Shown: positions 1 through 45,564 of the stretch, piece after piece
How positions within the stretch are numbered: the first letter of the stretch is position 1
How the letters are laid out: the number at the start of each line of letters is the position of its first letter
Source of the DNA: a virus
Lineage: Duplodnaviria; Caudoviricetes
Length of the DNA stretch: 45,564 nt
Direction: 5' to 3' (one strand)
IMG/VR virus record: IMGVR_UViG_3300043748_000006
Span: 1 to 45,564 of that record
Position numbers and translations under genes: made by a program
Notes under the pieces: model-generated
Seen by the model: the letters and a program-made list of their open reading frames with translations, nothing else
Told to the model about the DNA's origin: nothing
Database searches by the model: none

Positions 1-169
1 CTGGTTGTACATGTTCTTGAGACGTTCGAGCATCTTTTCGTTATCGGCTCGATCTGGATAAATGTTCATGCCGCACTGCTTTCAATCGAGCCCATGATGG
101 CCTGATACGTGTTGAAAGCTTCCGGCATTGAATCGAGCTCGGCGCCGACCTTCACCATCTTGGTTTCAT
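1..169. repeat. Terminal direct overlap with 45396-45564 (circular assembly junction)
   Basis: Identical to 45396-45564 except position 42 (T) vs 45437 (C); the ORF at 66-677 continues seamlessly into the ORF at 45264-45464 across the junction. Confidence 0.95.
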
Positions 170-677
170 CACCGAAATCAATACCTTCGAGACTGTCCAA
201 CAGCTTGTAAAACTCACGAACCTTGTCACGTGAGCTAATCGCAAACGCCGACATCGCGTCGTCATCGACCGGGATTTCCACTCGTGACGACTTGGCGAAA
301 AGCTTCCAGAGAATCAACTGACGAATCATCTTCCAAGCTTCAGCGTTAACGAAGTTGAAAGGACTCGTTTCGTTTCGAACTAGGTATTCAAGAACTTGCT
401 TCACACTCAAGTCCATGTCACCAAGTCGGACCGTGATACTTGTCGCGACAGGGGCATAGATCTTACCTGTCCGAGGCTTGTATCCAACTTCACTCAACTT
501 GCCGAGCCGGACTAGTCCGTTCAAAGCGCGTCGACTGGTCGGCTGATTCAAACCGGTAAGGTTACTCACGTCATTCACCGTGAGACCAAACACGTTCTCA
601 TCGGTGAACAAGTCCAACACACGAGTCAAGTTCTCATTAGAAGTGAGAACGTTAGACGTTTCGCTCATGGTTATCAT
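66..677 (-). CDS. Winged-helix DNA-binding protein (IclR/MarR-like N-terminal HTH)
   Basis: LTRVLDLFT...GLTVNDVSNLTGLNQPTSRRALNGLVRLGKL fits a wHTH pattern; start may be ATG 668. Confidence 0.65.
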   Translation of the reverse strand: MITMSETSNVLTSNENLTRVLDLFTDENVFGLTVNDVSNLTGLNQPTSRRALNGLVRLGKLSEVGYKPRTGKIYAPVATSITVRLGDMDLSVKQVLEYLVRNETSPFNFVNAEAWKMIRQLILWKLFAKSSRVEIPVDDDAMSAFAISSRDKVREFYKLLDSLEGIDFGDETKMVKVGAELDSMPEAFNTYQAIMGSIESSAA

Positions 678-761
678 CCTGTTGTTATCGACTCCGTTAC
701 GTCAGGTTAGTCGTTTGGTTCCGCGTATATCACTCAGGGTGACCGACTTGGTCACAGATGG

Positions 762-838
762 TGACCTGCCACCTTGACTGTCAAAGTGCAGTTTACACCC
801 TATCAATCCACTTTGCACTTTGACAAAACCGCAGGTCA
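762..838. repeat. Nested inverted repeats in a non-coding region
   Basis: TGACCTGC (762-769) / GCAGGTCA (831-838) enclosing TGTCAAAGTGCA (779-790) / TGCACTTTGACA (814-825). Confidence 0.7.
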
Positions 839-1072
839 GAGCGTTGTAAAAGTGGAAAACCTGGGGAGATAACCAATATAAGGACGAAGTCCGTTATTTG
901 TTATCCCCTCCAGAATGTCAGAGTGAAAAGAAAGACTGGCCCCGATGACCCTGTGTGCCCCTGTCGCGAGGACGATGGGCGTCAGGGATAGGCCTAGACG
1001 GGCCAGAATGGGGCATCTGACGGCCTGTCAGCCCGAGTGGCTCCATCACCCCACCTGTCGGGGCGCAGCATA

Positions 1073-1118
1073 AAGCGGCACACATTAACGCATTCGTTAA
1101 ACGTCATGTGTGCCGCTT
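1073..1118 (-). terminator. Stem-loop downstream of the small ORF 1143-1307
   Basis: AAGCGGCACACAT (1073-1085) / ATGTGTGCCGCTT (1106-1118). Confidence 0.55.
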
Positions 1119-1142
1119 AAACGTGATTTTCCACGCAGCTAA

Positions 1143-1307
1143 TCAAAAACCGATGAGCTTGTTGAGTCGATTGGCTTTCTTGTTCATACGCTTTCGTTGC
1201 TTCGGAGTCACCGACTTGTGAAGTCCGATCAGACTGGAGATGAGTTGAAGATGTTCCGTGTTGTTCTGCTTGCAGTAAACACGGTGACGGTGACTGAGAT
1301 TCATCAT
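1143..1307 (-). CDS. Small basic hypothetical protein (54 aa, below the ORF-track cutoff), paralog of 44901-45074
   Basis: Strong SD AAAGGAG; MMNLSHRHRVYCKQNNTEHLQLISSLIGLHKSVTPKQRKRMNKKANRLNKLIGF. Confidence 0.75.
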   Translation of the reverse strand: MMNLSHRHRVYCKQNNTEHLQLISSLIGLHKSVTPKQRKRMNKKANRLNKLIGF

Positions 1308-1359
1308 TGCTTACTCCTTTGATTGATCCCCTGTCGCGACTTAATCACGACAACAAGAA

Positions 1360-1387
1360 AGCCCACTTGAACTTAATCAAGTGGGCT
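1360..1387 (-). terminator. Intrinsic terminator after 1403-2299
   Basis: 11-bp stem AGCCCACTTGA/TCAAGTGGGCT, 6-nt loop, T-rich tail on the minus strand. Confidence 0.7.
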
Positions 1388-1402
1388 ATCAAGTTGCTGC
1401 GA

Positions 1403-2299
1403 TTACTTCACGAAGATCAGGTCCCACGACTTGGTCTCAATGACCTTACCGTCAGAGTTCTTGATCTCCTTGGTGAACGTGAACGGGTACTCGACACCAG
1501 CGGTGAGCTTGCTGAAGTCAGTCGTCCCACGAGAAGCGAGGAACTGAGTGGTGATCTCGGAAGAAGTAATCTTCACACCACGACCAGCGCGAGACGAGAG
1601 AGTGTTGGCAAGAGTAGTCGTGTTAACAACCTGAGTCTTCTTACCGTCCTTCTCAACCGCCTTGTAAATCTCCTCACGAACGGGAGTACCGTCCTCGTTC
1701 TTCTCATCCTTCTTCAGGATAATCATCTTCTTGTAAGAAGGCTTCTGTCCGGCAGCAACATCACCCGGACGACGCAGACCACGAGTAGTCTCAGCTTCGG
1801 GAAGAAGCTGAGACAGATCAGTACCTGCGAACTTCGAGAAGAACTCAAGCGCTTCCTTTGCCGCACGAATCTTCGCGACAGTGGTAGCCGTGTTGTCGTA
1901 AATCTTCTGAACATCCTCGACGGACGTAGCCTCGGGCTCGTACTTCTTGGCAACGTCCCAAGCCTTGCTCAGAAGCTTCTCGATCTCATCCTTCTTCTTC
2001 TCAATCTCGGCCTCAATCTTCTTGATTTCGAGACCAACCTTCTCAAGGAACTTGTCGTTCCCCGGGTTACGCTCAATGATCTCGCTGATAACAAGCTTCT
2101 CGTCCTTTGCGTCAGCAGAGAAGTCACGAATCAGCTTGACATCAGCGTTGTGTCCGTCAATCAGCTCAGTGATCTCGACAACGGCCTTAAGCGCCATGCC
2201 GTCCAGCTTGGCAATTCCACTCGCACGCTCCTCGGCCGTGAGCACCTTCGACTCAGTCGAGTTGGTGTTGCTGGCCTCGGTGGTCTGCGTGTCGGTCAT
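1403..2299 (-). CDS. Hypothetical coiled-coil, Lys/Glu-rich protein (298 aa)
   Basis: SD GAAAGGA before ATG 2299 (MTDTQ...); codon usage typical of highly expressed genes; heptad-like KKIEAEIEKKKDEIEKLL. Confidence 0.8.
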   Translation of the reverse strand: MTDTQTTEASNTNSTESKVLTAEERASGIAKLDGMALKAVVEITELIDGHNADVKLIRDFSADAKDEKLVISEIIERNPGNDKFLEKVGLEIKKIEAEIEKKKDEIEKLLSKAWDVAKKYEPEATSVEDVQKIYDNTATTVAKIRAAKEALEFFSKFAGTDLSQLLPEAETTRGLRRPGDVAAGQKPSYKKMIILKKDEKNEDGTPVREEIYKAVEKDGKKTQVVNTTTLANTLSSRAGRGVKITSSEITTQFLASRGTTDFSKLTAGVEYPFTFTKEIKNSDGKVIETKSWDLIFVK

Positions 2300-2379
2300 G
2301 ATGGTGTGTCCTTTCGGTTCGATCCCTGTTGAGAACAGTCTACACCACATCAGCTAGATATGGGCGCAGCTATCCCCTG

Positions 2380-3143
2380 TCGCGGAAAGAATTTTACGTT
2401 CCGCTTCGAGTAGATCGACAGGCTTCGACACCTATCGATCCTGTACCAGCACGACCCTGATACTAGCGCAAGTTACCAGTTAGTACTATTAATCGTAGTG
2501 TTAGAACTTAATCAAGCTATCAACTACAGCAAGCGCCACTCAGTATTACAGCTACCGTCCCCGAGTACTCGACAGTCCCTGATTGCAGCTACCTAATAAC
2601 TGTCTGACTTACACCTATGTCTTTTCTCAGGACCACAGTTGTTACCTGACTAAGTTCTAACATCACGACTTCGAACCAATCAAACGATTACGTATCTAGC
2701 ATTACCGTAGTACCGTGCTCCGGGTTTCGAAATCTAATCTGACGATATGAGTGAGTTCCTTAACAACTTGGTTCCGACCCCAGCCGGAGTTGAGAAGTAC
2801 TAACACACAGGGAGGGTCAAGGTTCGACCTGTGAGCGTTGGCTTACGAATAACAGTGACCGTTAATCGTTGAGCAATGTAATCAGGGGGAGGATCTAGAC
2901 CGATCGACTCAACCCCTGTCGCGAAACCAGATAGTTCCGTTAGTTGCCCGAACCCTCGACCGGTTAATAGGAACCGGGATAGTTCGGCGCGCAAGACACA
3001 CTATGCAATTCTTAAGGAACGTCAGCTTCGTTCAATCTAATCAACGTCTCCGGTTACGCGCAGATGCGAATTGCTTCACATCCAAAACCGCCCGGTCCGC
3101 CTTTCGATCTCCCGTGCCTTTGTTTTGTTGTTTTCTTCTGACA
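2380..3143 (-). ncRNA. Candidate large structured RNA or 5' leader
   Basis: No credible ORF; hairpin 2413-2440, long helix closed by 2493-2516/2645-2668, hairpin 2948-2987, long-range pairs 2739-2763/3012-3025; mismatches in the first two become G-U pairs on the minus strand. Confidence 0.5.
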
Positions 3144-3149
3144 CCGAGA

Positions 3150-3179
3150 ACATTACGGCCTGTCTCGCGATGTTGTCAC
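3150..3179 (-). promoter_or_regulatory. Candidate sigma70-type leftward promoter
   Basis: GTGACA (3179-3174), 18-nt spacer, TAATGT (3155-3150). Confidence 0.4.
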
Positions 3180-3227
3180 GAATTTCCAGCCGCATTTTTC
3201 GTCCATGAATCGCTTTCTGACGTTTGA

Positions 3228-3256
3228 TTTACAAACACGTCAACCGAACCTAAACT
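3228..3256 (+). promoter_or_regulatory. Candidate sigma70-type promoter giving a leaderless mRNA at ATG 3263
   Basis: TTTACA, 17-nt spacer, TAAACT, then 6 nt to ATG; no SD. Confidence 0.55.
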
Positions 3257-3262
3257 GGATGC

Positions 3263-3757
3263 ATGCATAACCCGGTAACGTATGCACTCAACATCTCTGG
3301 TACCAAACCTATCGATCTGGCGAGAGAACTTGGTCTTTCACGTCAGTATATTTCTCGTGCTGAACTCGGTTGCTTCGTCAATCTGAACGACAAACTTTTG
3401 AAATGGGTTCAGAACGTTGTCAACCGTAACGGAGAGGCTTATGTCACTCACGACAAGATTCTCAACGCTTACGACATCTTCAAGCGAAGTAAGCGAATCA
3501 ACAATCTTCACCGGCTCGGCTGGGAGATAGTCACACATGACATGCCCCCTGTCGCGAGAATGGAGAAGACTCCCGATCGATACCGAACCGAATTCATCAC
3601 GTGGCGACAGCATCACTGGGGTACTTCGTATCGTTTCGCGAAGGACTTCTGTTTTCATCCCGGCTCGATCGATGATTACGAATCGGGGAAGGTCAACAAG
3701 ATTCCTAATGATCTGATGGCCGTACTCGTCTGGATCGAAAGGAACAACGTGGGATGA
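3263..3757 (+). CDS. XRE/Cro-like HTH protein with a possible second degenerate HTH
   Basis: DLARELGLSRQYISRAELG and RFAKDFCFHPGSIDDYESG. Confidence 0.7.
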   Translation: MHNPVTYALNISGTKPIDLARELGLSRQYISRAELGCFVNLNDKLLKWVQNVVNRNGEAYVTHDKILNAYDIFKRSKRINNLHRLGWEIVTHDMPPVARMEKTPDRYRTEFITWRQHHWGTSYRFAKDFCFHPGSIDDYESGKVNKIPNDLMAVLVWIERNNVG

Positions 3758-4455
3758 CATTCGCTAATGGTGATGGGGGAGTAGGTTCAAAGTATCTCAC
3801 CGATACGGAACGAGACCTGGTCTTGTTCATTGAAAAGTTCCATACGATGGCTGGAGTTCCTCCGGAAGAAGCAGCCATGTTGGACTACATGAAGTCTCTC
3901 GGTTATAACGTCACCCCTGTCGCGATACAGAAAATGCTCGACAATCCTCTCTTCAAGAAGAGTATGGATGCCCGAGGAATTCTTATCGGATCGGATTACA
4001 AACCGGGACATCTGACAGTTCGACAGATGGCTGCTGCCCAGGTGATGACTAATCCTTCCGATCGACGTTCGGAAGGTAAGCGACTTGCAGATCTAGGTAT
4101 CACGGTTGATGAGTGGAACGGTTGGCGACAGAACAAATCCTTCAATGACTTCCTCATCGGAAAAGTCGAAAGACTCTTGGCGGACAGTGTCCACGAAGCC
4201 CATTTGGGTCTCATCAAGGGTGTTCGGAATGGAAACGTTCCAGCTATCAAGCTGCTCTACGAAATCACGAACCGTTACAACCCTGATCAGGAGAATCAGG
4301 TAAACGTTCGTCTCCTTCTGGGAAAGTTCGTTGAAGTCATCCAGAAGTACGTGAAGGACCCGGAGATTCTCGGAAACATGGCACGAGAACTTCAACAAGT
4401 CGCTTATGAAGCGGCTCCGGCACCGAGTGTTGTCCGAGGACAACTTGAAAGGTAA
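3754..4455 (+). CDS. Putative terminase small subunit / HTH protein
   Basis: HTH-like LADLGITVDEWNGWRQNKSF followed by a helical AIKLLYEITNRY segment typical of TerS; upstream of TerL. Confidence 0.55.
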   Translation: MTFANGDGGVGSKYLTDTERDLVLFIEKFHTMAGVPPEEAAMLDYMKSLGYNVTPVAIQKMLDNPLFKKSMDARGILIGSDYKPGHLTVRQMAAAQVMTNPSDRRSEGKRLADLGITVDEWNGWRQNKSFNDFLIGKVERLLADSVHEAHLGLIKGVRNGNVPAIKLLYEITNRYNPDQENQVNVRLLLGKFVEVIQKYVKDPEILGNMARELQQVAYEAAPAPSVVRGQLER

Positions 4456-4458
4456 CCA

Positions 4459-4845
4459 ATGGAATTCAAAACCGTACTCCCACCGGCATTCGGGATTGAT
4501 TCGCCTCCGAAACCGTATCCGGAAGCTAAACCAGATCGAGACGGTAACTACACCCTCGATGATAAAGATTACTCATCTGGTGACTCCTTCGGACCTGACG
4601 AACTCGATGAGATCCATTCACGATCTGATGTCGACTCTGGGCCCTTTGCGCAACACCACACGATTGGACCCGGAGGGTATCAAGCCAGCCCCGGAAACCA
4701 CATACATGATGGAGTTCGTTCTAAGAAAATTGGGGACGGGCTCGGACTGACGATTAGCGGTAGTCGTGGTGGTAATGCTGCACTTGCAAGTTTGATCTCA
4801 GCTCTTAGTCAGGTTGTCGCTTTCACGGATAACACGACTCCTTAA
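4459..4845 (+). CDS. Hypothetical virion-associated protein
   Basis: His-rich HSRSDVD...HHTIGPGGYQASPGNHIHDG motif; lies in the structural operon. Confidence 0.55.
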   Translation: MEFKTVLPPAFGIDSPPKPYPEAKPDRDGNYTLDDKDYSSGDSFGPDELDEIHSRSDVDSGPFAQHHTIGPGGYQASPGNHIHDGVRSKKIGDGLGLTISGSRGGNAALASLISALSQVVAFTDNTTP

Positions 4846-4865
4846 CCCCTGTCGCGGAGAAACTT

Positions 4866-5537
4866 ATGGGTTCGTCTACGAACGGTATGTTCAACCTTTT
4901 TAAACCAGACCTAACCGATCTGGTTGATCCGCTTCTTGATATGGGAAACAATCTCAACATTATCGATCAGCGAATCTTCGGACTCACGCAGTACCGATTC
5001 AGTACTGATGATGCTCCCGATATGACGGGAATGGAGAACGGTTGGAAGGTTTACGATACTAAGTCGGGTCGAATCAAATATTACTACTACAACCCGCTGA
5101 GTGGTAACGGTCCACAGCTTCTCAACATTCCAAAAGTTAACAACACGTACCCGTGGAACACCATCTCGCTTATTAACGGATACGTTGCGGCTGCTAGCAA
5201 TAACGGACCCAACATTATTCTAGATGCACCGGCCTGGCGCTACATGGATGGTGATAATACCCGTATTCAGCTCAAGGGCCGTATGGTTAACACGGGTGGG
5301 ATCGTTAACAATACTTCGATTCAGATAGCCGCCGATGGATCTGTTCCCAACGCGGTAGGTAACAGGTATTTCAGTATCCAACCCGGAGTCGGAGATTCGA
5401 ATCCCGAAAGTAATTCGGCGGCTCGGATTCAAGTTTCCAACACAGGTGGAGTTTATATGGTTCACTACGGAACCAGTAACACCGGATCGGTAGAAAACTA
5501 CATCTGCCTCGACGGTGTTATCTACTCAACCGTTTAG
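4866..5537 (+). CDS. Short tail fibre / receptor-binding-like protein 1
   Basis: N-terminal KPD...NNLNIID attachment-like motif and beta-rich C-terminal domain (W..ISLINGY...IQLKG). Confidence 0.55.
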   Translation: MGSSTNGMFNLFKPDLTDLVDPLLDMGNNLNIIDQRIFGLTQYRFSTDDAPDMTGMENGWKVYDTKSGRIKYYYYNPLSGNGPQLLNIPKVNNTYPWNTISLINGYVAAASNNGPNIILDAPAWRYMDGDNTRIQLKGRMVNTGGIVNNTSIQIAADGSVPNAVGNRYFSIQPGVGDSNPESNSAARIQVSNTGGVYMVHYGTSNTGSVENYICLDGVIYSTV

Positions 5538-5555
5538 CCCTGTCTCGGAGTAAAC

Positions 5556-6167
5556 ATGCCATTTCCAGCCGGACTAGTCAGAGCACTAGCAACCGACTAC
5601 ATCAACGTCGTGACCCAGTTCAACAACAACTGGGACAAAATAGATACAGCTTTCACTTCCTTGTATGGGGGAGTGTCAGTCAGTCCTTCCGTTCTTAATC
5701 CCGCTCGTGGAACCGAGTGGATTAACAAGGACGGAAAACTTATGGTCTACAACGGAACCACATGGATCGAACCTCAATCAGAAGTTTGGGGACCATGGGT
5801 TAACGTTATTACATCTGCTCCATACGTAAGTGTTCCTGATAACGTTCTCCAGATCCGACAGAGTGATTGGAAGAACGTTGAATTGAGAGGAGCTGTTCAG
5901 CTTAATGCTACGGCTGATGCGTTTCCTGATGCAGGATATCTCCTTGCTTCGTCGGGACAGTTCAATTTGGCATCTGGTTACTGTCCGGAAATGACTACCA
6001 AAACGCCGGCCGCGATGAATCGTTCTGGAACTAGTTTTGCTACCGGATTCGTTTATGCCACGATCACGGGAACGGATTCAACTCTCGCTCTCTATTTTCT
6101 TCCTCAAGGAGTGAGATCTGCCGGAAACTCCATCAACTTCGACACTCTTCGATACAAGGGCTATTAA
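5556..6167 (+). CDS. Short tail fibre / receptor-binding-like protein 2
   Basis: N-terminal NNNWDKID, then WGPW and VELRGAV; paralogous to its neighbours. Confidence 0.55.
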   Translation: MPFPAGLVRALATDYINVVTQFNNNWDKIDTAFTSLYGGVSVSPSVLNPARGTEWINKDGKLMVYNGTTWIEPQSEVWGPWVNVITSAPYVSVPDNVLQIRQSDWKNVELRGAVQLNATADAFPDAGYLLASSGQFNLASGYCPEMTTKTPAAMNRSGTSFATGFVYATITGTDSTLALYFLPQGVRSAGNSINFDTLRYKGY

Positions 6168-6892
6168 TGGCTACACAGACTCCCAATCTGGGATTCAACG
6201 TTCCAGATGATGCTTCCGCCATGCCGGACGTAACAACTTACGTCAACTCGGCGTGGGATAAGATTGAACAGACGCTAGGTTCGGCGAAGGAAGTTTCGGC
6301 TGTTCCAGATCAGGATCTCACGTACAAGAAGGGAGATCGAATCTATGTCATTCCTGGTGGAGCTGATCCCACTGGTCTTTACGTATGTATCGGTTCGGAT
6401 TCTAATTGGGGGACTTTCTTCCGACCGATCACACCTGTTTGGGGACCCTGGCGACGACCGGGCCCGACACTAAACCCGAACGCAATTCTTACTGATCCGG
6501 TTAACTATCGCATCTCAGATACGAGTACTCCGTTTCAGATACGTATCAACAACAAGGGACGTGTTGAACTTCGGGGTAGTGTTTCACGTGTTTCGGGAAC
6601 GTGGCCTGATGTTTCGGTAACTGGTTACTACTTCACTCCGTTTATTAATCTTCCTGAGTTTCTTATGCCGGGAAGTTTCAGATCTAACGGACCGAATCAT
6701 GCTAGTGCTCCGCAGATCCAGACCGCTCCATATCCAACAAACTCGAACCAGACACAGTCGCAAACGTCTCAGTGTATTTACGATTTCAACCAGCGAAGGT
6801 TTGTTCTTAGAGTCTTCACTCATAGCATCGCGACGATCCAACGGGTATTCTTCTCAGGTGGGACTTACCATCTAGGAGATATGGATTTGTAA
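6167..6892 (+). CDS. Short tail fibre / receptor-binding-like protein 3
   Basis: MATQTPNLGFNVPD...NSAWDKIE, then WGPW and VELRGSV. Confidence 0.55.
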   Translation: MATQTPNLGFNVPDDASAMPDVTTYVNSAWDKIEQTLGSAKEVSAVPDQDLTYKKGDRIYVIPGGADPTGLYVCIGSDSNWGTFFRPITPVWGPWRRPGPTLNPNAILTDPVNYRISDTSTPFQIRINNKGRVELRGSVSRVSGTWPDVSVTGYYFTPFINLPEFLMPGSFRSNGPNHASAPQIQTAPYPTNSNQTQSQTSQCIYDFNQRRFVLRVFTHSIATIQRVFFSGGTYHLGDMDL

Positions 6893-8452
6893 ATGCCACC
6901 GAAGGAACGAAAGATAGCCACTCTCACGGATGCGTTTTCCGAACTTGGAACTACGCTTCAGAGGGTGGCTATTTCACCTAATATGAACTCTTACATTCCA
7001 CACAAGAAGCAGGTGATGTTTCACTCCGCGAGAGAACAGACTCGTCTTTACATCGGTGGTAACCGATCAGGTAAGACAACTGGTGGAATCCTTGAGGATT
7101 TGTGGTGGCTTACAGGTAAGCATCCATATGTAAACACCCCTAATCCCCTGTCGCGGCCGGTTATGGGTCGTCTTGTATCCGTCGACTTCATTAACGGTAT
7201 CAAGAAGATTATTATCCCTCAGCTTAAGCAGTGGCTTCCTCCGAGTGAGCTTCTTGGTGGAACTTGGTTCTCTGCTTATTCGGAGTCGGAACGTGTTCTA
7301 TCGTTGGAGAATGGTTCTCAACTTGAGTTGATGTCATACGACCAGGATCTCGATAAGTTCGCTGGTACTTCCCGTGACTTCATCCACTTTGATGAGGAAC
7401 CACCCGAGGATATTTACACCGAATGTTTGGCACGTCTGATTGACCGTAAGGGTCGTGCCTGGATCACGATGACTCCGGTTGAAGGTATGACGTGGATGTT
7501 CGACACCGTTTATGAACCAGGAACTCTAGGTAATCCTGACATCAAGGTTGTCGAAGTCGACATGCATGAAAACCCTCATCTTGATAAAGAAACGGTTGAT
7601 AAGTTCCTTAATTCGCTGAGCGCTGACGAACGAGAAGCTCGCGGTAAGGGTAAGTTCGTCCAGATGGGCGGTCTTGTTTACAAGAAGTTCCGAGTTGAAA
7701 CTCATGTGATCCCTCAAATTCCATTCGAGGAGTTCCTCGACAGGCGTAAGTACAAGATCTACATGAGTCTGGACCATGGACTCAACAATCCAACATCAGT
7801 TCACTGGCATGCAGTTGATAATGATGGAAACGTTATCACCTTTGATGAACACTATGAGGCTGGACGAATCATTGATTATCATGCTGCTGTCATCAACGGT
7901 CGTGACGGTTCTCATGGTCGGCTGCCGGATATTCGAATTGCTGATCCGGCACTCCAGCAAAGGAATGCTGTCACTGGGACCTCGATTCAAACTGAGTACG
8001 CTATTCGTGGTATCGGGTTGGCTATGGCTAACAACGATGTGCGTACTGGTATTGCTAAGGTTTCTCAATACATAGAACCACGTGAGGATGGAACGCCTTC
8101 GTGGAGGATTACTGAGAACTGCGGTAGTCTAATTCGAGAGATTCAGCGTTACCGCTGGAAGACGTGGGCGAACAAGAAACAGCAAAACAAGAACAACGCT
8201 TATGACGAACCGCATAAGAAGGACGACCATGCAATGGATGATTGCAGGTACTTCTTCACTCTTATGCCAGAGTTGAAGCATTCACCCCCTGTCGCGGTAG
8301 CTGAACTCACGAGACTTCAAAAGGCTATGGGATCTCAGGGTGGAACGAAGGGAATGGCTGATCCTTGGATCAGACTCGATCCTAACTTTGATCCTGCTAA
8401 GCCCAAGAAGACTAGTTGGGAAACCGTTCTAGATGATGGAGAACTCTGGTGA
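6893..8452 (+). CDS. terL: Terminase large subunit
   Basis: Walker A GGNRSGKT, Walker B IHFDEEP, TMTP coupling motif, nuclease LDHG and DDHAMDDCRY motifs. Confidence 0.93.
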   Translation: MPPKERKIATLTDAFSELGTTLQRVAISPNMNSYIPHKKQVMFHSAREQTRLYIGGNRSGKTTGGILEDLWWLTGKHPYVNTPNPLSRPVMGRLVSVDFINGIKKIIIPQLKQWLPPSELLGGTWFSAYSESERVLSLENGSQLELMSYDQDLDKFAGTSRDFIHFDEEPPEDIYTECLARLIDRKGRAWITMTPVEGMTWMFDTVYEPGTLGNPDIKVVEVDMHENPHLDKETVDKFLNSLSADEREARGKGKFVQMGGLVYKKFRVETHVIPQIPFEEFLDRRKYKIYMSLDHGLNNPTSVHWHAVDNDGNVITFDEHYEAGRIIDYHAAVINGRDGSHGRLPDIRIADPALQQRNAVTGTSIQTEYAIRGIGLAMANNDVRTGIAKVSQYIEPREDGTPSWRITENCGSLIREIQRYRWKTWANKKQQNKNNAYDEPHKKDDHAMDDCRYFFTLMPELKHSPPVAVAELTRLQKAMGSQGGTKGMADPWIRLDPNFDPAKPKKTSWETVLDDGELW

Positions 8453-8679
8453 CTGATCTCGACCACACCATCTTTGATAACCCGAACCTTGGTGTCAATA
8501 ACCACCTTCCTCTTCTTGGTGAGCTGGAGGATCAGGCTTTCGAGAACATGCAGGCCAATGCCGAGGGTCGTGAGCCTGAGAAGCTGAAGTTTGACCGTTT
8601 CAATGTTTATGGAAACGGTATGATTTCCGAAGTTGGTTATGAGGAGATCGATCCGCGACAGGGGGCTGATGTCGAGTGA
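8449..8679 (+). CDS. Hypothetical protein
   Basis: Acidic 76 aa ORF, translationally coupled (GTGA overlap). Confidence 0.7.
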   Translation: MTDLDHTIFDNPNLGVNNHLPLLGELEDQAFENMQANAEGREPEKLKFDRFNVYGNGMISEVGYEEIDPRQGADVE

Positions 8680-9197
8680 GGTACTTCCTTCTTGAAGCTA
8701 ATCAGCTAGCACTTCCGGCGAAGTGTCACAGTTGCGGAAGTTGTGCAAAGGACAGGAAGTACGTTGACCTTCTTCAGATGGTCGACTATTACGGTTCCGT
8801 CTACTGGTGCATCTTCTGTTTCAAGGATGTAGCTTCCAACGTTGGTTTTGTTGAATCCGATGAGTTCGACAAGATGGGCGAAGAACTCACTAGATCCTTT
8901 GCAGATCGAGAGCAACTGGTAAAGCGAATTGGAACCCTTCGAAATGCATTGGCAGCTGTTCTTGCTAGTCCTGATATTTTTGACACTATTGACGGTCGTG
9001 ACATTGACCGCATTGTGGGTGCTTTCCAGGAAGCTCAGAAGCGACTCGAAGCAAATCGAGAATCTTCAACTGATGGTGAAGGATCTCGTTCATCTCGCAG
9101 CCGCCAAGGATCTAAGCGCGTACGCAACGTTGCAGCAGATTCCGACTCAGCAGATGATGAGCGAGACCCCGAGATTGCAGCCATTCTCGCCGAATGA
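8676..9197 (+). CDS. Hypothetical zinc-finger protein
   Basis: CHSC...CIFC pairs in the N-terminal half; coupled start. Confidence 0.65.
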   Translation: MRYFLLEANQLALPAKCHSCGSCAKDRKYVDLLQMVDYYGSVYWCIFCFKDVASNVGFVESDEFDKMGEELTRSFADREQLVKRIGTLRNALAAVLASPDIFDTIDGRDIDRIVGAFQEAQKRLEANRESSTDGEGSRSSRSRQGSKRVRNVAADSDSADDERDPEIAAILAE

Positions 9198-9270
9198 GGA
9201 AGTAAAGAAGTCCGATCTTTCCGATGTGATTGATCCGGACATCTTCAAGGAATTCGGTATGGAGTACTAA
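8944..9270 (+). CDS. Membrane-anchored hypothetical protein overlapping 8676-9197 out of frame
   Basis: Hydrophobic helix LFLLVLIFLTLLTVVTLTALWVL, then an amphipathic helix; stop codon abuts the portal SD (TAAGGAGG). Confidence 0.6.
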   Translation: MHWQLFLLVLIFLTLLTVVTLTALWVLSRKLRSDSKQIENLQLMVKDLVHLAAAKDLSAYATLQQIPTQQMMSETPRLQPFSPNEEVKKSDLSDVIDPDIFKEFGMEY

Positions 9271-9281
9271 GGAGGTGACAA

Positions 9282-11609
9282 ATGACGACTCCCAGTGAGC
9301 CGAAGAAGAGTGCAGTCGGGGATTATGCAGATCCTAATAATCCCCAACAGTTCACTCCCGATCAGCTTAAGAAGCTCATGTCTTCTAAGAAGGATGCTGA
9401 TCTAGAGGCTAAGGTTATTGCTTGGGTTAAGTCCGAGTACACGAAGTCTCGTACGGCCCGTGGATACCTGGAACGTCAGTGGTACATCAACATGGCGTTC
9501 TACTGTTCTCGTCAGAACGTATCCATTATGCCTTACTCGAATGGTTCTAGTCCTAGCATGGGGATTCGTCTTTACGTCCCTCCCGTGCCTAATTACCGTT
9601 CACGTCCCGTCTTTAACCGAATCCGTCCTATCATTCGTAAGGAACTTGCTAAGCTGACGGCTCAGAAGCCTACAGCTGTCATTGTTCCTTCTACTTCGGA
9701 AGATAGAGATCTGTACGCGGCACAGGCCGGTGAACAGATCTGGGATAGTGTTTATCGAGACAAGAAGATTTCACGTCCGTTTAACCAGGCAGTCTTTTGG
9801 GCGCTGACTACTGGCAACGGATTCATGAAGCATTACTGGAATCCTTCTGCTAAGGACCCACAGGGTAACGTCGGAGACTTCTGTTACGAGAATGTCTCTC
9901 CGTTTAACCTGTTCTTCCCGGATCTGATTACACACGACATTGAGAACCAGCCGTACATCATCCACTTGCAGACGCGAACTCCTCAGTGGATTAAGCTCAA
10001 CTATGGTATCGATGTTTCTCCCGATACCATGGAAGCTAGTGACATTCTTAATGATAGCTTCCTCACCCTTGTTGGTGCCTCTGGGTTTCGTAAGGATACC
10101 GTTCTAGTCTACGAAGTCTGGATGAAGCCCAATCAGAACTCACTTATGCCCAAGGGCGGTATGTTCACCGTCATTGGAGATAAGCTAGTTCAGTACGTGG
10201 ATTCGGGTATTCCTTACGTTCACGGTCAGTACCCGTTTACGCATATCCCGTCCATCCCTAATGGTCGTTTCTACGCTGATTCACTGATCAGTGACCTCGT
10301 TCCTGTTCAGCGAGAGTACAACCGGACTCGCGGACAGATCATCGAGAACAAGAACGCCATGGGTATGGTTAAGCTTATGGCAGCAGAAGGTTCGATCGAT
10401 CCTTCTAAGATTAACACTGCCCCGGGACAGGCGATCCTTTACAAGCTTGGCTTCCCTGTTCCTACCCCTGTCTCGCCTGTTCCGCTTCCCGCTTATGTTA
10501 TTCAGGAACTGGATCGACTTCTCCAGGACTTTGATGACATTTCCGGTCAGCACGATGTTTCTAACGGACAGGCACCTCCCGGTGTAACCGCTGCGACCGC
10601 TATTAGCTTCCTTCAGGAACAGGACGAGTCGATTCTCTCGTACATGTTCCAGAACATTGAAGATGCTTACGAGAAGATAGCTAAGCAGACTCTTTGTTAT
10701 GTGAAGCAGTACTGGACTGTTCCCCGCATGGTGAAGGTTGCGGGAACTACCAATCAGTTCAGTGTGATGGCTTTCCGAGGTTCTGATCTCGGAGATAACA
10801 CTGATATCCGTATGGAAGCTGGTTCTGCTCTTCCGACTTCTAAGGCCGGTAAGCAGGCACTTCTGATGGACCTCATGTCTCAAGGATTCGTTCCTCCGGA
10901 CAAGGGTCTTGAACTTATGGACATCGGTGGAGTTCAGCGTCTTTACGATCAGCTTCAGCTCGATCAGTCACAGGCCACTCGTGAAAACATGAAGATGGCT
11001 GCTGTTACTCCCGATGTTCTGATGCAGTACCAGATGATTAACTCAATGAACTCGATGTCCCCTGTCGCGAGTAATCCGATGGACCCGAGTTCTCAGAGTC
11101 TTGGAACTGCACAGGGAATGATTCAGGACTCTACTTCTCAGGGTCTTCCTGGTCAGCCCGGTATTCCTGATCCGAACAACATGCCCGCTGATATGCCACC
11201 TGCAATGGTTCAGCAGGCGCAGCAGCAGACTCAGGCTCCGCCTCTTATCGTTCCGGTTAACACTTACGATAATCACCAGATTCACGTTCAGGTTCACAAC
11301 GATTATCGTAAGTCTCAAGAGTTCGAGAATCTCACTCCTGAACAGAAGCAGTTGTTTGAAGATCACGTTAATCAGCATCTGACTTCAATGGGAATGCAGC
11401 CGGGAGCAACTCCGGAAGCACAAGCTTCTCAACAGCAGCAACAAATGCAACAGGGACTTGGTCCTCTTCCGCCTAATAATGGTTCTCCTGGCGGACCAGG
11501 TAATCAACCCCCTAACATTGACCCATCGGCGGGTCCTCCGCCAAGTCAGCCCCCAATGAATCAGCCTCCAATGAATCAGCCACCGATGGGAGGTATGCCT
11601 AATGGCTAA
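9282..11609 (+). CDS. Portal protein (podovirus type) with a long Gln/Pro-rich C-terminus
   Basis: Position after TerL; motifs NRIRPII, QREYNRTRGQI, DDISGQHDVSNG, TAATAI..LQE typical of P22-like portals. Confidence 0.88.
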   Translation: MTTPSEPKKSAVGDYADPNNPQQFTPDQLKKLMSSKKDADLEAKVIAWVKSEYTKSRTARGYLERQWYINMAFYCSRQNVSIMPYSNGSSPSMGIRLYVPPVPNYRSRPVFNRIRPIIRKELAKLTAQKPTAVIVPSTSEDRDLYAAQAGEQIWDSVYRDKKISRPFNQAVFWALTTGNGFMKHYWNPSAKDPQGNVGDFCYENVSPFNLFFPDLITHDIENQPYIIHLQTRTPQWIKLNYGIDVSPDTMEASDILNDSFLTLVGASGFRKDTVLVYEVWMKPNQNSLMPKGGMFTVIGDKLVQYVDSGIPYVHGQYPFTHIPSIPNGRFYADSLISDLVPVQREYNRTRGQIIENKNAMGMVKLMAAEGSIDPSKINTAPGQAILYKLGFPVPTPVSPVPLPAYVIQELDRLLQDFDDISGQHDVSNGQAPPGVTAATAISFLQEQDESILSYMFQNIEDAYEKIAKQTLCYVKQYWTVPRMVKVAGTTNQFSVMAFRGSDLGDNTDIRMEAGSALPTSKAGKQALLMDLMSQGFVPPDKGLELMDIGGVQRLYDQLQLDQSQATRENMKMAAVTPDVLMQYQMINSMNSMSPVASNPMDPSSQSLGTAQGMIQDSTSQGLPGQPGIPDPNNMPADMPPAMVQQAQQQTQAPPLIVPVNTYDNHQIHVQVHNDYRKSQEFENLTPEQKQLFEDHVNQHLTSMGMQPGATPEAQASQQQQQMQQGLGPLPPNNGSPGGPGNQPPNIDPSAGPPPSQPPMNQPPMNQPPMGGMPNG
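11547..11588 (+). repeat. Imperfect 15-bp tandem repeat (QPPMN x about 3) in the portal tail
   Basis: CAGCCCCCAATGAAT CAGCCTCCAATGAAT CAGCCACCGATG. Confidence 0.8.
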
Positions 11610-11859
11610 TAAGATGGTTGGAGCACTCGATGCTCTGTGTGTTCCTAACAAGCAGCGAACCGGTAAGGTTCACACTGGTTCGTCTCACGTTAGTTCTCCG
11701 GCTAATTACGCGAGTGTTGCTGATCTACGTTCTGCACTCCAGACGTTCAACGCTTCGTACTACACGAATGCACTTCTCGACAAGCTGACGACCAATGACA
11801 TGGTCTATGCGGCTCGTATCCATCTTGATGGTGGAACTTCTGCTAACGGAACCATTTAA
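11602..11859 (+). CDS. Hypothetical protein
   Basis: 85 aa ORF with SD GGAGG; overlaps the portal stop. Confidence 0.75.
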   Translation: MANKMVGALDALCVPNKQRTGKVHTGSSHVSSPANYASVADLRSALQTFNASYYTNALLDKLTTNDMVYAARIHLDGGTSANGTI

Positions 11860-11871
11860 GGAGTAAGAAAC

Positions 11872-12093
11872 ATGGCGGGTCTTCCTCCGTGGCTTGCAAA
11901 GGCCAAGGGTTCCGGTGGATCTCAGGCACAGGCCGCTGGTCCTAGTAACAGTAACAGTGGTGGCGGTAAGAGTGGTGCGATTCAGCGTCGCCGTGCCGCA
12001 CTTATGGCCAAGACTGATAAGAACGAGAACAGTAAGGCGGATATTGCAGCGGACAAGAAGGAAGCTGCTCTAGCTGCAAAGATGGGTAAGTGA
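11872..12093 (+). CDS. Small basic low-complexity protein
   Basis: SD AAGGAG; MAGLPPWLAK..., Gly/Ala/Lys-rich. Confidence 0.7.
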   Translation: MAGLPPWLAKAKGSGGSQAQAAGPSNSNSGGGKSGAIQRRRAALMAKTDKNENSKADIAADKKEAALAAKMGK

Positions 12094-12335
12094 TGAGTTA
12101 CTCAGATCTTGAGGATCTTTATAACCGATTCTCTTATCATTCGCCTGCCAATGAAGAGACTGGCAAGGCTCATGAGGCTATTAGGTCCATGTGTCTTGCT
12201 ATCGCAGAAGATCTTACTATGAGACTTCCTCATGGTCGTGAGAAGTCTCTTGCTATCACCAAGCTAGAAGAGGCAATGTTTTGGGCTAATGCGGCTATTG
12301 CTCGCAATCAGCCCAAGCCCGAATCTGTTGCCTAA
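12090..12335 (+). CDS. Acb2/Tad1-like helical hairpin protein (putative nucleotide-signal sponge)
   Basis: RFSYH...GREKSLAITKLEEAMFWANAAIAR resembles the Tad1 RE..ALT..EEA.MW helix. Confidence 0.65.
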   Translation: MMSYSDLEDLYNRFSYHSPANEETGKAHEAIRSMCLAIAEDLTMRLPHGREKSLAITKLEEAMFWANAAIARNQPKPESVA

Positions 12336-12388
12336 TTAAAACTTTCCGGTTTAGGGCCCGAGAGGGTACGAGCCACTAAGGAATTAAA

Positions 12389-13186
12389 ATGGATGACATT
12401 GCTGGTAACGAGCCAATCGTATCCGGTCAGGATGACACTACTGGTATCAATCCTGCTTGGAACGAAGCTCTTTCCGGGATTCCGGAAGCCTTTCACCAGC
12501 AGCTGACTCCTCACTTTCAGAAGTGGGATCAGAGTGCTAACTCTCGGATCGAAGAGCTGAATGGTCAGCTTAAGAACTGGGAACCTTATGGTGCGCTGAC
12601 TGAGCATGGCATTACGATGGATCAGGTTACTGATGGTCTTCGTATTATGCAGGAGCTCAATCAGAATCCAAAGGCCATTTACGATGCTCTCACCGAGCAT
12701 TATGGATGGGGGAGTAATCCCGCACAGGCAGCTGATCCCAATAACATCGGTACTCCCCCTGTTGCGGAACAGACTCCGTTCGATCTGAAGTCTACTCCTG
12801 AATACAACCAGCTTCAGGAACAGCTTAACCTTGTTTCTCAGCTTATGGTTCAGGAGCAGCAGGCTAAGCAGCATGCCGCTGAGGATGCGAAGCTTAACAA
12901 CGAGATTAACTCGGCCCTTGAGAAGTTCTCTGATGTTCAGCTCACACCTGACGTTGAGAACTTCATTCTTTCGCAGATGGAACACAAGGGTAAGACTGCT
13001 GATCAGGCTTTCCAGTCCTTCGTAGACTTCCGCAATTCATTGCAGCCAGCGCCGTTTGCACCTAATGTACTTAGTGCCAACGGTGGGGGAGTACCCTCTC
13101 AGGCCATCAATACTCGTAACCTTTCTGATGCCGACACGAAGGCTCTGATTGTTCAGATGCTTAAGGCTCAGAATGGTGTTCGATAA
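12389..13186 (+). CDS. Capsid scaffolding protein
   Basis: Acidic, helical, Gln-rich 265 aa protein immediately upstream of the capsid gene. Confidence 0.7.
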   Translation: MDDIAGNEPIVSGQDDTTGINPAWNEALSGIPEAFHQQLTPHFQKWDQSANSRIEELNGQLKNWEPYGALTEHGITMDQVTDGLRIMQELNQNPKAIYDALTEHYGWGSNPAQAADPNNIGTPPVAEQTPFDLKSTPEYNQLQEQLNLVSQLMVQEQQAKQHAAEDAKLNNEINSALEKFSDVQLTPDVENFILSQMEHKGKTADQAFQSFVDFRNSLQPAPFAPNVLSANGGGVPSQAINTRNLSDADTKALIVQMLKAQNGVR

Positions 13187-13196
13187 GGAGCATTAA

Positions 13197-14387
13197 ATGG
13201 GTGCTACCCTTGCCACTGCGGATAACATCCTCAAGGTTATCTATGAGGACAAGATTCAGGAGCAGATCCAGAATCTGACCAAGGCATCTAAGCGAATCGA
13301 GCAATCCTCGGAGGGTGTTTCTTCCAAGGTCGGTGGTAAGTACGTAGACTTCCCGCTGCATGTTCGTCGTAACAATGGTATTGGTGCTCGTAATGAGCTT
13401 GAGCAGCTTCCGACCGCTGGTAACCAGGGTTACGAGGAAGCTCGTATGAAGCTTGCTTATCTGTACGGTTCGATTCGTCTTACCGGCCAGGCTCTTAAGC
13501 TTGCTGATTCTGAGTTCCAGAGTTTCGCATCTGTTCTGAACGAGGAAGTTAACGGTCTCGTCCGTGACCTCGCTAAGGACTACAACCGTCAGATCTTCGG
13601 TACTTCTGTCGGTGCACTTCTTACGTCTTCCGGTACTTACGCAACTAACACCATTCCTACTGGCAACACCCAGTACATGGAAGTTGGTCAGCTGGTTGAT
13701 GTTTGGGATTCGACCGGTACTACGCAGAAGGCTACTGCCCGAAACGTTACCGCTGTTACTAAGAATGCTTCTATTGTCGTTGACGGCGCTGCTATCGCGA
13801 CAGGGGCTGCCGGTGACATCGTTGTTCGTACCGGTAACCTGAACCGAGAGATTATCGGTTTCTCTCAGATCGTTAGCGACACCGGTACTCTCCACAATGT
13901 GAACCCTGCCACGGTTCCTCTGTGGAAGAGTGTTATGAACAACAACGGTGGTACTACTCGTCCGCTGTCTGAGTCGCTGATGATTAACATGGTCGATGAT
14001 ATCTACACCAATGGTGGAGACACGACCGTTATTCTTACGAACCTCGGTGTTCGTCGTTCTTACTACAACCTGCTTGTGCAGCAGCGTCGTTACGAGAACA
14101 CGAAGGAGTTCGCTGGTGGTTTCAGTGGGCTGGCTTTCACTACCGACAATGGTGACATCCCGATCGTTACCGATGTCGACTGCCAGCCGAACCGTATGTA
14201 CTTCCTGAACGAGAAGTCCATTAAGATCTACCGTGAGAGCGACTGGTCTTTCATGGACATGGATGGTTCTCGTTGGCAGCGTGTCATCGGTTTCGATGCT
14301 TATGATGCCACTCAGTACAAGTACATGAACATGGGTACGCACCGACGTAACACTCACGGCCTGCTTTCGGATCTTATCGAGAGCTGA
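13197..14387 (+). CDS. Major capsid protein (HK97-fold)
   Basis: 396 aa, strong SD, optimised codon usage; capsid-like motifs (LYGSIRLTGQAL, IPIVTDVDC..NRMYFLN, N.HGLL.DL). Confidence 0.88.
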   Translation: MGATLATADNILKVIYEDKIQEQIQNLTKASKRIEQSSEGVSSKVGGKYVDFPLHVRRNNGIGARNELEQLPTAGNQGYEEARMKLAYLYGSIRLTGQALKLADSEFQSFASVLNEEVNGLVRDLAKDYNRQIFGTSVGALLTSSGTYATNTIPTGNTQYMEVGQLVDVWDSTGTTQKATARNVTAVTKNASIVVDGAAIATGAAGDIVVRTGNLNREIIGFSQIVSDTGTLHNVNPATVPLWKSVMNNNGGTTRPLSESLMINMVDDIYTNGGDTTVILTNLGVRRSYYNLLVQQRRYENTKEFAGGFSGLAFTTDNGDIPIVTDVDCQPNRMYFLNEKSIKIYRESDWSFMDMDGSRWQRVIGFDAYDATQYKYMNMGTHRRNTHGLLSDLIES

Positions 14388-14674
14388 TGTTTAATAACAG
14401 CGAAGTTCGAGACATCATCGATAATGCTTATCGTGAACGTGCACATCTAGTTGCTCATCTTGCATCTATCTACCCGTCTATCATGACAGATGCTACAGAT
14501 GAAGACTGGGCGATAGTCTACATCGATCTTCCAGAAGATGGTCAGGTTTCCTGGCACATTAACGAAGACGATGAGGAACTATTTACTCACGTTAAGCGTG
14601 ATTCGGTAGAGTGGGACGGACACACTACTGAAGAGAAGTACCAGCGACTGGATTCTGCTACACGTAGAAGCTAA
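14387..14674 (+). CDS. WDGH-family small phage protein
   Basis: Y.ER..LVA.LA...W.IVYIDLP..GQVSWHI...WDGHTTEEKYQRL signature. Confidence 0.65.
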   Translation: MFNNSEVRDIIDNAYRERAHLVAHLASIYPSIMTDATDEDWAIVYIDLPEDGQVSWHINEDDEELFTHVKRDSVEWDGHTTEEKYQRLDSATRRS

Positions 14675-14688
14675 TCCGTTTCATTGCT

Positions 14689-14728
14689 GAAAGGGCTATA
14701 AGAGACTAACATCTCTTATAGCCCTTTC
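14689..14728 (+). terminator. Strong stem-loop after the capsid operon
   Basis: 17-bp perfect stem GAAAGGGCTATAAGAGA/TCTCTTATAGCCCTTTC, 6-nt loop. Confidence 0.85.
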
Positions 14729-14743
14729 GCGTTAGGAGATATA

Positions 14744-15202
14744 ATGGCTAAGGCAACTATTAATGACCTCTGGTATGCGTATCTTCTTGGATCGCTTCCA
14801 CCTTCTCAGGGCGGAAGTGCTACCGGAACTGTAGTCCTTACTCCTCAGCAGGCTAACAAGTGGGGGACGAAGCAGAATGCAAATACATCTAGCGCTCCAG
14901 TTCAGTTTGCAGTTCTCGCAAATGTTACCGTTGCTGATGGTGCTGGTCTATACGTTGTGAAGATGACGTACGGATATGGTGCGACAGCGGAAGCCACGAC
15001 GTCTGACAATTTCCAGTTGGTTGTTAATTCGACTGGTGTTATCAGCCCTCCAGCCCCTGTCGCGACGAACAACACGATGTTTCCCCGTCAGGACTTCACC
15101 GTGAATCTTAACAACGGTGATGTTGTGAAGGTTATTACCAACATCGCCGCTAGTGCTTCTTCTGTTTACAAGACTATGCTCACGGTGGAGCGTATCGCGT
15201 GA
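14744..15202 (+). CDS. Hypothetical beta-rich virion protein (decoration-like)
   Basis: SD AGGAG; Thr/Ala/Val-rich beta-sandwich-like sequence in the structural module. Confidence 0.55.
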   Translation: MAKATINDLWYAYLLGSLPPSQGGSATGTVVLTPQQANKWGTKQNANTSSAPVQFAVLANVTVADGAGLYVVKMTYGYGATAEATTSDNFQLVVNSTGVISPPAPVATNNTMFPRQDFTVNLNNGDVVKVITNIAASASSVYKTMLTVERIA

Positions 15203-15654
15203 AGCTTCTCAATGATGGCTCGGTCTATTTTCCTACCGAGACAGGGCAGTGGGTTTCACGTAATCAGCAGCGTATAGCGGAAATCATCAGTGATTATGAT
15301 CCAAACCTCCGACTTCAGTGGATTCCAACCAATGAACGAGGGCCACAGGATTACGCTTTTCGAGTTGTTGACTTCACTCCAGGAAGGCCACCATACGCAG
15401 TCTGTTTTGGACACGAAGCCGACGAACGACTTCTCGCACAGATCTTTGCAGCAGATAACGCTAAGAATGGCGGGACACTTAATGTCCTAGACCGGATGAA
15501 TGCTGCTGCTGAACTTGTGCAGGCTAAGAAGAATCAGGAATCGATCGAAGAGGCCAACGAAATAGCTCATGCGATTCTTCGATCCCAGAAGATTCACTAT
15601 AAGCATGGTGGTATTGATTTTGGTAAGTGGGGAGGAGGTTTGATCGACCGATGA
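15199..15654 (+). CDS. Hypothetical protein
   Basis: Coupled GTGA start; 151 aa. Confidence 0.75.
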   Translation: MKLLNDGSVYFPTETGQWVSRNQQRIAEIISDYDPNLRLQWIPTNERGPQDYAFRVVDFTPGRPPYAVCFGHEADERLLAQIFAADNAKNGGTLNVLDRMNAAAELVQAKKNQESIEEANEIAHAILRSQKIHYKHGGIDFGKWGGGLIDR

Positions 15655-16319
15655 ACGTTGGCGACGTGATGACACGTGTTCGCAGAACGTTCGGTGATGA
15701 ATCCAGCGTTCAGATCACCGATCAGGACATTATCCGTTGGATCAATGATGCTCAAGAACACATCGTCCTTAATAATGAAGGACTGATGGAGACAAAGGCT
15801 TCGGCGGACATCGTTGCTAATCAGTCTGATTACAACGTGCCGGTTGATTTCAACATCCTTCGCTCACTGGCATATAAGGGTATTCGACTCAAGTCGTACT
15901 CGTTCAACGAGTTCAACGAGTACATCACGGGATTTCAGTCTGCGCCGGACCTTCAGCAGTACGGGCCCGGTATCCCGATTTGTTACATGGTGTGGAATCA
16001 GGTTATTACCATCTTCCCCACTCCAGCTCAGAGTGTGGGAAATGGACTCACCATCTTCTACATCAAACATCCAGCCCCTGTCGCGACAACTGCTGACAGT
16101 CTGAGTCTTCCACTTCAGTATCACAACGTGATTGTTGATTACTGTCTTCAGCAGGCTTACGAGCTTGATGAAGATGACGGTAAGGCGAGTCGCAAGGAGC
16201 AGCAGTTTACGAACAAGGTTCAGCAGTTGAATGACAGGAACAAGTGGACTGCTCAGGAGTATTACCCGAGCATTACGATTCTTCCTGACGACGCTAGTTA
16301 CGGATATTACGGGTACTAA
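15651..16319 (+). CDS. Head-tail adaptor (P22 gp4 / T7 gp11-like)
   Basis: I.RWINDAQ...Y.VP.DF...I.IFPTP...L.I.YIKHP...LP.QYH..IVDY pattern; ATG 15651 with SD GGAGG. Confidence 0.75.
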   Translation: MNVGDVMTRVRRTFGDESSVQITDQDIIRWINDAQEHIVLNNEGLMETKASADIVANQSDYNVPVDFNILRSLAYKGIRLKSYSFNEFNEYITGFQSAPDLQQYGPGIPICYMVWNQVITIFPTPAQSVGNGLTIFYIKHPAPVATTADSLSLPLQYHNVIVDYCLQQAYELDEDDGKASRKEQQFTNKVQQLNDRNKWTAQEYYPSITILPDDASYGYYGY

Positions 16320-18038
16320 ATGACTAAGCCGAAGCCAGCCCCGATCAATAAGTCATCAGAACTTAAGATTGGCCCTTTCGCCGGAGGTATCAACACCTGG
16401 TCTGATGCTTCAGCGATTGCAGATACCGAGCTCGTTGACTGTGTGAACTTCGACATTGACCTTGATGGTTCGTTGAAATCACGTCCCCCTGTCGCGAGTC
16501 TCTACAACCCGATCAACAACTCTTACACTTCAGGAACGTTCCTCGAAGCCAGTACTCAGGTTCTTGGAACGTTTGTTGGCAACTCTGGTGACCGAATCGT
16601 TCTATTTCAGTATGTCGAACGTATCCAGTCTCCGGATTCCGATAAGTTGTTTCTTGTTATCTACTTCATCGACGGACCTAATGCGGGTACCGCTCGAACC
16701 ATGACGACGATTACCGGTTCGTCTAACCCGTTTACCAGTATGACCAGGTACAAGAACACGCTGTATCTGACACGTAGTCTTGGTGGTGGAGCGAAGATTG
16801 ATATCGGAGCTCTCGCCTACACGGATCTTCCAAGTATGCCTTGGGGATCTAAGGGTCTGATTTACAAGGAACGTCTGTTTCTTGTTGGAGATCAGGGTTA
16901 CAACTACTCGCGTATGGTCTTCTCGGATGTTGGTAATCCTGAGAACTTTCCCGCGGCTAACTTTTTCGACATTCGTCCTGGTGATGGTGAAACACTTAAC
17001 GATTTCATTCTCTATCAGGATAACCTGATTCTCTTCAAGAATAGTTCGATCTGGGTCTTCTCGTACGATACTCAACCGCAGCAGGCCGTTCTTCAGCAGT
17101 TGCATAACAATCTTGGCGTAGAGAACCGTTGGTCTCTCTGCCTGTACGAGAATGTTATCTACTTTTTGAAGTACAACCAGGTCTATCAGATTTCCAATTT
17201 CCAATTTACTCGTATCAGTACGAAGATTATCTTCGAAGATGATAGGACTCTTCCGAACGGAACAGGAACTAACTGGGCTGATACTCAGTGGAAATATCCC
17301 AACTGGATGTCTCTGGTGGGGGATAGGCTTATAGTTCGGTTTTATAACCGACTTTATTCTTACTGTCTTCGTACACGAGCATGGGCTCGATGGGATAGTC
17401 AGGATAACAACATTAAATACATGGGTCAGATCGTAAAGGTTAATACCGCTGGGGTTCTCTCGCGACAGGGGTATGACTCTTACGTGATGGGAAGTTCTCT
17501 AACGAAACCCCCCTACCCAGGTATTTACAACTACTGCATCCCGACCACGATGATTCTTCGTGACTTCTATCTTCCAACCGGAACGGAAGGAGTTACGTAC
17601 CTCACTGGTCCGGCTCAAGTCTTCGATATCCTCTTGAAGATCAAGACTAAAATCTATGACATCGGTCTTAGTCATCGATTCAAGAGACTCATGCATTGGG
17701 GTTGTGACATCGTTACGGGTCAGAACGTAACTGGAACACTCAATCCCTATTCATTGGCGTATCGAGTCACCTGGGCGCAACTTCTCACGGTTGCATGGAA
17801 TCAGACGCAGACTTGGGGCTATCCTCTTTTCCAACAGCCGAGCACGGTACAGACGGCTGTCGCAGATGTCGGTGTCTATCGTCGATACATCAGATTTCCC
17901 AAATCACTTAGGTTCCGACTTCTTCAGTTTGAGGTATCACTGAGGACTGTTGGAAACACTAAGGACGGTCCTGCCCGACTCTACTCTCTTACTGCATTCA
18001 TCATGCAGAAGCAGTTGGCACCTAAGGGAGTTAACTAA
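16320..18038 (+). CDS. Tail nozzle / DNA stabilisation protein (P22 gp10 / T7 gp12-like)
   Basis: FAGGIN...NFDIDLDGSLKSRP N-terminus; beta-propeller-like YKERLF...FSDVGNPE; IKTKIYD C-terminal motif. Confidence 0.75.
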   Translation: MTKPKPAPINKSSELKIGPFAGGINTWSDASAIADTELVDCVNFDIDLDGSLKSRPPVASLYNPINNSYTSGTFLEASTQVLGTFVGNSGDRIVLFQYVERIQSPDSDKLFLVIYFIDGPNAGTARTMTTITGSSNPFTSMTRYKNTLYLTRSLGGGAKIDIGALAYTDLPSMPWGSKGLIYKERLFLVGDQGYNYSRMVFSDVGNPENFPAANFFDIRPGDGETLNDFILYQDNLILFKNSSIWVFSYDTQPQQAVLQQLHNNLGVENRWSLCLYENVIYFLKYNQVYQISNFQFTRISTKIIFEDDRTLPNGTGTNWADTQWKYPNWMSLVGDRLIVRFYNRLYSYCLRTRAWARWDSQDNNIKYMGQIVKVNTAGVLSRQGYDSYVMGSSLTKPPYPGIYNYCIPTTMILRDFYLPTGTEGVTYLTGPAQVFDILLKIKTKIYDIGLSHRFKRLMHWGCDIVTGQNVTGTLNPYSLAYRVTWAQLLTVAWNQTQTWGYPLFQQPSTVQTAVADVGVYRRYIRFPKSLRFRLLQFEVSLRTVGNTKDGPARLYSLTAFIMQKQLAPKGVN

Positions 18039-18039
18039 C

Positions 18040-18315
18040 ATGATGGTGGATCTATTTGGAAATAGTCGAGTCCCAAATCCCCCACCTGGAACACCGGTTG
18101 GTTCGGTGGCCAGTTATGCAGCGGGTGACAAGAGTTATGGTGCAGGAAGGCCGATGCCAAATATCGGACCTGTTTCTGGTCAAGGAATGCTCGGCTACAG
18201 TCAACGTGATAACCAAGCCCAAGCAAGAAAGAACGCAATCTTGCGAAGGCTTCAAGGACAGGGAACCGGAAACCCGATGAATCAGCAGGTTCTTAACTAC
18301 CAGATGGGAACCTAA
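18040..18315 (+). CDS. Small hypothetical (possible internal virion) protein
   Basis: SD GGGAG; YAAGDKSYGAGRPMPNIGPV...RDNQAQARKNAILRRLQ. Confidence 0.65.
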   Translation: MMVDLFGNSRVPNPPPGTPVGSVASYAAGDKSYGAGRPMPNIGPVSGQGMLGYSQRDNQAQARKNAILRRLQGQGTGNPMNQQVLNYQMGT

Positions 18316-18935
18316 TGGGAAGCTACACAATTCAGCGAGGAGACACGCTAGGCGGACTAGCGCGTAAGTACAACACGAGTGTTCAGAGTTTGGCTCAGGC
18401 CAATAAGATTCGTAACCCGAATATGATTTATGCGGGTGGGAAGCTGAACATTCCGAGTTATAATCCAACTCCTCAACCTGCACCACAAACGGCTGCCCCA
18501 GCTGCGCCGCAACCTCCTAAGCAGCAGTCACTTGATGACTGGCTTGCAGGAGATACGACTTACAATCAGCAACAGGCTAACTTCAATAAGGCCAAAGCTG
18601 ATTATGATGCGCAGTACACACAGCAGCAACAGCAGACTAATCGAGACTACGCAACTTCCACTCGTGCTCTGAATCAACAGGGAACGTTGGACCGTGAGAA
18701 TCAGATGAATGATTACGCGGGACGTGGAATCGTAAACTCTGGTGTCTACGCCAATGCCCTGTCGCAATACAACGATCAGTTCAATACGAAGATGAACAAC
18801 CTTAACCAAGGTCTTCAGGACACGTTGAACAATCAGAACATGGCAAGGACTAACTTCCTTCGTCAGACACAGTACGAACAGGATGCGGCTCGACAGGATG
18901 CTGTTCGTCGTCGTGCTCAGAGTTTGGGGATCTAA
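18315..18935 (+). CDS. LysM-domain protein with a Gln-rich ejection-protein-like C-terminus
   Basis: YTIQRGDTLGGLARKYNTSVQSLAQANKIRNPNMIYAGGKLNIP is a canonical LysM; RGIVNSG motif. Confidence 0.85.
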   Translation: MGSYTIQRGDTLGGLARKYNTSVQSLAQANKIRNPNMIYAGGKLNIPSYNPTPQPAPQTAAPAAPQPPKQQSLDDWLAGDTTYNQQQANFNKAKADYDAQYTQQQQQTNRDYATSTRALNQQGTLDRENQMNDYAGRGIVNSGVYANALSQYNDQFNTKMNNLNQGLQDTLNNQNMARTNFLRQTQYEQDAARQDAVRRRAQSLGI

Positions 18936-20533
18936 TGGGTTTCTGGGATTGGCTCTTTGATAACCCGAAGTCGCAGGACAATCAGATTGCCAAAGATCTT
19001 AAGCAGAAGTTGGGTCGTCAGCCCACTGATAACGAGATTCAACAGGAGAAGAACAACCGAAGCACGGGTAACCTGACATCTGGTGGAAACCCGAGTAATT
19101 ACAATCCTAACGCAAACGTAGGTCCTTATACTCCGGGAGCTTCTCAGTCTCAGAGTAATAGTTCTCCGTTTGCTAACACTCAAGGTGCTCGACCTCAGGC
19201 ATCTTCCCCTGTCGCGACAGGGGGTGGTTCTCCGTTTGCTAATCCGAACACTCAGGACAAGACGAGTATCAATGATGCTCTGAACGTTCTGAACAACCCT
19301 TACGTTTCTTCTCCGAATGCTCAGAACAACGCGTCGAGTGTTCTTCAGAAGTTCGGTATCAACGCTGGTCCGAACTTTCCTCAGCAAAATCCTTACGACA
19401 AGCTGTATCAGAACCTGATGGATCAAATCCAGAGTATTCAGGTTCAGCAGACTCCTTACGATCAGCTTAAGGCTATGGCTGATAGTCAGGTGAATGCTCA
19501 GTACGATCCGGTTATTAACTCACTTCAGGGTGAGATGAATCGTACTCAGACACGGGCAGACGAAAACAAGATGGATATCCGGAGCATGTATGGTGCTCTG
19601 GGCGATAATGCAAATGCACAAGCAGCACAAATGCAGCAGTCTAATCAGGTTGCTCAGGATCAGACTAATAAGCAGTACGATCAGGCTGCGCAACAGATGC
19701 AGCAGTCTTATCAGAACGTTGCTGGACAACAGCAAAACATCATGAGTCAGCTTGGTCTTCAGGCTGCCGGAGCTGATCCACGTCTTCAGCAGAACGATGC
19801 CGATAAGGCTTATTTCCAGAATCAGCAGGCTGCGGATCATCAGCATCAGATTGATGCACTTCAGCAGATCGGACAGGCTGATCAGGGGTACCAGCATAAC
19901 ATCGCGACTAATAGTCAGATGGCTGGTGAGAATCAGGCGCAGCTTCTTACCCGACAGCTTCAGGATTACATGGGTCAAGCTCAGGATAAGATGGTCGGTC
20001 TTCAGCAGCAGAAGGGTTTGGATGCTACGAACATTCTGAATCAGCTGTACATGAATGACCTGAATCGTGTTCAGAATCAGGGTCAAATGGCTTTCCAGCG
20101 AGCCATGGATATGAACAATTTCCAGCTGAACGCGATGAACGCCAACAACAGTAATCAGATGGCTCAGCAGGATCTTCTCGCTAAGCTCAAGATGATTGAT
20201 GCTCGATGGGGACAGGGAAGCAAGGCTAATACAATGGGAACTCAGTCCGGTATGGGCGGAGTTGACCATTTCCTAGCTCAGCAGTATGGAAACGACAATA
20301 ACGGTACCGCCGCTAAGCTTCAGCAACTTCTCGGGCAGACTCTTAATTCTCCGGAAGTTATTCAGGGGAAGGTTAAGGGGAAGGATGCTCAGGGTGCAGA
20401 CACTATGTACAATATGACTGATGAATACGTAATGCAGCAGCTTAGGAATCTGGCTCAGCAGCAGGGTCTTAACGGAGTAGACGTTAATAACCTGATGGAC
20501 TCGTATCTCGCTTACAAGGGAAATCTTAGGTAA
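18935..20533 (+). CDS. Gln/Asn-rich putative ejection (internal virion) protein
   Basis: 532 aa, very Q/N/A-rich and helical; located after the nozzle. Confidence 0.65.
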   Translation: MGFWDWLFDNPKSQDNQIAKDLKQKLGRQPTDNEIQQEKNNRSTGNLTSGGNPSNYNPNANVGPYTPGASQSQSNSSPFANTQGARPQASSPVATGGGSPFANPNTQDKTSINDALNVLNNPYVSSPNAQNNASSVLQKFGINAGPNFPQQNPYDKLYQNLMDQIQSIQVQQTPYDQLKAMADSQVNAQYDPVINSLQGEMNRTQTRADENKMDIRSMYGALGDNANAQAAQMQQSNQVAQDQTNKQYDQAAQQMQQSYQNVAGQQQNIMSQLGLQAAGADPRLQQNDADKAYFQNQQAADHQHQIDALQQIGQADQGYQHNIATNSQMAGENQAQLLTRQLQDYMGQAQDKMVGLQQQKGLDATNILNQLYMNDLNRVQNQGQMAFQRAMDMNNFQLNAMNANNSNQMAQQDLLAKLKMIDARWGQGSKANTMGTQSGMGGVDHFLAQQYGNDNNGTAAKLQQLLGQTLNSPEVIQGKVKGKDAQGADTMYNMTDEYVMQQLRNLAQQQGLNGVDVNNLMDSYLAYKGNLR

Positions 20534-20542
20534 GGATAAGAC

Positions 20543-23500
20543 ATGCTCGAAGGTTTTAAGCCTCTCGATCTGTCTTTTCTGCGGTCGAAGCCTCTGGACA
20601 TGTCTATGTTCGGAGGCTCTTCCGTAGATGGACAAGTTGCTCCAACGGGTGTTCCAAGTGCTTTGTCTGTCGCTAAGAAGATTAGCGGAAACATGGACTG
20701 GAACGCTGCCAAGAAGATTGCAGATGACACTGCCAAGAAGGGTTCTCCAGAAGAACCAACCTTCCTCGGCGGACTAATGGACTTGCTTAGTTCTGGGAAC
20801 TACGCAGTTGCTAACGGTGTCGAAGGCGGGATTAATGCGTGGCATGACAGGGGGTCCGATGGGCCCTTGGGCTGGCTAGAGGCCGCTGGTGGGGCCGTCA
20901 AGGGCTCCCTAGAGGGACTTGGGGCCGGTATCACGTCAGGCTTGGCAGCCATGACCGGACTTGACGACGACACAGCGCGCAGCCAGTACGGCAAAACGCG
21001 TTGGTCTGACATCATTCAAAACCACACTCCACTTGGCATTAAGTTTGATCCTAATACGGGTCAATACACGCAAGATGGAGATGTTATCACTGAGGATCAG
21101 GCCAAACAGCGAAATCTTGCTAACGGTCTGTTTGGTCTCGCTGGTGATATCTTTCTTGATCCTCTGTCATATACCGGCGGTGGTCTTCTTCCTAAGTTCT
21201 CAAAGGGAGCTCAGATTGCTACTGATGGGGGAGATGCAGCTAAAACTGTTCTCGCCTCTGCTGATGACCTTCAGAACATTAAGGGCATTGGCAAGGTCGA
21301 TGCTTCCGCGACAGGGGATATCAACAACCTGGCTCAGGGTGCTTTCAACATCGACAAGTACCTGAGTCCTATTAACAAAGCATCAGATGCAGCCGGAATC
21401 ATTCCTATTGCTGACAAAGCGTCAAAGTTTGCAACAGACGTAGCCCCTGTCGCGAACAAGACTGAGAACGCCAAGTCGTTTGATGACATGCTTTCAGAAA
21501 TGATGGGAGCGGGAGAGCTTTCATCAGCTAAGAATGCCGAGACAGGGGGAGATGTCGGGAAGTTTCTTGAGGGTGCATCAAGTCTTCCAACATCCGTAGC
21601 CCCTGTCGCGGAAGATGCTGTAAACGCTCTCAAGGATACGAAGTATTCTCGTGCGAACAGTGTTCCTAAGAACTCGCTTCTATTCGAAGGCAATCAGAAT
21701 CTTCTTGCTTCTAAGCTTGGCGGTCTGATTGCTGCTGCTCCCGATGCGAAGACTGCCGTTCGTGATGTTTTCGGATGGCTAGGATCGAAACACAGTGAGT
21801 TCGAATTCCCTAGTCTCGAATCCTACATGGAGAAGATTCGGACTGCTCCGAACTACAACCAGTTCAAGGGGCTTTTCAACTACGCAGGTAAAGAACCTGC
21901 TCTCATGCAGAAGTCTGCCGAACTTCGTAAGCGTGTTATTGGAGGACTTCGTCAGGCCATCAAGACTGACGTAGCTGCTTCAGATGCAGCTAAGGGAAGT
22001 GGTGTTCGTTCTGCTTCTCAGATCATTGATGACATCGCAGCCGGTAATGATTCGGCCCGGTTCTCGAACATTGGCAAGGCACTCGATGCCCAGGATGCCG
22101 GTGTTCTCAACAAGATGATTCAGAAGTACGGAAAGTCCATTGCGACAGGGGTTTTCCACTCAGCCAAGAATCCCGATGCAGTTGCTCAGGCCGTGAAGAA
22201 CGGAACGATTCACAAGTGGACCGGTCCCGTTCAGGTTAACGTTTGGAACAGTCTTCTTCATAATCTAAACGCGACAGGGGCACTGAAGTATACGAACCCG
22301 AAGTCTCGTTGGACGAAGGCTCTGGACCTTCTTCGGAAGTTCGAAGACCACTTCATCGGTCAGGGTCATACTCCATACTCGGCTTTCAAGACTGCTGAAT
22401 CTGTTCCACTTCGACTGAGTGACGTCATCTCTCACATCGGGAAGGAAGCGTTTGCGAAGCACTCGGATGATCTGACGTCTGTTCTTCGAAGTGCTTTCTC
22501 TGGTGGGCAAATCACTGGAAAGTCTGAAGAAGCCGTTAAGCTCGTTCAGCAAGCAATTGAAAAGGCCAAGGCCGGCGCCGCTATTGCGGAAACGCCAATT
22601 GTTCAGGGTGCAGTTTCTAAGGGACAGCATCTAATCGAAAACACTATGGCTACGGCTAGTGCAGTTTCAAAACCTGCGGCAGAAGAAGTTGTTGCTCAAG
22701 CCGCTAAGGCTACTAAGGATGCAGCTCTTAACGGTGGAGCAAGTCTTAATGGAGCAAAGGCAGCGGGGGAGTGGCTTAAGGATGCTTATGGGATAGCTGA
22801 TCCTGTTGGAAACGCTATCACGAGTAACAAGATTGCGACGATGGCAGCTATGTCTGAGAAGGCTGCTGAAAAGGGAGCCATCGCAATCAAGTACTCCAAC
22901 GCTCCGAAGGTAACTGCGGCAATCGGTAAGGCACTTGGTCAGCCGATTAGTCAGGTTGCCAAGAAGGTCGGACCCCTGTCGCGAGTAGAAGACTGGCTTG
23001 GTGCACGTTTCAATGCTGCATACAAGAACGCTGATATGCGTCCGGTCTATCTTTCCAACATGGCATCAGCTAAGGCGACTGTTAGTCTTCGAGCTCGGCA
23101 GATTAACGATCTGGTTCACAAGTTCGGTAATGATGGAAACTTGTGGCACGAAGCTATGCAAGCTGCACAGGGTATGAAGGCTGCCGGAACCCCTGAGATC
23201 AAGGCACTTGGTCAGGAAATCCAGAAGGTCATGGAGGACCTGTTTGGCGGTTCTGGTCTTCGCAAGGGTGCAGAGTTCGAATCAACAGTTGTTGGTCGTT
23301 CTCAGCTTCTCATGGGAGAACTCAATCAGGCCCTTAAGCGTTTCGGTCTTCCGTTCCAGTTCACCAACAAGGGCAAGTATGCCAAGGGTGCCGACTGGAT
23401 GAAGTCATGGGAAAGTTGGGACGTTAAGAATCCTCTTCGAACTCTCTACTCAGTTCAAAACGCGGTAGAGCACACTGTCCGAACGAGAACCATGTTTGAT

Positions 23501-25000
23501 GAGATCGTCTCTCGTTTCGGAAGTTACGCGAAGAAGGCCGGTTACACGACGCAGATTGATTCGAAGCTTGCCAAGGAGTTTCCTTATCTCGCTCAGGCTC
23601 ACTTCTCTCCTGAGATGGCCGAGCAGGCGAACAACTTCCTGAAGATTTTCAAGGAAGCTAATACTCCTCAGAGCAAGTTCCTTGCTCAGATCAATAACGT
23701 TCTAAGCAAGTGGAAGTCTTCGGTAACGATTTATCGTCCCGCTCACTACTGGCGAAACCTCGTTGGCGATATGGCTTTCAACTGGCTCGCTAACGTCAGT
23801 GGAACTAAGCCTTACAATATCGCTCGTAAGGTGATGCAGTCTCAAAAGGGTAAGTATGAGTGGGATACCGGAAACCTGGCTGATCTCACAGGACCGGATG
23901 CCCTAAAGAAGGCAATCGCGCGTGGTGGAAGCGCGACAGGGCCTATTGGAAGTAACATCGCTCTGACCATGAGGAATGGTCTGAAGGTTACTAATGACAT
24001 GCTGTATGTTGCAGCATTCCAGAAGGGTATTCTTCCCTCTGCTCGAATCCTTGAAGACCTTCCGGACAAGGTTCCTTCGATCCTCGATAAGATTCATCTT
24101 CCCGGAAAGATGCAAGGCAAGGGTCAGGAGTTCGTTCATGGTCTTCATGAACAGCGTGACCACTTCATCCGACTTGCTCACTTTGCAGATGCAGTTATGA
24201 AGTCGGGTAAGCCGTTCGAGCAAGCTGTAGATGATGCGGCTCGAATCGTTCGTAAGTGGCATCCAGATGGTATGGACTTCACGAAGTTCGAACGTAACAC
24301 GATGCGAACTGTGTTCCCGTTCTACAGCTGGACACGTAAGGCAATTCCACTCGCTGTTGAGTCCGTTTACTCAAATCCGGGTAAGGTCATGCTTTACCCG
24401 AAGCTTCAGTACGGGATTCAACAGATGAATCTCGGTCAGCAGGCTGGTAATTCGATGGCTGATCCTTTCCCGTTGGATCAGCTTTGGCCGGACTGGATGC
24501 GTGAAAAGGGAATCGGTCCGATGTTTGGTAGTGGTCCTGGTGATTACTCCATCATCGCACCTTCGTTCCCGATTAATGATCTGGCTGCTCAGTTTGGTAA
24601 TCTTCCTCGCATGCTCGGTCAGGGATTCTCTTCCAAGGGCATCTCCGGCATCACTCAGATGGTTAATCCCTTCGCTAAGATTCCCGCTGAAATGATGTCC
24701 GGAACGAACCTGATTAACCAGGCTCCCATTAAGGACTGGTCTCAGTACTTCACTAATCAGATTCCTGGCATCAGTGATGCGGGTCGTGTTACCAATGTAG
24801 ACCTAGGCGGTCTCTCACCTTCTTATGACAAGCAAGGTGGAATCGGTAACATGCAGAACATCATCAACTATCTGACTGGTATCGGCTACACGGATGTTAA
24901 TCCGAACGTTGCCAAGGCCGGACAGTTCAACATGAGGGATTATATCAAGCGAACCATTAAGGACCCGGCCAAGCTCGAACAGATGCGGAATTCACAGTGA
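20543..25000 (+). CDS. Large internal virion / ejection protein (1485 aa)
   Basis: GDIFLDPLSY motif, Gly-rich hydrophobic N-terminal stretch, C-terminal RP.HYWRN and FPFYSW motifs seen in large podovirus internal proteins. Confidence 0.7.
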   Translation: MLEGFKPLDLSFLRSKPLDMSMFGGSSVDGQVAPTGVPSALSVAKKISGNMDWNAAKKIADDTAKKGSPEEPTFLGGLMDLLSSGNYAVANGVEGGINAWHDRGSDGPLGWLEAAGGAVKGSLEGLGAGITSGLAAMTGLDDDTARSQYGKTRWSDIIQNHTPLGIKFDPNTGQYTQDGDVITEDQAKQRNLANGLFGLAGDIFLDPLSYTGGGLLPKFSKGAQIATDGGDAAKTVLASADDLQNIKGIGKVDASATGDINNLAQGAFNIDKYLSPINKASDAAGIIPIADKASKFATDVAPVANKTENAKSFDDMLSEMMGAGELSSAKNAETGGDVGKFLEGASSLPTSVAPVAEDAVNALKDTKYSRANSVPKNSLLFEGNQNLLASKLGGLIAAAPDAKTAVRDVFGWLGSKHSEFEFPSLESYMEKIRTAPNYNQFKGLFNYAGKEPALMQKSAELRKRVIGGLRQAIKTDVAASDAAKGSGVRSASQIIDDIAAGNDSARFSNIGKALDAQDAGVLNKMIQKYGKSIATGVFHSAKNPDAVAQAVKNGTIHKWTGPVQVNVWNSLLHNLNATGALKYTNPKSRWTKALDLLRKFEDHFIGQGHTPYSAFKTAESVPLRLSDVISHIGKEAFAKHSDDLTSVLRSAFSGGQITGKSEEAVKLVQQAIEKAKAGAAIAETPIVQGAVSKGQHLIENTMATASAVSKPAAEEVVAQAAKATKDAALNGGASLNGAKAAGEWLKDAYGIADPVGNAITSNKIATMAAMSEKAAEKGAIAIKYSNAPKVTAAIGKALGQPISQVAKKVGPLSRVEDWLGARFNAAYKNADMRPVYLSNMASAKATVSLRARQINDLVHKFGNDGNLWHEAMQAAQGMKAAGTPEIKALGQEIQKVMEDLFGGSGLRKGAEFESTVVGRSQLLMGELNQALKRFGLPFQFTNKGKYAKGADWMKSWESWDVKNPLRTLYSVQNAVEHTVRTRTMFDEIVSRFGSYAKKAGYTTQIDSKLAKEFPYLAQAHFSPEMAEQANNFLKIFKEANTPQSKFLAQINNVLSKWKSSVTIYRPAHYWRNLVGDMAFNWLANVSGTKPYNIARKVMQSQKGKYEWDTGNLADLTGPDALKKAIARGGSATGPIGSNIALTMRNGLKVTNDMLYVAAFQKGILPSARILEDLPDKVPSILDKIHLPGKMQGKGQEFVHGLHEQRDHFIRLAHFADAVMKSGKPFEQAVDDAARIVRKWHPDGMDFTKFERNTMRTVFPFYSWTRKAIPLAVESVYSNPGKVMLYPKLQYGIQQMNLGQQAGNSMADPFPLDQLWPDWMREKGIGPMFGSGPGDYSIIAPSFPINDLAAQFGNLPRMLGQGFSSKGISGITQMVNPFAKIPAEMMSGTNLINQAPIKDWSQYFTNQIPGISDAGRVTNVDLGGLSPSYDKQGGIGNMQNIINYLTGIGYTDVNPNVAKAGQFNMRDYIKRTIKDPAKLEQMRNSQ

Positions 25001-25887
25001 CAACCCCTGTCGCGCCAATTCCTCAATCAGGATTTGGCTATTCCCAACAACCAACTTCATCTACTCTCAAGCAGAGGATGTTTGGATATTCTCCTTACGT
25101 CATTCCGCAAGGTGTAGATCCGGCTAGTTACAACTTCACTCAGAACTATCTTTCCCGAAAGACTCAGGGAAGTCCGTTCGAACAGCAGCAACGTCTGAAC
25201 AATACACAAGATGTTGCGATGGATGTTGCGGATAAGTCCGCCGGAAACATCCCAGTTGATAAGTACGGTGTTGTTCAGAACACTGGACAAGTTAAACCTG
25301 ACGATCTGACGAGTCAGTTCAATCAGCAAACGTCAGCTATTCGTCAAACGGGAACAAATGCGGCCGATGCGGCTCAGGCAGCTAATCAGTGGCAGCAACT
25401 TAAGAAGCAGCAGGATCTAGCGGCTTCTTACAGTGTGAAGATGGGTACCCCTGTCGCGAATGGATATGCTCCCGCGACAGGGGGTAGTCCGGTCGGAAAC
25501 AACAAGGGTGCACAGGCTGTTCAACTTGCAATGAACGCCTACAACAACAAAACACCTTATGTCTGGGGAGGTAACTCCCTCATTAAAGGTATCGATTGTA
25601 GTGGGCTTGTTCAGCAGGCTTACTCTCAACTTGGAATCAATCTTCCACGCACCACGTATGAACAGGCAAAAAGTGGCAGCGTGATCGGGTTGAATTCCCT
25701 CCAGCCCGGGGACCTAGTATTCTATAACACCGGAAGCAGTGATCCGAACGGTGTTGGCCAGTATAGTCATGTCGCCATTTATACAGGGAACGGGAACATT
25801 GTAGATGCCAGGAATACCCGAACGGGCATGCAGTCTGGTTCTATCTATGGTCCTGGTACTCCCGTATTGGGGGTGCGCCCGTGGTAA
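24997..25887 (+). CDS. NlpC/P60 peptidoglycan peptidase-domain protein
   Basis: PYVWGG...GIDCSGLV...LPRTT..Q...LQPGDLVFY...HVAIY. Confidence 0.92.
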   Translation: MTTPVAPIPQSGFGYSQQPTSSTLKQRMFGYSPYVIPQGVDPASYNFTQNYLSRKTQGSPFEQQQRLNNTQDVAMDVADKSAGNIPVDKYGVVQNTGQVKPDDLTSQFNQQTSAIRQTGTNAADAAQAANQWQQLKKQQDLAASYSVKMGTPVANGYAPATGGSPVGNNKGAQAVQLAMNAYNNKTPYVWGGNSLIKGIDCSGLVQQAYSQLGINLPRTTYEQAKSGSVIGLNSLQPGDLVFYNTGSSDPNGVGQYSHVAIYTGNGNIVDARNTRTGMQSGSIYGPGTPVLGVRPW

Positions 25888-26447
25888 ACGGTTTTGATAA
25901 CTCCACCATGAATACTGGTTACAGTAACGAACTTCGTAGGATTGGAAGTATGGGCAACTACAATGTTGCTCCACAACTTCCTAAGCCAGTCGCTACGAAC
26001 AACGTTACTTACAACCCTACGGTAAATACGCCTGGTTCCCCTGTCGCGAATACAACGTCGCCTGGAGTATCCGCGACAGGGGATCTGGGAAGACTCGTCA
26101 ATGCCATTAAGTCTCAAGAGTCGGGTAATGATTACGCGGCTCGAAACAAGGATTCTGGTGCACTTGGTGCATACCAGATTATGCCTTTCAACCTTAGTGG
26201 CTGGGGACAAGAAGCGGTTGGCCATGCCGTTAGTCCCGACGAGTTTATGGGAAGTCCTCAGCTTCAGGATCAAATCGCTCAGTACAAGCTGAACCAGTAT
26301 CTTCAGAAATATGGAGCCGCTGGTGCTGCCGCAGCTTGGTACGGTGGACCCGGTTCTGTTGCTCATATGGACGACAACAAACCCCAACCCGGAGGTTATC
26401 CCTCCATGAGGGCTTATTACGAAGCGATTCTTAGGAGGATGGGATGA
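25881..26447 (+). CDS. Lytic transglycosylase / lysozyme-like domain protein
   Basis: AIKSQESGNDY.A.N..SGALGAYQIMP...AAAWYGGPG. Confidence 0.85.
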   Translation: MVNGFDNSTMNTGYSNELRRIGSMGNYNVAPQLPKPVATNNVTYNPTVNTPGSPVANTTSPGVSATGDLGRLVNAIKSQESGNDYAARNKDSGALGAYQIMPFNLSGWGQEAVGHAVSPDEFMGSPQLQDQIAQYKLNQYLQKYGAAGAAAAWYGGPGSVAHMDDNKPQPGGYPSMRAYYEAILRRMG

Positions 26448-26659
26448 CTCCAAAGTTTAACGTTGTTCCGAAGGACATCGAAGGTGTTCTTCAGTATCTC
26501 GACGGCATCTTCGAGAAGGTTAACAACCTGGAGCAGAGCCACAAGGAACTTGGTGATGCCATCAACGCCTTGGAGCGGAAGTTTTTCAAGCTTCTTCTGG
26601 TGTTTGGTATTGCTGTTGCTGCTAAGTACGGAATCGATCTTTCGGGAGTCCAGCTGTGA
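26444..26659 (+). CDS. Putative holin-like protein
   Basis: Coiled coil, then a C-terminal hydrophobic helix; directly upstream of the endolysin. Confidence 0.5.
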   Translation: MTPKFNVVPKDIEGVLQYLDGIFEKVNNLEQSHKELGDAINALERKFFKLLLVFGIAVAAKYGIDLSGVQL

Positions 26660-27444
26660 CTTGGTCCGCTCAGGGTGTAATCGACGTTTTTATGTCCCAG
26701 CTGTACTATCAGGAGGGATATTCTAATGGTCATTGGAATAACCACCAGAAGTACTCTGATGAAGTTCCTGGACTTGAGTGGTCTCAGGATCAGCCTTGGT
26801 GTGAGACTTGCGTAACGTGGGTTTTCCAGACGGCTGGTGCGCCTTCTGGTTCCTACGTTGTTAGTGCTTCTGTTGCAGAGGCTCGTGACTTCTGGAAGAA
26901 CAAGGGACGTTTCTCCGAGTACCCGGCGATTGGTGCCCAGGTTATCTTCGGTGTTAATGGTGACGTTCACACCGGTATCGTTATTAGCTACACTGCTGAT
27001 CGAATCAGCGTGATTAGTGGAAACACTAATAACGATGGTTCTCCTGAGGGTAACCAGATCCTCATTAAGGACTACGACCGACGTAGCAACTACGTTTACG
27101 GGTACGGGTATCCCGAGTACCCCGAGGGCATTGTCTCGGCGGACCCGAATTGGGGCGGGAACAATTCTGCGGGATCTACGCCCGTAGCTATTCCTGACTT
27201 TCCTGGACGTAGCTACTTTGTAGTAGGTGCACGTAACAATTACGTAACGGAAGTTGACAACTGCCTTATCCGTAAGGGTTACACCCGTTATAGCGCGAAC
27301 GGCACTGGTAACTATAGTGCTGGTCCGGTCTACACCACTTATACAAAGCGGAACGTTCAGGCTTTCCAGATTGACCAGGGTTGGGGTGGACAGGATGCTG
27401 ATGGGTTGGTAGGCCCGGAGACGTGGAAGCGTCTTCACCAGTAA
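26656..27444 (+). CDS. Endolysin: CHAP domain plus C-terminal peptidoglycan-binding domain
   Basis: QPWCETCVTW and HTGIV..GNT (CHAP); PDFPGRSYF..GA.N.YV...NVQAFQ..QGW.G.DADG..GPETW.RL (Streptomyces-phage-type binding domain). Confidence 0.9.
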   Translation: MTWSAQGVIDVFMSQLYYQEGYSNGHWNNHQKYSDEVPGLEWSQDQPWCETCVTWVFQTAGAPSGSYVVSASVAEARDFWKNKGRFSEYPAIGAQVIFGVNGDVHTGIVISYTADRISVISGNTNNDGSPEGNQILIKDYDRRSNYVYGYGYPEYPEGIVSADPNWGGNNSAGSTPVAIPDFPGRSYFVVGARNNYVTEVDNCLIRKGYTRYSANGTGNYSAGPVYTTYTKRNVQAFQIDQGWGGQDADGLVGPETWKRLHQ

Positions 27445-27461
27445 TAGGGGCTAAAGACTCT

Positions 27462-27501
27462 ACACCGGGCGTCAACTTATTATTCGGTTGACGCCCGGTG
27501 T
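27462..27501 (+). terminator. Terminator after the lysis genes
   Basis: 15-bp stem ACACCGGGCGTCAAC/GTTGACGCCCGGTGT, then CGTTTGT. Confidence 0.8.
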
Positions 27502-27550
27502 CGTTTGTAGGTTGTCATGAAAGCGTCGGGCATTAAAGATGCGTCAATGG

Positions 27551-27580
27551 TTGACTTCGACGGTTGACAGGGCATATTCT
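27551..27580 (+). promoter_or_regulatory. Candidate sigma70-type promoter giving a leaderless whiB mRNA
   Basis: TTGACT, 18-nt spacer, TATTCT, then 6 nt to ATG 27587; no SD. Confidence 0.6.
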
Positions 27581-27586
27581 GTCCTC

Positions 27587-27892
27587 ATGGCGACGCAAGA
27601 CCCGTTTGCTTGGCAGGCAAACGCAAAGTGTATCGGTGTGCCCACTTCCAAGTTCTTTCGTGATGAAGACGGAAGCGACCATAGCCCTGTCGCGTACAGA
27701 GACATATGTGCCGCTTGCCCAGTTAAATGGGAGTGTCTTGAAACGGGGATCATATACAACTTCGAGGGGGTTTGGGGAGGGTTGACAGAACTTGAAAGAA
27801 GGAAGCAGTACGACGAAGACTGGCGTCAGCAGCTGATAGAGGAACGAGACGAACTCGGAGAATACCGGAAACTCGACCACATCGCTGCATAA
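27587..27892 (+). CDS. whiB: WhiB-family Fe-S transcription factor
   Basis: W...A.C......FF, C..CPV...CL and GVWGGLTE.ERR motifs. Confidence 0.93.
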   Translation: MATQDPFAWQANAKCIGVPTSKFFRDEDGSDHSPVAYRDICAACPVKWECLETGIIYNFEGVWGGLTELERRKQYDEDWRQQLIEERDELGEYRKLDHIAA

Positions 27893-27903
27893 CTAAACAG
27901 AAA

Positions 27904-27932
27904 AAGCCCCCTGGCCGGTAACCAGGGGGCTT
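27904..27932. terminator. Bidirectional terminator at the convergence of the two arms
   Basis: AAGCCCCCTGG/CCAGGGGGCTT stem flanked by A-tract and T-rich tract. Confidence 0.85.
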
Positions 27933-27941
27933 CTTCGTGTT

Positions 27942-28130
27942 TTAAGTTAGATCCTCAGTCCTCCAGTGTCCATGTTTGCAGCTATAGATGGTTTGCGAGT
28001 TTTTAGAATCTCCGTAGCGCTCTCCATAGTACCAATCACCTATAAGGTATGGACAGTCACAATTCTCTTTGTCAGAGAAAGAACCAAGCTCAGCTATGGG
28101 AGGACCATCATAACCAGGTGCGTAACTCAC
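27942..28130 (-). CDS. Small hypothetical Cys/His protein
   Basis: Coupled start; CDCP...CKHGH. Confidence 0.6.
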   Translation of the reverse strand: MSYAPGYDGPPIAELGSFSDKENCDCPYLIGDWYYGERYGDSKNSQTIYSCKHGHWRTEDLT

Positions 28131-28741
28131 ATTTCACCTTCTTGCTCGATCTCTACTTCACCAAGAATCTCTTGGACCCTGAGATCCAAGTCTTCGTCAT
28201 CTTGGTCAATCATTGGGTCAACTGAAGGAGCAGCCGCATCTTCAGCTTCCTCCTGTGCAATCTGACGTTCAACGGCTTCAAGCGCGGCCTTGAAAGCTTG
28301 AGGACCTAGAACCTTGGGAATACGTCCACCCCAACGTTCGAGATCAGTCTTACCATTGACATTCCATGCGATACCGATTTCAGCAAGACTTTTGTATCGA
28401 CAGAGTTCGGAACAGTAGTTAACTGCCCGATATGTTGTAGTAAACGGCTCGTCACATTGCTTGCAGATCTTGTCAGTGAAACCCTTACCCCTAACCGAAA
28501 CGTAGTAGATAGTCGATTCAGCTTCGAGAGTTACACGTTCCTCGGCCATCTCCAGTTCGTTACGAATACGATCGTAACGATCCTTCTCGGTTTCACGATA
28601 TGTGTCACCGGTACCGGTTCCGCCACCTGTAAAAGCCTTAAGCACATCGCCAATGTTACCCCCGGCGCTTACATCGAAGCCCAGAGCTTTCATGTGCTTG
28701 GCGATAGTGCGATTTGAAACGTTACGCTTGCGGGGTGGCAT
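28127..28741 (-). CDS. Hypothetical zinc-finger protein
   Basis: CKQC...YCSELC motif; acidic tail. Confidence 0.7.
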   Translation of the reverse strand: MPPRKRNVSNRTIAKHMKALGFDVSAGGNIGDVLKAFTGGGTGTGDTYRETEKDRYDRIRNELEMAEERVTLEAESTIYYVSVRGKGFTDKICKQCDEPFTTTYRAVNYCSELCRYKSLAEIGIAWNVNGKTDLERWGGRIPKVLGPQAFKAALEAVERQIAQEEAEDAAAPSVDPMIDQDDEDLDLRVQEILGEVEIEQEGEM

Positions 28742-29207
28742 CTTCGCGGATTTCCTTTACCTTACGAATCTTGTTCTGAACGATGTAGAACGTTACGTGA
28801 GAGTAAGCCGACTTCCAGTTAGTCTTACTGTGTTCTCCAACCTTCATATCGAGTCCGGCCCAAGCCGCGCCTGCATGGAGGGCATCCGTGTTTTGAAGGA
28901 CTAGTTCGTAATTATCTTTAAGTTCACACAGAAGTCGTACGGCTCCAATGATCTGAGAAGCTTCCATGGATCGAGAAGCTACATTCCTCGCAACAGAGGC
29001 AGCCTTATGTACGAGAAGCTTGAAGTTTTCTACTACGAAGGTTACGGGTAGTCCAGTGTTATCGTGGTCTGACATTCCAGCCAGACACTTGATAAACATC
29101 TCCCAATCCATCTGACCATGTTGAATGGGCTTACCTTCATCATTGAAGAAGGCATAGCCGACAGTCTTACCGGGATCGATACCGATGTAACGTACGGTCT
29201 TATTCAT
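28722..29207 (-). CDS. RuvC-like Holliday junction resolvase / RNase H-fold nuclease
   Basis: IGIDPGKTVGYA and VVENF motifs. Confidence 0.7.
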   Translation of the reverse strand: MNKTVRYIGIDPGKTVGYAFFNDEGKPIQHGQMDWEMFIKCLAGMSDHDNTGLPVTFVVENFKLLVHKAASVARNVASRSMEASQIIGAVRLLCELKDNYELVLQNTDALHAGAAWAGLDMKVGEHSKTNWKSAYSHVTFYIVQNKIRKVKEIREDATPQA

Positions 29208-30580
29208 TACTTACCCCAAAACTCTTCTTCGACCGCGAAGTAAACTCCGAAGTCCTTTTCTTCCTCGACACGAGACATGATTTCTTTAATCATCGGAACG
29301 TAGTGGTCAACCTTAGGTTCACGAATCTCAAACACGACCGAGTCGTGAACCTGAAGAAGCATACGACAGTCTTCACCATCGACTTCGTGGAACAGACGAA
29401 GCATAGCAGACTTCACGATATCCGCTCCGCCGCCCTGAATCAGGGAGTTAAAAGCCTTGTGACTGTCGTTTCCTCCACCCTTAAACTTCTGGAAATGACG
29501 AGGACGACCGGCCCACGTCTTGATGGTCATTCGCTCATTGGCGTGCTGATTCACGAACTTAGCGAAACCAGCGAGCCGATCGTATTTCTCTTCCCAGTCA
29601 CGATAGAACTGGCTCGAAGGAAGTTCCTTGATGAACTCCCAAGCGGCTCGATAGTTCTCGTAACGCTTAATGTAAGCGTGTGACATGCCGTCATAACCGT
29701 ATTCCTTGGGATCAGGCTTACGGTAGTTGTCTCGAACCCACTGAGGAACTTCATCGCCAAGCATGATGGCAATCTTCAACATACCTGCGCCGAACTGCTT
29801 GGCATAGGTAAGAGTCTTCATCCCCTGTCGCGCTTCAGATGGATCGAGTCCCATCTCAAGACACATCTGGATGAAGATGTCTCGATCCTTCTTTTCCCAA
29901 CGTTCGGGACTCTTGGATCGATTGAAGATTTCAATCAGATTAGCTTGCCCAGCGTAAGGCATTGACGAAGCGAGACGGAACTCAAGCTGAGAGTAGTCCA
30001 CAGAAACGAGTCGATAACCTCGTCGAGCCACAAAGGCTTTCTTGAGTCCTCCATTCCAATCCTTGTTTGACTCACGAGGAATCTGCTGTAGGTTCGGTTT
30101 TGAGCATGATAGCCGACCCGTCTTAGTACCCGCTTGGTTGTAGTTACAGCGCAATCGTCCATCGTTGGACACAAGAGCCAAGTATGGATTGTAAAAAGCG
30201 GATAGGGACTTTTCCCATCCCCGCCATTCCAGAATCCTTGTAGCCAAGTCGGAATACTTATCGGCTCGAAGTTCAAGTAGTCGATCATAGTCTTCCATCG
30301 CAGCTTTATCAAAGGAGTAACGTCCCTTATCTGTCTTGTGGTCTTCAAGAAGTGGAATGTTAGCCTTTTTGAAGAGCTGTATCATGTTGTTGTGTGAGTT
30401 CGGAGAAAGTTCACCAAACTCATTGTGAAGCTGCTGCATTCGAGATTCACCGATAGCTCGTTGCTGTCGGCAGTATCGCTGATCGATCTCAACTCCACGC
30501 GATTCCATTGTCATAAGAAGTCGCATGAACTCTTGTTCACGTTCCCAGTAATTCTTGATGGGAGTTTGAAACTTAGCCAT
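29207..30580 (-). CDS. DNA polymerase A, polymerase domain only
   Basis: TKTGRLSC..PNLQQIP, motif A DYSQLEFRL, motif B R...K...Y...FG, N..IQG..ADI.K, motif C QVHDS. Confidence 0.93.
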   Translation of the reverse strand: MAKFQTPIKNYWEREQEFMRLLMTMESRGVEIDQRYCRQQRAIGESRMQQLHNEFGELSPNSHNNMIQLFKKANIPLLEDHKTDKGRYSFDKAAMEDYDRLLELRADKYSDLATRILEWRGWEKSLSAFYNPYLALVSNDGRLRCNYNQAGTKTGRLSCSKPNLQQIPRESNKDWNGGLKKAFVARRGYRLVSVDYSQLEFRLASSMPYAGQANLIEIFNRSKSPERWEKKDRDIFIQMCLEMGLDPSEARQGMKTLTYAKQFGAGMLKIAIMLGDEVPQWVRDNYRKPDPKEYGYDGMSHAYIKRYENYRAAWEFIKELPSSQFYRDWEEKYDRLAGFAKFVNQHANERMTIKTWAGRPRHFQKFKGGGNDSHKAFNSLIQGGGADIVKSAMLRLFHEVDGEDCRMLLQVHDSVVFEIREPKVDHYVPMIKEIMSRVEEEKDFGVYFAVEEEFWGK

Positions 30581-30776
30581 TCTTCACCACTCGGCTAAAG
30601 AAACGAAGTGGTCGTGCGTATGTCATTTGATTAGTTCGCCAGACTTTAACAGTCTGATACATATCTCCATTATCAAGACGACCTTGTTGAGCCATGAATC
30701 GGTAAGTCTTTCCTCCAATGGTACGAAACCACTTCATTTCATGTACAATTCGCTCACTCACCGGTAAGTCCCTCAC
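30573..30776 (-). CDS. Small basic hypothetical protein between the two polymerase halves
   Basis: 67 aa ORF overlapping both neighbours by a few codons. Confidence 0.6.
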   Translation of the reverse strand: MRDLPVSERIVHEMKWFRTIGGKTYRFMAQQGRLDNGDMYQTVKVWRTNQMTYARPLRFFSRVVKNG

Positions 30777-31392
30777 TCTGAAACTTGGGCCAAAGCTTTT
30801 CGAACAATTCTAGGGTTCGTTCAGTATCCCCTGTCGCGTAATCACCCATTACAGCAGCAGGAAATCTAGCCGACCATCCAAACATGGTCATGCATGCTTG
30901 CCAGAGTTCTGACTTTCTCTTTCCTTCATTCTTACAGACGTTCTTACTCAGCCAGTCGAGTGTCTTACTGAAGTAGTTCTCATTGGTGAGATGAGCCATC
31001 ATCATCGTATCGTAAAAGTAGACGTTCCTCATATCCAGACCAACGGTCAGCATAGAGAAAAGGTCGAACTTCGCGTTGTGATAGATAACAGGCATCTGCT
31101 TGTTGCGCATCAGGAGAAGACGAAACAGCTTCTCCCTGTTCTCATCCGAGATGTTGTTTTCTTCGTGTTTGATCGGGAAATAGTAACTGAACATCTCATC
31201 GTTGTTGAACATGTTACGTCCGGCAACAGAAATCCCGATCAGATGATCTGTTCCGTCCTTGACTTCCAGACCCGTTGATTCAGTGTCAACGGCCAGAAAA
31301 AGAGCCGAGGACATTTCAAAGAAGGCTTTTTCACACTGACTATCGAAATCGAAGTTATCAACTTCAGAAAGATCCTGCATTAAAGCCCCCAC
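30754..31392 (-). CDS. DNA polymerase A 3'-5' exonuclease domain (separate gene)
   Basis: Exo I AVDTESTGL, Exo II HNAKFD, DTM, Exo III YATGD; start may be ATG 31380. Confidence 0.9.
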   Translation of the reverse strand: MGALMQDLSEVDNFDFDSQCEKAFFEMSSALFLAVDTESTGLEVKDGTDHLIGISVAGRNMFNNDEMFSYYFPIKHEENNISDENREKLFRLLLMRNKQMPVIYHNAKFDLFSMLTVGLDMRNVYFYDTMMMAHLTNENYFSKTLDWLSKNVCKNEGKRKSELWQACMTMFGWSARFPAAVMGDYATGDTERTLELFEKLWPKFQSEGLTGE

Positions 31393-33232
31393 CGCTCTTA
31401 GGCTTTTCTTCCGCGACAGGGGAACGAGGACTAGGTACTTCCTGAGTTCCTACCCCTGTCGCGTTCATAGCAAATACGGGTCGTGTGAAAGACTTGATAT
31501 TGTCGTCAAAGACGATATCAAATACATCTCCGTTATTACTTGAGAATCGTGTCTTGAGATATGAAACCGTGGCGTACAGTCCTGGCTTCTCTTCATCCCG
31601 AACCATGCACATCACAGAGATAGCATCTGCGGAGATGGCACGAGATCCAAACATGTCATCGAGACGCTTACGGCTGGCCGTCGTGCTCGACCGGTTCTGA
31701 TCCTTTACGGTGTGGGAAATGTAGATGACCGAGAAGTCCAGACCGTTACGAAGCTGCTTGAACCACTTGAGCGTCTTCTTCACTACAACTTCATCAGTCA
31801 GTGAAGGTGCGAGAGATACGGTGGCCGAGTCGATGAGAACGATGTCAGGTCGAAACTCGTTCACCTTGAGAACAAACTTCATGACCATAGAATCCTGAGG
31901 ATTCCAGAATTCAAGAGGCTCGGTTGACTCAGCGAAGATCTGAAAGTTCTCTTCGAGAAGATCCAAGTCGGATTCGTTCTTGGGAGTGAACTTCTCCAGG
32001 AACTCCTTGGTCTGATCTTCAGGCATCTCAAGCGACAAGTACAGAATCTTCACGGATCGTCCGAGAGCGTTTTTCCACCCGAACATTTCCTTGTTCATGG
32101 CCAAATGCTTACACAGTTCAATGGCAAGCATGGTCTTACCCGAACCGGGAGGACCAACCAAGTACATGTTGGAACGTCGAGGAATCAGACCATCGACCAC
32201 GTATTCAAGACTCTGGGCCGTGTTGAGAAACGTTCTCCATCCCTTGGTCTGAAGAATCGTCGAGTTATCTTCGAGCTTCTTGTCTGTCTTAGGCTTCTTG
32301 TTTCGAATGTAATCAACGAGCCGAATGTACTGCTCTACCGAATCATGACGATCGGCGTACTTCCTGAGCTTACGATCCATCCACTCAACCAACGAGTAGA
32401 TTTCTTCATTCGTCATACCCATCTCGGCACACTCAAACCCAAGACGGGTAAGAGCTTCCGATCGACGGATCTTCTGTTCCTTGAACTTAGCCGGAGGCTT
32501 AAACAGCAAATCAACTACGTCAGCATCCGTGAAGCTATACTTCGCGATGATACTAGTAGCTGAAGGGACAAGCATCGGATTGAAGTTCGATGCCGAAAAC
32601 TGCGTCTGGGGAACCGGGACATCCTTGAACGCAGTAGAAGCGTAGAACTTGGATGTCTTACTAAGGATCGCTACTTCTTCATGATCCCGCTTGTGATTGA
32701 TTCCCGAGACAGGGCGAAGCACCTTATGTGCGTACCAACAACTAAGGTCTCCGCCGAGGGCGTAAACAAGTCCCTTGTTAATGTCTTGAAGGTCAGCCAA
32801 ATCCGTAATCAGATTCGGTGACCTCCAGTACCAGTGCTCATAACCATCTACTGAAGACTGAATCCTCAGCGAAGGGAGCGGAATATTCTGTTCTCGAAGT
32901 TCTGACTCGGTCGGAACCTTTCCATCAAACTCAGCCCAGTAACAGAGACTTCCCTTTACGTCAGAAGCCTTCGTTCCTCCTTTGTCCTTGAACAGTACGG
33001 GGCTGATGTAAACATCGAAATCATCTCGATTACTGATGACATGCTGTACAAGCTTGTCCTTCTCACGTGGCCAAGCGAAGTGATGGGGAGTCCAATCACC
33101 ATCCTTATCGTGCTTGCCCTCAAGCGTTAGATCCTTTGTGGGGGAGTAGACCCAACCAGTCTCATTCCCATAAAGGAACTCAAGCTGAGACGTAAGTGTC
33201 TCATCAGGCTTGAGGTTACGAATTGCGCCCAC
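31364..33232 (-). CDS. Primase-helicase: RepB'-like/AEP primase domain fused to a RecA/DnaB-like ATPase
   Basis: WAEFDG...PS...QSS....H.YW and LRP....NHK in the N-terminus; GPPGSGKT, LYLSLEM, VLIDS, ISH in the C-terminus. Confidence 0.85.
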   Translation of the reverse strand: MGAIRNLKPDETLTSQLEFLYGNETGWVYSPTKDLTLEGKHDKDGDWTPHHFAWPREKDKLVQHVISNRDDFDVYISPVLFKDKGGTKASDVKGSLCYWAEFDGKVPTESELREQNIPLPSLRIQSSVDGYEHWYWRSPNLITDLADLQDINKGLVYALGGDLSCWYAHKVLRPVSGINHKRDHEEVAILSKTSKFYASTAFKDVPVPQTQFSASNFNPMLVPSATSIIAKYSFTDADVVDLLFKPPAKFKEQKIRRSEALTRLGFECAEMGMTNEEIYSLVEWMDRKLRKYADRHDSVEQYIRLVDYIRNKKPKTDKKLEDNSTILQTKGWRTFLNTAQSLEYVVDGLIPRRSNMYLVGPPGSGKTMLAIELCKHLAMNKEMFGWKNALGRSVKILYLSLEMPEDQTKEFLEKFTPKNESDLDLLEENFQIFAESTEPLEFWNPQDSMVMKFVLKVNEFRPDIVLIDSATVSLAPSLTDEVVVKKTLKWFKQLRNGLDFSVIYISHTVKDQNRSSTTASRKRLDDMFGSRAISADAISVMCMVRDEEKPGLYATVSYLKTRFSSNNGDVFDIVFDDNIKSFTRPVFAMNATGVGTQEVPSPRSPVAEEKPKSGGGFNAGSF

Positions 33233-33273
33233 AGTTCCGCCTATCTAGAACTTCGGTTGACAAACGCAGTCAA

Positions 33274-33311
33274 CGACAGGGGAATCAGCTGCCAAACTGA
33301 TTCCCCTGTCG
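33274..33311 (-). terminator. Stem-loop built from two opposed copies of the 11-mer core
   Basis: 15-bp stem CGACAGGGGAATCAG/CTGATTCCCCTGTCG, 8-nt loop, between the SSB-like and primase genes. Confidence 0.75.
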
Positions 33312-33323
33312 CGACTTTACTAC

Positions 33324-33917
33324 TTAGCTAGCGAACGGGTCGTAGTCATCTCCCGTACCGGCACCGTCGAGCGAAACCCACTTGTTGAAGTTGAGACGCT
33401 TAACGCCCTGCTTATCCTTCTTGTTGACTACCGTTCCGTAGAACTCGTTACCGTCCAGCATGTCCTTAGCGTTTCGGTGGTTGAACGTCGCAAGATCGGA
33501 AGAGCTCAGACCGAAAGCGATCAGGTGATTACGAAGATTAGCGAGAGCAGAAACCTTCTTACCCTCGTCCTCGCCATCAATCTTAGTCGGGAAGTACAGC
33601 CACTCAGAAGCCCAACGCTTCTCGTAGGGACCATCAGCAATCGCGTAGCTGAAGGTGACACCGACCTTCTTAACGGGAAGATCCTTCGTGGCGTTCGTCA
33701 CCTTGAACTTAACGTCCGTGATACGGAATCGGTACGTACCGTCCGGAACACCAAACGGGTCCTCCGGAAGAGCCTCAATGTCAACATTATCGAAGAGGTT
33801 ACCCTCATCGGAAAGAAGCGCATCGATGTCGTTGGGGTCGTCACTGTTGTCGGTCGAAACCGGCTCACCAACGTTGGCGGACTGAGCGAGGAACTCGTTA
33901 ACGTCGAAGTCAGACAT
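33324..33917 (-). CDS. Putative ssDNA-binding protein (DUF669-like OB fold)
   Basis: VPDGTYRFRITDV motif, acidic C-terminus ending DDYDPFAS, next to the Sak4-like ATPase. Confidence 0.65.
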   Translation of the reverse strand: MSDFDVNEFLAQSANVGEPVSTDNSDDPNDIDALLSDEGNLFDNVDIEALPEDPFGVPDGTYRFRITDVKFKVTNATKDLPVKKVGVTFSYAIADGPYEKRWASEWLYFPTKIDGEDEGKKVSALANLRNHLIAFGLSSSDLATFNHRNAKDMLDGNEFYGTVVNKKDKQGVKRLNFNKWVSLDGAGTGDDYDPFAS

Positions 33918-33979
33918 GTTGTTTTCTCTTTCGTCTTTTGTCTTGTTTGTTTTGTTTGTTACTTAGTGACTGATGTTAA

Positions 33980-34177
33980 TCAGACACCGGGCGGAGCCGG
34001 AGTCGGGACCACCGGGGGAGTGGCCACAAGGGAAGCATACACCGCCTGAAACGTCCCGAGTACCTCCGTGGGCGTCGGGAGTGTCGCGTCCACGGTGCTG
34101 GTGTCAGCCTGAACCTTAAGATCAACCTGGTTGCTGGTCTTAGATTCGATAGACACATTTATCGGCTTTGTAGCCAT
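33980..34177 (-). CDS. Small Pro/Thr-rich hypothetical protein
   Basis: 65 aa ORF filling the gap; overlaps the upstream stop. Confidence 0.5.
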   Translation of the reverse strand: MATKPINVSIESKTSNQVDLKVQADTSTVDATLPTPTEVLGTFQAVYASLVATPPVVPTPAPPGV

Positions 34178-34929
34178 TCCGTTACCGCCTTCACGAAATC
34201 ATCGTCAGACATGAGAGGACGAAGACTCTTGATCTGCGACTTACCGGCAACCTTGTTCGTTGCTACGGTTGAAACAAATCGCTGAATCGGAGTTCGTTCT
34301 CCAAGTCCAACAGGCTTATTACTTGGCTTTTCATCACCACCAATGGTGTCCATGTAGATTACCAAATTTGCCTTACCGTTCGCTACCTGATAGATAGCGT
34401 CCGGAAGCTTAGGACGAACCTTATCCCCTGGCACCTTCTTTTCAGTGTCGGGGAACCTAACGTGGCAGTTCAGAATCACATTGAAATCACTCTGAGCTGC
34501 GAGATCCTGAAGAATCGGATTCCAAATCTTCTCGGACAGGAGATAATCCTGGAGAACAGGAACTTTAGGGTGACGACGTTCAACGTCGAGGTAGCCGGGA
34601 AACTTCGGATCCATGTACTGCTGAAGTACCTTCGACTGAATACCAGTGAAGGTGTCAATCAGCAATGTGTCGAAGTCCTCAAGCCCCTTCCTACGACGGT
34701 CCATCGCCGTGTAAATGTCCTGAGTTGTCTTAAAGACTCGGACCTTAGCCTTTTCCTGCAACTCAGGAAAATCATTGAGGGCTCGATGTCCGGACTCATC
34801 AGTCAAAATGAGCACCTTTCCACTCACGCGGTTGGCAAGAACCGTCTTACCAACGTTGGGCGGACCGAACAGAACCATGAAAAGCTTCTTGGCAACATCG
34901 CCTACCGGAGTAGCCCAGTCATCACTCAT
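34159..34929 (-). CDS. AAA ATPase, Sak4-like recombination protein
   Basis: GPPNVGKT, TLLIDT, VILNCH motifs. Confidence 0.8.
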   Translation of the reverse strand: MSDDWATPVGDVAKKLFMVLFGPPNVGKTVLANRVSGKVLILTDESGHRALNDFPELQEKAKVRVFKTTQDIYTAMDRRRKGLEDFDTLLIDTFTGIQSKVLQQYMDPKFPGYLDVERRHPKVPVLQDYLLSEKIWNPILQDLAAQSDFNVILNCHVRFPDTEKKVPGDKVRPKLPDAIYQVANGKANLVIYMDTIGGDEKPSNKPVGLGERTPIQRFVSTVATNKVAGKSQIKSLRPLMSDDDFVKAVTEWLQSR

Positions 34930-35144
34930 TAATAACTCCTATGTCCGATCGTCACTGTCTTGTACCGCGTACACGGCTCGGCTCGGTAGAGTTGAACTGT
35001 TCGTTCTTCTCTAGCGTTCTTAAAGTATCGCTTCAAAGCATCTTCCTGCCCTGTCGCGACAACCAGATGCATTTCTACATCATCCATACCGAAGACAACA
35101 TGTACTTCCCAGAGTTGCCTTACAGATTCATCATTCGGTGTCAT
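34929..35144 (-). CDS. Hypothetical protein
   Basis: Coupled 71 aa ORF. Confidence 0.65.
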   Translation of the reverse strand: MTPNDESVRQLWEVHVVFGMDDVEMHLVVATGQEDALKRYFKNAREERTVQLYRAEPCTRYKTVTIGHRSY

Positions 35145-36012
35145 CCGTGTATCCGTAGTCGTTCCTCTTGAAGTTCACCATTTCCATGGTCTTCGTGTCG
35201 AGATTCTGGAGCTGAAGATTACACAGAGATTCAACCAAGCAGAAGTCACACGTCGTCTTGATGAAAGCGCGAGTAGCTTCTTCATCAACTTCCTCACGAG
35301 ACATAGCACTAAGTTCATTAACCCTCTTAGCGATAAGAACGTGATTCTTGTTGATGTTCCTGTGCTTCACCGGCTGATAGGGAACTTCTTCACGGTGAAA
35401 ACGATCCCGAGCATCAGGGCGAAAACGAATCTCTGAGAAAATCATCGGCCCATGCTTCTCATCAGGGTACATCGATCGAATGGCTCGAATGTAGTTCGCC
35501 GAACTAGCATTCATTCGATATGCCTTAGCTGACCAGAAATTGTAAAGGAACTTGTGATCCCAAACTGAAATCTTACCCTTGTGCTCTCCGACCAACCAAC
35601 GAACGAGAAGATCAATTCGTCCAACGAAACCGAATGAAGGATCTTCGACCTTCAACTCAACTTCGAGGATTTCGAACTTATCCAACTCATCGCCATAAAA
35701 CTTAAAGTACTCATCGAGTAGCGCAGCCATATCGGCGTACATCTTCGCCTTATCGGCATCACGCGTCATGTAATAGAAAGAAGCTTCCATGGCCTTCTCA
35801 ATGACGAACTTCCTAGCTTCGTCATGAGAAACACCTTCCATACGCTTACGGTAGTAGTGCTCAAGACACGTGTGTCCGAATACGCCTCGCGTTACTGCAT
35901 CTCCGTCAGTAAGAGGCCTAAGACGGTAGTCGGGATGAAACTTGAACTTCCACTGCGTCTCACACTTGATAGCGTCAGCGGCTTCAGTCGTTGAAATGGG
36001 GCGCGCAGTCAT
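35131..36012 (-). CDS. PD-(D/E)XK (Cas4/RecB-like) exonuclease
   Basis: N-terminal Cys, G..GH..LE, GRIDLL, WDHK, C-terminal C..C.....C. Confidence 0.85.
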   Translation of the reverse strand: MTARPISTTEAADAIKCETQWKFKFHPDYRLRPLTDGDAVTRGVFGHTCLEHYYRKRMEGVSHDEARKFVIEKAMEASFYYMTRDADKAKMYADMAALLDEYFKFYGDELDKFEILEVELKVEDPSFGFVGRIDLLVRWLVGEHKGKISVWDHKFLYNFWSAKAYRMNASSANYIRAIRSMYPDEKHGPMIFSEIRFRPDARDRFHREEVPYQPVKHRNINKNHVLIAKRVNELSAMSREEVDEEATRAFIKTTCDFCLVESLCNLQLQNLDTKTMEMVNFKRNDYGYTDDTE

Positions 36013-36349
36013 CGCAGAAAACCTCGTTAATCTTGTCGTAGATGGATTCGGTTCCGTCTTTAATTCTTGGTGACGTCATCGCTCGTGCAATATAGACGAC
36101 GGACTGGATTTTCCACTCACCGTCTATTCGGATGGTCGGAGTGAGCTTCGTACTGTAGAAGTACTCATTGCATCCATCACACTCATAGATGACGTTCTCT
36201 TGATACGGCTTCCCGCATCTGTGAAGCATGGTGTTCTTCTCGAAGGAGTAGTGTGACCCCTGTCGCGAGAAGTTAGCCCGTTTCGAACATGTGCAAGTAA
36301 GTTTTTCAAGTACTTGTGGAAGGTTTTCAACAATCATTATCACGGTCAT
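35984..36349 (-). CDS. Cys-rich hypothetical protein
   Basis: CTC, H.C, CDGC, CDDC. Confidence 0.6.
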   Translation of the reverse strand: MTVIMIVENLPQVLEKLTCTCSKRANFSRQGSHYSFEKNTMLHRCGKPYQENVIYECDGCNEYFYSTKLTPTIRIDGEWKIQSVVYIARAMTSPRIKDGTESIYDKINEVFCDDCAPHFND

Positions 36350-36530
36350 ATTTCACCGCCATAACCTGGAACTGAAGATCTTCGATAATCTTCTCTGCTT
36401 CATCAGCTGTCAGGTGTACGAAGGTGTGTTGATCATCCACGTACGTAGACATCTTGATTCTGTCACCGTTCTTAAGGTGACGTTGAATCCTTATAGAAGC
36501 CTCACCGTTTTCAACGTGATGTACGGCCAT
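36327..36530 (-). CDS. Hypothetical protein
   Basis: Coupled 67 aa ORF. Confidence 0.65.
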   Translation of the reverse strand: MAVHHVENGEASIRIQRHLKNGDRIKMSTYVDDQHTFVHLTADEAEKIIEDLQFQVMAVKYDRDNDC

Positions 36531-37138
36531 CAGTCCTTCACCTTCTTCAACTTAACGCCCTTCCACTTCTTCTCGCTGTCTACAATATCTTGATATGTCG
36601 CAGACTTGGGAGCATGTTGCTCGTAGACGCTGTTCCAAACGTATGTTGGATCGTTCGTAGCGTGCCAGCGATTATGGCAATTATGGCAAATCCTATGTAC
36701 ATTACCGCCTTCGTTATTGAGAGTGTTCTTGTCGGGACCATGATGGCGAGCCTGTTGCTTGCCGTTATAACATCCGACGATAGGGATATTTCCACCACAA
36801 TTAATCTGCTGTTGCCATTCACAGTCTGCCTCTTCATCCAGCGGATACATAACCGCTGCTCTTTTACGTCCCGTGGACTGTTGGTCTTTAAGGTTTGAAT
36901 CGTCTTTGTAAGTGTTTACTTCTCGAACGGGTCCGGAGGAAGTTTCAGATTCCTCATCTGATCCTCCCAGAACTGCTGCTCGATCTTCCGTGACATTCTG
37001 TTCTGCCACCAATGCATTAGTGCCATCCCAATCAGGGACAGGAATAGACTCACTCCCAAGATTAACCAATTGATGGTTGCATTGTTCATTTTCAGCACAC
37101 TCCCATGTTCGTCCTTGTAGACAAGCTACACATCGCAT
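36530..37138 (-). CDS. Zn-binding protein with a C-terminal HNH-like motif
   Basis: RHHGPDKNTLNNE..NVHRICHNCHNRWH. Confidence 0.6.
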   Translation of the reverse strand: MRCVACLQGRTWECAENEQCNHQLVNLGSESIPVPDWDGTNALVAEQNVTEDRAAVLGGSDEESETSSGPVREVNTYKDDSNLKDQQSTGRKRAAVMYPLDEEADCEWQQQINCGGNIPIVGCYNGKQQARHHGPDKNTLNNEGGNVHRICHNCHNRWHATNDPTYVWNSVYEQHAPKSATYQDIVDSEKKWKGVKLKKVKD

Positions 37139-37139
37139 G

Positions 37140-37382
37140 TCAGTTCTTCACCCACGCGCGGTCATTACCCTTACGCCAGTTACAGTAGTTGTGCGTAAGT
37201 GCAAGGTTGTTCTTAGTGTTAAGACCACCCTTGGACTTCGGAACTACGTGATCCTTACTGGCTTCTTCACGACGAACAGGCTTCTCACAGAGATAACAAA
37301 CACCCTTATCCCTACGATAAAGCTTGTTCATCGAATAGTGAGGGTTAGACTTACGCGACAGGGGTCGAGTTCGTCGAGGCAT
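37140..37382 (-). CDS. HNH endonuclease (small)
   Basis: RDKGVCYLC...DHVVPKSKGG.....NL...H..CN..KGN. Confidence 0.9.
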   Translation of the reverse strand: MPRRTRPLSRKSNPHYSMNKLYRRDKGVCYLCEKPVRREEASKDHVVPKSKGGLNTKNNLALTHNYCNWRKGNDRAWVKN

Positions 37383-37567
37383 TATTCATCCTTAGGTTTA
37401 TCCTTGTCAGGTTGTTCGAGTTTATCAGGTTCATCTTCATCTTTCTTCTGATCGAAGAGATCCAACGATCCAAATACGTTACTAAAGGCTTCGAGCGCCA
37501 GCTCGTCAGTGTAATTTGTCTTAAGGTGATGCGGGTACTTATTCTTCGACTTACGTCGTTGCGTCAT
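37382..37567 (-). CDS. Hypothetical protein
   Basis: Basic N-terminus and acidic C-terminus; start uncertain (37567 or 37582). Confidence 0.5.
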   Translation of the reverse strand: MTQRRKSKNKYPHHLKTNYTDELALEAFSNVFGSLDLFDQKKDEDEPDKLEQPDKDKPKDE

Positions 37568-37591
37568 GTTGGTTTCATCCAAACCAAATAA

Positions 37592-37625
37592 AAGAAGGCC
37601 CAGCGGGAGTACGCTAGACCTTCTT
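37592..37625 (-). terminator. Minus-strand terminator-like hairpin
   Basis: AAGAAGG..AGCG/CGCT..CCTTCTT; mismatches become G-U on the minus strand; followed by a T-rich tract. Confidence 0.55.
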
Positions 37626-37629
37626 AGGC

Positions 37630-38110
37630 TCGGCTAGCTTACAGAGATGGGTTCCGGTTATCTCAATCGATTTAAACAGGGATCGATATCGATTGAGTAG
37701 GCTTCGGACTTAGAAGATTCACTCTTCTAAACTCCAGTCCTGAAGCTTCTCCGGCCTGTCTCCACAAGCTAGACCTCTATGGTACAAACTTGAACATTAA
37801 CCTTAAAGGAATCTTCAAGTTTGTACAGTTTTAGGGTAAGGGTGAAACCGAGGAATAGGCTACGCAAGACCCAAAGCACCGGTAACGAGACTGGCGATCT
37901 CATGCTCAAGGTCGAGGCCTCCGCCTCACCCTTACCCTGAAAGGGTACCACATGAGGATGCGTGTCAAACAGATCGGACCGTCCGGGGCTGAATTTCACC
38001 CGATGGAATCAGCCAAAGTGGAACCTGATTGGCTGATTTTCATCACATACCGGCCGTGCTGTTACACACGGTACGGATGGGCTGAACGCCAGTCAGCCCC
38101 TGGACGGTGG
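37630..38110 (+). ncRNA. Candidate large structured ncRNA (about 480 nt)
   Basis: About ten nested helices, e.g. 37634-37640/37766-37772, 37662-37671/37688-37697, 37782-37794/37814-37826, 37829-37845/37926-37942, 37978-37992/38093-38108, 38002-38016/38029-38044; wobble positions are G-U on the + strand. Confidence 0.6.
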
Positions 38111-38130
38111 GGAAGCTTCGTGAACTTTCT

Positions 38131-38328
38131 TTACTCCTCAGTTTCCTTTGCAGCAGCAACATGACAAGCGTCACTGCAAAAGTCTGAGTCGTTGAAAACA
38201 GGAAGTCCACAGAACCCACACATTTTGAAGTTGTAAAGGTCCGAGTAGAGACGGTTTAGATCCGCCTCTGACATAGAGTTTTCGTTAGAACTACTCGAAG
38301 GCTCTACGTGTTCTGCCACTAGATACAT
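38131..38328 (-). CDS. Small zinc-finger protein
   Basis: CGFC...FCSDAC; SD GAGGG. Confidence 0.65.
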   Translation of the reverse strand: MYLVAEHVEPSSSSNENSMSEADLNRLYSDLYNFKMCGFCGLPVFNDSDFCSDACHVAAAKETEE

Positions 38329-38392
38329 CTTTCCCTCGCATGCTCGATATCAACATTTGAAACTTCTTTCTGGGTCAGGGACAGGTAACCCA

Positions 38393-38437
38393 CGCGACAG
38401 GGGTAGACTGTTAGATTTCTAGTCGACCCCTGTCACG
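38393..38437 (-). terminator. Imperfect stem-loop built from two opposed motif copies
   Basis: CGCGACAGGGGTAGACT ... AGTCGACCCCTGTCACG; intergenic. Confidence 0.6.
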
Positions 38438-38441
38438 GGGA

Positions 38442-38678
38442 CTAACTGTTCAAGAACGTATTCTCGTGAGCTAGACGAACTCGACCGATCAACTTATCGA
38501 TCTCGATTACGTCGCCCATCTCACTACACACTTCTTCAATCAGCTTCACGTTTACGTTCAACTTGTTTGCTAGTTCAGAGTAACTGAGGAACTTATTTTC
38601 TCTTCTGTGCCTGTTTTGCGTATGCCATCGAATCGTCAGAGCGATGACGATCTGATCTCGAATGTTCTGCTTCGTCAT
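38442..38678 (-). CDS. Small winged-helix protein
   Basis: LSYSELANKLNVNVKLIEEVC followed by a beta-hairpin. Confidence 0.6.
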   Translation of the reverse strand: MTKQNIRDQIVIALTIRWHTQNRHRRENKFLSYSELANKLNVNVKLIEEVCSEMGDVIEIDKLIGRVRLAHENTFLNS

Positions 38679-38872
38679 CTAGGACAGCACTGCCAACCAT
38701 GACGATTGTGGAATTCAATATCGAATTCCTTGTTCTTACCACGTGGCGGATGACTCTGCGCCCAGCAATGTGTATTGTCAAACTCAACACAGAAGAAGTT
38801 TCCGTTATACACGATCTGATGTCCGTTAGGACACTTCTCGCCTTCGAGCAGCTTTCCAAGGTTTTCGTACAT
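38675..38872 (-). CDS. Small Cys/His-rich hypothetical protein
   Basis: Coupled ORF; CPNGH, FFC, HCW. Confidence 0.6.
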   Translation of the reverse strand: MYENLGKLLEGEKCPNGHQIVYNGNFFCVEFDNTHCWAQSHPPRGKNKEFDIEFHNRHGWQCCPR

Positions 38873-40866
38873 TACATGATGCTCCCGTCACGAAGAGCAG
38901 CCATAAGCGACTCAGCCACGTTGATATCTTCTTCAACGCCACCAATCATCTGTTCCTTGTGATCGATGATGTTTTCGAGCCATCCCGTAATCGTGTTCTC
39001 AACGTTAATCGTGTGAACGACCGTGTTATGCTTCGAGTTGAGTCGACGAATACGAGCCATCGCCTGGTTACGAGTAGCGGGATTCCATGGCAGATCAATC
39101 ATAACCATCTGACGTGCAAGGTCGAGGTTAAGACCGACGCCACCAACCTTGAAGTGACAGAGAACAACCTGCCACGTGTAACCGCCTCGGTTGTTATCAA
39201 CATCGAACGGCTTAAGCATCTCGGGATTAGCCTCAGCAGACTTCGAATCGAAATCAACTGCAATCATATCCCGAACATTAGACGGAGTATCGCCATCCAT
39301 GCGGATACAGGAAATCCCCTGTCGCGTAAGACGATCCTCCATCTCCTTAAGGACTTCCTTGAATTGAGAGAACATGACTACGCGATCACCTTCCGCGATA
39401 GCCTGAACTCCAAGTTCTTCGGCCTTATCCATGATGATGGATTCTTCGACGGTGCACTGATACAGAACAGCCTTCGTCTCAGGATCACGAACCTTGATAC
39501 CGGCGGGCCACGTAACCGCCTGACGAAGTCGAGTGTACATCGCGATAACAGCCGCAATATTAAGTTCAGTATCACCAGACATCAGATCAAGAGACATGTT
39601 CCTGATCTGCTCCATTGCCTGACGCTGTTCCTGATAGATGTTTCCCTCGAACTCAAGATGATGACGAATCATCACCTGTTCCGGCATCGTAACACCTGCC
39701 GACTCAGTGTTTCGCTTAACGATTCGAGTTCCCATCTGGGCAATCAGACGCTTCTCACCACCGTAGTTAAACGTCCACTTTCCATCCGCCGTCTGTCGGC
39801 AGTAGTCACCGAGATACTTAGTCAGGCTTCCGAAGTTTACGTTGTCGAGAAGGTGAAGTTGAGAGAACATGTCCTGAGGCTTATTGACGAACGACGTAGC
39901 CGTAATCGTCAGAACGTTCTGCACAGAACAGAAATCGTTGAAGTTCTCAGGTTCCTTGAAGCAAACGGAGCATCGCATGGTTCGCTTACCTGACAGAGGA
40001 TTCGCAACAACAACCTCCGGGAAGCTTCCACATGCGGAACACTTGTTGGCAGCGTAAACCAACTTCTTCACACCGAGGAAAGACTTGGTGTCGACCTCAC
40101 GCATGATGTGCGCTTCATCGCAGATTACCGTATCCACCTGCATGTTGATGAAGGCATCAACGTAATTCTCATCCTTACGCCAGGCTTCATAGTTGACGAG
40201 AAGAACAAACTCATCAACCGTTGCCATCATGCGGAAGAACTGATCACGCACAATCTTCGACATACCCTGAACAACCTGCGTCGTACGGTGTGGTGCCCAA
40301 CGCTTAATCTCACGCTCGAAATTCTTGAGAACATCCTTCGGAGCGACGACGATAATCTTCTTGGCCTCAACCATATCCATGTAGATGATGGACGTAGCAG
40401 TCTTACCAAGACCAGTCTGGTCACCGAGAATTGCACGCTTAGCAACAGCAAGACGTTCCGCACCAAAAATCTGGTGATCGTAAGCGTGTTCACGCCACGG
40501 AGCGTTGAGAGTCTTTTCGTGAATGGACTTACGCTCAGCGTCCATTCGATCGCGAATCGCCTTCTCAGACATAAAAGTCTTAAGACGACGCTCAGCGTCA
40601 GCACGTTCCTGCTCAGACTCACGAGCGGCTCGACGGATAGAAGTCTGCTTAGCCTGAAGTTCAGCCTTCTTCTTCTTGATCTCATTCATCTTCTCAAGAA
40701 GCTTGGCCTCTTCAGAAGTAAGCTCCTCCATCGAACCATAGATGTTCTCATTGAGCTTGATGGAGTCCTGAATCGCTTCATTGTGCTTTTCTACTTCAGC
40801 CTTGAGCTGAGCTTCGAGTTCATCATCGTTAGGGTCTTCAAGGTTAACGAACGGGTCATCAGTCAT
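38872..40866 (-). CDS. SNF2-family (SF2) helicase with N-terminal coiled coil
   Basis: DQTGLGKT, ICDEAH, TAT, FSQF, GGVGLNL, PWNP....QA.ARI.R. Confidence 0.92.
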   Translation of the reverse strand: MTDDPFVNLEDPNDDELEAQLKAEVEKHNEAIQDSIKLNENIYGSMEELTSEEAKLLEKMNEIKKKKAELQAKQTSIRRAARESEQERADAERRLKTFMSEKAIRDRMDAERKSIHEKTLNAPWREHAYDHQIFGAERLAVAKRAILGDQTGLGKTATSIIYMDMVEAKKIIVVAPKDVLKNFEREIKRWAPHRTTQVVQGMSKIVRDQFFRMMATVDEFVLLVNYEAWRKDENYVDAFINMQVDTVICDEAHIMREVDTKSFLGVKKLVYAANKCSACGSFPEVVVANPLSGKRTMRCSVCFKEPENFNDFCSVQNVLTITATSFVNKPQDMFSQLHLLDNVNFGSLTKYLGDYCRQTADGKWTFNYGGEKRLIAQMGTRIVKRNTESAGVTMPEQVMIRHHLEFEGNIYQEQRQAMEQIRNMSLDLMSGDTELNIAAVIAMYTRLRQAVTWPAGIKVRDPETKAVLYQCTVEESIIMDKAEELGVQAIAEGDRVVMFSQFKEVLKEMEDRLTRQGISCIRMDGDTPSNVRDMIAVDFDSKSAEANPEMLKPFDVDNNRGGYTWQVVLCHFKVGGVGLNLDLARQMVMIDLPWNPATRNQAMARIRRLNSKHNTVVHTINVENTITGWLENIIDHKEQMIGGVEEDINVAESLMAALRDGSIM

Positions 40867-40901
40867 TTCAGTTTCCCTCCCAAGTTTGATGTGACTAAGG
40901 A

Positions 40902-40938
40902 CCTAGTCGGAGTTGTAGTCTAGTCAACTCCGACTAGG
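40902..40938 (-). terminator. Intergenic stem-loop
   Basis: 14-bp perfect stem CCTAGTCGGAGTTG/CAACTCCGACTAGG. Confidence 0.7.
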
Positions 40939-40945
40939 AGTTTAG

Positions 40946-41119
40946 TTACACCAACTCGAACTTATTGATTCGAATGGTGTAGTTCGGTTCTCCGGGAATC
41001 CACGGACCAGCCGTGTAACCCTTCGACTCAAAGTAAGACTTCGTTTCGGCGTAACTCTTTCCGTCGACCTTCTTACGGAAACAGAAGCCCATCGGAGTAC
41101 GTGCGATGAAGTATCCCAT
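40946..41119 (-). CDS. Small hypothetical protein (57 aa, not in the ORF track)
   Basis: SD AGGAG; MGYFIARTPMGFCFRKKVDGKSYAETKSYFESKGYTAGPWIPGEPNYTIRINKFELV. Confidence 0.65.
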   Translation of the reverse strand: MGYFIARTPMGFCFRKKVDGKSYAETKSYFESKGYTAGPWIPGEPNYTIRINKFELV

Positions 41120-41135
41120 ACTAGTTGCCTATCTC

Positions 41136-41333
41136 CTAGTTGGATTCTTCGAGCCACACGAGAGCTTCGCCACACTTAACATGGATGCCATCCATGAAAG
41201 CTGCCCAAACCTTGGGGGAGAAGCTGAAGTTGTACGTGGTTTCGACCACTGCGACGACATCAGTCATGGTGTCGCAGTCGAACGAGAGAGTGCCAGTCTC
41301 ACGCTCAGATTCCACGAAATTCACGGTCAGCAT
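41136..41333 (-). CDS. Hypothetical protein
   Basis: SD AAGGA; 65 aa. Confidence 0.65.
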   Translation of the reverse strand: MLTVNFVESERETGTLSFDCDTMTDVVAVVETTYNFSFSPKVWAAFMDGIHVKCGEALVWLEESN

Positions 41334-41390
41334 AAGGGTTACCGTCCTTATTTGCTGTTGTGGTTGGATGCACTCTATTGAGTTATTGTA

Positions 41391-41612
41391 CTACGGAAGG
41401 TCCAAGATTTCACTATGTCTCTTGTAACCTTGTTCAATCTCTTCGTTGAGTTCGTCTAGTTCTTTTGATAGAACTGCTATCTCATCAACCAAACGTTTTC
41501 GTCTATCAAAGAGAAAGTCTGTTAGCTGTTGGTGCTCAAGGATCAACTGTTGTGTTTCAGGAGTGTACTCGTCGAACTTTCTAAGATCCATCTTTCTTTT
41601 CCCAGACGCCAC
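41391..41612 (-). CDS. Hypothetical coiled-coil protein
   Basis: LVDEIAVLSKELDELNEEIEQ. Confidence 0.6.
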   Translation of the reverse strand: MASGKRKMDLRKFDEYTPETQQLILEHQQLTDFLFDRRKRLVDEIAVLSKELDELNEEIEQGYKRHSEILDLP

Positions 41613-41631
41613 CGCTGAATGCGGCTTACAA

Positions 41632-41668
41632 CCGGCTCGACCAGTACGCAGTTTTCCAGTCGAGCCGG
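41632..41668 (-). terminator. Intergenic stem-loop
   Basis: CCGGCTCGAC/GTCGAGCCGG. Confidence 0.55.
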
Positions 41669-41681
41669 AAGTAAGTCACAC

Positions 41682-41930
41682 TTAACGCATGCGCTTCTTC
41701 AAATCTCTCACATGGTCAATGATCCACCACTTAATCATGATGAGCGTATCAACCGGCCAGAAGATTCCGAGAGTCACACAGAATGACTTGTACGTCATGT
41801 ACTTCGACAACTGACTACGGTCAAAAACCTTCTTCGACTTCTCATCTTTCATCTCTCGGAAATAGACAGCCATTCCGAGACAGGCGTAGATGAAGATTAA
41901 GAGTAGGGCAATGACTACGTCGCTCTGCAT
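41682..41930 (-). CDS. Small membrane protein
   Basis: Two hydrophobic segments, with a FWP motif. Confidence 0.7.
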   Translation of the reverse strand: MQSDVVIALLLIFIYACLGMAVYFREMKDEKSKKVFDRSQLSKYMTYKSFCVTLGIFWPVDTLIMIKWWIIDHVRDLKKRMR

Positions 41931-42175
41931 CAGCTGAGCCAGTAACCCGCCTCGGAAGAGTTCAGCGACCAGTCTTCCGGCATAACCTCTTCATACGTCT
42001 TCATGAAGTCAATAACCGGCTGCTGAACGTCACACTCCCTAAGAATGTTTGCGATGTCCGCAGCATCCATCTTGTAGTAGACATCCTCATCAGGCTCAGC
42101 CTCTGCCAGGTTCAGGCCAAGCATAATGCTTACGTGCATGAAGGCTTCGATGTCGTTGTTGTAGAAGTCAGACAT
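41930..42175 (-). CDS. Acidic hypothetical protein
   Basis: SD AAGGAG; 81 aa. Confidence 0.7.
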   Translation of the reverse strand: MSDFYNNDIEAFMHVSIMLGLNLAEAEPDEDVYYKMDAADIANILRECDVQQPVIDFMKTYEEVMPEDWSLNSSEAGYWLS

Positions 42176-42189
42176 TTCATTTCTCCTTG

Positions 42190-42672
42190 TTAGATGCTGC
42201 CGTGGAAACCATGTGCGGAAAACTTATCCGCGACAGGGGTAGTAGTCTTAGGTTCGACCAGGATACGACCGCCGAACTCTTCGAACTTGAACATAGCCAA
42301 CTTGGCGTCAACTTCGTGAGGTCCGTCGTACATCAGATCAGGTTCACCTTCATATGAAAGGTAGAACATGAACATCTGTGAACGTACTTCAATGTCTGTC
42401 CTGAATACATCAGGCGGATCGAGACGTTCAACAACACATGCTCCGCCACGTTGAAGATTAGCGAGAGCATCATTCATCTGGCTCGATCGGATCTCAGGAA
42501 TGATCGCACGCATGAGACGAATAGCTAGAACAAAAGGTCGACCCGTCTTAACAGTCGTACCCTTGTTGGCGTTGAGATTAGTAACCGTCAACGTCACCAA
42601 GTCATTCGACAAATCGAACTTCTTACTGAGAGTCGGTGGCAAATCCCATGACGACGAATTAGGTTCGGTCAT
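42190..42672 (-). CDS. Hypothetical protein
   Basis: Likely start ATG 42672 (MTEPNSS), which minimises overlap with the upstream ORF. Confidence 0.65.
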   Translation of the reverse strand: MTEPNSSSWDLPPTLSKKFDLSNDLVTLTVTNLNANKGTTVKTGRPFVLAIRLMRAIIPEIRSSQMNDALANLQRGGACVVERLDPPDVFRTDIEVRSQMFMFYLSYEGEPDLMYDGPHEVDAKLAMFKFEEFGGRILVEPKTTTPVADKFSAHGFHGSI

Positions 42673-42823
42673 AAACAATACCGTACCCCATGAAGACCAT
42701 GGCCGGATACTCGTAACCATCAGGCGCATACTTCACACCTGCGAAGTTACGACGACCCTTAATCGTTCCGCGTCGGAGGCGAAGAACGAAGTAGTTACGT
42801 CGTCGATTAGCCCTTGGCGTCAA
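42659..42823 (-). CDS. Small Arg-rich hypothetical protein (54 aa, not in the ORF track)
   Basis: GGAG upstream of TTG; TPRANRRRNYFVLRLRRGTIKGRRNFAGVKYAPDGYEYPAMVFMGYGIVYDRT fills the gap. Confidence 0.5.
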   Translation of the reverse strand: MTPRANRRRNYFVLRLRRGTIKGRRNFAGVKYAPDGYEYPAMVFMGYGIVYDRT

Positions 42824-43013
42824 GACGATCCAACTCCCTAGTCATCACATTCATGATGTGCAACAGATCCTGACATGCGGGACATGTAGCTTCGTGACAG
42901 TCGTCACAAGTGATGGAGATAAACTTGTTCTCCATGTCCAACAGGAATTCTCGGAATTGATTCCTCGCGACAGGGGAGTAGCTATCGAGTCGCATCAACT
43001 CGTTAATCATCAT
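42807..43013 (-). CDS. Small zinc-binding hypothetical protein
   Basis: CDDCHEATCPAC. Confidence 0.65.
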   Translation of the reverse strand: MMINELMRLDSYSPVARNQFREFLLDMENKFISITCDDCHEATCPACQDLLHIMNVMTRELDRLDAKG

Positions 43014-43138
43014 TCGTCGTCATCCTCAGGTCCGTCATAGTAATCCGGCGCACCATCATCGGGCTCGAAGTAGTCTTCACCCCTGTCGCGCTCAAGGTAA
43101 TCGATGATGGGTTGTTCTTCATTGAACGGATTAGACAT
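43010..43138 (-). CDS. Very acidic micro-protein (42 aa, not in the ORF track)
   Basis: MSNPFNEEQPIIDYLERDRGEDYFEPDDGAPDYYDGPEDDDE; SD AAGGAG; coupled at both ends. Confidence 0.65.
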   Translation of the reverse strand: MSNPFNEEQPIIDYLERDRGEDYFEPDDGAPDYYDGPEDDDE

Positions 43139-43370
43139 CATTCGTCATCTCCTTAATGGTCTTCGTAATTAGTGTTGAATGAAGCTTCTTCCAATCTCGG
43201 ATCAAACGATATACATAAGATTCCGTGAGTTGTAGATCACGTGCAATCTGAACCGGCTTAGTTCCTCGTTCAAATTCTCGAACAATGATTCCTGGAAGCT
43301 GCTCTTCAAGTTGAATTACCGATGGCCGAAGCATAACGGCTTCCTTATAGGAATAAGGAATGTCAGCCAT
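43131..43370 (-). CDS. Small HTH protein
   Basis: GTKPVQIARDLQLTESYVYRLI. Confidence 0.7.
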   Translation of the reverse strand: MADIPYSYKEAVMLRPSVIQLEEQLPGIIVREFERGTKPVQIARDLQLTESYVYRLIRDWKKLHSTLITKTIKEMTNDV

Positions 43371-43638
43371 TGTTTCCCCTGTCGCGATTGATAAGCTTGT
43401 CGGCCTTTTCGAGAACGCTTTGCGGAATCACCAGGTCCTCATCCTTACCCGGTGCTTCTTCAACAGAGTATTTACGTTCGTCGTGTCGTCCTCGCTGAAG
43501 TTGCTTACAAAGACGCTCGGCGTGTTCGAGACTCTGCGTCATGGTCGGTCGACCCATCTTACGTCCGTCCGGGAATTCAGCGATACCTTCGACGTGACGC
43601 TTACCATAGTTGTCGACGTAGACAACGATGTAACCCAT
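43363..43638 (-). CDS. Hypothetical protein
   Basis: SD GGGAGGG; 91 aa. Confidence 0.7.
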   Translation of the reverse strand: MGYIVVYVDNYGKRHVEGIAEFPDGRKMGRPTMTQSLEHAERLCKQLQRGRHDERKYSVEEAPGKDEDLVIPQSVLEKADKLINRDRGNNG

Positions 43639-43667
43639 TTTCCCTCCCTAGAAATTAGTCTTGCATT

Positions 43668-43705
43668 GGCGAACTCGGATGCATAAATTTCCAGCCGAGT
43701 TCGCC
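43668..43705 (-). terminator. Intergenic stem-loop
   Basis: GGCGAACTCGG/CCGAGTTCGCC. Confidence 0.55.
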
Positions 43706-43721
43706 CAAACGAGACTACTTA

Positions 43722-44033
43722 CTAGAAGTCACCACAACCACAACGAGCATTCTCGTTCGTGCAATCGGGGTGGCACTTACCGCATGGACCATCATTGTCA
43801 TGAGCACATGCCGGATGGTCGGACTGATCAATAAGCGACTTCGAGTTAAGCGGCTTATCAATCTTGGGACGTTGTACGTATTCGAGAACATGCTTCGCTG
43901 TCTTGCTACCATCTTCGTAACCGTTGTGGTAATTCTGTGAATCCATCTTCTCGATCTCGATCGGATTACCTACGAAGCCATCGTAGAATCCAACCTTATA
44001 AACGACGTTGCTCTTGTCCTGCTCAACCATCAT
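43722..44033 (-). CDS. Hypothetical protein with a Cys-rich C-terminus
   Basis: Y..G..DG repeats; CAH...CGKCHPDC....CGC. Confidence 0.65.
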   Translation of the reverse strand: MMVEQDKSNVVYKVGFYDGFVGNPIEIEKMDSQNYHNGYEDGSKTAKHVLEYVQRPKIDKPLNSKSLIDQSDHPACAHDNDGPCGKCHPDCTNENARCGCGDF

Positions 44034-44246
44034 TTACTCCGCGACAGGGGTAATGTATTCACGTAGTACATCGAGCGTCTTTGTTACGTCATGCATCATG
44101 ATGTTGTATGAGTTGCCCACAGCACAGATTTGATTTGGCTTACTGCACTGTGGGCAGATCTTCTTGTGTTCGTTTCTTGCTTCTTCGAGAATGATGTCAG
44201 ACATCAACAAGTATTCTCGAAGTTGTTCGTACTTACTTTGTTGCAC
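44034..44246 (-). CDS. Small Zn-binding hypothetical protein
   Basis: H...CPQC.....C.VG. Confidence 0.65.
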   Translation of the reverse strand: MQQSKYEQLREYLLMSDIILEEARNEHKKICPQCSKPNQICAVGNSYNIMMHDVTKTLDVLREYITPVAE

Positions 44247-44436
44247 TGTGAGCCTTGACGAAAGCCTTCGCGTGATTGTTCAGCGAGTCCAACATGGCAG
44301 ACACGTCAGCCTTACTGGCTCGAACGTTTCGCATCAATTCAATCGACCGTGCCATCTGACGAATCGTGTCCTGCATACCGGCCGGAAGCTTCATGAACTC
44401 CGACATCTCGGTTTCGGAAAGCTTAGGTGTCATCAC
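44233..44436 (-). CDS. Hypothetical helical protein
   Basis: 67 aa coupled ORF. Confidence 0.65.
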   Translation of the reverse strand: MMTPKLSETEMSEFMKLPAGMQDTIRQMARSIELMRNVRASKADVSAMLDSLNNHAKAFVKAHSATK

Positions 44437-44546
44437 TTACTCCAATCCTCGAACGTACGAAGTGCGAACCTGGCTCGATCGTATCGACTGTGAAGTCTGA
44501 AGCCGATATCAACCACTAAGACTGTGACGAGTGTTGCGAGAAACAT
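44433..44546 (-). CDS. Micro-protein with a hydrophobic N-terminus (37 aa)
   Basis: SD GGAG fused to the 11-mer; MFLATLVTVLVVDIGFRLHSRYDRARFALRTFEDWSK. Confidence 0.5.
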   Translation of the reverse strand: MFLATLVTVLVVDIGFRLHSRYDRARFALRTFEDWSK

Positions 44547-44566
44547 GATTCACTCCGCGACAGGGG

Positions 44567-44740
44567 TTAGCCATAGATGAGAAATGGACCGAGCTCGTTG
44601 TTTACCCATGCGTAGATGTCACCGGTGTCATCGATGTAACACCACTGCGTGACATCTTCGTACGTGTACTCAACGACGTTGTAGTGAAAGAACTCAATGA
44701 CATGAGTCGGAAGATTACTTACATCTTGCATCTGTCCCAT
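44567..44740 (-). CDS. Small acidic hypothetical protein (57 aa)
   Basis: ATG 44740 just after the upstream stop; C-terminal part of track ORF 44567-44875. Confidence 0.6.
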   Translation of the reverse strand: MGQMQDVSNLPTHVIEFFHYNVVEYTYEDVTQWCYIDDTGDIYAWVNNELGPFLIYG

Positions 44741-44741
44741 G

Positions 44742-44900
44742 TCACGAGTCCTGACTACGCCACGCGTCAATGTCTGATTGCGTTTCACGATCAACCGGCT
44801 CGTTCTTGCATCGGCCTTCACAGATTTCCACGCGCAGCTCATAAGCCGTTTCGAGTTCGGCACCGCACGCGGCACACTTCTTAACGTTCTCGTCAGTCAT
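44742..44900 (-). CDS. Small zinc-finger protein (52 aa, not in the ORF track)
   Basis: MTDENVKKCAACGAELETAYELRVEICEGRCKNEPVDRETQSDIDAWRSQDS. Confidence 0.6.
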   Translation of the reverse strand: MTDENVKKCAACGAELETAYELRVEICEGRCKNEPVDRETQSDIDAWRSQDS

Positions 44901-45074
44901 TTAGTTTCCGATCACGAGTCGCTTGAATTCCAGGTTGGACTTCTTACGCATGCGCTTCATCTGCTTCGGAGTGAAGTACTCCGTACCGACTACTCGATTA
45001 GTCGTCTTGGTCATCCACTTGAACTCGGTGTTGTTCTGTCGAAGGTAGTTGTCGAATCGAGTAGCGGGCGCCAT
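44901..45074 (-). CDS. Small basic protein (57 aa), paralog of 1143-1307
   Basis: SD AAGGAG; MAPATRFDNYLRQNNTEFKWMTKTTNRVVGTEYFTPKQMKRMRKKSNLEFKRLVIGN. Confidence 0.75.
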   Translation of the reverse strand: MAPATRFDNYLRQNNTEFKWMTKTTNRVVGTEYFTPKQMKRMRKKSNLEFKRLVIGN

Positions 45075-45084
45075 TTGTTTCTCC

Positions 45085-45267
45085 TTAGTCGGGAACTTTC
45101 CAGTACTTACACTTCTCGCACCACTTGGGCTTTACCGTTCCGTCATCTGTCTCGTAAAGAAACGGAACGTCTGCCTCATCTTCCTTTCTTACCTGAGACC
45201 AACATATACATTCGTCAACTCGCGGGTCATCCTGACAATAAAAACAGATGACACTAATCAGCGTCAC
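45085..45267 (-). CDS. Small Cys-rich hypothetical protein
   Basis: CFYC, CIC, CEKC; SD GGAGG fused to the 11-mer. Confidence 0.6.
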   Translation of the reverse strand: MTLISVICFYCQDDPRVDECICWSQVRKEDEADVPFLYETDDGTVKPKWCEKCKYWKVPD

Positions 45268-45464
45268 TTGTCCTCCGCGACAGGGGTTGTCTGCTCATTC
45301 AGGAAGCCGAGCCACTTGTCATAGACTTCGTCGTTCTGAATGTAGTTCGATACTTCAAAGACACCGGTCAGGATGTCGCGTCCGTCTTGATCGAGCTGGT
45401 TGTACATGTTCTTGAGACGTTCGAGCATCTTTTCGTCATCGGCTCGATCTGGATAAATGTTCAT
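45264..45464 (-). CDS. Hypothetical protein
   Basis: 66 aa; coupled to the stop of 66-677 across the circular junction. Confidence 0.7.
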   Translation of the reverse strand: MNIYPDRADDEKMLERLKNMYNQLDQDGRDILTGVFEVSNYIQNDEVYDKWLGFLNEQTTPVAEDK

Positions 45465-45564
45465 GCCGCACTGCTTTCAATCGAGCCCATGATGGCCTGA
45501 TACGTGTTGAAAGCTTCCGGCATTGAATCGAGCTCGGCGCCGACCTTCACCATCTTGGTTTCAT
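45396..45564. repeat. Terminal direct overlap with 1-169
   Basis: 168 of 169 bases identical to the window start. Confidence 0.95.

Follow-up and report, generated by a model that had tools for sequence, protein, structure and literature searches.

The 11-base word CCCCTGTCGCG, which is scattered through the genome of a phage that likely infects Streptomyces, is probably the start signal on the template for the phage's own primase-helicase (31364-33232). We put the chance that this reading is correct at roughly 80%. Relatives with the same type of primase carry words of their own, while sister phages that lack the primase domain carry none, so the word is likely to mark where the primase starts. 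We observed the counts, a family of related words, and their presence with the primase and absence without it; the folds of the proteins are predicted. A primase is generally assumed to recognise some three bases, too few to mark a genome. The likely primase site described here has 11 bases, lies inside coding sequence at a cost in amino acids, is missing where the primase domain is missing, and changes in concert throughout the genome from one lineage to another.

By the window, we mean the whole stretch of 45,564 nucleotides that we analysed. It is a complete Jasminevirus-like podovirus of ~45.4 kb. We deduced the likely host genus from the endolysin, whose matches (134 of 134) are all from Streptomyces phages or Lomovskayavirus.

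The word is probably maintained in the DNA

We counted 45 exact copies of CCCCTGTCGCG, 28 on the + strand and 17 on the - strand, between 444 and 45286 (988 per Mb), which agrees with the at least 45 copies of the original prediction. Dinucleotide shuffles of the window contain 0.02 copies on average, the same as the earlier expectation, and at most 1. Allowing up to one mismatch gives 54 sites (shuffle mean 0.51), so there are exactly 9 near-matches, where at least 9 had been reported. The sites are dispersed 11-mers without conserved flanks:

Exact, + strand (28 starts, range 958..43386): 958, 1328, 2374, 2913, 3546, 3914, 4846, 7145, 8286, 11059, 15054, 16075, 16486, 19206, 21444, 21600, 22973, 25004, 25448, 26038, 29822, 30828, 31453, 33303, 36257, 39316, 43080, 43376
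Exact, - strand (17 lowest coordinates, range 444..45286): 444, 8654, 13796, 17461, 19213, 21307, 22270, 25473, 26072, 31412, 37354, 38393, 42229, 42966, 44040, 44556, 45276
One mismatch, + strand: 10465, 12756, 27684, 35048, 38427
One mismatch, - strand: 1874, 21538, 22141, 23932

The word is not an assembly artefact, as it also occurs 32 times without mismatch in G006, a relative that was assembled separately.

Most copies (36 of 45) are inside genes, where they are read in five frames: as PVA (19) or PLSR (3) in the sense direction and as ATG (8), RQG (5), or RDRG (1) when antisense. The examples of these frames that had been given (3546, 7145, 13796, 8654, and 43376) are all correct, as is the copy in the polymerase at 29822 (ARQG, PolA). 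If synonymous codons in the genes are resampled (500 runs), then 0.13 in-gene copies are found on average and never more than 3, so the enrichment survives the codon-preserving check that had been proposed. Together with the five frames, this supports the earlier view that selection acts on the DNA rather than on a peptide. Because so long a word would have nearly no sites by chance, it appears that selection maintains them. The capsid gene, as had been claimed, uses rare codons for the word: GCG encodes 2 of its 28 alanines, ACA 1 of 36 threonines, and GGG 2 of 36 glycines. Across the proteome, the tripeptide PVA occurs 23 times (3.2 expected), and 20 of the 23 are encoded as CCTGTCGCG.

Both orientations are present, as noted before, and relative to the gene strand there are 22 sense and 14 antisense sites (P = 0.24). 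The other 9 of the 45 copies are intergenic, which is a mild excess given that 9% of the DNA is non-coding (P = 0.02), and some sites in the early region abut start codons. Given this excess and the few sites just upstream of start codons, some copies may serve a second use.

The predicted primase-helicase and its likely partners

Structural models predict that 31364-33232 encodes a RepB'-like AEP primase followed by a helix bundle and then by a RepA/DnaB-like helicase, and its catalytic motifs are intact:

31364..33232, - strand: primase-helicase, 622 aa, likely reader of the word; PHROG primase/helicase matches, model pLDDT 83, Foldseek matches to RepB' (3h20, E 5e-10) and DnaB
32615..33205, - strand: AEP catalytic domain (residues 10-206); structural match to S-2L PrimPol and RepB', catalytic motifs present
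32285..32623, - strand: helix-bundle domain (residues 204-316), predicted template-recognition module; model pLDDT 92.5
31478..32266, - strand: SF4 helicase domain (residues 323-585); match to RSF1010 RepA; AAA_25, DnaB_C
29207..30580, - strand: family A DNA polymerase (PolA), which would extend primers; its site at 29822 is shared with G006
30754..31392, - strand: separate 3'-5' exonuclease of the split polymerase; its site at 30828 is in another dialect in the relative G007

The AEP domain model resembles S-2L PrimPol (6zp9; Z 19.5, rmsd 2.5, 173 aligned) and RepB' (3h20; Z 16.0, rmsd 2.9, 171 aligned). Its motifs, using the definitions I (DhD/E), II (sxH), and III (hD/E) from PMC11724360, are E101-x-D103, H133, and D162, and R173 is present too. 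Among 74 aligned homologues, D162 and R173 are found in all 74, D103 in 72, and H133 in 71, while at the first acidic position of motif I, 44 have E and 30 have D. When the helix-bundle model was compared to 48,161 chains, the top three were the pRN1 primpol (Z 7.6), the pRN1 HBD (7.4), and RepB' (6.6), with NrS-1 (5.1) and PriX (5.0) at ranks 6-7; each of these scores is middling on its own. Foldseek did not give a significant match for the bundle (E 1.8, TM 0.52 to the pRN1 HBD). Sequence searches of the PDB with the primase N-terminus and with a helix-bundle profile gave no matches, and of 58 helix bundles, Pfam found PriCT_1 in just 2, weakly. The helicase domain model matches RSF1010 RepA (1g8y; Z 22.0, rmsd 2.8, 228 aligned).

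Relatives have their own dialects

CCCCTGTCGCG belongs to a family of dialects of one signal, [C/G]TGT[A/C/G][G/A]. The original prediction had suggested looking for a dominant word specific to each lineage of related phages, and there is one: family words include CTGTAG, CTGTGG (Jasmine), CTGTAAAGG (Shocker), and, in unrelated siphoviruses with a homologous primase, GTGTGG. In the third base of the core, the window has GTC and relatives have GTA or GTG (GTGG in Jasmine, PMBT14, and GTE2). Among 74 primase-bearing sequences, the best of the 64 NTGTNN words is of the family type (12 of the 64) in 65, and 50 have LLR of at least 8; in the other 9, the best word is outside the family. In Pseudomonas phage PMBT14 (74/16.5) and Gordonia phage GTE2 (86/25.5), siphoviruses that have only replication genes in common with the window, the top word is GTGTGG. 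The association of word and primase holds for different virion types and hosts. There are exceptions: G009 has the full primase, but CTGTCG is at merely 68/35 and the top repeat is different; a 49-kb stretch of Satis lacks the word; and the Desulfofustis sequence has it at just 48/23.

The sites turn over between relatives, and orthologous sites are rewritten to another dialect. G006, whose primase is the closest among the genomes we fetched (59% in the N-terminal part), has the same 11-mer, and of 33 coding sites in the window, 12 are at orthologous positions in G006 (by the 9-mer core) and 21 are only in the window; another 15 are only in G006. In G007 (48% in the N-terminal part), the word is CCCCTGTAGC, and five orthologous sites are in the CTGTAGC dialect (~0.09 expected). 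Across 43 de-duplicated primases, no helix-bundle residue tracks the variable base better than clade markers elsewhere in the protein do. The top covarying columns occur throughout the protein, even in the helicase, and we therefore view them as clade markers and not as a recognition code.

Sister phages without the primase domain lack the word

Using two baits from outside the replication genes, with both types of phages among the baits, we fetched 239 loci, of which 189 are at least 9 kb. These include 80 with the AEP domain, the helix bundle, and the helicase, and 17 in which the ORF has the helicase alone, with its upstream context included and PolA absent. We left out of the contrast 87 loci without any part of the primase-helicase (short flank or another module) and 5 that were partial or ended by the contig edge. 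After de-duplication at 90%, the LLR of the best family word ranges from 9 to 91 in the 44 distinct full-primase phages and from 3 to 7 in the 8 that have only the helicase, without overlap. This contrast ties the word to the primase domain, although PolA is a confounder. The helicase-only phages form one clade (support 100/100), which implies a single loss event, and a search with the helicase of one of them, G002, returned G002 itself alone.

In G001 and in the complete genome of G002, none of the 16 CTGT-NN words is as prominent as in word-bearing genomes (largest 30/18), and no primase family was found in the 59 of their 96 ORFs that were scanned. Of the genes common to word-bearing genomes, they are missing the primase domain, PolA, and the exonuclease alone. 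They retain TerS, TerL, the portal, the capsid, and internal proteins, as well as HTH3 (at 3263 in the window), WhiB, Sak4, a PD-(D/E)XK nuclease, and a SNF2 helicase. The original prediction had asked whether the word co-varies with an HTH, TerS, or primase gene, and it goes with the primase. That a phage protein probably reads the word has held up, with the priming site, one of several options offered, now favoured; the main framing, an uptake-style self tag with which phage DNA would be coated, packaged, or translocated, or else a decoy for a host protein, is not supported, given the genes that the sister phages retain and the lack of enrichment in Streptomyces.

It is improbable that another part of the replication module reads the word (PolA, the exonuclease, or helicase loading or pausing), with the primase domain merely travelling along. 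PolA is absent from all 17 helicase-only loci and was lost together with the exonuclease and the primase domain in G001 and G002. However, the helicase domain persists in phages without the word. Family A polymerases are not known to be sequence-specific, whereas helix-bundle AEP primases are (PMC8718748 and PMC8567376).

Other explanations

A stoperator-like array, with a phage HTH protein on the duplex word that silences or organises the genome, is very improbable. The stoperators of cluster A mycobacteriophages (L5 gp71) are likewise many asymmetric sites across the genome, and the window has dozens of copies of an asymmetric word, four HTH-like matches (66-677, 3263-3757, TerS, and 43131-43370), the mild intergenic excess, and early sites that adjoin start codons. 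But stoperators, as described in PMC9283540, are in promoters and short intergenic spaces, are oriented with transcription, and are bound by the repressor of a temperate phage. The sites in the window are 80% intragenic and in both orientations, and among 73 scanned ORFs there is no repressor family and, as had been stated before, no integrase. By tblastn, which diverged small genes can escape, we detected no HTH gene across the word-bearing genomes: the candidates at 38442 and 43131 are in 0 of 17 comparison genomes and 66-677 is in 2 of 17. BLASTP shows no similarity between the wHTH at 66-677 and a similarly placed gene in G002, and HTH3 persists in both word-less genomes.

We also think it highly improbable that the word is a neutral scar, written by primase starts or repair and retained with little selection. 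The turnover of sites would fit, and the evidence for extra conservation among near-identical relatives is weak (1 of 128 motif bases differ, versus 303 of 13,156 outside the motif). On the other hand, the sites cost rare codons and amino-acid changes, there are few near-matches relative to exact copies, and orthologous sites convert between dialects rather than decay.

Uptake sequences occur in both orientations and within genes, as this word does, and its density in the phage is ~1,100-fold that in the likely host genus, yet a host-facing tag (a mimic of uptake sequences, KOPS, or Chi, or a decoy) or a packaging or ejection signal is hardly credible and already largely refuted: 21 Streptomyces genomes (177.5 Mb) have no enrichment (159 copies, 0.9 per Mb, versus 414 for the reversed word), the word-less sisters keep their packaging genes, portal, and internal proteins, and related words are found in Pseudomonas and Gordonia siphoviruses with unrelated virions.

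Known priming systems and a proposed mechanism

RepB' of the IncQ plasmid RSF1010 has the same predicted AEP fold and helix bundle as the window's primase, and RSF1010 RepA is the closest match to its helicase domain. The recognition site of RepB' is long and specific, and synthesis begins with dATP at the T within a GTG (PMC8567376). The RSF1010 sites, ssiA and ssiB, are two 40-nt hairpins that occur once each, for replication of leading strands only. In the window, the primase is fused to the helicase, the 11-mer has no hairpin and occurs 45 times, on both strands and in genes, and GTC replaces GTG. pRN1 and NrS-1 read GTG/GTGG via the helix bundle, according to PMC8718748; the sites of the NrS-1 phage PrimPol are 5'-GTGG/GTGA-3' and 5'-TTTGGTTA-3', and that of pRN1 ORF904 is 5'-GTG-3'. 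These are also helix-bundle AEP proteins, and the GTGG core recurs in the words of Jasmine, PMBT14, and GTE2, but they are primase-polymerases with sites of 3-8 bases (ORF904 with an SF3 helicase), whereas in the window the helicase is of the SF4 type, PolA is separate, and the word is longer and varies by lineage. The Arthrobacter phages Jasmine and Adat (Jasminevirus), Microbacterium phage Shocker, and Cellulosimicrobium phage DS1 have the gene order of the window, capsids that are 40-44% identical, the same type of primase, and their own dialects, but the window belongs to a different genus-level lineage with a likely Streptomyces host. In the available text of the paper describing Jasmine (PMC5513430), "motif" does not occur. 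Our literature search, mostly outside subscription journals, found no paper on CCCCTGTCGCG or on words that accompany this primase family across genomes, and the exact 11-mer turned up only among papers whose titles are unrelated.

If the word is the primase's start signal, then the helicase ring would travel along the unwound lagging template until the helix bundle and the catalytic domain halt at the word. The first base of a short purine-rich primer would be an A, paired with either of the two invariant Ts, giving 5'-ACAGGGG if the start is like that of RepB' or 5'-AGGGG if it is like that of NrS-1 and pRN1, and PolA would elongate it. Selection would hold one site per ~1.6-2.7 kb on each strand, where codons permit (the PVA, ATG, and RQG frames), while positions would turn over and the 3' arm would be rewritten genome-wide as the specificity of the reader shifts. 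For the GTG-reading AEP primases that have been characterised, 3-4 bases suffice, so a requirement for 11 bases is an extrapolation.

If this is confirmed, k-mer counts would reveal the primase specificity of an entire phage family, and priming positions and Okazaki spacing could be predicted and tested in culturable phages (Jasmine, Adat, and Shocker). The series of dialects could also help to work out how the helix bundle recognises its site and to develop site-specific primases as tools. We are doubtful about, but would not dismiss, a broader idea: primase and genome may co-evolve the word as a private replication language that keeps the replisome of the phage on phage DNA, with dialects (CTGTCGCG, CTGTAGCA, CTGTGGC, and CTGTAAAGG) that hinder recombination and co-infection. 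Relatives' genomes and swapped modules would then be poor templates for each other, and nature would offer a series of primases with programmable long start sites.

Spacing and orientation of the sites

The original description of about one copy per kb holds as a mean but not as regular spacing (evenness P = 0.25 over 45 sites). Evidence for even spacing in the window is weak: P is 0.075 (CV) and 0.022 (largest gap) for the + strand and 0.36 for the - strand, whose largest gap is 8.2 kb, and relatives are mixed, with P < 0.05 in 10 of 36 strand sets and P > 0.95 in 4. Two features stand out:

455..957, no strand: local switch in the orientation of sites (mainly - on the left side and + on the right), a weak candidate for the origin region
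19206..19223, one site per strand: head-to-head overlapping pair, an 18-bp palindrome

No iteron-like repeats were found within 600-3300. A genome-wide change-point in polarity has P = 0.47 in the window alone, 0.04 in G006, and 0.02 in Shocker, and is not significant in five others. Pooling 18 genomes gives a hint of a switch from - to + about 6 kb before TerL (90+/143- and then 147+/78-), with a boundary that was chosen post hoc, genomes that are related and include 11 picked for strong words, and partial confounding with the direction of transcription. The double palindromic site is also found in G006, but in another gene.

The word as a feature of the DNA

The 11-mer CCCCTGTCGCG, which we propose is the template start signal of the phage's own primase, occurs 45 times in the window (28 copies on the + strand and 17 on the - strand), just as originally predicted, while dinucleotide shuffles give a mean of 0.02. 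There are 54 copies at up to one mismatch, and the word is the window's top k-mer at every k from 7 to 12. The original prediction also held that selection acts on the DNA and not on a peptide, and we agree: 36 copies are intragenic and these are read in five frames, as compared to 0.13 expected from synonymous resampling, so the enrichment persists when the codons are controlled for. The tripeptide PVA is found 23 times in the window's proteins (3.2 expected), and 20 of these are written CCTGTCGCG, which has a codon-usage probability of 0.014; similarly, ATG is found 13 times (4.3 expected), and 11 are written GCGACAGGG. Among the one-mismatch sites in the window, none differs at positions 2, 4-7, or 10. 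The target of selection is the DNA.

We also note that at four sites (window 4846, 44040, 44556, and 45276), the last G of the site opens a GGAG a few bases upstream of a start codon; they may thus serve in ribosome binding as well.

Most site positions are free. Across 34.7 kb of coding sequence aligned with G006, the comparison phage with the closest primase, 12 sites are held in common, while 21 are private to the window and 15 to G006. In G007, which uses another dialect, CCCCTGTAGC replaces CCCCTGTCGCG at five orthologous sites (0.09 expected), including one in the wHTH gene and one in the exonuclease. Density and wording are maintained even so, as expected of a signal that must be met often. 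An array akin to stoperators would be another way to account for repeated sites, but most of these are intragenic, with 22 sense and 14 antisense, whereas stoperators are described as promoter and intergenic sites that follow transcription (PMC9283540).

A family of words

Relatives each have their own top word around a CTGT core. These include CCTGTAG and CTGTAGCC in loci fetched by capsid, CTGTGG in Jasmine and Adat (101/16 and 90/15), CTGTAAAGG in Shocker (38/0.0), CTGTCG in DS1 (116/28), and CCTGTAGG in the Manatee Spring phage. Among 74 sequences with a full homologue of the window's primase, for each of which we took the best of the 64 NTGTNN words, that word was of the type [CG]TGT[ACG][GA] in 65, and the score of the best family word (LLR) was at least 8 in 50. 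The other 9 had a non-family best word, which was weak in all but one. GTGTGG is the top word even in PMBT14 (74/16.5) and GTE2 (86/25.5), siphoviruses that have only replication genes in common with the window. Also in the replication-gene comparison, Strzyga has CCTGTG (65/24) and Desulfofustis has CTGTGG (48/23), and no family word was seen in a 49-kb stretch of Satis. Across the family, TGT is invariant and the 3' arm is lineage-specific; in the window's clade, the 5' side of the word is pyrimidine-rich.

L092-L097 and L099 encode the AEP and HBD-helicase parts of the primase as two separate ORFs, and in several of these loci nothing more than a weak word of the TGTCG(G) type is seen. G009 (L116-L118) is a weak point for the primase reading, as it has the primase yet only a weak word. 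In G009 and L085, which both encode the full primase, the main repeat is a longer element holding TGACCGTGGCGGAG (about 31 copies); because GTGG lies within it, this could be another dialect, or it could be an unrelated repeat.

Relatives without the primase domain

G001 and G002 (the latter complete) are capsid relatives that lack any word, and their similarity to the primase-helicase is confined to its helicase half. They lack the primase domain, PolA, and the separate 3'-5' exonuclease, and no separate primase was matched in the 59/96 ORFs scanned. They retain TerS, TerL, portal, the HTH gene found at window 3263, WhiB, Sak4, the nuclease, and SNF2. It had been suggested that the word is a tag for packaging or coating phage DNA, but these word-less sisters still carry those genes.

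To widen this control, we considered 239 loci fetched by two non-replication bait genes, whose alignments included both types of phage, and used the 189 loci of at least 9 kb. A full primase-helicase is present in 80 of these, and 17 lack PolA and have an ORF for the helicase alone, with its upstream context present; of the remainder, 5 are incomplete or run off the contig, and 87 have no part of the primase-helicase. After de-duplication, LLR was 9-91 in 44 full-primase phages versus 3-7 in 8 helicase-only phages. The latter form one clade (support 100/100), which is sister to the window, G006, and G007 (96/88). Since the loss of the primase domain was a single event and PolA was lost too, these comparisons of gene content narrow the reader to the primase-polymerase module, though not to any one member of it. 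Phages that share one bait gene but encode a D5-type primase-helicase (L165) have different top words.

The helicase-only clade includes G001 (L104-L105), G002 (L101-L103), L133, L134, L136, L138, L139, L226, L296, and L304. Neither PolA nor the primase domain was detected in this podovirus clade, which would have to borrow priming and polymerase from the host. The wHTH gene of G002 (L101:16631-17401) has a weak match to replication initiators.

The predicted reader and how it might prime

Within that module, our candidate is this gene:

31364-33232, - strand: primase-helicase (AEP, helix-bundle, and SF4 helicase domains)

Its structure model has a pLDDT of 83. Residues 10-206 resemble the AEP domain of S-2L PrimPol (Z 19.5, rmsd 2.5, 173 aligned) and RepB' (Z 16.0, rmsd 2.9, 171 aligned), and residues 323-585 resemble RSF1010 RepA (Z 22.0). 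The AEP catalytic residues are intact and conserved. As modelled, the protein is in effect an RSF1010-like primase fused to an RSF1010-like helicase: the RepB' primase and RepA helicase of RSF1010 are matched by the N-terminal and the C-terminal domain that a single gene encodes. The middle domain, modelled by itself, has a pLDDT of 92.5, and its best three matches among 48,161 chains are pRN1 (Z 7.6), the pRN1 HBD (7.4), and RepB' (6.6), while NrS-1 and PriX come sixth and seventh. All of these scores are middling, and Foldseek found no significant match for this domain, but the ranking is consistent with a primase helix bundle. Covariation of residues with bases gave no helix-bundle code for the variable base of the word, which counts against the primase reading.

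Sequence-specific priming by AEPs is already known. RepB' initiates with dATP at the T of GTG within ssiA (PMC8567376); pRN1 and NrS-1 use the helix bundle to read GTG/GTGG, and their start point lies 5' of it (PMC8718748); and GP55 of phage 1706 recognises CCAAC (PMC12205980). By analogy, the written strand of CCCCTGTCGCG would be the template, the primer would be purine-rich with A as its first base, and the 3' arm of the word would be read but not copied. Lagging-strand synthesis with such a long word would need many planted copies on both strands. What is new here is the strict 11-base form, the primase-loss control, and the site-by-site rewriting of dialects; in the literature we searched, which left out most subscription journals, we found neither the word nor genome-wide dialects described for primases of this family.

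Spacing and polarity weakly support lagging-strand priming. In the window, the gaps between sites are marginally even on the + strand and not even on the - strand. Across 18 genomes, 11 of which were picked for strong words, 10/36 strand sets are more even than random (P<0.05) and 4/36 are clumped. A switch from - to + orientation near window 455-957 recurs in relatives and is not significant in the window itself.

The phage and its likely host

Other features of the window are:

1-169 and 45396-45564: terminal direct repeat of 169 nt, with one mismatch
12090-12335, + strand: Acb2/Tad1-type anti-defence protein (PF24729, E 2.7e-18), within the head-gene operon
36530-37138, - strand: 202-aa protein without annotation, with invariant TGRKRAA and RHHGP...NVHRICxxCHNRxH motifs

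The repeat is likely the assembly overlap of a circularised genome, and because it is common to both ends, the contig is complete at about 45.4 kb. The genome encodes a P22/SU10-type portal, capsid, and adaptor, WhiB, a split PolA, the primase-helicase, Sak4, a PD-(D/E)XK nuclease, and an SNF2 helicase. The claim that it lacks an integrase held up, with none among the 73 ORFs scanned. Among phages in culture, it is related to Jasmine/Adat, Shocker, and DS1 (40-44% identity in the capsid). Streptomyces is the likely host, because all of the endolysin's matches (134/134) are from Streptomyces phages or Lomovskayavirus. If the word were a host-facing tag, as was also suggested, candidate hosts might carry it, but 21 Streptomyces genomes (177.5 Mb) contain just 159 copies, fewer than the 414 of the reversed-word control.

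The 202-aa protein, which has no match in Pfam or PHROG, is presumably HNH-like, and it is widespread (169 and 343 confirmed stretches). Its gene is shared with L165 (where the primase-helicase is D5-type), L176, L179, L182, and L188, in which the over-represented words are TTAACGCA, ACTGGTCC, CAAGGTAT/CAGGGTAT, and TGAATACC.

Follow-up and report, generated by a model that had tools for sequence, protein, structure and literature searches.

What does a strongly base-paired stretch without an evident gene do in the tightly packed early and replication arm of a phage genome? Positions 37,630 to 38,110 of the sequence studied here raise this question, and an earlier note, made from the letters alone, had answered it with an undescribed RNA of about 480 nt in three domains, read from the plus strand antisense to the surrounding genes, and had proposed a decoy or antitoxin, a ribozyme, or a nuclease-associated RNA as its function. 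We examined the element, its homologues and its surroundings computationally.

A phage with a probable Streptomyces-type host

The window, by which we mean the whole stretch of DNA analysed, is a 45,564-bp phage record with an estimated completeness of 98% that encodes, by Pfam and PHROG matches, a P22/SU10-like portal and capsid, WhiB, DNA polymerase A, a primase-helicase and an SNF2 helicase. Among isolated phages, the nearest to it are Cellulosimicrobium phage DS1, Microbacterium phage Shocker and Arthrobacter phages Jasmine and Adat, with helicase identities of ~31–33%. Closer relatives, L133 and L134, lie on 45–46-kb contigs of Streptomyces assemblies and provide one member for each of the two RNA families described below. 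TTA makes up 9 of the 11,696 codons in the window, and TTA avoidance is the pattern expected where the host has the bldA tRNA. Because of this rarity and because of the relatives on Streptomyces assemblies, we consider this soil virus likely to have a Streptomyces-type host.

Within this one phage family TTA is handled in two ways: 18 loci (L020–L124) have a tRNA-Leu(TAA) and use the codon freely (3.7–33.7 TTA per 1000 codons), while the family-1 and family-2 loci have no such tRNA and avoid it (0–2.8 per 1000 codons in the 21 counted). No tRNA gene was found across 12 records of these RNA-bearing phages, and ARAGORN detected no tRNA or tmRNA gene in the window, nor in three family-1 phage contigs scanned at full length; the earlier note, too, had judged the element not tRNA-like. 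In L050 and L051, two relatives at a greater distance, tRNA genes occupy the place of the RNA. The idea that the RNA replaces tRNA-Leu(UAA) was rejected: the phages in question have no tRNAs, but they avoid TTA.

DNA polymerase A is split in the window (29207–31392, minus strand) into a 212-aa 3'-5' exonuclease ORF (30754–31392) and a 457-aa polymerase ORF (29207–30580) separated by a gap of 173 nt. The 11-mer CCCCTGTCGCG occurs in 45 exact copies (28 plus, 17 minus; ~1 per kb), both in genes and in intergenic hairpins, for example at 958, 33303, 36257, 38403 and 39316, and G003 has 32 copies; over-represented words of relatives share a CTGT-like core (CCTGTAGCC in G001:C12, CTGTAGCG in G005, CTTTACAG in Shocker and CTGTGGGA in Jasmine). 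These dispersed words could be primase, Chi-like or protein-binding sites. A link between the 11-mer and a loop of the RNA (P5, CCCUGU) was dropped, because relatives lacking the RNA also have dispersed words and the loops of clade B, a subgroup of the RNA's homologues, do not match theirs. Long imperfect intergenic hairpins (~30 bp) are found on the early arm at 38381–38449, 40886–40954, 41613–41687, 43648–43725 and 1334–1413, and resemble RNase III processing signals or U-less terminators.

A predicted RNA gene on the minus strand

The region is strongly base-paired, as the earlier note had seen (z −7.36 on the plus and −8.38 on the minus strand for 501 nt), and all eight helix pairs that it named are present where it placed them. 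Two features absent from that note are a terminator at 37625–37585 and a promoter between its domains II and III. The promoter, predicted to be of the housekeeping-sigma type (37942–37970, minus strand), has a −10 box TACCCT at 37947–37942 preceded by TGG and a −35-like GTTTGA/TTGACA at 37970–37963. The pattern [TG]GG-TANNNT occupies this position in 15/15 homologues, and with a weight matrix built from the other 14 promoters, two of them from close relatives, the window's promoter ranked first of ~91,000 window positions. The same matrix found no promoter of comparable score on the minus strand from 37580 to 28000. At the other end, the predicted intrinsic terminator, P6 (37625–37585, minus strand), combines a 14-bp stem, an ACUCC loop at 37610–37606 and a U-rich tail; a terminator hairpin of −17 to −25 kcal/mol with a U-rich tail is found in 15/15 homologues. 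The span from promoter to terminator, likewise present in 15/15, predicts a full RNA of ~350 nt from 37936 to 37585 on the minus strand (203–351 nt in homologues), and its 5' helix, P1, begins at the predicted start site, a few bases past the −10 box.

The earlier note had taken G-U pairs as an argument for a plus-strand RNA. Some helices do have G-U pairs on that strand; a symmetric count of the non-Watson-Crick cells in helices common to the folds of both strands, however, favours the minus strand, with 7 G-U versus 2 A-C in the window and 33 G-U versus 11 A-C over the 15 homologues. The minus-strand G-U pairs, among them three stacked pairs in P3 and two in the terminator, are A-C mismatches on the plus strand. 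The z-scores of the predicted RNA are equal on the two strands (−7.22 versus −7.20) and, therefore, do not decide between them. Because promoter, terminator, G-U bias and all 15 covariance-model hits agree with the direction of the neighbouring genes, we assign the predicted element to the minus strand. The antisense orientation proposed earlier is thus not borne out, and the single three-domain unit of ~480 nt gives way to an RNA of ~350 nt, with domain III lying upstream of the promoter.

Upstream of the promoter and overlapping an arm of domain III lies an operator-like near-palindrome (37974–37986) with one mismatch to a TCGGAC..TCCGG motif that precedes most clade-B promoters. In L007, L008, L015, L040, L052, L053, L056, L064, L072, L132 and L133 the form TCGGACA.TCCGG stands upstream of the −35 box. 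Judged by its sequence, the near-palindrome is likely an operator. The phage encodes WhiB, and most relatives have a GntR-type gene in the slot. An acr-aca-like operon with a GntR-type repressor was considered and found unsupported: the window lacks that gene, and PMC13551039 does not mention GntR.

Fold and coding potential

The predicted RNA folds with −148.6 kcal/mol (z −7.2). When 129 genome tiles were compared with their shuffles (three per tile), the tile placed on the element, 37585–37934, was the most stable, with an excess of −52.4 kcal/mol (mean −15.7, sd 11.4). P1 (37833–37938, minus strand), a long 5' hairpin that contains the 17-bp helix of the former domain II, varies in length among homologues, and in L005 its inner hairpin has a different sequence with the pairing kept. 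P2 (37782–37826, minus strand) contains the 13-bp helix of the same domain; here, too, structure is kept and sequence is not. The conserved core (37624–37780, minus strand; 116.8 bits with our covariance model, R1) corresponds to the former domain I. It consists, in order, of AUAGAGGUCU, the long stem P3 (37772–37759 with 37647–37634), two small internal loops, a 3–4-bp helix, a three-way junction with P4 and P5, and AGCCGAGCCUAA, its 3' end reading AGCC(A/G)AG across the family. P3 is a helix of 14–16 bp; invariant columns cluster at its base, and invariant unpaired bases lie at its foot. The junction varies in three members: P5 is absent in L015 and L052, and the junction is rearranged in L013.

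The statement that the region holds no credible gene stands. Two ORFs overlap the element (76 aa, minus strand; 70 aa, plus strand), neither with a Pfam or PHROG match, and they match only L005 and its duplicate. Because no ORF is shared among the 15 RNAs, a small peptide as the product is unsupported. Forbidding the terminator costs 14.8–23.3 kcal/mol in 15/15 homologues and, therefore, no switch to an alternative antiterminator fold is predicted; alternative folds of the nascent RNA gain 0.9–6.6 kcal/mol (15 homologues, pseudoknot-free folding).

Homologues and covariation

An alignment of the neighbouring 202-aa protein fetched 131 loci, and iterated nhmmer then identified 14 distinct homologues, giving 15 sequences with the window. 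All occupy one slot in the genomes of related ~46-kb podophages, flanked by the SNF2 helicase and an HNH-like gene. Run over 100 of the 136 sources (the window plus 99 loci, after removal of duplicates and some short ones), R1 gave 15 strong hits, all in gene direction, these hits being the sequences from which the model was built. In the alignment of the 15 sequences fitted to the structure, double-sided changes occur in 43 of 52 pairs, and pairing holds in 90.8% of cells; none of 500 shuffles reached the observed values, and slid controls gave 29–52%. RNAalifold on the unfitted MAFFT alignment found covariation in 20 of 25 pairs. Covariation, whose absence the earlier note had named as counting against an RNA, is thus present. 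Promoter, P1, P2, core and terminator occur in every member, with P1 and P2 keeping their shape rather than their sequence.

Searches beyond these loci defined the reach of the family. blastn against 50,697 phage records found no match for the window region and chance-level matches only for L133 and L070, and the helicase used alone as a query found no viral locus. In 151 Streptomyces genomes each (genus sample, stricter filters), R1 and the corresponding model of family 2, R2, found the phage contig itself and no chromosomal copy. Gene-independent DNA patterns run over IMG/VR recovered no family-1 member beyond the known contigs, a profile search of 228 loci gave duplicates only, and a comparison of L056 with four sequencing runs found nothing. 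The contigs X2–X5 show no differences from the window in 37321–38506 and differ in the flanks; as they are near-identical genomes, two of the listed runs are perhaps the source of the window and X5 has a depth below 5, we did not count them as evidence. The five sequencing runs listed for the sequence are all DNA runs, which have no bearing on expression. L132, a family-1 phage fragment of 3,956 bp inside a Chitinophaga MAG, is probably misbinned.

Rfam 15 gave no hit at the gathering threshold in the window and 17 related loci, and chance-level hits only at E up to 10. The families covered include tmRNA, RNase P, group I/II introns, 6S, GOLLD, ROOL, HEARO, riboswitches and ribozymes, and among them are all those against which the earlier note had suggested a check. 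Together with the covariation, this supports its reading of an undescribed structured phage RNA; its suggestion of a ribozyme finds no support, as no Rfam ribozyme matched. We conclude, from comparative sequence evidence, that the element represents a well-supported new phage RNA family whose function is predicted only.

A predicted kissing contact of the terminator loop

In 15/15 homologues an internal loop has the complement of the terminator loop, with four different sequence pairs: GGAGU/ACUCC in the clade of the window, GAGGCG/CGCCUC in most of clade B, GGGCG/CGCCC in L015 and UCGGA/UCCGA in L013. In the window the partner is a GGAGU bulge on P4 (37731–37735, minus strand). In 12/15 the longest stretch able to pair with the terminator loop is found at the P4 loop or bulge; in the other three it ties there, as scored by eye. 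Over the kissing columns pairing is 86.7% (0/500 shuffles), and three of six pairs show double-sided changes (29/500 shuffles); the single matches are 4–8 nt long and mostly not significant alone (shuffle p 0.01–0.94). Because the complement recurs at one place with changed sequence, we predict that the terminator loop docks on the P4 bulge as a kissing contact, which would require the finished terminator hairpin. The clade-B loops carry a GGCGCC palindrome in 11/11 and family 2 carries GGCC, whereas the window's own clade has no palindrome.

A second RNA family in a sister clade

In relatives without this RNA, a second structured family often fills the slot. It comprises 11 distinct loci (L070:3041–3173, L134:3261–3413, L011, L012, L014, L016, L017, L018, L058, L067 and L082), L009:3427–3549 (59.9 bits) and, weakly, L010; one further contig, L249, came from the gene-independent DNA patterns in IMG/VR. 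Family-2 RNAs have a TATACT promoter of their own and two hairpins at the 5' end, and their core is closed by the stem of the terminator; covariation is seen in 16 of 33 pairs, and the invariant parts are a CAAG/ACUCC internal loop and a GGCCAC hairpin loop. An Rfam scan of L134, L016 and L012 gave no hit. The helicases of these phages are only ~31–36% identical to that of the window. The five best R1 hits outside family 1 fall on family-2 cores and are weak (11–17 bits); R2, in turn, hits the cores of L008, L064 and L133 at 12–17 bits among generic terminator hits and does not hit the core in the window. Because the weak cross-hits of both models fall on cores, common descent of the two families is plausible. 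In a quick helicase tree (46 proteins, no bootstrap), 13 family-1 phages, nine family-2 phages and L065, which has a reduced hairpin array only (by eye) and no R1 hit, form one branch (SH-aLRT 97), and the RNA types follow the tree. Both RNA clades avoid TTA codons.

The slot and its neighbours

Downstream of the RNA lie an 80-aa HNH gene (37140–37382, minus strand; Pfam HNH_5, E 8e-11), part of a shuffled cassette of small genes, and the 202-aa HNH-like core gene used as the anchor to find relatives (36530–37138, minus strand; 1472 homologues). The 80-aa gene is present in 7/15 family-1 slots and 1/11 slots with the sister RNA, and Jasmine, Adat, Shocker and DS1, in which R1 finds no RNA, have the 202-aa gene as well. 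With HNH genes lacking the RNA in relatives and the RNA lacking the 80-aa HNH gene in 8/15 slots, the suggested nuclease-associated RNA is not upheld. The 202-aa protein, annotated as HNH in phage Casserole, has no match in Pfam, PHROG, PADLOC or PDB; it is cysteine-rich, with the invariant motifs DQQSTGRKRAA and HHGPDKNTLNN. The first gene downstream of the RNA belongs to at least three families plus singletons, and the wider operon is constant. In most members the ribosome-binding site of the next gene lies within ~30 nt of the U-tail; replication genes, therefore, seem to depend on terminator read-through. The RNA always has one orientation and one place, in loci that were found via the neighbouring gene.

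Domain III (37978–38108), a branched structure of ~130 nt upstream of the promoter and ~20 nt past the stop of a 65-aa gene, folds equally well on both strands (−67.0 versus −66.8) and is followed on the plus strand by a weak hairpin and a few T (by eye). L005 has a similar architecture with another sequence in the enclosing helix, L006 a weak form, and nothing like it was seen upstream of clade-B promoters. We regard domain III as an element apart from the RNA, perhaps a 3' structure of the upstream transcript. Shorter units of promoter, hairpin array and terminator are found at or near the slot in L065:2690–2875, L010:3125–3315, L033:3720–3880, L036:3700–3860 and DS1 (L001) 25880–26190.

Comparison with known RNAs

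According to the available portions of two papers, actinobacterial RNAs of 230–516 nt (Ms1/scr3559, CoRP) bind RNA polymerase (PMC9130861, PMC11077062). Ms1/MTS2823/scr3559 and CoRP resemble the phage RNA in size range (~230–516 nt), in having their own intergenic gene and in host group. In Ms1, as described in the accessible part of PMC9130861, 5' and 3' hairpins flank a central stem in 230–300 nt, a broadly similar layout; Ms1, however, has a central bubble where the phage-borne RNA has a three-way junction and a predicted kissing terminator loop. The Ms1 model (RF02566) gave no hit, which is a weak test because the model also missed its cut-off in two Streptomyces genomes, and the host scr3559 region shows no sequence or model similarity to the RNA. 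The RNA lies between the phage helicase and small phage genes and not, as Ms1/scr3559, beside a HAD hydrolase gene.

HK022 put, as far as the consulted part of PMC9378689 describes it, is likewise a structured RNA behind an early phage promoter and ahead of a terminator and replication genes. This put/nut-type layout, promoter-proximal and ahead of terminator and replication genes, is found here as well; unlike put, the phage RNA ends in a strong terminator of its own, the loop of which belongs to the fold. put is several times shorter than the ~350-nt phage RNA. Lambda nut and the Bacillus EAR can be compared in the same way. The traits of a transcriptional riboswitch or attenuator were not found: no antiterminator fold comes near the terminator in energy, and the class of the first downstream gene is inconsistent.

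GOLLD, ROOL, OLE and raiA, which are large ornate non-coding RNAs (PMC12286853), are similar as covarying multi-junction RNAs with loop–loop contacts that stand alone; some of them are phage-borne. In contrast to these, the RNA described here is smaller (203–351 nt), has no Rfam hit and no tRNA neighbours, and was found in one podophage clade only. HEARO and OMEGA RNAs are nuclease-associated and lie near HNH genes; the likeness consists in the nearby HNH genes, and the difference is that the phage RNA has no fixed protein partner. Viral structured RNA candidates have been mined from IMG/VR by Fremin et al. 2023 (PMC10690425), in whose catalogue, as far as consulted, the longest entry is 151 nt and the candidates from DNA viruses with Streptomyces hosts (DNAVirus_1060, 1362 and 1369) measure 42–76 nt. 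That catalogue may list a fragment of the RNA family without naming it. In the literature covered, outside of which most subscription papers fall, we found no description of the family and no large functional RNA of such complexity for Streptomyces phages.

Discussion

We favour, at about even confidence, the reading that the element is a free, stand-alone RNA of ~350 nt, acting in trans on a host protein to which it would bind. Four features favour a stand-alone RNA that works through its shape: its ends are defined, its fold depends on the completed terminator, the gene downstream varies, and no switch is predicted. The invariant unpaired bases suggest a protein-binding surface. In this working model, the housekeeping sigma factor of the host would start the RNA at ~37936; P1 and P2 would fold and shield the 5' end; the core would form its long stem, two small internal loops and the three-way junction that turns P4 back; and the terminator hairpin would end the RNA, its loop docking on the P4 bulge and thereby holding the molecule compact and stable. 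The protein would bind to a surface made up of the invariant bases of the junction and of the foot of P3, and the downstream genes would be reached via partial read-through. The RNA may thus serve as a decoy, which is our leading reading. Because actinobacteria use unrelated structured RNAs of similar size to bind RNA polymerase, that enzyme is our leading guess for the bound protein, albeit a rather unlikely one by itself; proteins of host defence or RNA decay come next. Taken as a whole, the proposal that an entire clade of Streptomyces podophages maintains a non-coding RNA gene of its own, present in two diverged forms, with a terminator hairpin that doubles as a tertiary lock and the RNA serving as a decoy for host RNA polymerase or an anti-phage protein, a counterpart of Ms1/CoRP with a fold absent from Rfam, is put forward tentatively and well short of even confidence. 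Against a stand-alone RNA we count the apparent dependence of the replication genes on read-through, which fits a role in cis, and, further, the fixed orientation and place, the lack of likeness to Ms1/scr3559, the weak single kissing matches, and L052 and L013, which are without the standard junction.

Somewhat doubtful in itself, yet the most serious alternative, is a cis-acting leader, that is, a put/nut-like antitermination or attenuation element that would lie behind a strong early promoter and, probably together with a protein of the phage or the host, control how much transcription gets past the terminator to the HNH, exonuclease, Sak4-like, primase-helicase and polymerase genes. The order promoter, structured RNA, terminator, replication genes is the one such a leader would have, for which put is a precedent in the part of PMC9378689 available; the next gene leaves no room for a separate promoter, and no comparable minus-strand promoter follows between 37580 and 28000. 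It is also the terminator loop itself that makes the predicted contact, and DS1, L033 and L036, outside the clade, have a promoter, hairpins and a U-tail near the slot as well. However, no antiterminator fold is found, P3 with its 14–16 bp is too stable for a switch, the downstream gene varies, and the family-2 core lies inside the terminator stem, so that its folding would favour termination. The stand-alone and the leader role are not mutually exclusive.

A machine made of RNA only, working by intermolecular loop pairing (dimers or rings as in GOLLD, ROOL and pRNA) or by a catalytic or small-molecule-binding fold, is improbable. In its favour are the complementary loops of 15/15 members, which can pair between molecules as well as within one, the palindromes (GGCGCC in 11/11 clade-B loops, GGCC in family 2) and the invariant unpaired bases at the foot of P3; but the window's own clade lacks the palindrome, no Rfam ribozyme or riboswitch matches, and, to judge by the helix lengths, the contact seems feasible inside a single molecule. 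Very improbable is the original proposal of a plus-strand antisense RNA of 480 nt, or of a partner RNA for the neighbouring HNH proteins: G-U pairs of some helices, the equal folding of domain III on either strand and the weak hairpin with a few T behind it would fit the plus strand, but promoter, terminator, the 33:11 G-U bias and all model hits point to the other, and the HNH linkage is not fixed. We give equally little weight to a replication-origin primer or DNA-level structure, which would fit the element's place in a Pol A phage, with the helicase on one side and the replication module on the other, but against which stand the lack of a GC skew change at the site, the phage's own primase-helicase, the RNA features (G-U bias, promoter, terminator) and the lack of a model hit in Jasmine, Adat, Shocker and DS1.

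Few phage RNAs of such size and complexity have a known function. The family described here offers defined predicted ends, 15 covarying members, a predicted tertiary contact and a diverged sister family, and the two members on assemblies of named Streptomyces strains provide a practical entry to experiments. Binding to host RNA polymerase or to a defence protein would mean a new route by which phages take over bacteria that produce antibiotics; control of read-through would make the RNA a large antiterminator of actinobacteria.
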